Assembly (NCBI GenBank): GCA_905178155.1
Contig: CAJINV010000002.1
Location: 5,017,709-5,081,708, forward strand
Length of the DNA: 64,000 nucleotides
Direction: 5' to 3'
DNA from: Amoebophrya sp. A120
Lineage: Eukaryota > Protista > Dinoflagellata
The notes below the pieces were generated by a model. It saw only the letters and a list, made by a program, of their open reading frames with translations, made no database searches and was not told where the DNA came from. Shown in pieces: positions 1 to 64,000 of this stretch. Position 1 is the first letter of the stretch. Every line of letters starts with the position of its first letter. A program made the position numbers and the translations under genes.

Positions 1-2225
1 GACTTCACGGCCATAGACATGTCGTTGTGAAGCCCCTCATTCCCCCGGATGGAAAACTTCACGGTCTTTCCCTTGTCGGCAACCTCGATCGACATGCCCT
101 GCTCGCTCAGCATTTTTGCCCCGGACGCGGGGAAGAACTCCTTTTGTCCCTTCACAACCGGCTGGATCGACTCGAGGAGAAAGCCTTGCTTGTTGGCCAT
201 ATTCGGGTCGGTCTCGTCGGCCTCGAAATCAGGATCAATAACCCAGGACTATCAAATGTAAAAATGTCTGGGTCTGGAAGGTTGGAACTTGTGATGCTAA
301 CTTTGAACTCTAAAAAAATCTGTATTGCATGACCAGCAAGAGGAGTCTAGTTTGTGCTACGCGGGGAGGGAATTTCTCATGCGGAATAGGCATCAGGAAG
401 CCGTCTAAAAATCTGTGATGCTAGGTCGTGCATTACAGACATCCTGAGTCATGCAAAATATGCATGACAAACCCTGCAACATTCCAGACCCAGACATTTT
501 TACATTTGATAAGGACAGTTGATAGTCGATTCGCTCCATCCGGACCATTTCCTGTTGCCCAGCATGATGATGATGATCTCTTTCACCAGCTCGGGAAGAA
601 GCAACAGATGAGGAAACCGGTTTTTGCGACACCCGAATCCCGGTGAACTTTTTCGGCAAGAGATCCGAAACGCGCTCGCTATTCGGTGCGTACATCATGT
701 TGACAATCGGGAGAAGAAATTTGTTCTTCTGGTTCGATTTGACCTGTCCGTTGTCGAACATCTCCCAGCACATCCGCTCCAGCCGGCGATAGTCGAAATC
801 AACATTATTCTCGATTTTCCGTAACAAATCCAGCGATTGCTGCTCAGTCTTCGGAAAGAGCGTGAACTGCACCTGCAGTAATTCCTTCCCTTGTAACCCC
901 TGGAACTGGTTTTCCGCCAAATTCGCGACTGCCACGTCCGGAAACCCGGCGCCGCCACCGGCACCCGCGGCGTCCGCGCGGTCTTCGGGCACGTGGTTCG
1001 GGAAGAAAAGCGGGGCGAGCTCCGGCAGATCGAGGTAGGCCATCTGCTTCTCTTTGTTTTCTCGTTTGTGGGACTGCAAAACGGCGGAATTTGTGCTCTC
1101 CGGCTCGTCGCTTTTACTCCCAGCGGTAGAAGTAGAGGACAACTGGTGCAACTTCTTGTCAAACAGGTTGAAGTTCTGCAGCAACATCCGTTCCACCACA
1201 CTGTACTGCTGCCACCCTTTCCCCGCAAAGTCCATCGAGAAGTGGATCCAGGAGGGGTAGTACCGAGTTGCCGAATCACGAAGCACCATCGCGTTCTGGC
1301 GGACCACCGGCGACCCATTCGGCACTAGAGCGACTGCGCGGGGCAGTTTCGTGATCAGGAAGTTGTTCATCCAATCGTAGGTGTCCTTTCTGGTCGGATA
1401 GTCGTTCTCCCAATCAAATTTCAACAGTCGCCCGCTCTGTTGGTCGCGCTGCTCAGGGTTGCGGATGCTCAGCCAGTAGGAATTTTCCTGCTTGTAGTCC
1501 TCGCTGTCTCCCATATCGTCCTTGACCAAGTCCATCGCGCGGTAGTCGTGAACCAAAAACGGGTGCAGGAACTTGTCCTGCAGGGAGGAGTCGGCGAGTT
1601 GCGGGATGAGTGCGTCTTTATTCACCTGCTGGAACTCTTTGGACAACCAGGTTAAATCCGTGTTCCCGCCGTTTGATAAGAACTGCGACGCTTTGTCTTG
1701 TCGTTTTTGCGCTACGGTCTTCGGCCGGCGCTTCGGCGGGGGGCCCAGGGGGGCGGCACCGCGCTGAACAGGGTCGTCTACTAAAGCGCGGTCTGGCTGT
1801 AATTGAACTTGTCCTCCTGCGGCCGCTCGCTCGGCCGCCCGCTGCTCCGCGAGCATCTCCGCGTTGCTGCGCGCGCCCCGGAACAAAACCTGCGGTCGGA
1901 CCGCATCCGCGGGGGTGGGCGGGAAACTCGACGGCGCTCGGGTGCTGATGTCCGAGAGCCGAGACACCTGGATCGAGGGGGTTTGCAGATAAGACATGGC
2001 ACTAGAGCTGGACGCGGAACTGCGACCGTGGGTTGCCGCTGCCCTCGGTGGCGGGGTCTCCAACAAACCGCCACGCGAAGAGGATGCTCCTGTGCCCAGC
2101 GGCGCCGGCGTCGCGGGAACCGAGGGCGCTCTCCGTTCTAGGGGTTCCATACCCAGATTCAAGGAGGCTGCTGTTGGCTGTGCGGACAGCAACAGAGTCG
2201 CGGAAAACGCGGTGCACGTCTTCAT
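1..2225 (-). CDS. Hypothetical secreted protein; 3' end runs off the window; one introner intron (250-511)
   Basis: Long ORF with Met at 2225 followed by a signal-peptide-like stretch (MKTCTAFSATLLLSAQPTAA). Removing 250-511 plus one AGGAC copy continues the frame (DYQLS|WVIDPDFEADETDPNMANKQGF...) with no stop down to base 1. Confidence 0.75.
250..511. mobile_element. Introner, family F1 (TIR TATCAAATGTAAAAATGTCTGGGTCTGGAA)
   Basis: Perfect 30-bp TIR (250-279 / 482-511); TSD AGGAC at 245-249 and 512-516; interior nearly identical to 25054-25318. Confidence 0.95.
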
Positions 2226-2809
2226 TTTGATACGGTTCTTGGGACGAAAACAAATAAGTAGGTCTGTTTGGCGGGTGACTGTGGTTCGGGAAAGCGAGAG
2301 TCTCAATAAAATGATGCAAATGCAGATGCAGTGGAAGTCTTTAGCAGGTGGCAAGAAAAGGTAAAGATGCAGCTACCAAACTGAATTGATGCAAAGTTAA
2401 GTGCAACTTGACTTTTCAAATAAAATTGACGTACAAGTTGTGATGAATTTGACTACAAGTCGTAGAAGAGGTTTTGGGGTTGCTTCTGACTGAGGTTGAG
2501 GCACTGTTATGTTTCGAGCAGGAATGACGATGACCTTCAAAAGTCTTGTTTTGTTTGATAATGATCTCGCTTCGTTTGCTGGTTTTCACGAAGAGCAAAA
2601 TCTCGACAGATCGATTTGAATTTCGTCACGAGCAGATCGCGTTGAACAAAATTTGCTAAGATTCCTTTTTTCGAAAAGATTGGACCGACAGAGGAACTGC
2701 TTTTGTGAAGTAGATTTCCGGCACCGACACATAAATGGAAAAGCTTCACGTGATCCGTGATTTTATGGGGAGCGCATGTCTATACGTCAGAAAGCGCGTG
2801 ATGCATTCT

Positions 2810-4340
2810 GCAGCCCGAGTACGCACAGATCAAAACTCTCATACTTGAATCGCAGCGCAGCAGACACCCCGGCGGTGCTACCGCACGCGGATACGTAGCG
2901 GCACCGAAGGGCGAGGGCCAGCGTCGGCGCTGCCATGGCGCGATGGCGCCCCAAAGCCGAAAACACCCCGGGGGGCAGCCGCGCAGAAGCGCCGCACGCC
3001 GGCCGCCGAAGAGGAAGCGACCCCGCCCCCCTAGCTGCGAAATGCAGGAACCTGGCAGGCCCCCCCCCGGGCGCCGCGGGGGAGTGACGTAGGGGGTCCC
3101 TCGGATCTGCGCGCTCGCGTGTCACCTCCTAAGGGAAGCACCTAGGGAATGCATCGAATCCAGCAGCGGCGACACTGCAGCCGGAGGCCTTTTCGTTCCG
3201 ATAGAGATCGCCACGCTCGTGGTGGAAGTTAGTTGCGCCGGGCCTACTGTGTCGCGCCGGGGTGCAGCCTCGACTGCCCCGCCGGGGCGCGGGCGCGGAA
3301 CGGATCCAGGACGCAAATGCCGCGGCGCGACCGATAACGCTTAGCCGCCGCGCTGCGATCCGGCCGCCTTCCGCCGGCACATCAATCACCCGCCGGGCCA
3401 GGATCTCCGCCCCGCCCCCCACCGCCGGCATTGACGACGCTAACAGCGGCAGCAGCCCCCGCGACATGTGCGCCGGCCGCCCGGCGGTTCGCGCCCGTCC
3501 GTGCTCCGTGGCTTCTTCCACCACAATGCGCGCGACGCCTGCGGGGGCCGCGCCTTCGTTCGAGCCCAGCAGTCGCGCGCCCGCCTTCATCATTGTCCGT
3601 GCGGGTGACAGCGTGGAACCCCGGCAAACACCAGGCCCAAAGCTCCCGGCCAGCGGGCGCACAATATCCCGGCTGGTGCGATCGCAGCCCGCTGCGGGCC
3701 GACAGCGGTGCCCCCGCCCGCCGCAGGCGACGCCGGCCGCGCTGTGCTTCGTGAAAACGCCGGCCCCCGGCCGCCGCGGAGGCACCGCGCGGGCGGCGGA
3801 GTGCCCACACTGCGGGCGCACCGCGGCGCCGCGGACAAAACAGAGGCCGCCCGCTTCTGGGGGCGCCTTCTGCGTGCTCCCCTGCTTGACGCTTCCCCCT
3901 GGCCCGTGTCCCGGCTAGGCCCCTGCCGGCTCGGGCCGCGGCGCTTCTGCGCCGCCCCGGGCCAGCGGGGCGGCAGCCGCGATTTCCTTCGCAGAAGGCA
4001 AAAAATCCTGAGTCGCGCCTTCCACTTCCTGCCTCTCCGGCAAAGCATCCTGCTTCGTGCCATCCTGCTCCACAGAAGGCAAGTCACGACCCTGCGCCGC
4101 TGCCGGTGCTTGCGCGCACCCCCGGGCCCGGCCGGCGGCCCCAGGACAAGCGGCGAGCCGCCTCCAACCCCGGCGCCTCTGGGGCGGCCGCCGTGCGTCG
4201 GGGCTCGCGGAGCCCCGATCCGCACTCCCGAGGCGCCGCGGGCTTTCCCTGCTTTGCGTGAGCGCGCGGCAGCGGAGCGGGGGACTTCCCCGCCGTCGTT
4301 CGCGCTGCGAACTTTCCGACCGGACGCAGCATTCAAATTC
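2810..4340. other. GC-rich intergenic island, probably a decayed insertion or pseudogene
   Basis: Visibly much higher GC than flanks; overlapping Ala/Arg/Gly/Pro-rich ORFs in many frames with no recognisable motif. Confidence 0.5.
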
Positions 4341-4617
4341 GAAAAGCTAGGCTTCCTTGCTTCCATGAGCCCTACAGAACATCGAGCGGTGCGGGGCACC
4401 CAAAAAACAGCACGAACACGAACAAATAACACATCGAAGCGCTGCGAGAAACTCGCCCAGTTCACAAAAGGCCCAGCGGACTCTATAAAAAGGAAAAAAA
4501 TATGTCTTGAAAGCTGTAAACTGCACGGCAGCAATGCTTTTATTTGTTTGTTGATGATGGTCATGTCGAACCGTTTGGAAGTTGTTCTTTCCTCTCACAC
4601 GGCAGCAATGCTTGCTT

Positions 4618-5823
4618 TCACATTTTTGATTTCATCTTCTCCCCACTCCCGCCCGCCTCCCCAGCACTCATCCCCGTCTTCACCAAACTCCCTCCATCCA
4701 CCACCACCGTCGTTCCGGTCAACCACGCTCCCGCTTCCGATGCCAAATACAAGCACGCGCCGCAAATATCCGCGTGTTTTCCGAGTCGCGGTTTTCCGAA
4801 ATCGCCGAGAATGTTCATCCGCTTCGCCAACTTTTCCTCTCCGACAAAATCAATAGTCCCGCGCATCATTCTGCTCGGGAACGCGCCCGGCGCGACGTTG
4901 TTGACCCGGATCTTGTAGACCGCCAATTTCGACGCCAAACTGGCGGTTAAGTGGTTCAGAGCGGCCTTACTCGCCTGGTAGCTGTAGGTCTCCATGCCCG
5001 GGATCCGCAGTCCGTTGACCGACGTGATGTTGATGATAGAAGCAGAAGCTGAAGAAGATGAGTCCACCGGTTTCATTGTAGTAGTCGACTCATCGCGAAG
5101 CAGTAGCTCCCGCGGCAAAACTAATGTGCTGTCGCACTGAGTTTTATTTCCTCTATCAATCCAAGCTGCAGAAGACAAGTTGTTCCTCTGTAGAACTCTG
5201 TCAAAAGCACAATTTTTCAGCAAAGGAAGCAACTCCTGGATCAAGAAGAACTGCGCTGTGACGTTCAACTCCATGACCTTTGAGAACATTTTCGCATCTT
5301 GCTTCTCCAACTCTGCGTTGTAATTCGTGCCCGCATTGTTGACCAAACAATCCACCCGGTTGTTGAAATGTTCCTCGCACCAAGCGCGGATTCTTTGCCT
5401 GCTTTCCGGCTTCGAGATGTCTATATCAGACAGGGAATAACACTTGCCGGAAACAGTTACATTTTCCTGTGCTGCCGCTTGGCTAAAGGAATCCTCGTCT
5501 TTCACTTGCAACTTCGCGGCCGAGCCGGTAGCATGGTGACTGGCTTTCGTCGCTGGGGGTTTCCTTGTTCTACGACCGTAGTGCGCGGTGAGCGCTGCCG
5601 CGTACTCACTGGTGTCCTTCCGGCTGCCAATTAGCACGTTTGCCCCGTTTTCCACAAAGCCTGCCGCGATCATAGCGCCGATACCGGATCCGCCCCCGGT
5701 GATTACGACATTTTTGCTCCGGACAGAGAAGAGGTTGTTGATGGCAAGAGACCCCACGGGCGGGAGAAAGTTCTCGTTTGCGACGGGTTTGGGCATTTTC
5801 CATGGGGTAGTATAAGAAGACAT
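4618..5823 (-). CDS. Classical short-chain dehydrogenase/reductase (SDR), RhlG-like
   Basis: TGGGSGIG Rossmann motif, NNAG, catalytic YQASK (YxxxK), IRVNNVAPG and the C-terminal TGTTVVVDGG; single ORF with low-complexity insertions. Confidence 0.93.
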   Translation of the reverse strand: MSSYTTPWKMPKPVANENFLPPVGSLAINNLFSVRSKNVVITGGGSGIGAMIAAGFVENGANVLIGSRKDTSEYAAALTAHYGRRTRKPPATKASHHATGSAAKLQVKDEDSFSQAAAQENVTVSGKCYSLSDIDISKPESRQRIRAWCEEHFNNRVDCLVNNAGTNYNAELEKQDAKMFSKVMELNVTAQFFLIQELLPLLKNCAFDRVLQRNNLSSAAWIDRGNKTQCDSTLVLPRELLLRDESTTTMKPVDSSSSASASIINITSVNGLRIPGMETYSYQASKAALNHLTASLASKLAVYKIRVNNVAPGAFPSRMMRGTIDFVGEEKLAKRMNILGDFGKPRLGKHADICGACLYLASEAGAWLTGTTVVVDGGSLVKTGMSAGEAGGSGEKMKSKM

Positions 5824-6434
5824 GAAAAACGGTCGTAGCAACAAGATTGAGGAGTTAAATGGTTCACTTGGGTCTCAATCAATGCAAGAGACTAGTACCG
5901 GAATGTCTACGACAAGTAGGGTACCAGTGAAGCTGCCGGGCTCTACGAATCACAGACGAAGAGACTCTGGGTATTTACGAGGCCGGCGCGCTCCGTCGAT
6001 TAACGACAGGAAATAAAAGCGACCTGGTTCAACCTACCCCCACGACACACATGTCTAGACAATTACGTGTTGACCGCGAATACATAGCTAGGATGTTTAA
6101 GAAGTCTAGGTCAGCACTCTATTCGAATAAAAAAATCAGAATCACAACCGACAGTGAGAGACCACTGGCGTACAGATTTTGTTGAGTAGATGCTGCGTAA
6201 CAACCGAGCCATTTGATTCCTCCGACAGTTTAAAGAGTTCGAACAAATTGCGGAACAGTGTTAACATCCAACCACGGTGTCACCAGTAATCCCCGCTGTT
6301 ATTCCTCTTGTTCGTCCCGTGGCTGAGACAGCACTGCAGAAATTTCTCTTCAACTTCACTGGGCTGCTCATCTGCTCGGTTGATAAATGCGTGCAGAGAC
6401 TCTGATTGTTTCTATCGTTAATTGCAGTTTCGCG

Positions 6435-7379
6435 TTATGGGTAGAAGATCGGCGCCGGCGCGTCGGCTTCCTCCAGCGCTTCGTCGTAAATCTCATCCCA
6501 GCTCCACTTCACCAACGGCGTCTCGTGGAAGGTATGCAATACAAATACCAGTTTTAGGTCGTGGCTCTCTTGCATAGAAAATTCACAAGTACTTTTCAAC
6601 TTACCCAGCTGTTGTGCAGAATAGTGCTCATGCGATGCAGCAGCAGTTGCAGTGTGGAAAATAACTTCCATGTAGCGTAGATGACACGGCTCTCTACGGC
6701 GCAAAAGAGACCGCCGCCCTCAACCATTGTATCCATTACATAAAACGCGTGAAAGACGTATGGTTTCTCCGCCAACGCGTGCAAATCCGGCTGGCAGTAG
6801 GGAACGCAGGTACCGTCACGCAACCGGGTATGCATGAAACACGGGTTGGTTTCGAGCAAGCGTTTGGTTCGGCGGGCCAAGTCTTCCGTCTCCTTAAATC
6901 GACGGGGGGCCATACGACCTTGAGTAATATTTTGTCGTGCATAATTCGTATGTCGTATGAGCTGCACCGGTTGTTTCTGCTTGTCATCATGCCTACTTCG
7001 AAAAATAAACACAGGTCATGCAAACAAAGGCGCTGCTAGTTGTAAAAGCGATACCAAAGTTGAAGTTTGTCTCTTCGATCACCCAATCTTCTGCTCCCTT
7101 TTCCAAATCCTTCCCCGTCACGGCCATACCTTTGCGGGTGGTACCAATTTCACATCACACATGCCATCACTAGCTACTCACAACATTTTTGCATGACAAA
7201 AACTACAGGTCATCATGATCATCATCCGGTCGTCGACGAAAACTAACACAAGAAACATCTAATCCAGTACTTGTGTATCCCGCAAATTTTCGCGTCTGCA
7301 CCACCTGCGGCAACTGCAGCTTCCCTGCACCGCTTGGCCGCAACCCTGCGCGCAGGGTGGCGAGAACAGAGCGCGTCAT
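6435..7379 (-). CDS. Small putative mitochondrial protein, probably 4 exons
   Basis: Arg-rich, acid-free presequence-like N-terminus (MTRSVLATLRAGLRPSGAGK). A canonical GT-AG intron at ~6920-7053 joins ...ETNFNF|GRMAPRRFKE. The degenerate introner 6533-6742 joins KPYVFHAF|HETPLVKW to the stop at 6435. First intron boundaries are uncertain. Confidence 0.55.
6533..6742. mobile_element. Degenerate introner
   Basis: TAT...ATA ends with a weak TIR; diverged TSD GAAGG/AAACG (both copies encode Ala-Phe on the minus strand); removal restores frame. Confidence 0.55.
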
Positions 7380-7836
7380 GGTCTTTTCCTTTGAACTGAC
7401 GTTTGTGTTTTTCTGGCTTGTTTGGAGCACTTTTGATACATCAAGCAATGACTTACGACTCTCACAGACACTGACAGAACTCAACTCCTCATCGGAAAAC
7501 CCACTCCGCTCTCTTGCATCGTAGGTCGTGGGGATCCAGGGAAATGACGCAAAGGCTCCGTCGCGCTCTGAAACAAAAAACGCGTAATGTGATGAAGGAA
7601 CATGAAACACACAACAAGCAATGCGAGACGGCCGCGAGCGAGTCTTTCCATACTTCGTAGGCTGTTGCGCAGCGAAAAAGCATTTCCTCTGGCTGTGCAT
7701 ACTTGTACAGTTTCGCAGCCACTGCAGCTCGGAAATGTCTTCCTTGCGGCTCTTGCTTGCTATTTCTGTCAGATCGAATAAACATCGAAAGCAGGCACTG
7801 ACGAGAAAAAAAACGGAACGCTCAACGCGCCGTCCG

Positions 7837-8220
7837 CTATCCATCCAGAAACAGTTTGCAAAAGCCGAGGAACCCACCGACGCCGAGTGTCAAAAAGCCC
7901 AGCTTTTCTGTCCTGCTCCAGTCCTTGTCCGCGATGACAAACCCAGCGATGCCCATGCTGATGAACAGTTTTCCCTGAAGCGCTATGGTTTCTGACATCA
8001 CCTGCGTGTTGCGGTCCATGCCAACCAGCATTTTCGACAGCAGTTCATCCTGCTTCTTGAACGCCTCCCGAAACGGCTTTTCCAGTTCCGGTAGCGCGGT
8101 CTTCACTGCGGTCTGCACCCACAGCTGTATGTCCGATTCCTGGATGAGGAAAGAAGAGATGGTCGAGCTCGGGGAAGATTTTTGCAGCTCGGAAACCGTC
8201 TTTGCGGCGGCGTCAAACAT
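7837..8220 (-). CDS. Small hypothetical membrane protein (127 aa)
   Basis: ATG-initiated ORF with protein-like composition and two hydrophobic C-terminal segments (LFISMGIAGFVIA; LGFLTLGVGGFLGFCKLF). Confidence 0.55.
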   Translation of the reverse strand: MFDAAAKTVSELQKSSPSSTISSFLIQESDIQLWVQTAVKTALPELEKPFREAFKKQDELLSKMLVGMDRNTQVMSETIALQGKLFISMGIAGFVIADKDWSRTEKLGFLTLGVGGFLGFCKLFLDG

Positions 8221-8389
8221 GATTTATGTCGTGCGATATGCGGCGATATTTGAGATTCGTTCTAGAGGCGACGACCAAAGGACAAAACTCTTTTTCACGG
8301 GGCAAAAAGAGAAGCTCGATACTTCTTGACCCTTCGAAACCACTCAACCTCTCAGCGTGACTAGCAGATCTTTCCACGGCAGCGGTAAC

Positions 8390-10100
8390 ACAGAAAGGCC
8401 AGCTGACGCGGAAAATGCACACACGGAAACCGCGGCCAAAGGCCCGCTTCTGTTGAGCGTACTATCTTCAAGCGGAGATGGAGTGGCAGCAGCCCCGTGC
8501 GCCAAGCGCCGGCGCGAGTGTGCGGGCGCGGGGCCGCTACCGCTGTGGCAGGGAGCCGAAAAGCGACGCGCGCGCGCCTTAAAAGCGAGCGCGGGGCGCC
8601 GGCCGGCGGACTGCGACGGCGCTGGAGTGGCCCCGCAAGTACCGGGCAGGGCGACCGCCCTCGCCACGCGCGAAGCACTGCTGCACTGCTCCGGGCCGTG
8701 CCGGGCTGTGCCCCATGCTGCCACCTCTCTGTCCGGATTGGGGGCCTGGCCGCTTCAAACCTGTCGAAGCCCCCGCGGCCCTCTGTCCTACGTTTTCCCC
8801 GAGTGTGCGCGTCGGTTCCCCGAGTGTGCGCTTCTGTCCGGATTGGGGACTTGACCGCCCCAAACCTGTCGGAGCCCCCGTGGCCCACCGTCCGACGTTT
8901 CCCCCGACTGTGCGCGTCGGTTCCCCGAGTGCGCGCTTCTGCCCGGGTTCGTACAAGATCGCCGTCGTCGCGGCTGCTCCGTTTGCGGGCAGGCTTGCTG
9001 CAACGCACGCGGGGCGCTTCTTGGTGGAGTCGAGCCAGGGCCCGCAGGCGGCGCGCGCCGGCTTTTTTGGCGCCGCGCCAGCCGACGGGCGCCGCCAGAA
9101 AGGTCGGGCCTTTTCGGCCGTCCGGGCCGGTTTCCTTTTTGAGCCAAGTTCTCAGCTTCGTCGGCACGGCCTTCCCCCCCCCCCGACGGATCCCAACCGG
9201 GGCAAGCCCCTGCCGCTCGGCGTCCTACTGCGGCACATTCAGTGGCGGGGCCGTAATCCGAGGCGCACCCGCCAAGCGGGCGCGCCACCTTGCCACTGCC
9301 CCAAGCGCCCCACCTCGCCACTGTCCGAGCGAACTCCCCCGCGACCAGCCCCGCCCCCGGCGCTCCCCGCCCGGCTGCGCTGAATGCCTTCCAGCAGCGG
9401 GCGCCGTGGCGCGGCTTTCGGCCTTCTATGCTTTGGCACCTTCCGCGCCCCCTGTGCTGCGCGCAAATGCGACCCGCAAAGGCGCTCGCCTGTTCGAGTG
9501 CCGGACTGGGTCTTTTTCTGCGATAGCGCAAGGGCCTGCCAAAAACAGCGCGCCCGCGATCGCGTTATTAAATGCGGCCCGGGCCTTCCTCGCCAGGCGC
9601 AAAAAAATGCGCGGCCGCAAACTTCGGGAAGCGCGCGCGCCTGCTTTCTTTGCGTGCCAGGTATCTGCACTGGCGCGCCCCCAAGCACGCTGCCGCATGC
9701 GGGCGCCGTGGCTGCATCCGCTGCGCCCGGGCCGGCGAGCCAGCGCAATCCGCATAGCTGCCAAGAGCCAGCGTATGCATCCGCGGATCCGCGTGGCCGC
9801 TTAGCCACGTGCTTCCGGATTACGCTGGGCCTCGGGCGCATCGCTGGCCAATTGCAGTAAGCTGGCGACCGCGCCCCAGGTCTTTGGCCGGCACAACCGC
9901 TCTGCCCGCCTAATTTCCAAACCCACTGCGGCACCCGGGGGAACAGGCTTCCGCGCATTGCCCGAGTGCTGCCGGCGAGCAAGCTAGCCCACACTATGGA
10001 AAAGCGGTAGGGGCGCGGCCAATCTCAAAAAATCGAGCGCCGGCAAACTTTAGCAGCACGCACGTCCGCGCTCAGTAATTTTCGCCGGAATGAAGAACGC
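8390..10100. other. GC-rich intergenic island
   Basis: High GC, ARGP-rich ORFs in all frames; contains the 105-bp tandem duplication. Confidence 0.5.
8728..8946. repeat. Tandem duplication, 105-bp unit x2 plus start of a third
   Basis: TCTGTCCGGATTGGGG at 8728 and 8833, and TCTGCCCGGG at 8938; units align along their length. Confidence 0.85.
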
Positions 10101-10746
10101 AGTCAGAGCAACTACCCCGGCAAAACCTCACCGCCACGGTGTGATACTAGTCAGGCTCAGATGTATTTTAAACAACCCGCATCAAGCGGTGGCGAAAATG
10201 CGTGCAGTAAAATTTTATCAAAGTCATCCGCTCTTTCTCTTCCCTGTGTGTCTCGGGTACAAAAAGCGTAGAAGTTTGCAGAAACCCGCGCCCCACCGCC
10301 TGTCGCATTAAGTACCTACCGAGAAAAAGACAAATACAGTGTGCAAGGAGACGCGGCAGCGCGGGTCTGGAACGCCTCAAATACAGGGTAGCTCATGTTA
10401 AAAAATTTCGAAATGCGAGAAGAAGTGATAAGAACAATAAATAGGTGATGGGGTTGGTACAAGCAGATTTACTAGTACAGAAGCGAAGAGGATGCTCACT
10501 ATTGCCCTTTACCATCATTATGCATTTTTTCAAACGAGATTTTGCAAAGGAGCGCCTAGACCCTTGCCCCAGCAACTTCTGGTAACGAAATCAAAGGCTC
10601 GTCCTCGGAGCGTACTGATCTCGCTTTTTGAATAATGTAGTATATGAAGTGCTCATATCAACTTCAACGCACTCCCCTTTCGACACCAGAGGAGGAGCAA
10701 CGGCTCGCTTGACATCACACCGGCCTGAACATCAAAACACACCTCC

Positions 10747-13700
10747 CTACCGCGTCTTCTTCTCCTCAAAACCGGCGCTTCCAGACACTGAACTTTCCTC
10801 TTCCTCGTCTGCCCCGGTGTTCAGAACAACCCCAGCACCAGTCTTCGTTTGTTCCCCCCGCTTCTCGCAGACCATGAGCAAGACCTGAAACACGACCGCC
10901 GTGCTGAACATCAGCACCACCGCGTAGAAGCAGTGGGAGAAATCGCTGCCCGCGTGGCTGGTCAGTTTCGTCCCCACCACGACCAACAAATTCAACGGCA
11001 CCCGAAACACGTTGACCAGCCGCGACTGGTGTTCGTCGGGGTACAGCTCCGCGCGGATCGCGGCGCCGCACGCATTGTACATGCCGAGCGAGACTTCTAA
11101 CACCAGGAAAGAAATGAACACCGGCCAAAACTCGTAGCTGATCAGCGGGACGCACATGGAGAGCGCCGCGATGGCGTACACGAGGAGGGAAATTTTGCCG
11201 CTGCTGTTCAGCAGAGAGAACAAGAAGATAGTGGATGAGGAAGCGGCAGCACTCGCGTTCGCTCCCCTACTTTTCCTCTTCGCAGCAGCATTATCGACAT
11301 TCGTCCCGATCGCCGTGTATAAAATCCCCCCGAGCGTCATCGCCAGCATGAAGCACGCAAAGATTAAGCCCGTCGGAATTTTCTGCGAGTTCAAAACCAT
11401 CTGCATATTTGGCACCCACATGAACACGAAGGTGAAGACCCCGCCCTCGTAGAACGCCTGACTCAGGCCGAGGCAGAGGATGGTCGGCGTTTGCGCGATC
11501 AGCTCGCACGTGTCTTTCAAGTGTTGGAGCAGCGGCTTGTCTTCTGGTTTCGAAGCGTCGCTAGTTCTCGAACAAGATTTTGGCTTCTTAGTGTCCGCAG
11601 ATGTTGTTGAAAACTCCTCCAACTCGTACACCTCTCCTCCTGGTGTACCTTGACTCCGGGGACGAGGCTTGTACACCCATTCCTCCTCCCCGTCGCCCTG
11701 CTGCACCTCCAAGGCCGCGTTCTGACTGCTCCGCGCAGACGAGGTCCGGGTCAAGATATTGATCGCTGCTTCGCCCTCCGGGGTTCCATTCGGTCTGCCG
11801 CGACGACGGATGTTGGGGCCGGCAGTAGTGCCATGCAGTTCGTCGATAAAAGAGGAGGAACCTCCTGTAGTTGTACTCTTGTACACCGACGCAGGGGACG
11901 GGATATTTGGCGCCCGGGTTCCGTCGTGGCCGCCGGAAACGGTTTCTGTTGCGGTACTGAGGTACGAAACCGATTGCAGATCGTTGCTGACGTTCGCCGG
12001 GAAGGAGGAAGATCCTTGGTTAATCCCGTACGGCAGTACTCCTTGGGCGGCTGCTACAGCAGCGTGGTGCAGCTGCGCCGCAGCCCTTGTAGTTGTGTTT
12101 GTTCCCTGCAGGAAGTTCAGGTTCGTGCCTTGCGGGGGCTGTGGTCCTCCACCCTGAACTGCCATAGTTGTACCCGGACCACCTGCCAATCCGCGCGGCG
12201 TGTTTGCGTTACTCCCGAGCGGGCTGTTCGCATGATTCAACATCCCGTTGTTGTTGTTCGGTGGACTGGCAGCTCCACTACCGCCGCTCAGCACCGAGTG
12301 GTACGACGTGACCGAATTCTTCGACCCTCCCCTGCCGCCGCCCTGCCCGGAAAAGTGGCACTCGCGACGGCTCGCGCTGGTGTTGTAGAGGGAATTGGTT
12401 CCACCCCGTGCGGCCGACGATCGGTGTGCGGCAGTGGCCGTTCTGGCAGGATTATTCGCCGCAGCGACTGCGTGGGGATTGTTCGTTTCCCGCCGTGGTC
12501 CGCCGGCAGGTTGGAAGTTGTTTTGCACAACTCCTTCAAAATTCCCCGCGGCCGGGTCTTCCGGCCGTGCGCCGATCGGGGGGCGAGCAGGCGGAGCTGC
12601 AACCGCTGCCGGCGCCGCACGAAGATTTGTTCGTGGTCGTTGTTCAGCTGGAGCGTGATTCCCCTGATTTACTTGTCCTGCGTTCGCCTCGGACTGCGTG
12701 CTAGTTCTCCGTCTCGTCGCCCCGGACACCACCTGGGTGTTCCGGTGCCGGCTCGACGAACCTCCCGGGTGTTGAAAGCTCGGCGTTAGGCTCGTGCTCC
12801 TTCTTCGCGTCAGGTGTCTCTTGTGGTGCGCCGAGAGAAACGGGTTCTGCTTCGGGCTCGGGCACCCCCACGTGACGGACAGGGGCAGCGTTCGGGAGTT
12901 GCTGTTCGGTTCCTCGTCGCTCGTATCGGTCGTCGACGGATATGCATTGCAATTATATGTCTGCCGGGTCGGGACACAAACTGACTGCATTCATTACGCG
13001 GCCAGGCATAACAAGTTTTCGAGCGGTTCTGCAGTGAGCAAGGCGAATAAGTAGAAACAGAAGCTCGTTTGCAACACAGAAAAGCAGTGCTAATAGTTTC
13101 AAGCATGCATCATGTACAGAGTTCAGGAGTACGCTTGGAATTCAGCACTACAAGTCTTGCAACCTCCCAGACCCAGACATATTTGCATTCCATAACCGCT
13201 CGTCCTCGTCGATCTCGTTCGGTTTTTTCGTGGCAGAAGGGGGGTTCGGGAGTGTCGCGCCCGTGAGGTGATGCCCGGTCGCGGTCGTGGGGAGAGATAC
13301 AGACTTTGATGTTCTTTCCGCAGTTCTTGCATGAAGTTCCTCATCCGCGGATGAAACAACGCCGCCCAGCAGCGGCATCGTCTCTTCATAATTCCTCTCG
13401 CCTTCTGGCAAAGGAAGAGACATTTTTGGCGCTACCGGGATAGGAGCACCGCTTTCCTCGTTTTCGAGGTCGGGGTTGTGCTGACCCTGTAGGACCGACG
13501 CGCTCGCTATCGCCGCAGTACTATCAACCACCTGTGTTCCCTCGCGCTGTTCTACTTGTAAAGCAGATTCATTCCCTTGCTTATTCGCACTCTCCACAGC
13601 GGCAGGCACCCCGGAGGTGGTAAAACTACTAACCGTAGCTGCTCCACCTCCTCCTACAGAACTCTCCTTATCCTCTTCCCACAGAAAGAGGATCAACAGC

Positions 13701-14790
13701 AAACACACCACCGTCAGCGCGATTGCGAGCTGAAAGGGCCCGAGATCTCCCCGCTTGTCCGCCGCGATTTGCGCCAACAAGCCCCCGATGATCGCGACGA
13801 TTCCGTTCCCCGCGGACGCGATGGCGAAGGTCGCGTTCAAAGATTTTTCCGGGAACTTCCGTCTTCGATGCTCCGACACCATCCAGGCTTCGAACGCGGA
13901 AAAGAGGAGACTGGACGAGATCCCGGACAAAACGCGGCCGAAAAGTAGCAACGGGAAGTTGTTCACGTGTTCGATCAGGTTGATCACGATTTCGATCCAG
14001 CAGAAGAACAGACAGGCTTTTTTCCTCCCGTACAGATCCACGTACAGCCCCAGGTAGGTTCCTAACACGGCGGAAGACAGGAAGCCGGTGAGGAACAGGG
14101 TTCCCGTATCCACGCCATACTCGTCCTCGTACAGCGTGTACATATTCGTCCCTTGCAGCCAATCCGCGAGCATGATGGTCAAGTACACCGAGATATCCTG
14201 TGCAAAAGTATCGCACTCGTAGTAATTGCAGTCATGCATTACAAATTTTTTTCTGAAGCTAAATCCGCATTACAAATTTTTATTTCTAATGCTGAGCAAA
14301 TTTGTAATGCATTTATACGAGTACGATGCTTTTGCATTCCATACGAGAGGTACTTCAGCTGAAAGGTCCGGAAACTCGCCTTGTTCTTCTCCCGGCGGAG
14401 CTGCTTCTGCGTTTGCATGAAGTGAATTTGCTCCTCACGATCCGCGGTGCGGACGGCTTTATTCCCGTGGTCACTGTCGCAGCTCTGCTCACTGCTAGTA
14501 GTTTTTGAAGGAGAGTCGGATACTTTATTGTTCTTCTCGTGGTCGGGAAAAAATCCGGTTTTCGTGTTGTCATCGTCCTTAGTGATATCCCTGCCTCTGC
14601 TTGACCGCGACGCTTTCCGTTCTTCAGATGAGGTGGATGATTTGGAACCGGAGCTCGAGCTGTTGCTAGCTCTTCGTGCCGTGTACTTCGACAAGATTGC
14701 TACGAGGACGGTGAGAACGGCAATGGTCCGCAGCGCCCAGGGCGGCCACGGTTCCGCCGCGGCAAGACTTGCCGCGTCGGAGAGGTCCAT
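10747..14790 (-). CDS. MFSD5: MFS molybdate-anion transporter family (MFSD5/MOT2-like), 3 exons
   Basis: After splicing: FQLKYLS|VYLTIMLADWLQGTNMYTLY, DLYGRKKAC, GRVLSGISSSLLFSAFEAWMVSEH, FYEGGVFTFVFMWVP and NVFRVPLN, motifs typical of this family; introners at 14194-14343 and 12941-13194. Confidence 0.88.
12941..13194. mobile_element. Introner F1, older/diverged copy
   Basis: TATGCATTGCAA... / ...CCAGACCCAGACATATTTGCATTCCATA; diverged TSD ACGGA/ACCGC; removal gives DEDER|STTDTS in frame. Confidence 0.8.
14194..14343. mobile_element. Introner F5 (150 bp; TATCCTGTGCAAAAGTATCG)
   Basis: TIR of ~28 bp; TSD CGAGA; sister copy at 58570-58719. Confidence 0.93.
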
Positions 14791-15454
14791 AGCTTTCGAC
14801 TTCAGTACTACTTCGCTGTCTTTCTGAAGCTTCACCGCCACATTATAGGTTAGTTTTGTTTCCTCGACACGGGACTGTCGAGCTATTTTTATGGCTGCGT
14901 CCTTGTTCGCAGCTGCGTCAGATTTCTACTGTAACCAGTGAAGACGCGAAACATACCTACAACATACCGAAAAGCGCACTCAACTAACTACGGAGGAATC
15001 GTTTTCAGAAAAAATATGGGCAATTTTTATGACAGCTCATCAATAGGGCGGAATCATAAGTCAAGGATGGTGCTAGGGGTGCCTGGGGCGTGGAGTGGAT
15101 TTGACGTAAGTGCTTTCGGTTTATTTGCATTTTGGTCATGATCTATGAAGCGTTCAATGAAAAAGAACGAAAAAAAACCGAAACGATAGCCGTTTGTGGT
15201 TTGTAAAACAGTAAAGCGTTCTCCTCTCTCACGCCTGCTTTGCCTTTGTTGACCTCTTTCTCACAGATAGCGGTTGTAGAAAGCACCGACATCTTTCTGT
15301 CCTCAAACACACCGACAAGTTTAGAACGGTGGTGTGAACAAACAGGAATGGGGCGAGCATTTTGCCTATCAATCTAAATCTTCACTCGATTTCTTTCAGG
15401 TGACGTGACAACAAGAACTCGCAAGGCAAATTTTACGCATCACACAACTTCATC

Positions 15455-18400
15455 TCACTCAGCGGGCGTTCCTGTCCTGTTCTTCTTCTTTGTGCTCAGA
15501 GTACTGAACGATCCAGAGTGCGGCCCTGGTGATGTCCGTGCTTTTATTTCACCGGCATCTTCCTCATTCTCCTCTATCACAAACACATCCTCATCTGCAA
15601 GAAAACCACCACTACCGGTAGCTCCGTCTCTACTTCGGCCAAATCCCTCAAGTGCCTCTCCCGTCGTCGTAGCCGGCGTCGACTGATTCCGCCGGCTCAT
15701 CGCCAGTTTCGAATGGTGCCGGGAGTAAGAAAAAAAGAGGATCGACGCGAGAACCGCAAAAACCAATCCCTGCATCAGCGCGTGGCTCGGCAAACCGCAA
15801 ATTATGGATGTGTCAGGATCGAAATCGACAAAATCGAAAAATTTGTGGTGCATAAAATATAGGGCACGCGACGCCTGTATTGGGGAGCAGGCAAATGAGA
15901 CCGATTGTAAGCCTGTTTAGGGGTATGCAATGTGTTGCCAGAGTAGGATGACAGGAGCAGTCTGCTTTGCCCAAACAGCATGACAGACTGGATTTTGGTG
16001 GTCCCGAAATTTGTCATGCGCCACTTGGAAACTGAGGCTCCGACTGGCATCGATTTTGTGCATCACAAATTTTTCGATTTTCTCGATTTCGATTCTGACA
16101 CTTCCATACAAATCAGGTAGCAGTTACAGAGGATCGACACCAGCGCGGGAAAGGGCATGAAGGGAATGCGAAACTTGGTCTGCAGCTCTTCCTCCTGTTT
16201 GATTATGAAAGTGCACAACTCCCCCCCCCTCATTTGTATTGCATGACCAGCAATACAAGCGTCAGCAAGAATACAGGTTTTGCATGACAAATTTGCACAG
16301 GCGTGTGGTGCTATTTGGGCTGCCAGAATTTGCCATGCAAACAGTGCCAAACGCGGCCCAGGAGTGAGTTAGGCATTTTGCATGACAAATGAGGGGGAGG
16401 GGGGGGGGGTTGCGCACTCTCATATTGATCCGCTGCGTTCTTATCTTGTGCTCCAGCTTTTGCCTTGTAGTCGGCGGCGTCTGGTACAGCGGGTTTGTGC
16501 TCCTTCCGATAATAGACGGTGCGTCGGGTTGATGATGCGCGGTTCCATTTTTGCCGCTCATGTAGTAAGGAGAAGAAGAAGAAGATTTTTCGAGTTGCTC
16601 CGAAGTAGAGAGCAAGCTGCTTGAGTCGTCTCTACTTCTGTCCTGTTCTATCCGCGTGGACACCGTGCAGAAGTGCCATTTGTAGACCAAAACGACAACG
16701 CCGAGCAGGAGAATGACAAAACCAGCGCAAAAGACGAATAGATTGGAAGCTCCTTTGTTGTTTTTCATCACGTAATAGGCGTGCGAGAGCAACAGGCCTC
16801 CCGTGATGATCGCTAGCAGCGACGGAATGCAGGTGTCCGGGTTGGTGCCAAGACTTTCCTCTGCTGTCACGGTCTCGAAATCAGAGTCCCCGTCGCAGCC
16901 GGAAGAGATGTCTGCTGCGGCTTCACCCGTCCTCGAGAGGTCTTGAACTCCTCCTCCTGGTAGTGCCTGCTCCTCCATGCTAACCGCCCCTCCCGTCCCG
17001 TCCTGCTTCGGTGAGGCTGCACCCACCGCGGTGACGAGTTCGAGCTCTATCAAATGTAAAAATGTCTGGGTCTGGAAACTTGTGATGCTGAGTGGCGTAG
17101 CATGAGGAGGCCACAAGTGCTGGCTCAGCATGACAAACTTCTGAGCTTGTAGGTGTTGCTTATTCTGCATGACAAATCGCTTCGTCGCATGACAGAAAAG
17201 TGCGGCTCTGGGGCAACGTGCATGACAGATTTAAGAGTCATGCCAGACAAGCATGACAAACATGCATTCTTCCAGACCCAGACATTTTTACATTTGATAA
17301 GCTCCGTGGTTTTGCTAGTACTGCTCGGTGAAAAGCCGCGCCGGGTCCCCGTCGCGGATCTACTTCTGTGGTCACCTACCGCCATCAAAGCCGCCGCGTT
17401 ACTATCGTCCACAATTCTCGTCCTTTCAAACCGGAACCGCAGCTCCACCGCTCCCGCGGCGACCAGCTACCAACTGCAAAAGTGTCTGGGTCTGGAAGAG
17501 TGCCAGACTTGTCATGCAGGTTTTCCATGGCCCATGAGGTCTGGCATGCAGGACATGGCATGACAGATTCTGTGAGAGTTCTATTATGCCTATCCTGCAT
17601 GAGAAACTGCCTCTCGATTAGGTCAAAAGTGCACAGCTTTTGGTAATCATGCAACACAGAATCAATTTTACATGATTCAGATTTAGCATGACAAGTTGCT
17701 TTGTTCCAGACCGAGACACTTTTGCATTTGATACCAGCGTGAACCCGACCAACGCGCCGAGCGACACGAAGTCCGCGAGGAGCTCGAATTCTAAAAATCC
17801 GCCAAACACCGCGGCGATTACGGTCGAGAAGATGACCGCGAATCTGGGAACCGTTCCCTCGTTTTCGTCGGTATTGCTGTCACCATTTGCTCCTCCGCTT
17901 CTTAGACCAAACTTCCCGGGTATCAGCCCGTCCTCCGCCATCCGGTATAAAATTCGCGGGTTCGCCACGATGCAGGCCAGCACCGTCGACAAGGTGTTGC
18001 CCAGTGCGCCAACCGAGATCACGCTGGTGATCACTTGCGGCGCCCCCCGGAGGCGAAACGCGTGGGCGAGGGGCGCCTTGGTGTCCACGTTCTCGTTGGT
18101 TTGCACCATGGAGGCGAAAACGAGGGAGACGGAGACGTAGAGGGTGCAGGAAACGAAGATGGTCAGTACGATGGCGTTCGGGATTACCCGGTTCGGATTG
18201 ATCGCTTCTTCGGCTAAAGTGGTCACCATGTCGAATCCGAGAAAGGCGAAAAACACCAGCGACGCGCCGCGTAAGACCCCGCGAAACCCGTTCTTCAGGA
18301 AAGGCTCTTCTTCGGGTTGGGGTTTTGCTGTTTCTCGTGTCGACGAGGAAATTTTTCTTGTTGCGGACGGTTGTAGTGGTGCGGATGATGCTGATTGTTC

Positions 18401-19984
18401 TCGCCGGCTATTTATTTTCGCCGGTCCACGACCCAACAGAAGTTTTCTTAGCTTTCTTCCCGGCAAGTCCTTCGGGCTTTTTGGCATAGGCTTTTCCTTC
18501 GGTAGCATCGACCCCTCGACTCTATCGCTTTCTCCACTATTTTTGTTTGTCCCCTTGCTGCGGCTCTCGTTTTTGTCTTCCCGGTACCGCGCCGCAGAGG
18601 CCGGTAGGTTGAAGTTGTGATAGGAACTCGACGCAGGTGTTGCTGACGGAATGCTACCTGACGTAGTTGGCCGCCCACCAACATTCATCGTGCTCGTCGT
18701 CGGAACAACTGCCTCGCGACCCGCCGACGTCGACCCGGTACTATCCACCAGCGGATGAGTGAAGCACAGGAGCGCCCCGGCGCAAATGAAGAAGAAGACG
18801 ATGCCGATGTTGAAAATCTGCACGACACCGTTGAAAGCCGCCGGTACGCCTTTCAGATTGATCACCCCAAGAATTAGAATCAGCAAGCAGGAGATATAAC
18901 CTGCTCCGGTGTTACAACCTCAAGCGTTACAATAGAATATGGAAATCTGTGATGCAAGTGCATGATCTACCCCACTCCCACAGGATTGCGCATGACAAGT
19001 TCCGGAGTCCCAAACCGAACTACAATCTGGCGAAATTTGTATTGCAGAAAGCGGAATGCTGTCCGAGTCTGTCATGCACATGCTCGTCACGCAATGCAAA
19101 ATCCAGACTCTATTGTAACGTTTGAGATTGTAACGCTTGAGCAGGTCATAGGAGATCAGGGAGAGGGAGAGTCCCGTGTCGTAGCCGTCTGTTGTTGAGA
19201 CCGGGTGATCGAAGAGCCAGGGGTAGTGTTCCACAAAATTTTTACTGCTCTTCGACGTTATGGCTGGTGTTCCGGTCGTTTGCCCAACCATTGTAGGACT
19301 AGTAGTCCTCTGACTGCCTCCTGGTGCAACGTAACTACTACGCGGTGCTGAAGATGGTGCTTCTAAAAGGGTGTCGACCAACAGTCTTTTCAGGTAGTTT
19401 GTGAACGACCGCGCCACCGCCGCGGTGCTCACGATGTTGCCGAGGACGATGAGCCCGCCGGTTTGGAACGCCGCGTATTCGCCGAACACGGCGTACACGT
19501 AGGAATACGCGCTGCCCGCCGTCGGAATCCGTGTGGCCATCTCCGCGTAGGACAGGCCGCTGCCGAGACAGCCCAGCGCCGCCACGACGAAGGAGAGAAA
19601 CACGGACTTCACGCCGGTCAACTTCGCCGCCACGCCGAGGGACACGAAAATCCCGGCGCCAATGGTACATCCGAGACCGAAGCCCACGAGGTCGAAGAGG
19701 GTCAGGGTGCGCTTCAGTTTGTTTTGCGAGTCCAGTTGTCCGGGTGCTCCTGCATTTGGTCCAGTTGCGGCCGTTGTTGTAGTACTTGAGTCGGGTACTT
19801 GAAGAACAAACTTCTGCGGCGTCAGCTGCTGCGCGGGAGGAAAACTGCCCCGTGTGTCGCGGTCCCGATTTGATGACTCAGCGCCGGTTGCCCGGCAAGT
19901 CGTCGCTTTGTGCCGTTGCACGAGCTGTGGGACCTCCTTGCAGCGGCGAATCGCGTCGCGCCAGCTGCTCGCGTCCCGATCCAT
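15455..19984 (-). CDS. Cationic amino acid transporter (APC superfamily, SLC7/CAT-like), 6 exons
   Basis: LKRTLTLFDLVGFGLGCTIGAGIF, SYAEMATRIPTAGSAYSY, FFAFLGFD..TTLAEEAINP and C-terminal FRIPFMPFPALVSILCNCYLI; five introners, each removable in frame. Confidence 0.92.
15803..16108. mobile_element. Introner F2 (TATGGATGTGTCAGGATCGAAAT)
   Basis: ~55-bp imperfect TIR; TSD CAAAT; near-identical to 28685-28990. Confidence 0.95.
16204..16424. mobile_element. Introner F6 (TATGAAAGTGCACA + C-run)
   Basis: TIR with C-run/G-run; TSD TTGAT; joins QRI|KQEEEL. Confidence 0.92.
17048..17299. mobile_element. Introner F1
   Basis: Perfect 30-bp TIR; TSD AGCTC; joins KTTEL|ELVTAV. Confidence 0.95.
17468..17733. 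mobile_element. Introner F1
   Basis: TIR; TSD CCAGC (GCTGG in transcript sense); interior shared with 29080-29340 and 55453-55714. Confidence 0.93.
18895..19150. mobile_element. Introner F3 (TATGACCTGCTCAA)
   Basis: TIR; TSD GGAGA; sister copy at 58766-59018; joins SLIS|CLLILIL. Confidence 0.93.
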
Positions 19985-21053
19985 CGCGAGGGCGGAGGCC
20001 GAGCCGCACTAGTGTCGAGAGATCACGCCCGGCCGGTTTTTTTCCGGTGCACGGAAAGCCCCGCGCAGTTATTCTTCTTCATTGGTTCATGGGCAAGGCT
20101 ACTGGCTCGCCGCACACCGATGCGGCTTCGCGCACCGGTGCAGTTAATCCAAGGAGAAGATCTACTACGCACAAGCGACCTGTCAGTTGCGGGAACTAAA
20201 GCTCGACGCCCGCGAAACAAGAAAGCGACACGAAGCGAAATCACAAGAACAATATAGCAATGTGCCCACTGTGCGCGGGCGGCAGACACGGAGCGGGCAG
20301 AACTGTCGCAGACCGGGCACCACCGGCGTTCGGGGGCACGTTGCGTGCGAGCCCGCCAAATCTTGGGCGGGCTGCTACCACGCGCGGCACCGTAAGACAC
20401 AGCACTTCGCTATTGTGCATGTAAACTTTAGTTGGGCGGTATTGCGGAGCGCCATGCAGGAAGGTAATGCGGTGGGTGGGCGCGCATGCAGGAAGGCGGA
20501 GCGCCGCACCGCCGCGGGGGCGCTGCAAGCCTGCCGCCCGTCGAAGGACGCGAACAGACGGACGTCACCAGGCGGCGCCCACTGGACCATCCGAGTGCGA
20601 TCATCCGCCAACTGTGCTGCTCATCTTGGTATGTTGTCCCATTATAAATAGGCCCAGTGTAATTACAGGAGATCAGATCGCGACCTTCTCCTGATCAAGA
20701 TGCATGGATCGCGATTCTCGGAAGCCCAGTTGTGATTTTTTACCCCCAAGGACACCAGGACCGCCGTTCTGGGTGGTTGGATTGACATTCTTTGTCGCTG
20801 TGAGTCCTGATATTACAATGCATGACAGTCAAATTGGTTTTCTTGCAAGTTAGGAGCGCCTTGACGCAAAAAATTGGAAGCCGGTGGCCTGACCAGGTAA
20901 AATCTCAAAAGCTGGAGGCCCGGCCGCACAAAATCTTGCGAGCTGGCTGCCCCATCGCACAAAATCTTTGAAGGCCGCGCCTTCCAAGATTTTCTGCGGC
21001 CGGGCCTCCACCTTTCGAGATTTTACCTCTCTAAATCTTGTAAGCGAGTGGGC

Positions 21054-21767
21054 CTACTGCGCAAAATGTTCAGCAGTGGCGCCTCTAAATTGCAGAATTG
21101 CGCTAAATGGTGGCCGTACAGCAAAAAGTCTCTGAAACTGGAGTAACAATTGGGGCCTATGGCATGCGTGAGCGTGCACATTTGACCCATGTTGCGCCTG
21201 TAATGCGTAGTAGATGGCGTCGTGGTTGAACTCAACCTCCGCCATCATCTTGGACCAGCGGGCTAGCTTCGGGAGGAACTTTGCCATTGCCTCCGTCTTC
21301 GGATCGAGGATGGGCATGGCCTCGCTGATCTGTTCCGCCTTTATCACGTCCTGCGGCGACAGCCCCTTGCCGCTCGGCGTAGGAAGGGCGGCCCACTCCT
21401 CCAGCATGGCCAAAACCGCAGTTCCCGCCTCGCAGTCCGCTGCGGAAATCTCGTCGGTGACCTTGTCCCGCAAGGCCATTCCCGTGCGCCTTTTCGAAAA
21501 CGCAGTCGCGGAGCTGACCCCGCTCACCGCACTGCTTGCGGGTTTTCCTTCGTCCTTCTCGGTCGGGGTAGGGGTGGCGGTGTTCATCTTTTCCAGCATC
21601 TGCGCCATCATCTCGCCCTGCTTCGCAACCGCATCTGCCAGTGTGCCCATCGACGTCGCCAAAGACGCAAGGCTTGCCGCTTGGGCGTTGCTGTGCAGGG
21701 AGGAAATCTCGCTGCTGGCATCGCCTTCTCCGTCCCGCCCCTTGCTGCCTTTTCGCTTCTTCGCCAT
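21054..21767 (-). pseudogene. Truncated gag-like ORF
   Basis: ORF starting MAKKRKGSKGRDGEG with helical, protein-like composition, downstream of the PBS; no pol follows; runs into the minisatellite. Gag identity rests on position only. Confidence 0.45.
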
Positions 21768-22668
21768 GATCGCTTCGCGTCGCACCCGCGGGTTGGGAAA
21801 GTTGAAGACAGAGGCGCCCCGTAGTGGTGTTTTGTTGCTTCGCACGTTGCTACGGTGATGATGTAGCCTCTAGAGTCGGAAGGTAGTGATGTCCGGATAT
21901 CCACCGCGTTTCGAGTTCCCCCGAACCAGTTTCGCGGTGCTAGTGCCTTTTCGACCGCTCGCCACCCTCGCGCCCTATCGGAATGGCCGCAAGGTCGGTT
22001 TTTGGCGTTCCTACCACCGGACTTCCGCACTTCCTGCTTGCCGCGGAGCGTGGTCCGCGCACTTACCGTCGTCCTAGAAGCGTGGAAGACGGTAAATAGC
22101 TCCTAATGGAGAAGCCGCCGCGACGAAGCCCAGCAGCGTCGCGTCGTCTGGAATAGCTTAGGGAGAGAAGAAGCCCCGAAGCGCTCAACGGGGTTACGGC
22201 ACCATGTTAGATCGATCCAGAACACAGAACGAAATACGAGCCACCCACGTAGCCACACGCGGGGCAGAACCAGACAAAGATAGTAGAAACCAACCTAGAG
22301 AAGGCCAGCCACGTCCATCGTCAAGCCAGTAGCATGGTGTTTAGGTCTCTCAACGATCTACAGAGCCCCGACAGCAACGAACTACGAACGTACGAGCCTG
22401 GTGCTCTCCTCCTCTCCCTCTCTCCCCCTGGCGTTCTCTCAAGTGTCCGAGCCCGAGCCCTAGCGGCTGTAAATTCTACGCATTACAGGCGCAACATGGG
22501 TCAAATGTGCACGCTCACGCATGCCATAGGCCCCAACAATTGGGGCCTTCTCTGGACGTGGCTGGCCTTCTCTAGGTTGGTTTCTACTATCTTTGTCTGG
22601 TTCTGCCCCGCGTGTGGCTACGTGGGTGGCTCGTATTTCGTTCTGTGTTCTGGATCGATCTAACATGG
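21150..22668 (-). mobile_element. Rearranged LTR-retrotransposon fragment (partial 5' LTR, PBS, truncated gag-like ORF)
   Basis: On the minus strand ...GATCTAACA is followed directly by TGGTGCCGTAACCCCG (22204-22189), resembling a tRNA-His PBS, then an ORF from 21767. Perfect IRs at 21150-21210 / 22476-22536 and 22202-22317 / 22553-22668. Confidence 0.65.
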
Positions 22669-23846
22669 GGGCCTAACGTGCAAGAATCTTGCTAGTTGGT
22701 GGTCAGACATGAGAAAATCTCACAAGCTGGGAGCTGGACGACAAAAAATCTTCGGAGGCAGCAGCTCCACAGCAGAAAAACGGGGTGAGGTGACAACCGG
22801 TTTTCACAACATCCCAGAAGCTTCTGACCTAACAGCACAAAATCTGGCAAGTTGGCGGCCCCATAACGCAAAATATTGCGACTGTTTGCCTATATGGGTC
22901 CCGAGATTGGATTGCGTGGCGCGTAAATCTTGACTATTGTCTGCATTTGGCCCTGGATCGCGATTATGGGCAGCCCAATTGTCGTACTTTGCCACTACAA
23001 GGGCCATGATCGCGGCTCTGGGCGACCAGATCGCAATTTTTGGCCGCCATTGGCGTAGGAGATGTGGTTCTGGGCAGTCAGATCGTGATTTTCGAATGAT
23101 TTCCTGTCTCTATGTGCCCCTAAATTGCACCATGGGGCGGCTGCGTCCAGATTCGGCACGGCACCTTGCACAATGATCGCGATTCTAGGCAGTCCGATTG
23201 CGATTCTTGATCGCGGTCGGCGCCGGGATCGCGTTTCTGGGCGACCGGATCGCGATTTTGTGCTTCTGTCGGCCCTGATAGCGCTTCAGGCCGTCCGATC
23301 GGGACTTGTTGCCGCCGCGGTTTCCCGGACCGGTGCCTGGTGCAGATCACAGCGCACGTGTCGCCTCTATCTATTTCAGAACTGCCTCTCCGACCGCGGC
23401 AGCTGTGCTCCGTGGCAGGCCATCTCTCACTCGTCCGCCATTGTAAAGATTTGCGTCTATTCACTATTGTGTGCCCCCGCGTGTCCGCTGCGTACCGGGA
23501 TCGTTTACAACATCGTTGCGATATTTTTCTAGCCGCAAGATCGCATACGCAATTTCTTTGCTTCATCCCGGGTCGTGAAACCGTGGCTTCGTGCATCGGA
23601 AGGCGGTGCTTGACGTGTGGGGTGACACCGAAGGCAAATTCGTTGAAAGCGGGCAAAGATACTCGTTTGGCGTGGGGAATCAAAGTCGTTTACCTACTTG
23701 CATTCGTTATGGACGGGGCATGATGCAATTTCTACCTGACGAAGAGAGCGGCGCGTTAAAAAGAAAAGTTTGGACGTGAGCTGATTATGACAAGGTATGG
23801 TGTGGTTTTTTCCGACCCCGCATTATTTATATAAGATAGGACGAGA

Positions 23847-26800
23847 ATGAAAAGCCCGGCGGCCTTCGTTTTCGCCGCAGCGATAGGTCTTTGGCTCTAT
23901 TGGGCCGGCCGCCTTACTGCGGTGTCCGCGACGGAAGCAGACGTTGCCTTTGAAGTGGTCGAGGCCAAGCTGCGCGACCTTGCATCTGCGGTGCAGCACG
24001 AGTTCGCTGCGTCACAAGCGGCACCTTCTCAACCGCTTTCGGAAGTAGAGACAGATCCTGCTTTCGGTGTGCCGGTGTTTCTTCCCCCGCATTTTCAGGG
24101 AAGCAGTGCGGGAGTACATGGAGCTTCCGGACAAGAAGGTCCCGACGTTCTCGCCGACAAGATCCCGCCCCTTGCCGAGTACCCGGCGCGGAATACCGAA
24201 TGGGAGCGGGCCTTGGCGGAGCGTGACCACCTCCACACCGGAGATGAAGGTGCGAAAACAACTTTGAAAAACACGACAAAGATCAACTTCTACAAAAGCA
24301 GCATCTTCCGGAGCAGTAGTACCAACTACAACGCGGAGTACGATGAGGAAAAACAGACCCCGTCGGCTTCATCTCGAGCTTTCGTCGAGAACCGCATCGC
24401 AAAAGTTTTCGCGACCATCTTCGGATACGACAGGGAGCACGAACTTTCCGCGTCCGGCCAGGTCCAGGATAGCGTTGGGTACGCGGTTTTTGGCGCAGAC
24501 GACGGAACTTATGTCCAGTGGCCGCATTTGGCGAGGGATCGGATTATTTTTCCGAGCAACAGCACAGAAAGAACACAAACGTCGGACCTTCCCCCGATGA
24601 GTAAATCCGACGAGGCGAAACTACTATCCTACGACGTTCGCTTTTTGCCCTGGTATCAGCAGACCAAATCCGGCACTAAAGCGGTTTCTCTGTTCGTAGA
24701 TCTCAGTTCCCAGTCCGCGGTCCGTTCTGCATTCCGTGTGTTGGCGTCGTTGAACCAGCAGGACCTGTTTCTGGTCGGTGTAGTCAGCAGCGACTGGAAG
24801 TTGTTTTTAGCCAATCTGCAGCTTCTCCCCGCGAGTGAGCGCAACAAGAGGCGCGCGCGGGACTGGTTGCTGCGGAAGGAAAAGCTGGTGCGGAAAGTGC
24901 TGGCGGGGAATGGGGTGGTGAAAAGCAGTAGCAGTAAAAATGCTAAAATAATTTTTCCACCGGACAAAAAGTTTCTAGAAAGCGCTACTGCCGCGAACGA
25001 CCCAACCGTCGAAGATCTGAATGACGAGCCCGATGTTGACGAGCACCTGCCTATATCAACTGTAAAAATGTCTGGGTCAGGAAGGTTGGAACTTGTGATG
25101 CTAGCTTTGGACTCTAAAAAAATCTGTATTGCATGACCAGCGCGAGCAGTCTAGTTCGCGCTACGCGGGGAGGGCGTTCGTCATGCGGAGTAGGGAGCAT
25201 CAGGAAGCCCTCTAAAAATCTGTGATGCTGGGTCGTGCATTACAGACATCCTGGCTCATGCAAAATATGCATGACAAACCCGGCAACATTCCAGACACAG
25301 ACGTGTTTACATTTGATAGCCGAAACCCTTCCGCCACCTCGGGCTTCTGCCGGATTCCTTCGCGAAAACGGATTACTTGGCGGATTTCAAAACAACCCAT
25401 AACGCCAAGGGGAATAATATGAAAGAGTCTAGTGCAGCAGCTTCTGCGCACGATGAAAACAAGCAGATTCTCCTGAAGATCAAGCGTCTCGAGGGCATTG
25501 CTTTGGACCTCGCGACGCTCGGCGAACTTCCGGTTTCGGTGTTGGCGAAAAAATACCGGTGCGCCAGAAATCAGACGATTCTTGCGCAGGAGGCGGGGGA
25601 GAATTCTCCGGAACAGGCGAAGGAAGAAATGGCACAGGGTGGATCAGACGCAATCAGTGCTCCTTTCGGGCCGAACTTCTGCCCGGAACAAAATCCACTG
25701 CTAGAAGCGGTGATGGACTGCGATATGAAGTACTCCATCCTGCTCCTCGGGCAGCGGACTGGAACTGCTACTTCGGCGAAAGATTCACCGTCGGGCCTCG
25801 GCCAGGTCCATGCGGCTCAGGTGCAGTTTGGAACACAAGCCATCCGAGCGAGCTTTCCGATAGAGTCGGCTCCTGATAGTACAGGATTGGAAATATTAGA
25901 CATGGCAGTAAGTCGTGGCTCAGAGCAAGAGAATCAAGTCTCAGGAGCGGAAAAACTACCGACCAGCAGACCGATTGGCCCCGGAAGTAGTAGTACTTCG
26001 AGTAGTTCGCCAGAAGTTCTCCAGGGTGACCGGATAAAACGGAGCGATATAATAGGCGCCCTGCAAAAAACAAGTGCGCAACAAAGTTCAACTACCGCCG
26101 GCGCGCAGCAATCTTCATCACAGCTCGTTGACAATGGCAGTGACACCAAAACTTACAACAATATTATAATTCCCTTCGACCGCTACTGGGCGTCCGAGCT
26201 CCGGCCGCTGGATTACAAGTACAATTACGACGATTTGACCGACATGCAGCAAGTTACGTGGATGATCCGTCGGGACGTGCGATTTACGAAGCTGGACCAG
26301 CTGACCGCGTGTTTGAATGTAGCCGTGCCAAAGAACATTAAAGCGCCAGCACTTCTTGCATCATCGGCGGCGGGAACAGCAACTGCAGCAGTGGATGAAC
26401 TTCAAGAGCAGCAGCGCGCGGTCCTGTGCGTGGATAGTTCAGCGATTCTACAAAAACCGGTGGAAGAACTCCGGTGTTTGGAAGGCTTCCGGTCCTGGCA
26501 CGACATGAAACTGGCGCCGCAGTTGCGCTGTCGACAAAAATTTTGGGCGGAGAAGGAGGCAATCGAGTTGCGGAAATTCATGCTCAAGCAAGATTTCTTG
26601 GACAAACACGAGGCAAAGAATAAGAACACGGCAGAAAACGCAACAATACAGCAGGCGGAGAAGATCGTCGAGAAGTACAACCTGGTGGGCACGCAGAGCG
26701 GCAGTTTAGACCGGGGTTCCGGGATCGGGTCGGAGCTCCCGGACAAACGGAAGGTGGAAGTGAAAACGATGGAGAAGTATCTGATCGGGCACAACGACGT

Positions 26801-29800
26801 CGATAACTCGATTGGCAGTTTCATGGTGCCGTTCCTGCACGAACAGAGTCGTGGTCAGGATGAAATAGTAGATTTTGAGAATGGGGAAGAGAACCCCAAC
26901 GGACAAGAACAACGGGAGTACACAAAATTTTTCACCTCCTTCGCGCCCTTTTCGTTGGATCACCCGCTAGTGGTGCCTTTGAACAAGCCGAAAAAATTGA
27001 ACGAGAAATTCACCGAGGTAATCACAACCACCGCGGAGAGGTTGCTGCACCAGATGCAGGAGGATATCTACCACATGCTTCCGGCAACGAGAAACACGCA
27101 CGAGCGGCAGAACGCATATCCCACAGGAAAAAGCTGGCAGTGCATATTGGTAATGCCAAAACGCATAGGGAATCGCAAAAAAAAACCGTAGTGCGGATCC
27201 TAAATAGCATGCTCAGGCGGGCTCGCGAGTGGCATACTTTTCTGTGTATTTGTTTTTGCATGACATGCCTTGCCTGCTTTTTTTCTGTGGGATAACGCTC
27301 GCAAGGTGTTGACAGAGGTGGAACTTTTAGAGTTGGAAAACCGGGGGATTGCGTTGGGTTTGGAAAGGACAAACAGCTCCGTGCTGCACAGCATCACCAC
27401 CTTTGAGGATTTGTCATTATTACTCAACGACCCGACTTTAGTCGAAACCGAGTCGCAGGAGCAGGCGGCCGAAATCTTTGAGAAGATCAACAGCCCGTCG
27501 TCCCCGGGCGAAACACGCGGGAAAATTTTGGAGGAAGAGGACGAGGAGGCAGCACGGTTAAGCGAGGGTGCGGCTGGTGGCGTTATAAAAAATCAGGCGA
27601 AACAAGAAGTAGAACCAGGATTGCAGCTAGACTCGACGTCCTCTTCGAACCCAAGAACGCAGCAGCAGCCGCACCACCTGCAGCGCAAACTGAACATTTG
27701 TTACACGCCAGTCGGCGCGTCTTCGAAAAGTGTCGAGCCCTTCCTCGTGCCCGAGCGGGTGGCAAAGGAACAGTTTCTGCGGGAGCAAGGGGAGGAGATA
27801 GAGGAGCGCGCGGCGTTTAACAGCACGGGGTGTTGGCTGCTTTTGTTGCTTCTCGGCTGCTTCTGCTGCGGCTTGTTTGGTCTCGTGGCGTGGGGCGAGC
27901 GGGGCGCGGAGTATTATTTGGACGGCCACGAAGGTGATCTCGAGGCTGGCAACAAACCGCTCACCGAGAATATCATTTGTAAAAACGTCCCCACCCCAGG
28001 GTTGTCATGCAAATCTGCATGCTGAAAATGTTTCTCATGCGGAGACCCATGAGAAACAGTGTCTAGTCGTGTTGTGGGATTTGTGATGCTAGAATCAGCA
28101 TGATATGCTAAATCTGTGATGCTGCTGAACAAGCTAAACAGGATTACACTGCGGGGTCAAACTTGTCATGCGCAACAGCAAAAGCTGACAGATTTGTCTA
28201 GCAGATTTCCCAGCTTGACTCTTGTGTGGGGACGTTTTTACTCAGGATAGAGAAGCAAAAGCGGGGCATGCGGAATTACAACGTGGCCACGGATAGTCGG
28301 ACCGCCAGCCAGGTTGGGCGGGAGGACGCGTACGGCAGGTGGGGATCGCGCGGCACGTTTCCCGCCTGGGGGTCAATGTCGGACGCGATGTACCGGATTT
28401 TTGGCCAGAAGGACAGCGATCATGAGGTGGAACAAGCAGTGACCACGACCCCGCCATTGCTGTCCCCGGCGGACGACGACCAAAGTGCGCACAGTAGGAG
28501 TAAACAAGCGAGCTCTGCTAGTCCTCGCGACGACCAGAGCAGTCTCGAAGATTCTACTTACCCGCTCTCCGATTTTCCGGCGCCGGTCAGCGCAGACGTG
28601 ATCCGGGATCGCCACGGAGTGAGTGAAAGTTACGAGCAGCTCGGCGTTCTCCAGAACTTCGAAAAGTACCCGAAGCGGGCCGGCTATGGATGTGTCAGGA
28701 TCGAAATCGACAAAGTCGAAAGATTTGTGATGCATAAAATGTAGGGCACTGAAGTGCTGTATTGGGGAGCAGGCAAATGAGACCGATTGTGAGCCTTTTT
28801 AGGGGTATACAATGTGCTGCCAGAGTAGCATGACAGGGGCAGTCTTCTTTGCCCAAACAGCATGACAGACTGGATTTGGGTGCTCCCGAGACTTGTCATG
28901 CGCCACTTGGAGACTGGGGCTCCAACTGACATCGATTCTGTGCATCACAAATTTTTCGACTCTGTCAATTTCGATTCTGAAACTTCCATACCGGCCCGCT
29001 GCGTGGGAAGGTGATCCGGGACCGCGATGGGGTGCAAGAGCACTACGAGCGGGTCGGCGTTTTGCAGAATTTCGAGAAATATCAAATGTAAAAATGTCTG
29101 GGTCTGGAAAAGTGTACGCCTGTCATGCAGATTTTCCATGACCCATGAGGTCTGGAATGCGGGACTTAGCATGACAGACTCTGCGAGGTCTCTGCCATGC
29201 CTGTCCTGCGTGAGAAACTCCCCTCCAACCTTGTCAAAAGTGTACAGCTTTTGGCACTCATGCAACACAGATTTTCGCATGCTTCAGATTTACCATGACA
29301 AGTTGGAATCTTCCAGACCCAGACGTATTTGCAATTGATAAGAAAGCACCGACGCGGCTGGTCGGCAAGAGGACGCGGGACCGCATCGAGGAGAAGAAGC
29401 GGAGCATCGGCGAAAAACCGGTGGAAACTGCGGGGGTGCTGCAGAACTTCATCAGAGCAGGGATGCGGAAAGTTTCCGAGACGGTCGCGGGCATTTTTGA
29501 GGAGGAAACTAAGCCAGAAGAAGTAGGGGCGCGTAGAAGTACAGCAACAAGAACCCAAGGAGAAGTAGAAGTGACCTCCGACCCGGACGGGAGAGCGTCG
29601 ATGCTGCAAAACTTCCAGAAAGCCACCGTGGGGCACCATCATGATAGTACTACACCCAGGGCGGGAAAGAAACGAGCGCAGAGCAAAGAATCTGCGAGAG
29701 GACTCGGACGAACAAAAGCGGCGCCCTCGAAAGGAAAAGCGTCCTCATCTTCCAAAGTAGCCGCGGAGCAGAAAAAGGAAGAGAAACGGGAAATAAGAGC

Positions 29801-31568
29801 AAGTGCCGCCGGGGCGCTGCAAGTGGAGGAAGTTCTTGCCGTTCGAAATTCCAACGGGGGCGGGAAAACAGCCCTCGGAGCTGCAGAACTTGGCATTGGC
29901 CTCGCGGCGAAGTACGGAGCAGCAGGGGTCGTGGGGGATAGAGGGAACACGGATGTTGAGCAGCCAGCACCAACGGGTGGAGTGCTTTCGACCTCACCGT
30001 CGGAAGTGGAAAATAATTTTCCTGGAGCGACAACTACGTCCGAAGAAACATTAACCGACAATAGTGCAGCAGGTGGTGCTTCAGCCAAAAATTATGCTGA
30101 CCAAGATCTATCCCTCCTCCCTCCGAGGAGAGAACGGGTCATCAAAGCTGTTTCGCCGATAGGGCTGATCCAAGAGAATTTTGGCGCTACGAAAACCAAA
30201 GCGAAGGCGCAGGTAAAAGCCGTGAGGGCGAAGGCAAAAGCGGCTCTCTCCCCCCGCGCGGCCAAGCTGAAAGAGCAAGCGGGGGAACTGAAGCAGCAAA
30301 TCGCGAACAAAGTCAGCAAAAACGGAATAGGGATGAAGTACAACAGGGGAGCTGCTGCACCAAAGGGGGTTGAGCCGGGGCTTGTGAGCTCTTACCCCGT
30401 GATGTTGCCGCAGAATTTCGAGCAAGAGGATGTCTTCAAGAAGCAGACTATGAAGAAGCAAAACTCCGCTACCATTGTCCCCGACCCGATGTCCATCGTC
30501 GATTTAAACAGCCTGAGTCCGCTGGAAAGAGCGGGCTCAACGGACGGTATGATGTATAATCTCCCCGCCGGAGCAGCAGCTGGGAGCAGCAGTGTCTCTA
30601 ACTACCCAACCGATCCGCAGTCCTCCTCCCCGGTGTTGCAGGCCCGCGGCCCCGTGGACCCGCACTCTTTCGAAGGTGTTGCCGCGATGAGCAAGGATGG
30701 TGTTGAAAAGTCAGACCTACACGTCAGTGCCTACCCGAGCAGAATGGGTGGCGTTTTTGGGTCCGCTGCGTCGGAGGTAGGAGCCACAACTCGTCCCGGC
30801 GGGGAGGAGAAGATGCCCCTAACCACCAGTAAAGAACATGATAGTGGTTCGATTCAGTCCTCCGGGGAGGGTCCGTCGCTCCATGCGGAGCTGATGACGG
30901 TGCACCAATCGATCGGAGTCGACCACGCCAAGGTACGAAGCGAGGTGACCAGTAAGGACCAGGTGTTCGCCTTTGGCAGTACCGCTCTGGACACGCACGC
31001 GGATGGCAAAGTGCAAGTCTACAAAGTAGGCTTCGAGTTGGGCGGAAAGACAGCAGGAGCGCAAGAAAAGGCTGGTTCCAAAAATCAGCATCGCATACCG
31101 ACCCGCGACCGGCTATTGGACATCGATAGCGAAAATTACATTGCGGAAACAGTCGTGAATGCGGACGAGTTGATGAATCCGACTGGCGACATAATTTTTC
31201 CGGCAGATAATGACCAAATTTCCAAAGTTAATACCAGTTCTCTGTCCAATTCCGCCGACGTTGCGGATGAGGGAGACGACGAAGACGAGGACGCATATAT
31301 TTACGCCCCCTCTGATTCGTCACAACCCACAGAAAAGAAGCCGAGGGAACCCACGAAGAAACAGATTCGGGCGCAGCAGCGCAAGCAAAGACTGATCGAC
31401 TTGAAGGGCGACGACTTTTCGACGGTGCGAAAAAACATGAAAACGAAGTCGCGGATCGTCGAGACGTTTGGAACTTCAACGGCGGGAGATGCTACTGCAG
31501 TTATGCATCGCAAAAGCGAAAGGAAAAGCATCGTAGCTAGTGGGAATAGCACTTCTACATTTTTTTGA
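23847..31568 (+). CDS. Large type I membrane protein with an alpha2delta/CACHD1-like VWA_N-VWA region and long low-complexity tail; at least 6 exons, possibly extends to 31915
   Basis: Signal peptide; YDVRFLPWYQQTKSGTKAVSLFVDLS matches the alpha2delta 'YDxRxRPWY...pKd.vIlvDvS' signature (MIDAS degenerate); TM helix CWLLLLLLGCFCCGLFGLVAW at ~27830; five introners removed in frame. Confidence 0.7.
25054..25318. mobile_element. Introner F1
   Basis: TIR; TSD GCCTA/GCCGA; joins EHLP|KPFRHL into ORF 25377. Confidence 0.93.
27117..27294. mobile_element. Introner (TATCCCACAG TIR)
   Basis: TATCCCACAGGAAAAAGC / GCTTTTTTTCTGTGGGATA; TSD ACGCA/ACGCT; joins RQNA|RKVLTE. Confidence 0.85.
27971..28249. 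mobile_element. Introner F4 (TATCCTGAGTAAAAACGT)
   Basis: TIR; TSD GAGAA; sister copy at 59821-60099 (both 279 bp). Confidence 0.93.
28685..28990. mobile_element. Introner F2
   Basis: TIR; TSD CCGGC; 306 bp, same length as 15803-16108. Confidence 0.95.
29080..29340. mobile_element. Introner F1
   Basis: TIR; TSD AGAAA; joins QNFEK|APTRL. Confidence 0.94.
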
Positions 31569-31675
31569 AAGTAGAAAATTTTGAAAGTTGTCATGCAGCT
31601 GATGATACGAACGCAGATCTATTTTGCAGAGTCGCAAGTATTTGTACAGCGAGTGCGATGCTTTTGCGCATGATA
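31502..31675. mobile_element. Possible highly degenerate introner (F5-like right end)
   Basis: TATGCATCGCAAAAGC ... GATGCTTTTGCGCATGATA; no recognisable TSD, but removal plus 5 nt joins the frame of ORF 31565-31915. Confidence 0.4.
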
Positions 31676-33070
31676 ATGCCGGCAGGCGCGGCAAGTAGTG
31701 ACGCAGGCGCTGTGTCCGCAGCTAGTTCCGCCCCTGGAGCAGGTGCAGAGGGGGTGACGACGATGCCCTCCGTGTTGGCAAAGTCAGCCAGTGGGAAGCA
31801 AATCCCGCCGGCGAGCGGCCAGGCGGGAGGCAGCATTGGCGCGAGAATTCTGAAAACCGCGGAAGACAGCCCGCAGGACAATTTCAGCACGCCGCCGAAT
31901 ACAGCAAGAAGCTGAGGAAGATTTTTACAATTGTACGATACGTTTCCAACCTTCAAACAGATCAAACACTATACGAAAATGATCGAGCACATAGCTGCAC
32001 TAGCTACAATTTCAAACGTTAACATTTCAAATGAGTAATAAATATGACACGTTGCTATTCATTACCTTCGGCATTTTTAGTTTTTTCTTCCAATTATCAA
32101 GATCAAGTTTTACGGTATAACGGCAAGCGATAGATCTCTACAGTTGTTGCGGGGATCGAAAGATAGTTATCATGTAGGCTGCGTGGATAAGCGAAACCCG
32201 TACTGTTTTACAGCGTCGAGCGGATCTAGGTGTTGCTTCATCTGCACACAAGAAACTTTACTGTACAATAAGGCTGTTGGCTCAGTTGCAATCCCGGAAG
32301 CAGTATCAGATATAGATTAGCTATGTAGCATCTTTTGATTATTTTTTTTTTAGTTTACTTCTTATGCAGAATTGATGTATTTCTATTACTACTAGCATGT
32401 GTTTTGTTGGATCGCGTTGTACAGAATTGTTTCCAGAAAGTATCACGTTTTAGTACCTCCTACGTGTTCATCTACCCGCTTTTACTGTAGGTGCCCGATC
32501 GGGGACGGCCGCGGCGCATTTGTTCTGGCTGGACTCAAAGATATTGATCTTTGGCGGTAATCCTTTTTTACTCGCCACAGATCTAGTACTCAGCGTTTAG
32601 AGGAAGTAGGTGGTCCGTCGCCGGGTACGTACGTGATGGCGCGGCACAGATCAGGAAAGGTTCTGTTGGATCATAGGACTTGTCAGAGTTATTTGTCTCC
32701 TCATATTAGCACCATCTTCCTTGGTTGCGACTTTTTGTCCGCGCTTCCGGTACTTTACTAGTGAATGAAGCCCATGAAGAAACAAGAGTCACAACTTTCG
32801 ACATGAAAGATGAAAGTGCACCAGGGTCTTTTTTTGAACAAGATATAGGCACGTTTTGAAGTAGTGGTCGCGCGTGCCACTGTAAGACTGTATTTTGTGC
32901 TTGTGATTTTTTTACTTGATTTTTATATTGCCCGGCGACATAATTGCATTGCATAATTTTGATTTGTCGCTACTAAGGGCATTTCACTTCCTTTTTTTGT
33001 CACTGCATAAAAACTAACACTAAAACTCGCAATTACCTTTTACCGCGGAGCGGAAAGACCACGGCAGACG

Positions 33071-36000
33071 ATGCATTCGCAGTGCTTTTCATTACCCTCG
33101 GCGACAACGTCCGCCGGCGGGTCCACATCGTCCTCTGGACGCCGACACCGGCAGCCAGAAACGAAACATGCGACCAGCGGATCAACAAGGCTTTTTACGA
33201 CCGCCTTTGCCGCCGCCTGCTCAGCAGCGCTGATCCCGGTGCAGCAAGGGGTCCACGCGGTTCGTACTTCCGCAGGAGCAACGAGCGTAGTAGAAGATGC
33301 GGGCGGCGGCCCACGAGGACCTACTTCGCAACAAGACCCGACCCCCGCGGAGGCACTGCTGGCGAAGAGCCAGCCGAAGCGGAGCAAGGGCCCACTGGGG
33401 CAGATAAAGGCATCCTCGTCCAGTAAGGAGAGGACGTCGGTGGGACGGGCCCCGCCGGTAAACAAGCGACATCTAGTGGATTTGCGGGCCCTTGACGATG
33501 TTACCTCCATTGCGGCAGGGGGCCGAGTGGCTAATGGCGCCACAGATGATGATAGTAGCGCATTACCTGCTGCTGGTGCTACAGCCAGCGCAGCTTCACC
33601 CGGTAGTTCCAGGAGCACACCCGGGCACGGGTACAACCACCTCAGACCTGGTGCCAGTAATTATGGTAAAGAGAATGCAGTCGAGGTGGATGATGTTGAG
33701 AAAGGACCACTGCCGAGCAGTGCGAAAAGCACACCAACAGGCCGCGCAACCACAGCTGATACGTCCTCAGGCTCAAAATGGAGCAAGGAGCCGCCGCGTA
33801 GGTGGATCGGGAAGCCCGGAACCCCTCCAGCGATAGGAACGACAAGTAGACCACGACCAGGTGGCACTATTAGTAGTGGACAACAGGAGGCCGGCGCACC
33901 TGCAGAAGAAACGGCGCCGGGTGAAAACGACCCTGCCGACGCGCCGGCTCTTGTTCCTTCCCCAAAGTCTGGCTGGGTCCACATCGTAACGCGAAGTAGC
34001 AGCAAGGACAGTGGGGAAGGACGAGATGTTGCTGCCGTTTCCAGCGCCAAACAAGCACCACAAGAACTAGCCGCGAAGGGGGTCGCTCAAACGGGGAAAA
34101 TTGCAGCAGCTTCGTCACCTGCGGGCGGGGCAACAGTGCGGACGTTGCATAATAATATGCTGGAACAAAAGAAGAAAAGCACAGCACTTGCTACGACCTC
34201 GCAGGAGCAGTACGAAATCACCGGAGATAATTCCTCTACAGACAACAACATCGCGATTTCCTCGGGCAGAATGAAGGCCACTTTCAAGAACAACATCAAG
34301 GGCACCGATTTATTGCCCCGCTCCGAAGCGGAAGCTTTAGCTCGACCGCAGATCGCAAAGAACAGTTTTGGTGCGTTGGCGGCGGGGGACGGCGACGAGG
34401 AAGAAGAAGACCGAAACAGTGGAGAGGATCGTGGGGTATTGATAGACGAGGGCACACCAGCTCCTGATGATGCAGCTCAGGACATTCTTACTATCTCATC
34501 TTCGCCCATTTCGACGCCGACACATGGTTTTGTTCTCATTCATGAGGAGCAAAAAATGGGGCGCGAGGCCGCGGAGATGGCCAAAAAATCCTCTCCGATG
34601 GCCGGAGCTCCCGCGCAACAACCATCCAAGCCCACGGCCACCCGTCGCGGGGGTAGAAGGGGCTCGCAACGGGTGCAGAAGGTCGCCACCCCGCGGTCAA
34701 GGTTCCCGACAACGCCCGCGGATGACATGGAGCTGGCCATTGCTATGCAGTCGGCAGGCGGGGTGGTGCACAACCGCACTGCGGTATTCTGAGTAAAAAC
34801 CTCCTCGTCCCCTCCCCAGAGAGAGTTAGCATAAAAGAAAAGTTAGCAAGCCTTTGCCTTTGTCCATGACATCTCTGGATATTGAGTCTAGTCATGGTTA
34901 GCTGTTGTAGTTGCAGTAGCCTCTTTACAAATGGAATATCTTATCCGCATTGATGTGGAAAATCGAGATGCAGCTAATGCTTCCCATGGAGCCCCTACGA
35001 ACAACGTGTGAGATACTTACAAGTTGAGCAAGCAGATTTGCAGGGCAGGCGATGTTTTCACTCATGATATGTGACCAAAGAGGACGACCCGCCGACGGAC
35101 GATGAAGACGAACTGCTGCCGGACGTGGAACGAGATCTGTTTCGCGGAATCCTGCCGGGGGCGGACTCCAGCGGCAGTAGCACCGGGATCCCGCCTTACT
35201 TCCCCGATGAGGTAAAGGCATTCGAACATCATGGGCCGGACGCTTCCGATAACAGCAGCTCGGTCGTTCTTCTTCCCTCGACGCCCATCGAGGTTGACGA
35301 GGAAATGATCGGTGGGGGTGCTACTAGTTCTTCCTCCCCGTTGCCAATCGAGGAGGAGGATGAAATAGATCCGTTTCTAGCAGGTCCGGAATGGCCGCGC
35401 AATATGCAAAAGCAGGATGCAACGTCGACACTACCAGCGGAGGGGGAGCAGGAGCCTGTTATGGGGGATGTCGCAAGTAGGAAGAGCCGCGACGAGTTGA
35501 GATCTGTGCCCGCGCGGAGGACAAGAACTTCGACAGAAAATGATTTTTACACCCAAGATCGTCTTCAACAAAGCGAAGGAGCAGCCAAGCAACAATCGCT
35601 AAACGCCGACGCGGTCGCATTCGTACCCGCCGGGGCAGGAGGAGGTGCAGCTGCGGGAATATTACCGCACTGCGAAATTTCGTCGAATCTTCAACATGAG
35701 CACGAAACTTGTGCAGTTCTTGCACCCGATGAACATCAAGAGTCTGCTTCAAATTTGCAAGAGAACAACGTCGACATGATGCAGCACGACCAGTCCTGTG
35801 TAGGCGGAGCAGGACTAGTAGACTTCGATCCGACCATGTTTCCGTCCCCCCACGAAGCGGCGAGTTACTACTACGGGATGCAGCCGCACTGTTCCGGCCT
35901 GGACCCGAACATCGTCCCCATGGGGTCCACGCTGTACACGATGCACCACGGTATGCACGGCCAGCAGCAGTTCCTCCCCCAGCCGACGCAGGACCAAAGC

Positions 36001-39000
36001 GCGCAGACAGATATGGCATTCTCAACTGTTACATTCTCAACTGTTACACGGATTTGTCATGCAGAATTGCCATCAGCCTCCACTTGATCAAGGTGGGCAG
36101 CATGACAAATCTTCGAAGGGCTAAACAGCATCTAAATCTGTGCAAAATCTGTGATGCGAGAGCTGCAATAGTGCCACTTTCACTATTGCTGCTCTTGCAT
36201 TACAAATCCATGTAACAGTTGAGAGTGTAACGTTTGAGAACGCCATAACAGACGCCACGCAGGTGTGGCAGTGGAGCTTTCCGATCACGTATCGCAAGAA
36301 AAAAGTGTTACAGTTGCACATTGTGTTGCAAGACAGGCAACACAGGCCACCTTTCTCATGCAGGAAATGCTTGGGAGCCTCGTTTCCTTCCTGTTTTGCC
36401 TTATGCTATTCGCATTACAAGTTTTCCTTGCGACACAGAGAAAATTTGTGATGCAGAAACTCTAACAAATGTGTAACTGTAACACTTTTTTCTGGTGATA
36501 TCACGCAGCCGATGTGCCTGTACGACCCGGTGAAGCGAACTCTGTACGGAAAGAACGCCCAGGGCAACTACGTGGAGCTGCGGCGCGGGTTCGCGGTCAA
36601 CTCGCTGCTGGGGCTGCTGAAACCGAGCGGCAAGTCCGCGGACGAACTTCTGCCCAAGCGAACCGCGGAGGACATAGCACGGAAGGAAAACAATTTCCAG
36701 CACCTTTTCCCGATGCTCACCGACGCACAGATGAATTCCATGGAGACGCAGATCAAGGCGGAGAAGATTTACCCCGTGCCCTGCGTCGAAGCCAAGGTGT
36801 GGCGGCCGACGCGGGAAAGTTACCGGGGGAAATGGATGAAGTTCGACGACGACATGTTCACTTCGCACGACTTTCTGGTGCACAAAACCTGCTTGAAGAA
36901 GGAAAGAAACAGGGACGCCTATAGTCCTCATCCAGGGCTAAAAATAAAGGGGTCGAAAATAAAGCAGGCGGAGAAACAGAAAAGTGAAGAGAAGGAAAAA
37001 GAAGCCGAACAAGGTCGTGCAAGAACAGGAGCTACAGCAACCACTGCACAAGAGGAAGCGACTTTATCTCCCGCCTCGAAATCCTCCGCAAAAGAAACGG
37101 AGTGGCCGAAACTTGGTGCGAAGACCATGTCGGTGAAGGATGTGTTTGAACTAAAAAAGCAAGAACTGATGTTGAAAGCGCACCAAGAAGATCATGCGGC
37201 TCTCTCTACTTCACCGGACAGGACTGGAGGAGCCGACGCGGAGCGGACGAAAAGGGAGGAGGAAGAACAAATCATGGAATCTGAATTTTGTTACGAGTTT
37301 GGCAAGAATGTCCACATGAAAGCCAAGAAATGGCTCAGGTATGATTTTTGACTAAGCGGCGCTTGTGGAATGAACAAAAAGTTTTCATTTCGTAGTTCTG
37401 TGAGGAAGATACCACAAAGGGAAAGTGAGCTTTGAAAAGCAATAGACGAAGGAAAGTGAAGTGACCTCTTTCTCGAAATAAATCAGGTTTCACCACCCGG
37501 GCGGGGTGCTGCTGCATGACCCGAACGTATGCAAGAAAAAACTGCGTTAGTGTAACTTTCCTTGGTTGGCAGCATCACAAATTTGCTCTACATGACAGCG
37601 AAGACCTGCCATGCGTGGCTTGTAAGGTAAAACACACCTGAAAAGAGGACTTCGTGGTTGTCTGGCATGACAGGCGTAACTCTGTTGCATGTCCTGCATT
37701 ACAAAGTCACACTTACACAGTTTTTTTCTTGCATAGAACGCCGGCGCATCCTCGAGCGGTTCGTTTCTCACTACGGTCTTGGAGCACGAACCGCAATTGA
37801 AGGAGCAGCTACCAGTATCAAAATGAAAAATCCCCCCTCCCCATATCAAAAGGAAGTTTCTGATGCTGGATTTGCGTACACAAGTCAGGTCTGTCTTGCA
37901 GTAGAGGACTGCAGGCCCATAGCAAGCCTAGGTCGAATGGTTTTGACGTAGGCGCGTAGCATGGCAAATGTGTACGCTGTAGGCCCCAGAGCATCACAAA
38001 CCGCCTGCATAATGCGGCGGAGTCTCTGGATTGGCCTTCTTGCAATACAGTGACGATTTGCTGCCACAAATCAGGATCACAAATTTTCAGGAGTATCCCT
38101 TTTTCGTATGGGGAGGGGGGATTTTTCCTCACAATAACCAGAAACCGCTTCGCAAAGGTGGCGCGATATAGAAAGCGCGCAGTTCGAAGAAGAATCGGAT
38201 TACATTAAGCACAGCACCGACCCAAGAGGGGCCCCAAACAGGCCCGGCAGTTTGGCTCACTCGACTCTCCACCAAGGAGAGCAGCCCTATTTGTTTGAGC
38301 TGGAGGAGAAGCGGAAGTGGGGGGACAATGAAAAGAAAATCCGGGGGTGGGGCGACCAAAGTCAAATTGCAGAAGAGAAAAAAGAGAATGATACAACAGC
38401 CACCGGTAGTAATATGATGAAAAATGCCAAAGAAGCCGATTTGTTCACGCAGGCGCCTCGGCCAAGGGGCGAACAGTGGGTGAGTGAGACGGCCTACACC
38501 TACGGCGGACATGTGTACAGGGTGGTGGACGCACGGACAAAATTGTTTCCGGAGGAGGAACCGGAGGGCAACGGTGCGGGAGAAAAAAGGTATAATTGTA
38601 GTCGTGCAGACGATCGTCTTTCCTTACAGGCCGTTGCACTGAGCTGCTGAAGATGAGGACGTCTCCAAAGCACCGTAAATCCTAGCACAGCGACGCTGCG
38701 TGTGTAGTTTGAAAAATACATGGTTTTTCGCATGTTCTTGCAGAAGTAGAGAACAACTCTAGTTGTGTCTGCTGCAAAGATTTTTGTGATTGAGCTATCA
38801 TTTTCGATGAAAGTAAAGATTGACAATGATGATGATGAAAAATAATCCGCAGCCCCTCAGCCGCCTGGACTTTGCAGGGAACGTTCGCCATGCTCGACCC
38901 CCTGAATCGGGACGCGCGAGTGCTGCTGTGGGACCGCTACGCCAACTGCTTCCGGAGCTGTGTCCGGAAAAGGATCGCGCCGGGAGGTGCTGGAGCGTCT

Positions 39001-40708
39001 GCCGGCACGAGCGGCGCCGCACCGGCTACAGATACCACCGCAGCGGGGGGCCTCGTACAACTACCGCAGCGCACTGCTGCCGGGAAGAGCGAGGAATCTG
39101 CTTTGTCCGGGCCGCATAATGCTTGGGGCGAAACCGCGCGGGTGCGACAGCCGAGTAAGAAGTGGGCAGTTAAGAACAAGGTACAAGGAGCTGCGAGTCC
39201 TTCAGAACAGTTGTCCGACCAAATGATCGAGCAGTTTAACGCCTTGAACCTGGAGAGTAATACTAGAGATGCCTCGTCCACCATGCAGACGAACCAAACC
39301 GCCCGTCTGTACGACCGGAGTTTGCTTTTGATGCAAGGCTTGAAGGCGAAGGAAGATATGCGGAAGAAAATCCGAGAAGAGGAGAGAAAGAAACTCATGG
39401 AGGAATTCGGAATTGTCGATGCTCCACAGCAACAGGCCAAGCAGGCTCAAGAAGGTCGACATATATTGAAAGGAAAAATCGCCCCCGCCGCTTCGTCGTC
39501 TGCCTCGCCCACCGCCGCCGGCCCCGTCCCGCGACCGCCGGGGATTGTGTTGCCGCCGGGGTTAGAAACTGAGCTTGGCGAAGATGTTGTATTAGGATCT
39601 TCGGCAGAAGATAATAAATTCCCCCCGCAGGGGGCACGCGAGGAGCGTGACCCGTTTGCTCCTCTCTCCCGGAGCCGCAGCTATTCCGGCAATTCGTCAA
39701 AGGAGGCGGATGCGCGAACTTGTGACTCTTTTTCCACGGCGGTCGAAGATAAGGGGGAGGAAGGTGTTGATGCGGAGCTGCAAAGAGATGAGCAGCAAGC
39801 GCAAACTCCTGATGTGCAGGCATCTACTTCATCGAAGTCTACTGCCTCAAAAAGACGAAGCAGAAACGGCAAAAAACAAGATGATCCGCGTGCAGCTGAG
39901 GTTGACGAACGTATCCCGCAGGCACTGTCGGTCGCGCGACAAATGCACGAGGAGAATAAGACGCTGGAGCACATCAACAACACCCTGGGGACGGAGGTAA
40001 GGGAATTGAAGGCGCAGTTAGAGTGCATGCGAACCGAGCGGAGCAAGCTGAATTTAAAGATAACTCAGCAGAAGACGGAGTGCGACCGGCTCTGGTGGGG
40101 CTTATGGATTGCAAAAATGTCTGGGTCTGGAAGAGTCATGCTGTTTTTGCATGACGCAGAAGGTCTGGCATGGAAGCTCTAGCATCACAGGTTTCGAGAG
40201 CCTTCCGCAATGCCGAATCCGCATGACAAGTCCCCTATTTTGCAGACAAAAAGTGGGAGCTTTTGCTACGTATGCATGAGAGACTTTTCCGTGTTCTGAA
40301 GTACGCATTACAAGTTGCATTCTTCCAGACCCAGACATTTTTAGATTTGATAGGGCTGGGACAAAAGCGACAAGGATGCCCAGCGAAAGGAGCGCATTTT
40401 GGAGGAAAGATTTAAGGAGTTGCAGGACAGCCGATTCGAAATGAGAAAGGTACCTACACGCTTTTTCTTGTTTCTCGTTTTTATATATAATTCCACAGCT
40501 GGGTTGTAGTTTTAAGTAATCTGCTGAACGTCAAGAACTGCTCCGCTGGGTCTGCATTGAATCATCGTTCGTTGTTGTTACGATGTGCCTTGGTCGAGTA
40601 TATTCCTTTGACATCAAACTAAGCTACACTAAACAGACGCAATCGTTGCAGGCGGAGGTTATCGCGCTCCGAAGGCAGGTAAGAGATCTTCGCGGCGGCA
40701 GATCGTGA
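33071..40708 (+). CDS. Large hypothetical low-complexity protein with C-terminal coiled coil; about 10 exons
   Basis: ORFs 33071, 35071, 36512, 38252 and 38872 join through six introners and canonical GT-AG introns (37339-37486, 38590-38852, 40450-40651); ends AEVIALRRQVRDLRGGRS*. Confidence 0.65.
34785..35069. mobile_element. Introner F4-like, diverged
   Basis: TATTCTGAGTAAAAAC / GTTTTCACTCATGATA; TSD TGCGG/TGTGA; removal in frame with ORF 35071. Confidence 0.75.
36012..36247. mobile_element. Introner F7 (TATGGCRTTCTCAA)
   Basis: ~50-bp TIR with an internal 15-bp tandem; TSD ACAGA; sister copy at 44240-44474. Confidence 0.94.
36290..36500. mobile_element. Introner F8-like (TATCGCAAGAAAAAAGTGTTACAG)
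   Basis: TIR; TSD TCACG; joins FPIT|QPMCLY. Confidence 0.92.
37528..37735. mobile_element. Introner F8 (TATGCAAGAAAAAACTG)
   Basis: TIR; TSD GAACG. Confidence 0.92.
37816..38136. mobile_element. Introner F9 (TATCAAAAxGAAAAATC..CCCTCCCCATAT)
   Basis: TIR; TSD ACCAG; sister copy at 57231-57552. Confidence 0.93.
40103..40352. mobile_element. Introner F1
   Basis: TIR; TSD GGGCT; joins LWWG|WDKSDK. Confidence 0.93.
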
Positions 40709-42110
40709 AAACCTGACGCGAACACCTGACGCAACAAAGGGCATTGACACGGTATCGAATTAACCTAAAGAGGAATAATTACGGGTCAGTTCATTCTTGT
40801 CCTTCATCAAGTGCAGCTTTTGATGTTGACTTTAAGCATGCCGCCTGTTTTGATCTGTAGAAAATTGCGAACAAGACAGATAGGCAGTGTGCAAAAGCGC
40901 CGCTTTTTCTGAAGATCCTGAGCTGATTTTTGAATCTACACCTTCATTTTTTCGATACAATTAGACGGACCTAAAGCACAATTGATGCCAAGCTTTTCGA
41001 TACGTACAAGAATTTTTACCACTAGAGCACACACCAGAGAATTTTATTTATACGACCAACTTTTCAATTACTGTCGATGCACACGACGCCGTCGTGCCAG
41101 GGCGTTACTGAAGCTTGGTCGAGGGCCCAGACGATTGCGATACTGGCTTTGCAGGAGCCTCCTGATTAGGCGCCGCACGGATTGTACAAATATACAGAAA
41201 TTGTGCACGTTTGGAGCACAATTACTATAATTGGCGACAAGAAGCAGGTCGTGCTCAATGCAGTATGTAGGTGATTTGATGATTTATGAAGTGCTTGTTT
41301 GTGCTCTCCAGAAGATACGTACAGATTGGTCGAAAATGATCTATGCAAATAGAATACAGATACCATTGTCCTGTGAGAAAAAATTCCATATCGATGGAGT
41401 TGTGCACAGTGATGGCCGAAATAGAAGACTACACAAAAATATCGTGCAAAACTACAGATGAACTTCTACTGACTCCAAAACGGCTCGCCCTCGTTTTCAG
41501 TTTACAACTTTCTATGCCGCTTTTGGTCGTTTGTCATATAGAATACTGAAGCTAATTGATATCTTTGCGCCTGGTATTTCATCTCACCCCGTGAGGTGGA
41601 AAGCTACCGTTTTTTGTTCGACTAGGCGCGCAACGACGTTAGGTGCCAAAAAGTGGCCCGTTTTGGCGCAATATCTGTTCTGCGTTTTTCTGCAGATTTT
41701 TTGCTCTGCTCGCGGATCAAGATGAAATATTCCATATGGAAGAGCTCCCGCCACCAAGGACTTCTTGTTTTTTCTGCCGGTCTTCAATCATGATCTGCCT
41801 CGACTGTTGACCATCCCTAGCTGTCTGTTCCGCAACTTTAATATTGCAGCTTCATCGGACCTCCGACTGTTTTTATTTTTTGGGAATCGGATTTTTTTCT
41901 TTCGACGCTCGTGTCTCTCAGCGCTCTTGCTTTTTTTTCTTGCTCAGCTAGGTTTGTTTCGTCGGGCTGTGCATTAAGGCTGGCATGTCATTGTGTATCT
42001 TTTCGTGTTCAAAAGCAATAGTGAGCTGTATCCATGTAGCCCGGTAGAAGAAATCTTTGCTGCGTTGAATGTGAGCTTCGTGGCACGTTAATAATACGGT
42101 GACTTTTTAT

Positions 42111-45100
42111 ATGATGCAGCAGAACAAGTCTACTTCATCCCCGAGCCGCGGTCACCAGCGGCCGCCGCTTTCTTCGCGACTTCTGGACGACGAGCCAGGC
42201 GCTCTTAGAACCACGAAGGGCCAGAATAACAACAAACCTACGCAAATCATACCAGAGCTGCTAGTGCGACGTCGAGAGCTGCAAGGTGAAGAGGTCATAG
42301 CAACAGGAACAACAGCGCCAGTTGTAGGACGGAATAAAACTGATGTAACAAAAATGCAGAACCCTCTGAACAACTACAACCGCACCCTGACCCCCTCTCC
42401 GCAGAAGTCTCCGCAGAAGAGAGGCGAAAGTCTTCTCGTGTCTGGAATTGCAACATCACCGCCGCAACGCGGCGGCAATTCTCTGCGCACCCACGACATC
42501 GAGGGTGCCTCCCCGTTCCCGAGGCCCCGGCCGCAGTGGGCCACGACCTCTCGGAAAAATGACTACCACAACAATTGTGAAGATGGCACATCATCACGGA
42601 GACAACATCCACAGGGCGGCGCCCCCCGCGGAACGAGTCCTACCCCTACTCCCGGGCAGCCGCGGCCGTCCGCATCCGGTGACGATAGCGAGATGTTGAA
42701 AACGATTCCGAATTCCCAATTTTCCCTGATTCAGAAGCAGCTACGGGTGCAGAACAACAAACCCAACCACCAATTCAACGTGCGCGACATCGCGATCGTC
42801 GAGACTGTGAAGCGGGGGAAGAATCGGATTCTCGCGTCCCCCAGGGAGACGAACCCGCTCTTCCCAGATTACCAATACCCAGGCTGGTCGCAGCCCGACC
42901 GCGTGACGGTGAGCCCGACGCCGGGAGACGCGCGAGGCCCGGGGCGGGGAGCGGCGGGGACTGAAGTAGATTCGGAACCTTGCTCCCCGCTGCTGCGGCC
43001 GCGGAGCGCCGGTTGTACAGACAGCGCGAGGGGCCACGCGGAAGTAGAAGTAGATCCGACGCTGTTCAAGCGGTATCATAGCTGCTCCTATAATAATGCG
43101 GTGCTGCACTTTGTTCGTGACACGACGTCCTTTCTTGCGCATGCAGGGCTTTCAATATCAATCTCGCGACATGAGTAATAATCATACTCAGGATTCCGAT
43201 TCAGTTGTGTGTGTGCAACTGCATCCTGGTCGTGTAGTTGACAAATAATTGCGATCAATGAAGATGATCGATCTTCACAAAAATAACAGCGTCGTCCGGC
43301 ATGAGAAGTACGCGACGCGTCCGCCAAGCTCGTTGGAAGTCGTCGAGCGGCCCCCGGTATTACAATAAAAAATGCCCCCACCCCCCAACTTGGGAGCATT
43401 TGTATTGCAAACCTTTCCAAATGAAACATTCGCCCTCTTGCATCTATCAGCATCACAGGTTTCCAATCGTGAATGCCAAAAGTTTGTATTGCAAAAGACC
43501 CCAGCAAGAGCGGCGCTTGTCATGGAAGCGATGCGATACATGCCTAGACTCTGGAACAGAAAGACTCATACTCCTTTCATGCATAACAAAAAGTTTTCAT
43601 TTGGAAACTTCGCATCACAAATTTTTGCGTTTCGGTCGGTTTAGCATCACAAATTTTTGCAATTTCAGGGGTGGGGAGCATTTTTCACTGTAATACCCGG
43701 TGGGGATTGTTTTGTCTGGCATGGCGCCCCAGACGAGACACGCGTACATGGTGCGGTCGCAAAATCGCAGTGCATCCGTGCTAGAGGAGGACAGACGGAA
43801 AGTGGACGGGAAGGAGTTCAGTTCAAGTCCACGGTTTCTTTCGACAAGCAGGAGTCCGCGGGGCCACCAGGGCGCGCTGTCTTTCCCAAACTTGCTGGAG
43901 GAAGAGGAAAGGCACCCACTCGGTATAGATACTTTTGCTGGACCGTTGAAGCAAGAAAACAAATTTCGCAATTGCAGTCGTGGTTCTTCACTTCTGCATG
44001 ATAAAACTAAAAGGAAATGAATCGACAGCACTTTTAAAGAAAAATAGTAAAAAATCTTACGCAGGCGAGTACTCAAGCCTTCCCGACAACGTGGTCTCTC
44101 CGGTGAGAGGAGTAGACAAAAACGCAGCCGGGCCTCTAGCATCTGATCCAGGGAACATAAATCCCACGACACCACCTAAAAAGCCACCGTCCTACTTTGA
44201 CAAAAACAAGCTCGTGGGGCACATTCCGGTGAAAAAAGATATGGCGTTCTCAAACGTTACATTCTCAACTGTTACATGAATTTGTGATGCAAGAATGGGA
44301 AAAGCAAAAGAAGGGAGCTTGCGCCTCTCGCATTACAAATTTGGCACAGATTTTAGTGCTGTTTAGCCCTTCAAAAATTTATCATGCGAAGTAGCTTCAT
44401 CGTATGGATCCTGATGTGCATTTTGCATGACAAATCATGTAACAGTTGAGAATGTAACGTTTGAGAGCTCCATAAAAGAGAAACGCGAGGAGTTCCGGGA
44501 TTTCAACCTGAAAGTGCACGACATAGAAAAGGCGAAGTCGTCGCAGTTCGCCGGCGCCGGGGTGCGTGGGTTTCCGAAGTTCAAGTTCCCGAGTTGTCTA
44601 CTAGTAGATGAGCAGACCACGGCCGCGGCGCAGGGAGTTGTGCGGCGCGACAGCAACACTTATAAGAACCCCCTGCGAAACGACGACATCGAGGGCGCCA
44701 GTCCGCGGCCCTGGAGCAGTGACGTGTTGCGGAACAAAGCACGGTATTGGGATCATGTCAGAAAAAACCGCCCGCAAACCGCTTTCACGGTCCGAGAAAA
44801 TGGTGGGGGTGAGGAGCAGGAGGAGAAAATTGTTGTTGGAAAAAAGAAAAAAGACGAACAGGGAAAAATATTAGCCTCGACAGAACAAGAACCTCCTACC
44901 TCGCGACAAAGACCGGCGACTGCGGACGGGCGCGTGGTGGTTACAAGCAGAAATAGAACTTCTACGCATGTGGATGAAACAGGAGGCGGAGATCATGTTG
45001 AAGCCCGAGGACGTCGAGAAGAACAACAAATAACAGCAAAAGAAACGAAGGACAGCAGCTGCCAGACCATTCTGCTTGCGGAACAGTTGAAACCGAAGGT

Positions 45101-47320
45101 CGCGTTAGTGTCTTCCATCATCATGGGCAATAAAAACGTTCAACACAACTACAACACAAATCAGGACAACGACGACGCAACAAGTGGCGCAACACCATTC
45201 TCCGTTCCCTTTCCCCCGCCCGCCGGCGAAAGGCCTTCGCGTCGTCCGGGGACTGCGTGCGCGGCCTACGGCGGGAATAGTTCAAGACAGGTCAGGTTGA
45301 GTCGGATGTTCGACGTGGACAGCAATCCGATTATTTGTCCGGGTAGTAGTCCCGGTAGTGGTTCAGGCGGTATTAATATCGGTGAGAATTATAGGAACCA
45401 GGATGAGCGAGATCGTCCAAGAGGCAACATATTACAGCAGCAGCGGCCGCAAACCGCGGACGGTGCTTGTTATACTAACCGCAAGAGGACGCAGCAGGTT
45501 TTGCACAACGTGTACAACATTGCGAAGCCGCCTGTGATGAGGGAAGCAGGCGAGTCAATAAACTACGGTGGAATGGTCTCTCCTTTTTCATCCACTGCGC
45601 ATACGGAGAGTCGGCCCGTGCAGCAGCCAGTGCAGCGTGATGTTGGATTTTTACAAGCCGCTCATCAACTAGAACCTGTGCTCGGGGAGCGACGTGGAGA
45701 AGAAAAAGAAGAAGAAGAACCAGCGGTAATAAATGTGATCCCAGGCGGAGGCCAACAACACGAACTCGCGGAAGTGACGTTTTTCGACAACGTCTCCTCA
45801 ACCACCGCAACTGCTGTACGTGTGTCGAAGTCTCGCATTTACCCGGCGAAGATTTACGGAGAGAGGGTCATGGAGAAAAGAATCGCGGAAAGAGCAAACA
45901 GCAACACAGACGGGCGGGTTTGTAGTCCTTCTCACGCAGCAGAAGTACGAAAAGAGCGGACCACAGGGGAGCAGAACTACGACGCGCATCATGAGGTAGA
46001 AGATCAGGTTGAGCAGTCAGCGACTGCCGGAGTTGTAGTTCCAGTCCACACGACCGCGCAAGCGCTCCTGGCACCAGAAACAGGAGAACCTGAACCACCC
46101 GGCGTGCCTCCACTGTTGATCCAGGAAAAGCTGCAACCCGCAAGGTTAATCCCGCGAATTCCCTTTCCAAAGCCGGTTGTAGACAGCACCACTGCGTGCC
46201 GACACAACCTGATGAATTGCAAATACGATTTCAATGCAAGAATCGCTCCTACTTCGCACAGGAGCAGCAGACCCGGATCCGCAAATGATACCTCCTCCCG
46301 TCGAGCTCTGTCTGCACGCGCGGCCGTCGCGGCTACAGACTCAGAAGTTGTTAATCCTCCGTCCGGTCCGAGTTCTGCCCGTGTGGGCATTCCAACCTCG
46401 GCCCGAAGCGCAACGCCGAGAGCTAGTAGCGGCAGACTGCATGACAACAGAAAAAATGCGCCGGGCATAAAAGTAGCGATGAAAAAGAATCCACCGCCAT
46501 CAACAGCGCATCAGCTTCCCCAGGAAGTAGCCATGCAGCGGGGTGACAAGGTGGCCTCGTCTTCATCGGCACGATATCATCAGCAGCAGCAGCAATTGGA
46601 CTGGCACAACAAGCATCAGCATGAGCCTAAGAGCCGCTTTACTGACCGCCCTGTCCGGACGGCTCAGCGGATCAGGAATTTCGTATCCAAGGAAAAAACT
46701 GTGCTAGTTTGGGTTTCTTGAAGTGACAGCATGACAAATTTAATCTGCATGACAGAGAAGGCCTGTCATGCGGAGGTAGTACATGAAGAACACACACGTG
46801 AAAGGAGGAGCGCATGGCTGCTGGCCAGCACGACAAGTTTACATACTTTATGGCATTGCAGCCTACATACTTGCACAGTTTTTTTCTTGCATATTTTGAG
46901 CAGTTTTTTCAACAGCGAAATCAAAATCTCAACAACCCAGCGGACAAACCGCACACTACTAATACGAGCCCCCATTATCCAGCGCCAAACCCCGTCGCCT
47001 GCATCCGAGCGCCGGCATCTTCCGTTGACGTGGCAAATAACAGAAAACACGGGATGAAATTACCGGTCGAGGAGCACCGGGCCGCGAGGCTCGCGGGAAG
47101 GAAGTTTGTGGCTGGAGTCGCATCGAACTACCACCCCAGTAATCCGCAATCGCAAATACCAAGCCGCGTGCCCTCGAAAAAGAACCACCGGGTACAGGTG
47201 CACAACCAAAAACTGCATCGAGAACTGATGGCGCGCCGTGAGGCGATGCAAAATGGCGAGCGGCCGCCGAGCACGGCGTTCGTGCAGTTTCCGCATTCTC
47301 CGCAGTTTGGGGGCAATTAG
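42111..47320 (+). CDS. Hypothetical low-complexity protein with repeated L(R/K)xxDIE(G/K)A motifs; about 6 exons
   Basis: ORFs 42099, 43700, 43980, 44427 and 46814 join through four introners and one probably canonical intron; motifs LRTHDIEGASP, LKVHDIEKAKS, LRNDDIEGASP and ETNPLFPDY. Confidence 0.6.
43074..43306. mobile_element. Possible degenerate introner
   Basis: TATCAT... / ...CATGAGA ends; TSD eroded (AGCGG/AGTAC); removal plus 5 nt restores frame (FKR|ATRPPSSLEVVER). Confidence 0.4.
43358..43695. mobile_element. Introner F10 (TATTACAATxAAAAATGCCCC)
   Basis: TIR; TSD CCCGG; near-identical to 53519-53833. Confidence 0.94.
44240..44474. mobile_element. Introner F7
   Basis: TIR; TSD AAAGA. 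Confidence 0.94.
46684..46893. mobile_element. Introner F8
   Basis: TATCCAAGGAAAAAACTGTGC / GCACAGTTTTTTTCTTGCATA; TSD TTTCG/TTTTG; joins IRNF|EQFFQQ. Confidence 0.9.
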
Positions 47321-48484
47321 GGATAGAAAGGGGTAGAAATAGACGATGTGCTCGAACGTCAAAGTTACTTGACTTCCGTTTTGATTTATCTTTGCTTCGT
47401 GGTACCATCGCAAAATGCTTTTATTTCCTGGGCCTCTCAATAATTAAAATTAATGATTGACACAAAAATCATCTGTACAATGGTTTATCAAAAGTGTTTT
47501 AAGAATTTGCAAAGAGGGAGTAGATCCGGATCCCTCCGTGCAATTATAACACGCCGAACAATGTTAACTGTAGAATAGTACTAGGAGGCGCAAGGGTAGT
47601 TGTATGGATGTCCTTACGAACGGTATCTGATAGAATTGATTTCCGCTTGATGAACCATTTTGCTGAACCTATGTTGTGTACAATGTCAATGACAATGATC
47701 CAAACAAGTAGGCTCGAAATTCTAATAAAATACGAATCCAAAGAACGAGAGTACCGGCTGCACGTGCTGGAAATGTTCCTTCGGATTGTCAGCAAGATCT
47801 TTTCATCGCATGAGAGATTGTTCGTCATACCAGATGATAAGTATGTACAGCCATTCTGAATGAAGGAGAGAGTTTTCTGTTCCTGTTCCGTGCTGTTACA
47901 CGATCCAAGATCCTTGATAGGAAAAGTTCTGTCGAATTTTATGCCCTACAGAGTCGCTATTCTCGCTTTTTTCTCATGCGATTGTAGCGCTAGTAGTGCA
48001 AAAAGCATATTGTCGCGTTTTACGCGCCACAACTTTATTCTTGTAAAGGTTGCGGCGTGATTGCCGCGGCAGACAGTTTTTATTTTGGTGTAGGAACGAT
48101 CATGATCAAGATCAACTGGAATCATAACCAACGAAGTGAAAATAATGATCATTCCGCAAAGATCTTGATGTCGCATTTTGCGCAGATGAGGCGAAAGTAC
48201 TGGCGGCCAAAAGTAGTGATGTTTTGCGCTTTTTAATTTCGTAGCTTGTTTTCTGTGAAGATACATGAAAAACTGTAATCCATATATACAGTGAGGTTGA
48301 TCTTCGCTTGAAATAGAAGTCACCTAGATTTCACGAAACCAAGGTTGGCGGCCACGAAGGAATACTTATTCACATACGATACTAGCGACAGAAATACGCA
48401 TATTTCACTATAAAGAAGTTTCTTTTCAATCACACTTGTGTACCACAGCAGTACTCGTACTAGTTCCATCCGAGAAAAGAAGAA

Positions 48485-48850
48485 ATGTCGACCGCAAAAG
48501 CCCCGGGTGGCGCAGATTTGCGCAAATTCATGGAGAAGCGACTGGACATGCATCTGAATGGGAACCGGCACGTCGTGGGCATCCTGAGAGGGTAGAGTTC
48601 TTGTTTATTCATTGTGAGGTTGATAAGTTTGCATCTTACGACGTGCAGCAGAGAATCGTCCTGTAGTACCCCACCGTTATGATTTACTTTGCAACACGAA
48701 TATGAAAAACCCAGGTACGACACTTTCATGAACATTGTCCTGGACAATGCAGTGGAAATCCGATCTCCGACGGAGAAATACGAAATCGGCATGGTGGTAA
48801 TTCGCGGCTCAAGTATCACAATGTGGGAGTGCTTGGACAGGGTGAAGTAG
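48485..48850 (+). CDS. SNRPG: Small nuclear ribonucleoprotein G (SmG), 2 exons
   Basis: [36 protein letters not shown]|[14 protein letters not shown]...[21 protein letters not shown]; canonical GT-AG intron 48592-48714; absent from the ORF track. Confidence 0.95.
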
Positions 48851-49399
48851 TCACAATGTAGGACTGGAGTGGGTGGACAGTGAAGAAGAGAACTAATGCT
48901 GTACCTACAACAACGTAGTTTCACACCACGGAGGATGGGCGGGGACTCGGATTCTATACCAAGTAAAAACGACACGACTACTTTACCAGAGAATACAGGA
49001 GCATCTGTTGATTCGTCAGCCTCTCGGCGGGCAGAGATGATGGAGCATTTTACTTCTTGCTCGAAAAACAAAAATTCAGGGATTGCGACAGTGCATCACA
49101 CTTGAGCTGGATGAAGATGAAGATGAAGCACTATTTTGAATAGTTCTGAGGCCCAAGGAACAACGAAGTTTGCTGCTCTTGTAGCAGAAGCAGATGATCA
49201 CGCAGACCACATGTAGATGCTATCTTTCTGAAGAGAATTTTTTGAAATACAGCGCAAGACGAGAGTGGTAAGGCGGAAAAAGCAACTGTTTCGCTTGGCA
49301 TCCGTGTCGAGTTTTCGGATGATATATGCGTGTTCTCCTGTTGGTTAGGAAGCTTGGAAGGATGAGGCTTGGCTGCTGGGCGCTAATATTTTTTCATGG

Positions 49400-51900
49400 A
49401 GTACTAGGCGGGAGTTAGAAGATGCGGTCGCAGAATTCCGCCGAGGGATAAGAGCGGAGCAAGCAGCTCCGCCGCCTCGCCCCAGGAATTCCGGCGAGGT
49501 GGATAAGGCACCCAAGGACGAAAGCCGCCGCCTTTGCATGTGCGCGCTGACTGCTCCCGGGCGCTCGCTGGCGCTTTGGCCAAATGCGGGCGCACCGGAG
49601 CCGGCCGCGCTGCCCCTTGCGCGTGCTGGGCGGGGCCTCCGGCCGCTGCGTGTGTGGCTGTGGGGCACTGCCGGCAAAAGAAGCCGCGGGCCGCGAGCAG
49701 GAAGCCTGCGGCGGGGGCTTTTCAGGTCGACAAGCTCGCCGGCGTCGAGCGCCGCGCCCTTATACCGCCAGACGCCCAGCAAGCCCGTCAATTTCCGCCG
49801 TCGCGCCACCCTTTCCCGCGCCCCCGCGAGCAGGGCCCTTGGCGTGGTTTCATCGGTGCAGCGCACAGGGCCCGGAGCAAAGGGCCCCAGCGGAAAAGGG
49901 CCCCGCGCTGCGCCGTCGGCCTTCCTTTGTAGGACCCTGGCCATCCGTAAGGCGCACTCGAAATGAGCCGGGCCGCTGCTTTTGCTTCGGTGCCAGCGTT
50001 CGGCGTGCTGCGTGATTTGAATCGGCTGGCAGGCAAGATCAAGAGGCGGCCCGCGCGCGTTTTACCGCCGCCGTTCTATGCCCGCGCTGATCAGGCCGGC
50101 AGGCGATCACGCCGCCGGCCCGAGGAATCTATCAGGCCCGGCCCGGGGAGAGGAAGGGCGTTTGCTCCATAATGCAGGCCGGAAATGTGTACAGAAGGCC
50201 GCTGACGATTTTAAGCGCACCAAGGGCCACGGGATAGCGAGGCGCGCGCCCTTCCCTGCTGTGGTGGACATGATGCGCGCAGGCAGAATGGGGGAGGCGC
50301 TCCAGCTGCCCGCGGCGATCAAGCGGGAAAAGTGGAGCAGCCACGCCCAAAGTTACAAGCTGGATAGAGAGCAGACCTGCCGGCTGGGCTCCGCGCACTT
50401 CGAAACAAAGGGCGGGCGTTGGCAGACGAACGCGCCAAAGCCCTACGCGCATGCCTATCCCGCGCTTCGGCTCCGGCCCCCCCCCCTACACGCTCCAAGA
50501 AAAAGCAGAAGGGTTCGCGGCGTGCTACGAAGCCAGGGGGCGCGACAATGAAGAGAAAAAGCCCGGCGGGCCGGAGGCCTAATGCAGCCGGCAAACCCTC
50601 TCCGATGATCACGGAATTCCCGGCAAGACAATTCTGGCAAGGGGAACAAAGGCTGGAAGTAGTACAAGAGAAGGGCGACCTGTGCCGGCTTGGAAAGCAG
50701 TCCGCTGCTGGCGCGTCTGGGGTGGCGGTAGTACTGGGAGGACAGAAGACCGGGACGGCCGCGATCGAGCTCGCCGCAAAACTCTCTGACTTTTTGAACA
50801 AGCAGGCGACTTTTATCGCTTAGGATGGTGGCGAGTTGGACGGGCTGGCCGATCGCGTCCGTACTGTTTGCAAAATGGGAGCGAAAGGCATGGGCAAGGA
50901 GATGGAAGCCTGGCGCGAAGAGGTGGGCCGCTTCGCGTTTGGTCCCCCCAGCGCGAGCGCGACCGGCTCGGGGACTTCCTGGCGCAATTTGGGGGAAGGC
51001 TTTCCCTCTCCCCGGCCCGGAGGAAAAAAAAAGCGGCCCGATCCGCTGATGGCGGGCCCGGCGCGACAGCAAAGGGCCGCCGCGCTGGGGACGGCTCGCG
51101 GCACTCCGGGCGTGCCGGCGTTGCAGCCTTCGGCGCAGCAGCTTCGCCTCCAAGCGGACCGGGCCGGCTTCGTGATCAAAAAGAGAAAACGAAGAAAAGG
51201 AAAAAGGAGCGCCACTGCCACGCGCAGTAGATGCGCTCTCTATAGTTTGTTTCTGACTCGTTGCAGCTGCCCGCCTCTATTTGGGAAGACGTTTGCGCTT
51301 TGCCGGGGACTTTGCCTCGGTGGGAGAAGTAGACGCGTAGAAGAGTAGGGGCGTCTTGAGAGGCAGCCGACGCGCTCGGCGTGAAGCGCCTGCCTCGGGG
51401 CGTGCGAACACAGTGCGGGAATCCGCGAAAGCCCGAAGACGTCACGCGCCCCCGACGGGAACGGCAAGAAGGGCAAGCGGGCCCGCGTTATCCCGCTGCA
51501 CTTCAGGCCGGCGGGCGATGCCCATGCGGGTTCAGCAGGTTGGAGGAATATTGCGAGGCCCGCCGATTTTTTAGACAGGCAGGCGCCCGCCCGGCAGAGC
51601 CTCGGGAACTTGGCTAGGCGGTCGCGGCTTTTCCCGGCTGTGCCCGGCGCGAAACTTAGCCGGGCCCCGCCGGCATGCATTTTCCCCGGCCCGCGGGGCC
51701 GCCCCGTGCGCCGGTCAGTAAGCCAGGGCACCGGCGCAGCGCGCGGGCCAAGGGCCCGGGCCGCCGGCGCTACCCCCGCGCCCCGGCGCGCGGGGATGGC
51801 GGCAGCCGGGGCCCCGCTGCCCGTTTGGTGTCGGCGATGCGCCGGCATCGATCGCTTTCCCAAGTAGGCCTTGGCCCATAGAGGCACACAGCCGCAGGAT
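49400..51900. other. GC-rich intergenic island with fragmentary protein-like frames
   Basis: High GC; consecutive plus-strand frames at 50078, 50419 and 50836 contain patches of normal protein composition. Confidence 0.5.
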
Positions 51901-52333
51901 TAAGCTTTCTTTTCTGCTGAAGTGTAGCGCGTGAAGCTGGTACAGGCTGCAGGCGCAAGACTATTTTCGTCAGCGCTGTTGATCAAAGAAAAGCATGCGA
52001 CCGCCCAGACAAACGGTCCATCTGGTGTTGGTGTTCTCTGATCATGGACCAAGCCTTGACGTTCCAGAAATTGGATCAAGTGCCCATCAGTGCGATCTTT
52101 GTAAATGGAATCCTATTCGTGCCTCCGTTCTTGACAGTAACTTGCTCGGTACCCACCCGGAGCCGCTTCAAAAACTTCTGCGTCCATACTCATTCGGCAG
52201 AGCCAGCAATCTGTTATTTCATTTCTCATCTTTCCTCGTTTTTACTTCTCTCCCGACTGCTCCTTCTACCTAGACTGTTAATACCAGCACTACACCGATA
52301 GTAAGTACGCTAGTTGTGCTTCTTCTCGCCAGA

Positions 52334-54251
52334 ATGATCGACATCGCGTTCAATATCACGGACGAGGCGTTTCACGGTCGCGGCAAGTACGACCCGGATC
52401 TGGATCTAGTTATCCAGCGGGCGGTCGAGGCGGATGTGGAAGCCTTCGTGATATGCGGGGGCAACAACGAGGACTGCAAGAAGTCGTTGGAAATTTGTGC
52501 CCAGTACGACCCGATTATTGGAACAACAAATGAAGCTGCAAATGGGTGTGCGCCGGACGAAAGCCCGAACGGCACAGAAATTTTACCTTCATCGAGGAGG
52601 AAAAATCTGAAACTGTTCCAAACTATCGGGATCCACCCGACCCGGTGCAGCGACTTCGACCCGGAGGTGCATTTGGCAGAGTTGCGGCAACTGATCGAGC
52701 AGAACCGGGAGCGCGTGGTCGCCTGGGGGGAGTTCGGCCTGGACTACGACCGGCTGCACTTTTGCGACAAGGAAAAGCAGCAATTTGGGTTTAGAATGCA
52801 GGTCAGATGCGCTTTGAGCATGACACCAGAGAAGTTTTTCCCGCCAGTAGCCTCTTCCCAGAACAAGGAGGCGGACCACGATCAGAAGACTATAATAAAC
52901 TCAGGCGAGGACCACGCGTATGCTGATGATCATTATCTCCCCATACCTTTTTACCTCCATTGCCGAGGGGAGGGTTGCTGGCCCGACCTTGTGGAGATTC
53001 TTGAAGAGGAGAAAAAAGTCTTCGCCAAGGAGAGAACCACGACGATCAATAAAGCGCTCGAAGATAGTACTAGTGGAGGCACATCAACAACATCATGCAC
53101 AGCACCAGACTCGATCTCACCTTCTCCATTGGTAACGCTCACCGGCGTGGTCCACTCGTTCACGGGGTCCCTCGCGGAAATGCGGGAGATTGTCGATTCC
53201 GGTTTCGTATGCATTGCAAATATGTCTGGGTCTGGAAAGATGCGAACTTGTGATGCGCACTTCACATCACACAAAAATCTGTCATGCATGGAAGCCAAAA
53301 GTTCCACCGTTCTGGCCACCGAAAGAAGGGCCTTGTCATGCGGATTACGCATTGAGAGACCTTCTCAAAACCTGTGATCCTAGGCCGTGCATGGTAGTTC
53401 TTCTGGGTGATGCCGAAGGTGCATCACAAACCGCTGCATCCTTCCTGACCCAGACATTTTTGCGTTTGATATTTCGAAATCGGCATCAACGGGTGCTCCC
53501 TGAAGACGGAAGATAATTTATTACAATGAAAAATAATGCCCCCACTCCCGAACTTGGGAGCATTTGTATTGCAAACCTATCCAAATGAAACATTCGCTCT
53601 CTTGCATCTATCAGCATCACAGGTTTCCAATCGTGAATAGCAAAAATTTGTATTGCAAAAGACCCCAGCAAGAGCGGCGCTTGTCATGCAAGCAATGCGA
53701 TACACCTACACGCCTAGACTGTGCATCAGAAAGATTCATATTCCTTTCATGCATGACAAAAATTTTTCATTTGGAAAGTTCGCATCACAAACTTCTGCAA
53801 TTTCATGGGTGGGGGGCACTTTTCACGGTAATAGAATTGCGCGGTTGTCAAGGAGATCCCCCTGCAGAAGCTACACCTGGAAACGGACTGCCCCTACTGC
53901 GACATCCGCCCGACACACTTTTCGCACCAGTTTTTGCAGAAGTTGATGAGTACTAGCAGCAAAAGTACGTCTAAATCTTCACAACCAGGAAGAACTGCAG
54001 GTCCTACGAACGAGCAAGAAATAGTTTTGGCAGGCGAGAAAGAAGATGAAAATTTGACGAAAGCGCGGCAAGTTTTGGAGTCTTTTCCAGTCTCGAAAAA
54101 GAAACTGGAACGCGGCATGATGCTCAAGTCCAGAAATGAGCCGTGCCGGATGATCGAAGTTGCCGAGGTCATCGCCGGGCTGAAGGGAATATCATCGCGA
54201 AATGTCGTAGAACAGTGCACAAAAAATTCAAAGCGACTCTTCAGAATTTGA
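52334..54251 (+). CDS. TATDN1: TatD-family DNase (TATDN1-like), 3 exons
   Basis: MIDIAFNITD, TIGIHPT, AWGEFGLDYDRLHFC, LHCR, GVVHSFTGS; after splicing GF|EIGINGCSLKTEDN|CAVVKEIPLQKLHLETDCPYCDIRPTH; later RNEPC. Confidence 0.95.
53208..53471. mobile_element. Introner F1
   Basis: TIR; TSD TTTCG. Confidence 0.93.
53519..53833. mobile_element. Introner F10
   Basis: TIR; TSD TAATT/GAATT. Confidence 0.93.
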
Positions 54252-54887
54252 CACGTCGATTCAAGATCATGAAAAAGGTATGCTATACCTATATAGGCAC
54301 TCTGAGAAGTAGTTTTTCTTTTTCCACCGCCCTTGATCTTGCGGTGTGGCGACATCTATCATCAGGAACGACAATCGACCATGATAACGCGACACGTTCG
54401 ATGTTCTTGGTGTTTTTTTTTTCATCTTCACCCCGAAGAATGAGAGCATGCTGATCTCGCTATGCGTTCGTAAAGTGATCGAAGAAGGAGTTGATGAGAG
54501 GGGCTTCGAGCGGCTTGAGGAGATGTGTTTTTCTTCGCTCGTCTATGAGATAGAACTACAGATGAGTGCAGTTTTATCGCTTGCATCTTCAAAAGATCTC
54601 TTTCGTTCTGGGGGCCGTTTTCGTTGTCGATTAGCGTGAAGATGATCTCGCGGTGCTTGCCACCGGAGTTTAATACATAGTAGGAGCGCTGTGATGAGTA
54701 CATACTGGTACTAAAAATCGTATCTGAAATTATGTTGAATCGCACCCAACATCGTCACATCTCTGTCGTGACCTCGTAGTTATTTTCGGAACTGACGTGT
54801 TGAATTACTGCCAATCTGTACAAAACCAACCTTAGTTTGTGGTCCGGTACAAGCGATCAGAACGAGTGAAGATTTAGAGCAGCGTCC

Positions 54888-57800
54888 ATGGCGTCCTCGA
54901 GCAGCGGCTCGTCCGCGATCCGCGTCCGGCGGGCGGTATCAGCTGCAAATATGTCTGGGTCTGGAAAGTTGGAGCTTGTTATGCTAACTTTGCACTCTGG
55001 AAAAATGTGTATTGCATGACCAGCAAGATGAGTCCAGTTTGTGCTACGCGGGGAGGCCATTTGTCATGCGGAATAGGCGTCAAGAAGTACTCAGAAAATA
55101 TGTGATGCTAGAGAATACATCACAGACGTCACGGGTCATGTAAAATCTGCATGACAAGTTGCAATCTTCCAGACCCAGACATATTTGCAATCCATAGGGA
55201 GACGCGGTCCACGACCAGGATGCGCTGCTCGCGTTACGGGAGGAGGTTGCCACGGGGAAGTCGCTGTCCACGACCACGTTGCAATCCTCGAAGGAGCTGT
55301 TGTACGTGCTGGACACCCAGTTTCTGTCGCTTGTCGTCCTCGAGGACGAAAAGATCGTCGCCTATGTGGCGTTGGAAGCCTGTCCGGGTGTGAACGCCTA
55401 CAAAGTCCGCGACATGGTGTCCGCGGACTTGTGGCTGTCCCGGGTAAAACCCTATCAAATGTAAAAATGTCTGGATCTGGAAGAATGCAACCTGTCATGG
55501 TAAATCTGAAGCATGCAAAAATCTGTGTTGCGTGATTACCAAAAGCCGTTCCGTTTTGAGCAAGTCGGGAGGGAGTTTCTCATGCAGGATGGGCATTAGA
55601 GAGATCGCGCAGAATCTGTCATGCTAGGTCCTGCATTCCAGACCTCATGGGTCATGGAAAAGCTGCATGACAAATCGCGCACTCTTCCAGACCCAGACAT
55701 GTTTGCATTTGATAAACCCACGGAAAAACATCAAAATTACTCCCTGGGAAACAGTTTGTGGCTCAATGACCACATCAACCTAACAACCGAGTACGTGAAG
55801 CAAGTCTGCACCTTCGTCTTTTCACAACCAAGGATGTGCGTCGAATACTTGTTTGCGGTATAATAGATAGAACTGACGAGTGAGAAACATGCATTTACAA
55901 GAAGTATTAAGTGCAGCTTCATCCTTTATTTTCTTTGTAGAAGAAAAATAAGTGAAAATGCACCGCATCAGAAATAACAATAAGAATCCTGTTTAGCCGA
56001 CGTTATTTTCGATGGTGTTTTTTCATGCATGTGAAAAAATCGCTAAAAATTCATTTTTCAATGATCGATCATACAAAAACAAGAAGCTTGGACGATCACA
56101 CAATTGCTAGGTGGAGCGCAAGTCCCAAGCCGCGCACCTTTTTTCCGAGGACGGGAACTATTTCACTCCGGTGCCGTATGGATGTGTCAGGATCGAAATT
56201 GACAAAGTTGAAACGATTTGCCATGCATAAAATGCAGCCCACAAAGTGCCTGTCATGCAGAGTAGGCAAGTGAGGCAGACTGTAAGCGTGTTGAGGGGTA
56301 GAAACTGAGCTGCTAAAGCAGCATGACAGAAAGCGTCTTCCTTACCCAAACAGCATGACAAACTGGATTTCGGTTCTACTCAGATTTGTCATGCGCCACT
56401 TGGAAACTGGGTTACAACGCAATTGGCATCCGTTTTATGCATGGCAAATCATTATTTCAACTTTGTCGATTTCGATCCTGACGCTCCCATATGCCGAGCG
56501 CCGACCAGGTGGCCACGTGGGTGAACCGGGCGTATAGGTCTGCGGACTGCGTGAAGGTACTGACCACGGAGAAGAAAAAGTATATCCAGCCACTAAAAAT
56601 CCGCATGGCGAAGGGAGAAGACCACGATAGTCTGGTCGTAGGCATCGCAAAGATGTCTGGGTGGTCTAGAAACCTGTGATGCTGCGTGCTGGCGATGATT
56701 GAGGATGAGCACTCCTGAGTGAATGCGAGCAGGAAGAATTTTTGGGACGGCGCTCCGTCATTCTCAGTGTGCATGTAGAAACTGCGTTTCATTTGTATGT
56801 CAAAAGAGCTCGCGTCATCTGCGTTGGTCATACGGGATGAATGTAAGCCAAGCCACATTTATTTTCCAGACCCAAAGATATTTGCCTTTGATACACCGCG
56901 GTCTTTAACCAACAATCGGAGGTGGTAACCGAGGTATACGGCGATTTCTTTTATCAAATGTAAAAATGTCTGGGTCTGGAAGAATGCAACTTGTGATGCT
57001 GCGTCTGCATTATCTAAAAATCTGTATTGCATGAACAGCAAAAGAGGTCTGGTTTTGGCCACGGCGAGAGGGCATTTCTCATCAGGAGTCGGCGAGAGAG
57101 CAGGCATCAGGAGTCATGAAAAATGTGCATGACAAACCTTGCATCCTTCCAGACACGGACACTTTTACACTTGATATCTTTTTGGCCGAGCTGATGGAGG
57201 CCCAGAACGAGGAGAACAAAGCCATCGTCGTATCAAAAGGAAAAATCTCCCCTCCCCATATCAAAACGAAATTTCTGATGCTGGATTTGAGTACACAAAT
57301 CAGCTTTCTATTGCAGGAAAGCATCGCAGTCAGGTCCCCAGGCTAGGTAGGGGCGTACGCGTCTAGTTGTTCAGCATGGCAAGCGGCTCCCCTTTAGGCC
57401 CAACAGCATGACAAATCGCTTCCATAATGGGGCGGAATCTTCTGCCCTTGCCTTCTTGCAAAATAAATGTGATGTGTGGCCTCAAATCAGCAACAGAAAT
57501 TTTCGGAAACACGCCTTTTCAATGTGGGGAGGAGGGATTTTTCCTCTCAATACGTCGCCGAGTCCGACGAAACCGGGCGGGCGGTGGGGCTGTGCTGCCT
57601 CACCTGCGACTATGCAATGTAAATTTCCTGTACATGTACAAAATGCATGACAAATTTCGCTACCTTGCATAGTCCAACTTGTCATGCTGGACTACGATTG
57701 AAGGCAAGTTTTGTCATGCAGAGACGGCATTTGTACGTGTACGGGAAATTTACTGTGGATAGCGACGTGGACGCCAACGTACTGGCGCAGTGCTTTGAGT

Positions 57801-60800
57801 TGTTATGGAATGCAAATATCATGTCTGGGTCTAGAAACTTGTAATGCTGATTTGTTAATAGTGAATTCTCTGCAATGCAAAGCCAAGCATGAGAAGTATT
57901 TGATTTGCGCTGCCTAGTGCTGCGGTTTCCGCATGACAAACTGCGTTTCGCATGACAAGAAAAAGGGTCTCTTCTCAGACACGCATGACAAACTCTTCAG
58001 TCATGCCAGACAAGCATGACAGACCTTGCGTCCTTTCAGACCCAGACATATAATTTGCAACGCATAGTTGTTGCCCTACGACAATTTGTTGAAGAGGAAA
58101 TACTGGTCCAAGGTAAAAGCGCAAATGGAAAAGGAACGGGCAGCGGCCGGGGAGGACGAAAGTTTCTGTCGAGGTAATTATGAATGTGTCGGCGAAGTTC
58201 TTCTGTGATATGCGCTATTTTAGTACTGGCGGTAGAAGTTCTTGTGCAGTTTGTTATCTTTATTTCTCCTCATGCTCAGCAAGAAGTTGAAGTTGAAGTG
58301 CGTATGCGTACGCTTTGACGTTACAACTCGTCAGCGGCAGTAAGTCATACGAAGATCTTACCGACATTCATTATCAGGTGACTACCTCCAGGCGGCCCTG
58401 CAGGGTATGGAGCTGGAGATGTTTGTGAGTAACTTAATTCTGCTTCAAACCGAAGACCACGAAGAACCCGAGGGCGTAACCGCGATGCAGTTGCTGAACG
58501 CGTTGCGCACGCAAGAGTACGGAGACAAGTACACGCGAGCCGACATCGACATCGCCGAGTCGATCATGATATCCTGTGCAAAAGTATCGTGCTCGTACTA
58601 ATCGCATTCATGCAATGCAAATTTCTTTCTCAAGTTAAATCCGCACTACAAATTTTCTTTCTCATGCTGACGAGAGTTGTCATGCGATTTATACTAGTAC
58701 GATACTTTTGCAATTCATACACGATCGGAATTTGGCACCAGATGTGGTGGACTCCGCGCATCGAATATGACCTGCTCAAACGTTGCAATCTCAAACGTTG
58801 CAATAGAGTCTGGGATTTGTCTTGCATGATGAGCATGACAGACTCGCAGAGCGTTCCACTTTCTGCAATACAAATTATGCCAGATTATAGCGCGGTTTGG
58901 AGCTCCGAAACTTGTCATGCGCAATCCTGTGGCAAGAGGCTAGATCATACACTTCTTGCATCACAGATTTCCATACTCTATTGCAACGTTTGAGATTGTA
59001 ACATCTGAGCAGGTTATATCGAAGCGAACACGTTTCTGCGGTTTGAGGAGCTACACCGACTGGCCAGAAGAATGAAGAAATACGGTAAAAAGAGAACAAA
59101 CTCAGGGTCGTCTTTTGTACCAAGACTGCGATTTTTCCTTGAAGTAGATGTCGTGCATTATAAATTTAGTACCAAGTAGACGCGTGGTTGCTCCTCGTCC
59201 TCGGGACTAAAAGCCAAGTTGTTGATTCCCCGTGGCGCTTGCTCATTCTTGCACCACAAAAATAAAAGGCAACAATCGTGAATCAACAATTTTGCCAAAA
59301 TTCTCACCATTAACAGACATCGGCGCCCGGCGGGCCATAGCTCAGAACATCCTCGACAAGTGGGATAAAATGTACGAGACCTTCTGGGTCGTAAAAGAAG
59401 CCGCGGACCAGTCGGAATCCGAAAAGCGTATCCTGAGTAAAAAGCAACCTACAACCTCCAGTCGTGAGTCCTCGTCATGCAAGTTTGCACAATACAAGCA
59501 GAGTACAACGACCCAGCTTAACAAGCTGAGCTGCAGTTCCCCACGACAGTCTTTTTGCGACTGCGTTTGGAAAGTCGTCTTAGAAATATATTTGTCCTGC
59601 TTGAAGTTTTTCAACTAGGAAAAAAAAGCCGAGTTTTGCGACTGTTACACCAGCTGAGCACGACCACACTACGTGTTGTCGAGGGGATTTGTCATGCGGA
59701 GTTTCTAAAACCACCTCTGGAATGATCAAAATCTCGACTAGAGGGTTCGGAGGTCGTTGTTGTGTTTAGACAGGATAAAGCGAGACTTGGAGTCCATCGA
59801 CAAGAAGAAGCGGGCAAAGGTATCCTGAGTAAAAACGTACCCACACCAGAGTTGTAATGCAGATTTGCAAAGACAGGAAGACTTGTAATGTGCATCCCCA
59901 TGAGTGCCATTTCCAATCGTGTTTTGGAATTTGTGATGCTGTGAACAGGATGAGCAGATGAATCTGTGACGCGGCTGAACTTGCTAACCTGCACTACACT
60001 GCATAGTGCAACTTGTCATGCGTGACTCACAAAACTCCTAGGTTTGTGTTGCAAAATCCCCATCTGGACTCTGGTGTGGGTACGTTTTTACTCAGGATAA
60101 AAGGAGGGCGACGGCGACGTGAGCCCGATATGCATCGCAAGAGAAACTGTTTTTTCCATACTGTCAGAGGACGCACTTCTTGCATGAGTGATAACTTTCT
60201 GCCAGCGCAATTTGATGAAAAAGTGACGGCGCAGCTGCAACAGGACAATTATCGGGTAGTACCACGCTGCGAACAAAGTTCTTTTCCTGCAAGAACAAAA
60301 AGCATGTTATGTACTCAGTTGCCCGTAGCTACAGTATTATCGTTGTGCCTAGGCGATGCTTATTTTGTACGGGATATCCGATGCAGGGGAGTAACGACTT
60401 GGACAGCTACGACATCAATGTACCAAGGGCAGAACGAGGAATTGTGCCGAGGGTAAGCATTTAAATCTGAGTGGTGTCATTTTTGCATGGCAACTACTTA
60501 GTTCTGTGAAAAATTTCAGCACCATGTTGACGCGAAAGCATATGTAATACGGAAGTACAGCCAGCAAAAAAAAGACATGTTCACGACAGGTAACGTTTGG
60601 TAAATTACTCTACCACCTGACTACTTCGCTCGAGGACGCGCAGAAGGACCAGCGACGGGCTTCGATCATGAAAAAGGGGAGTAAAGACAGCAAGAAAAAG
60701 AACCAAGACTACCAGGAGCTCCTGGACCCAAAAAATATCGAGAACATGGACGAGAAAACACCACCGCTGCTGACGCGCGAAGAGGCAACAGACTTGCTCT

Positions 60801-63800
60801 TCGTGGTTCACTGGTGGTCCACGGAAAACGAGGGGATCAACTGCATCTCGGCGATCGACCAGGTGGACTCGGAGAGCCTGAAGAACTGTCTGGAAGCCAT
60901 CGTGAAAAAGGAGGACGACATTTTCATCAACCACCACCAGAGCTCGAGCTGGTACAGACAGAGACCGGAACAATTCCTTTGTTTTTCTCATCCATGCACA
61001 AGTACTAACTACAACTAGGTACAGACACAGAGCTCCAGCAACCCGCTGCTGTAGCACGAAAGATAAATAAATTTTGCAACTGCAACCAGTTGCCTCGTTG
61101 TATCTACTATTTGTACTTAAATTTATCGCACCACATCATCATCAGAATCTGAAGTATTACTCAAACATTACCTACGTAATATCACGACGATCCAGGTTGT
61201 TCGGCGTTCCAGATGTGATGAAGGACTTCTTCTGTGTGAACCTGTTCTGTGTAGACGAAGCCATCGCGCATCGAAGCGCGGACTTCCTTACGGCCTGCTC
61301 AGGTGGAACTACAGACTCTGGTGGAACAAAAAATTGTGATGCAAAACGCGCGTTGTCATGTCTGTCTAGCTATCATCGAGTGTAGTATCACAAACCTCTG
61401 ACATTCCTCTCCATGTGGAAATCCGCCCCGAAAAATTGTCATGCTGAGCGGGAGAACGAGAAAGCAGAGGATGTTGAGGATGACTATTTTACGCTTTATG
61501 CAACACATTCTTCCAGTTCAGCTTCAGATTATAGTTCCAGCTGAGCGGGGCATATTCCTCCTGCCGGCCTTTGCACTGTTTCCAGACAAGGACTACTGCG
61601 TAATCACACAGCCGCACACGAGCAAGGTAAAACTGAAGTTTTTTTGTTCGTGATCTTCGGTACACAGTGAAAGCTTTTGCATCGTGATTATCTCATGCGA
61701 AAAGAGGTATTTTGTGACAGGCAATGAAGGAGATGATGAAGGGTAACTAAGGGAAAAAAATTTCTACAACGAAAATAAAAAACTGCAGATCACCCCCTTT
61801 CTCCAAGCCTTTAGCATGGTGCCCCCGAAACCATCCAACACCTTCGGCCACGTGTTGTTCGTGTTGCACCGAGCCTGCTGCACAGCGAGCTTAACGCCAA
61901 CGGTCAGGATGCTGGAGGGAGAAGCGGATCTGGACCGGGTGGCGGCGTATCAAACAGGAACTTGGTTTTTACTCGCAACGACATTGGATCGCGGTGCGGG
62001 CTTTATTGCACATAGAAAAACAAGAACAACGATAAGCACATCTTTCGTTGGCAGCAAGCAGCCCATGGAGTTGCAACCGGCTATAAGTGGTCTTTGTGCT
62101 GGGTCGATGTTCTGTCTGCCTTTTTTGCAACACCACAAATTGAATTCTTGTCATTGCTGGCTACTATTTTCTATTTGATACGACGGTTCTGGACGGCATG
62201 GATTTAAAAGATGGGGAGTTTATTGCGAACACGGTAGAAGCGGCTTTACTAGACGACGACGCGCAAACCTTCGTCGTCGAATTTGACAATCAAGTCATCG
62301 GGTAAGTACAAGCGTAAATTTGTTTTTACTTGGTGTCGCAATTATAGGAGTTTGAAACAAGTTGTGCCGGCGGCAATAGAGGTCGCCGTCGGAAGAATCG
62401 CTGTCCGTATGTGGAACAAGGGGCTGCTAAAACAAATTTTGTGTGAGGACAAATAGTGAAAAGTATTCATCAACATCAGGACGAAACAAAGAACACAGTG
62501 ACTTGTTTTCATCTGAGGTGGAAATGCAAATGAATCACAGATGTTGAATTCAATTTATCCGTCTGCAACTACAGCGTCGTCGGGAGCTCCTTGGTGAAAG
62601 ACGACTATTTAGAGACGCTCCGCTGCGTGTACCAAGTAGACCGGGCGGTCAATTCGCCAGAGTACAATTCCTTTGCGTTTGTGGACTTTTTCCTCGTGAA
62701 CCCCATCTTTGACATTTTCCGACGGAAGATCCTCCACCTCTGCCAGCTGATCGCCGGCAACACGGTCTTTTTGTACGAGGCGCCTATCCAGTGCAAATAT
62801 CTGTGTCTGGGTCTGGAAGAAGTGCAGAAGCAAGAGGACAAAGCTTGCTCTAGTTCATGCAACACGTAATTTTCATCGTGTCAACCACCCTGAGCATCAC
62901 AAGTTGCACTGTTCCAGGCCCAGACATCACATTGGCAATGCATAGCGCAGCTCACCACGCAAATCACAGACGACCCGATCGAGGACCATGCGGGCTCCGT
63001 GCACTCCGGCAGCCCACTATGAAAGTGCACAGCGCGCTCTTTTTTCTCATTTGTCATGCAAAATGTCTAAACTTCGTCTTCGACTTCCCATCCGGGCCGT
63101 TTGGCCGTGTTTGCATGACAAGTTCATCTGGCAGCCCAAACTGGACTACAGTCCCGGCTTAGATTTGTCATGCATGAGCTGTTTTTTGGAGGTTGTTTGT
63201 CTTGCAGTTGCTAGACTGCACCGTTCGAAAAATGAGACTGGAGGGGGACTAGTTGTGCACGGTCATATTCCCACACCGAGGGCAAAGGCAGTCCCTTCGA
63301 GGAGGGATCTCTATCCCGGCAGATGTCCAGCGCGGCGCCCTTATGTCAGTGTACAACCACTCCCCGGAGGACTCCTCTCACTTGTATAAAGAACATTCGG
63401 GGAAAAAATAAATGCCGAGTCCAGTCTGAGGTCCAGATAAGTAGGTGGACGGGCTTGCATGTCATGCGGAAGCTGCAGTTTGTATGTCGATAGAAAAATT
63501 GTCCTTCGAACGAAAGGGATTTAGGGGGGATTGATTGTCCATTCTCATATCCCTTTGCCCCGGAGTTGCCGACCGGCATGTCAAAAAAGGAGTTGATTGC
63601 GTTGAAGAAAAAGCAGGAGGTATCCAGGAAAAAAACTGTGTAAGTGTAACTGTGTAGGAAAAGCAGCATCACAAATTACCTTTGCATTACAGGGAAAGTC
63701 TGTCATGCGCAGCTAGTACGTGGAAACACGTATGAAAGTAGCGTATGACGCAGATCCAGCATGACAAGTATAACAGTTTTGCACCTTCCGCATCACAGAT

Positions 63801-64000
63801 TTACACTCACATACTTTTTTTCTTGCATAGGAGGCGGAAGCGGCCGAGGCGGCAAAGGCCGCGAAGAAGGAACTGGATTCCCTGGAGCGAAAGGGCTACA
63901 AGCAACTGGTCGACAAAGACGGCAACCTGCTCCCGCTGTCAACCATAGTCAAGGAAATGACGCCCATTCCACCCAGAAATTCTCCCAGCCTAATGGTCAC
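54888..64000 (+). CDS. CFAP61: Cilia- and flagella-associated protein 61 (5' part; continues off window); 19 introners plus several canonical introns
   Basis: Reassembled exons give IRMAKGEDHDSLV|AVFNQQSEVVTEVYGDFF|LAELMEAQNEENKAIV, NVLAQCFEL|LPYDNL, FCVNLFCVDEAIAHRSADFL|LPAFALFPDKDYCVITQPH and FVVEFDNQVIG, matching conserved CFAP61 N-terminal motifs as I recall them. Confidence 0.85.
54937..55196. mobile_element. Introner F1
   Basis: TIR; TSD GGCGG/GGGAG; also excisable as an in-frame GT-AG intron (54936-55197). Confidence 0.92.
55453..55714. mobile_element. Introner F1
   Basis: TIR; TSD AACCC; interior is the reverse complement of 29080-29340. Confidence 0.94.
56177..56491. mobile_element. 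Introner F2
   Basis: TIR; TSD TGCCG. Confidence 0.94.
56639..56893. mobile_element. Introner F1, diverged
   Basis: TAGGCATCGCAAAGATGTCTGGG / CCAGACCCAAAGATATTTGCCTTTGATA; TSD GGTCG/CACCG; removal in frame. Confidence 0.8.
56952..57176. mobile_element. Introner F1
   Basis: TIR; TSD TCTTT. Confidence 0.93.
57231..57552. mobile_element. Introner F9
   Basis: TIR; TSD CGTCG. Confidence 0.93.
57611..57761. mobile_element. Introner (TATxxAxxGTAAATTTCC TIR, 151 bp)
   Basis: ~33-bp TIR; TSD GCGAC. Confidence 0.9.
57804..58066. mobile_element. Introner F1-like
   Basis: TIR; TSD GTTGT. Confidence 0.9.
58570..58719. mobile_element. Introner F5
   Basis: TIR; TSD CATGA/CACGA; 150 bp, same length as 14194-14343. 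Confidence 0.92.
58766..59018. mobile_element. Introner F3
   Basis: TIR; TSD TCGAA. Confidence 0.94.
59429..59777. mobile_element. Introner F4-like (349 bp)
   Basis: TATCCTGAGTAAAAAGC / GTTTAGACAGGATA; TSD AAGCG. Confidence 0.85.
59821..60099. mobile_element. Introner F4
   Basis: Perfect 32-bp TIR; TSD AAAGG. Confidence 0.95.
60129..60376. mobile_element. Degenerate introner
   Basis: TAT...ATA ends; TSD CCCGA/TCCGA; weak TIR; joins DVSP|MQGSND. Confidence 0.65.
61289..61554. mobile_element. Introner (F3-related TIR)
   Basis: TACGGCCTGCTCAGGTGGAACTA / TAGTTCCAGCTGAGCGGGGCATA; TSD TTCCT. Confidence 0.88.
61948..62180. mobile_element. Introner, diverged
   Basis: TATCAAACAGGAA / TTTCTATTTGATA; TSD CGGCG/CGACG; removal in frame. 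Confidence 0.75.
62785..62944. mobile_element. Introner F1-like, short
   Basis: TGTCTGGGTCTGGAA / TTCCAGGCCCAGACA core; TSD GCGCC/GCGCA. Confidence 0.85.
63018..63267. mobile_element. Introner F6
   Basis: TATGAAAGTGCACA / TGTGCACGGTCATA; TSD eroded (CCCAC/TTCCC); removal plus 5 nt is in frame. Confidence 0.82.
63342..63549. mobile_element. Introner F6-like, diverged
   Basis: TAT...ATA ends with weak TIR; TSD GCCCT/TCCCT; joins SAAP|FAPELP. Confidence 0.75.
63621..63829. mobile_element. Introner F8
   Basis: TIR; TSD GGAGG; joins KKQE|AEAAEA. Confidence 0.92.

Follow-up and report, generated by a model that had tools for sequence, protein, structure and literature searches.

How can elements that largely lack regular splice sites be removed from coding sequences so exactly that the reading frame is restored, and what determines where the cut falls? 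This question is raised by the stretch of 64,000 nucleotides of Amoebophrya sp. A120 analysed here (the window), in which 44 elements of 150–349 bp with TA...TA ends lie at positions 250 to 63829. An earlier note on this DNA had counted 44 clear and 2 weak elements in nine genes; we recovered 44 but not the two more, and counted eight gene units by eye. As that note had recognised, such elements have been reported before: they are the A120 introner elements published for the same strain (Farhat et al. 2021, PMC7789003), an identification made because window exons are identical to A120 proteins (three of them at 100%). The text of that paper gives an inverted repeat motif of TAT, 7 nt and AAA, direct repeats of 3–5 nt, non-canonical ends supported by RNA and no transposase; it puts the non-canonical share of A120 introns at >60% and leaves open how they are removed.

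The terminal bases at both ends of the window elements are T in 44/44, A in 44/44 and T in 42–43/44, and the inverted repeat consists of TAT, seven variable bases and an A-run (A in 31–40/44 at positions 11–13 from the element ends). A subterminal motif, TGTSATGC, is common to the elements, and their interiors form 23 clusters by similarity, in agreement with the at least 10 families of terminal inverted repeats (TIRs) noted previously. The 5-bp flanks, which we treat as target-site duplications (TSDs), match at 5/5 positions in 29 elements, 4/5 in 9, 3/5 in 3, 2/5 in 2 and 0/5 in 1; local shuffles yielded 0–2 TA-ended matches with a perfect 5-bp repeat (3 shuffles) and 0–5 weak element matches (5 shuffles). 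Among 322 copies at 163 metagenome loci, picked without a TSD criterion, 255 have an exact 5-bp repeat, 2 have one of 4 bp and 0 one of 6–9 bp. TSDs of 4–5 bp are found in the hAT5, Transib and Ginger superfamilies. Orientation bias is absent, and elements occur both ways round (62:46, 21:25, 11:17, 16:10 and 8:10 in the five largest families). An excess of phase-0 positions is only partly explained by a palindromic target model (0.38 versus 0.47). One further candidate, 21158–22528, was rejected as an introner, its flanks being reverse complements that belong to a longer inverted repeat. At 1104 bp, L021 is the longest intact element encountered; it was inspected by eye only. An Rfam search returned 0 matches, and viral contigs gave 0 matches to the commonest TIR and 13 to a generic pattern, none of them with a TIR.

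On the minus strand, the elements lie at 250..511, in a gene without a Pfam match; at 12941..13194 and 14194..14343, in an MFS_5 gene; and at 15803..16108, 16204..16424, 17048..17299, 17468..17733 and 18895..19150, in an amino-acid permease gene. All have TSDs of 5/5 except 12941 (3/5). On the plus strand, TSDs of 5/5 flank the elements at 27971..28249, 28685..28990, 29080..29340, 36012..36247, 36290..36500, 37528..37735, 37816..38136, 40103..40352, 43358..43695, 44240..44474, 55453..55714, 56177..56491, 56952..57176, 57231..57552, 57611..57761 and 57804..58066. Of the host gene names proposed earlier, TatD and MFS_5 are borne out by Pfam, but CFAP61 is unconfirmed, as its search gave 0 PDB matches and otherwise fragments or spurious matches.

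Whether these elements behave as introns can be read from transcript-like contigs, which come from four runs of one sample. None of the runs found to contain the sequence is recorded as RNA; our guess that these contigs are RNA is supported by their skipping GT-AG introns and leaving 50004–52004 uncovered. At 14/14 readable junctions, all on the plus strand, these contigs lack the element plus 5 nt, and the same contigs skip five canonical GT-AG introns, each starting with GTA (59085-59316, 60453-60589, 60952-61195, 61627-61788 and 62302-62574). Skips of 258, 354, 284, 271 and 214 nt remove the elements at 58766..59018, 59429..59777, 59821..60099, 61289..61554 and 63621..63829, all with TSDs of 5/5. 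In the TatD gene, 53208..53471 (5/5) is skipped, as seen in sum with 53519..53833 (4/5). Two raw RNA runs matched element fragments only (66 and 9 records) and are uninformative on the host genes. Long open reading frames also join after deletion of the element plus 5 nt, whereas plus 4 or plus 6 fails, which upholds the claim that deleting an element and one TSD copy restores the frame. Retention introduces an in-frame stop in 43/43 introns tested, a count that leaves out 61289 because its frame call failed.

Since a hairpin flanked by direct repeats is a known signature of reverse-transcriptase template switching, and all RNA here is derived from cDNA, the skips could in principle be artefacts of switching across hairpins in genes that are not properly spliced. 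We consider this very improbable: depth is zero within four elements in all four transcript-like runs; the skip is exact at 63018, where homology is 1 nt, and at 60129, where an end is unpaired; and retention would bring the stops just mentioned into genes with conserved domains whose ortholog is continuous across junctions.

Where exactly the cut falls is hidden by a perfect repeat, and the earlier note had suggested that copies with mismatched TSDs would fix it. This check works. We describe the register by k, the number of bases removed beyond the downstream end of the element, and 11 mismatched-TSD copies share a single register, k=4, or N|TAT...ATA-NNNN|, in which the intron consists of the last upstream TSD base, the element and the first four downstream bases. 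From RNA, k is at least 4 at 46684..46893 (TSD 4/5; a contig skips 215 nt, k=4–5) and at 63018..63267 (2/5; 255 nt, k=4–5), at least 3 at 58570..58719 (4/5; 155 nt, from piece coordinates) and 61948..62180 (4/5; 238 nt), and at most 4 at 62785..62944 (4/5, the mismatch being at position 5; 165 nt). Weaker limits of k of at least 1 come from 53519, from 63342..63549 (4/5; 213 nt) and from a degenerate element found via RNA at 60129..60376 (TIR 11/20, TSD 4/5; 253 nt). Annotated proteins, which are transcript-based and possibly derive from the same RNA as the contigs, fit only k=4 at 31502..31675 (0/5; plus strand, intron 31501-31679), k=3–4 at 34785..35069 (3/5; plus strand) and k=3–5 at 12941 on the minus strand, the last being backed by ortholog P0002, which retains DERSTTDTSD. 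The chance of a common register is about 0.004 for all 11 informative copies, and 0.08 on RNA alone. Both RNA-shown GT-AG cases (59821 and 63621) also sit at k=4. Other mismatched copies on the plus strand add no limit: the protein is uninformative on the register at 27117..27294 (4/5) because the mismatch is synonymous, 25054..25318 (4/5) is outside the annotated protein's coverage, and 54937..55196 (3/5) and the degenerate 56639..56893 (2/5) yield no register because the protein record of the putative CFAP61 gene was not recovered.

If the direct repeats guided a cut anywhere within them, the register would differ between copies, and the text of Farhat et al. (2021, PMC7789003), which terms the splice position variable or unknown, together with the value of 0.08 for RNA alone, leaves some room for this idea. 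We nevertheless think it improbable, given that 11/11 informative copies fit k=4 and that removal is exact with a TSD of 2/5 (63018, RNA) and of 0/5 (31502, annotated protein); in these two, a better-matching TSD lying outward would give removed lengths of 257 and 181 nt, whereas 255 and 179 nt are seen. A matching duplication is thus not required for removal, contrary to the earlier proposal of guidance by the TSD, and the position of the cut is set by distance from the element's TAT/ATA ends. As to TIR pairing, the other half of that proposal, end pairing is predicted in most RNA-shown copies, but full pairing is not strictly needed, as 60129–60376 is removed with a TIR identity of 11/20 and no predicted pairing of its ends.

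The register also bears on whether removal takes place in RNA or DNA, both of which had been envisaged. The TA ends resemble those of ciliate IESs, TA-bounded DNA segments that are excised with one TA left behind, and IES-like excision could give element-free genes in transcribing cells as rare alleles that contigs would drop. This is highly unlikely, because DNA-like contigs, from a run for which the life stage of the source cells is not given, span nine elements unbroken at a flat depth of 44–46 with no differences among the joints listed. In addition, both TA ends plus 5 nt are removed here, no single TA being left, and the register follows the direction of transcription (12941), as does an asymmetry at intron position +2 described below. 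Removal therefore likely occurs at the RNA level.

What, then, recognises these introns? At k=4, the 44 window copies comprise 2 with GT-AG, 16 with GT only, 2 with AG only and 24 with neither, and 12 of the 14 skips read are not GT-AG (AT..GA at 58766, GT..GC at 59429 and TT..CC at 61289, for instance, against GT..AG at 59821 and 63621), so that the claim of removal without need for GT-AG holds. The tallies given for it agree with ours in their totals (GT 18, AG 13 of 43), although they mix two cut registers. GT-AG occurs at k=4 in 8/277 further copies, which is the chance level, and G at +1 in 90/277 against 85.8 expected (74 versus 69 when matched for phase); an enrichment of the donor G in the window (18/43 versus 6/43 at the mirror position, p=0.007) was unreproduced in these further copies and was discarded. 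A depletion of C at +1 (40 versus 56, z −2.6) was likewise lost after 84 tests. The first base of the next exon follows no purine rule (A81 C50 G90 T56 in 277 copies). Unlike in normal AG scanning, a TAG three bases upstream of the acceptor is ignored in three RNA-shown and three annotated cases. For instance, the TAG at +1 is ignored at 62785, the GAG at +4 is used instead of the TAG at +1 at 63621, and the annotated proteins do not use the TAG at +1 at 27971 and 40103; at 37528, a full GT...TAG option (element plus 2) is unused in the annotated protein.

The second intron base behaves differently. At k=4, U stands at +2 in 44/44 window copies, as it does in U2-type introns, and the terminal T, scored in 367 oriented copies, carries 0 mutations at the 5′ end against 6 at the 3′ end (p=0.03), an asymmetry that comprises six events at loci without RNA. 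Position 2 of the 5′ end is mutated twice and position 3 six times. Moreover, of six registers only k=4 places U at +2 together with A at +3, the arrangement found in 5/5 canonical introns of the gene. No asymmetry in 5′/3′ conservation resembling a branch point was found in the first 70 end positions, 1/70 of which lies beyond |z| 2.5.

Our preferred reading, to which we assign a probability of roughly 0.55, is that these are introns made by non-autonomous transposons and removed as element plus 5 nt at k=4, likely in RNA, by a modified major spliceosome. A cut-and-paste transposase would insert the elements by way of the TAT ends, the A-run at 11–13 and the TGTSATGC motif. The inverted ends, through pairing or through recognition as motifs, may bring both junctions together in the pre-mRNA and replace U1 and AG scanning; the element's first U and A would then occupy the +2/+3 positions that belong to a GUA donor in normal introns, and the acceptor would be counted four bases beyond the element end. 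We favour the spliceosome because k=4 fits the GUA donor (1 in 6) and the conservation of the +2 U is specific to the 5′ side, an asymmetry that a symmetric hairpin cutter would not predict; further support comes from the class 12 introners of Polarella, in which k=4 geometry goes with real splice sites, and from the adaptation of a tunicate spliceosome to non-GT-AG ends, as reported in the texts on Fritillaria (PMC11282704, PMC13326754). The text of Farhat et al. (2021, PMC7789003) lists 83/89 spliceosomal proteins and U2, U4, U5 and U6 in A120, and no U1.

That undetected U1 also speaks for another possibility, namely that the same fixed-ruler removal of RNA is carried out by a separate protein nuclease and a ligase reading the base of the hairpin, a mechanism already put forward for the nonconventional introns of euglenids and diplonemids. 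The complete disregard of G+1 and AG, the ignored TAG, the use of both orientations, the predicted pairing of the ends in most RNA-shown copies and the lack of a branch-point signal would all fit, and the code described for Euglena (N3CDG...CHG N5-6|R; PMC12501133) is likewise a paired motif with fixed spacers. The 5′-specific conservation of the +2 U, the 1-in-6 fit to the GUA donor and the exact removal of 60129 are less easily accommodated, and we regard this possibility as plausible but less probable. Slightly less probable still, by our estimate, is the stronger form, in which A120 would possess a dedicated spliceosome-independent system for cutting and joining RNA, its cuts set at distances of 1 and 4 bases from a TAT...ATA hairpin. 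If it existed, any insertion of this transposon group, whatever its target or orientation, would become a scar-free intron, and splicing of the Euglena type would have had a second independent origin, in alveolates.

Whichever machinery is responsible, the rule N|TAT...ATA-NNNN| sets the true intron ends and permits tens of thousands of junctions to be annotated anew; it also shows where lariats or circles should be sought and which bases to mutate. It explains the invasion of coding sequences without choice of target: with a cut inside the 5-bp duplication, the coding sequence is restored in whatever target and orientation an element inserts, and this would account for the spread of the elements throughout the genome. 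Should the spliceosome be responsible, it would have dropped the requirement for G+1 and a terminal AG altogether, and if it is not, alveolates would hold a new RNA-processing machine. The elements were known before; their fixed register makes their unsolved removal testable.

Compared with known systems, the window elements resemble MITEs, or non-autonomous TIR DNA transposons, in having TIRs, a TSD of constant length, a repeated subterminal motif and many families, but a cognate transposase was found neither among the 55 window ORFs by Pfam nor in ORF 21057–21869. Classical introners (Gozashti 2022) derive canonical splice sites from the element or TSD and usually show a bias of orientation or target; the elements described here show no enrichment of such sites. 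U2-type introns pair a donor GT (or GC) with an acceptor AG, and here GT-AG is no commoner than by chance. Closer in geometry are the class 12 introners of Polarella glacialis, as described in part of the preprint by Roy et al. (bioRxiv 10.1101/2020.10.14.339549): they too have a 5-nt TSD, and one form takes its donor from the last TSD base and the first element base and its acceptor from TSD positions 3–4, which is the k=4 geometry, but in Polarella an NNAGG TSD is required, which supplies real splice sites, while here any target serves. The non-canonical introns of Fritillaria are also transposon-derived and lack GT-AG, an adapted U2 spliceosome acting there; in the same texts (PMC11282704, PMC13326754) they prefer the ends AG-AC and AG-AT and keep U1, in contrast to the U+2/A+3 that is all we find. 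Euglenid nonconventional introns, in the sections of Nomura et al. (2025, PMC12501133) that concern us, share a MITE-like origin, terminal motifs that pair and lie a set distance away from each junction, and unknown machinery, and circles have been reported for them. They use CAG/CTG, spacers of 3 and 5–6 and a purine in the next exon, as opposed to TAT/ATA and spacers of 1 and 4, and the pattern N3-CDG ... CHG-N5-6 plus purine is absent from the window elements. The nearest relatives remain the introners of Farhat et al. (2021, PMC7789003), with the A120 host, the inverted repeat of TAT, 7 nt and an A-run, the direct repeats and the repeated non-canonical introns supported by RNA in common; a 2025 survey likewise lists A120 families, with mixed TSD lengths and splice calls. 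We did not meet a fixed register in the literature on these elements, which for Farhat et al. means the running text. That text describes direct repeats variable in length and position, whereas here they have a constant 5 bp and the cut has a single register, to which our analysis adds that TSD identity is unneeded, that the +2 U is asymmetric, that orientation is unbiased and that a subterminal motif is shared.

The 44 elements in the window, which we name by their start positions, measure 150–349 bp, and every copy begins and ends with TA. They were detected with a scan for pairs of inverted ends flanked by 5-bp repeats, with an end-motif search and from RNA evidence; the same scan returned a few weak matches at most in shuffled windows. 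Both ends read TAT-S-N6-AAA, and the elements (10,961 nt in total) contain 99 copies of an internal motif, TGT[CG]ATGC read on either strand, vs 6 in the remaining 53,039 nt; the motif often lies around 42 nt from either element end and faces inward. By interior sequence they form 23 clusters, with 36 elements in plus-strand genes and 8 in minus-strand genes. Because three window exons are 100% identical to proteins named Amoebophrya sp. A120, these are the introner elements published for A120 by Farhat et al. (2021); the class is real, already published, and seen here in its own type strain.

The earlier note proposed that the elements are removed precisely without GT-AG, and transcript-like contigs bear this out. 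In X3–X6, four runs of one sample whose contigs we guess to be RNA, one contig each covers 58340–64000 at a depth of 51–90. Of the 16 joints, 15 are listed: five are GT-AG introns, and ten skip one element plus 5 nt each; an eleventh skip, of 58570, was deduced from piece coordinates. X3 also skips 46684 as 215 nt, and 53208 and 53519 jointly as 589 nt, as expected. For 11 of these 14 skips of element plus 5 nt, no register yields GT-AG, GC-AG or AT-AC. Retention would introduce an in-frame stop in all 43 window elements tested. That the skips are a reverse-transcription artefact is hardly credible, given that elements are skipped completely, that skips are exact even without homology or pairing, and that reading frames are conserved.

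The cut can be described by k, the number of upstream bases of the 5-bp target site duplication (TSD) left in the exon, and copies with mismatched TSDs, suggested previously for fixing its position, proved informative. RNA restricts k to 4–5 at 46684 and 63018, 3–5 at 58570 and 61948, 0–4 at 62785, and 1–5 at 53519, 60129 and 63342. A120 protein annotations, which derive from transcript alignments, restrict it to 4 only at 31502, 3–4 at 34785, and 3–5 at the minus-strand 12941, whose junction residues are retained in an ortholog. The sole value common to all 11 copies is k = 4, and independent random registers would share one with a chance of at most 0.004 (0.08 for the 8 RNA cases alone). Therefore, the intron is N-TAT...ATA-NNNN. 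At this cut, the 14 RNA-shown introns carry GT-AG in 2 cases, GT only in 4 and neither in 8; an AT-AC reading of 58570 (k = 1) is ruled out by its TSD mismatch. As for the gene models, 23850–31916 forms a single ORF of about 2,200 codons once six elements are removed, and the annotated protein P0003 is only its last 1,395 residues, so this public model looks truncated.

Further copies were sought by scanning metagenome contigs (14 of 64 parts) for the TIR pattern, which gave 163 loci (416 kb) carrying the same families; 36 of the 44 window elements have their best match there at 69–96% identity. A TSD-blind detector, which recovered 34 of 44 elements in the window with zero false calls, found 322 unique copies in these loci, with an exact 5-bp TSD in 255, an exact 4-bp TSD in 2 and one of 6–9 bp in none. 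A codon model that called the strand correctly for 42 of 42 window elements oriented 277 of the 322 locus copies. Two raw RNA runs labelled as the same species (X9, X10) contain the TIR families of 55489–55539, 56177–56208 and 56952 with other flanks and lack the genes hosting them; these runs probably represent another strain with its own insertions.

What, then, guides the cut? The donor G excess of the window elements was not reproduced in the 277 copies: G occupies +1 in 90 vs 85.8 expected, and GT-AG occurs in 8, which rules out GT or AG as a guide. AG scanning is ruled out by a TAG directly after the element end that is skipped over at 53519, 62785 and 63621 (RNA) and at 27971, 37528 and 40103 (annotated proteins); at 37528, even a complete GT...TAG option goes unused. 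TSD geometry, also put forward earlier, fails: 63018 (2 of 5 bases matching) and 31502 (0 of 5) are removed exactly, and a better-matching TSD one base further out at each end predicts 257 and 181 nt, whereas 255 and 179 are removed. A one-strand internal signal is ruled out by unbiased orientation to the transcript in all 14 families with at least 4 members. The companion proposal of TIR pairing holds in part, since ends are predicted to pair in 11 of 14 RNA-shown introns, but only weakly at 58570 and 61289, and 60129 is removed with none predicted; pairing thus aids removal without being strictly needed. This leaves a ruler anchored at the TAT/ATA ends. At 39464–39490, a single TIR-like end stands without a partner and the annotated P0004 runs straight through, a hint that one end alone is insufficient. 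The k = 4 cut falls in phase 0 in 134 of 276 locus copies and 22 of 44 window elements, with control sites even (470/482/457); the usual explanation is inapplicable because no splice dinucleotide is recruited, and a palindromic target model accounts for only part of the excess.

Regarding the machinery, we favor a modified spliceosome, at a probability of roughly 55%. At k = 4, +2 and +3 are filled by T and A of the element, matching the five GT-AG introns in the X3–X6 contigs, all of which start GTA. A profile search without the TA-end requirement also recovered copies whose ends are mutated. In the 367 copies with an assigned orientation (DNA only, one likely boundary error excluded), mutations at the 5′ vs the 3′ end number 0 vs 6 for the terminal T (p = 0.03), 2 vs 10 for positions 1–2 combined (p = 0.039), and 6 vs 3 for position 3. 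Such a small asymmetry of the terminal T would be expected if a spliceosome reads U+2. Evidence against a modified spliceosome comes from +1, −1 and −2, which are entirely free to vary, and from the missing branch-point signal in the element copies; removal by a separate nuclease–ligase is a possible but less probable account. IES-like DNA excision yielding element-free genes, raised as an option in the earlier note, is very improbable, as DNA-like X1 contigs (possibly the window's own source) span 9 elements unbroken among the joints listed, and the polarity follows transcript sense.

The constant TSD, shared termini and shared subterminal motif lead us to infer one kind of cut-and-paste transposase serving all families. 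No transposase was found in the window or, by eye, in the single 1104-bp element (L021:105-1208), which, like members of 631 bp (L055:3862-4492) and 481 bp (L054:571-1051), has intact TIRs and an exact 5-bp TSD; the interiors of the 1104- and 631-bp members look unrelated, with no evident transposase frame. Elsewhere in the window, 20700–23310 is an intergenic block of interlocking inverted repeats (21150–21210 with 22476–22536, 100%; 22193–22317 with 22553–22677, 98%), whose 271-aa minus-strand ORF has no Pfam match and which we take to resemble a non-autonomous DIRS-like element. GC-rich blocks at 2800–4400, 8400–10100 and 49400–52000, with ORFs lacking Pfam matches and zero X3 cover over 50004–52004, are probably other repeats. 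A small two-exon gene at 48486–48850, its intron GT-AG by eye, is a candidate for spliceosomal Sm protein G.

On mobilisation, Farhat et al. (PMC7789003) likewise found no transposase in A120, and Gozashti 2025 (PMC12130899) describes a TIR family of A120 with integrase-like ORFs. On borders, the text of PMC7789003 gives direct repeats of 3–5 nt, with one 5-bp example, inverted repeats 1–5 nt from splice sites, and an intron border that is variable or unknown; its Table S4 has T at +2 in 18 of 18 "predominant" splice motifs, although aligner placement may bias these. Among 19 of the 58 A120 supplement rows of PMC12130899, TSD calls range from 2 to 5 and splice calls are mixed. In literature outside most subscription journals, we found no paper with a fixed A120 register, and the PMC7789003 figures may show more. 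To these descriptions we add a single cut rule from 11 informative copies, and evidence against guidance of the cut by splice dinucleotides or by the duplication.
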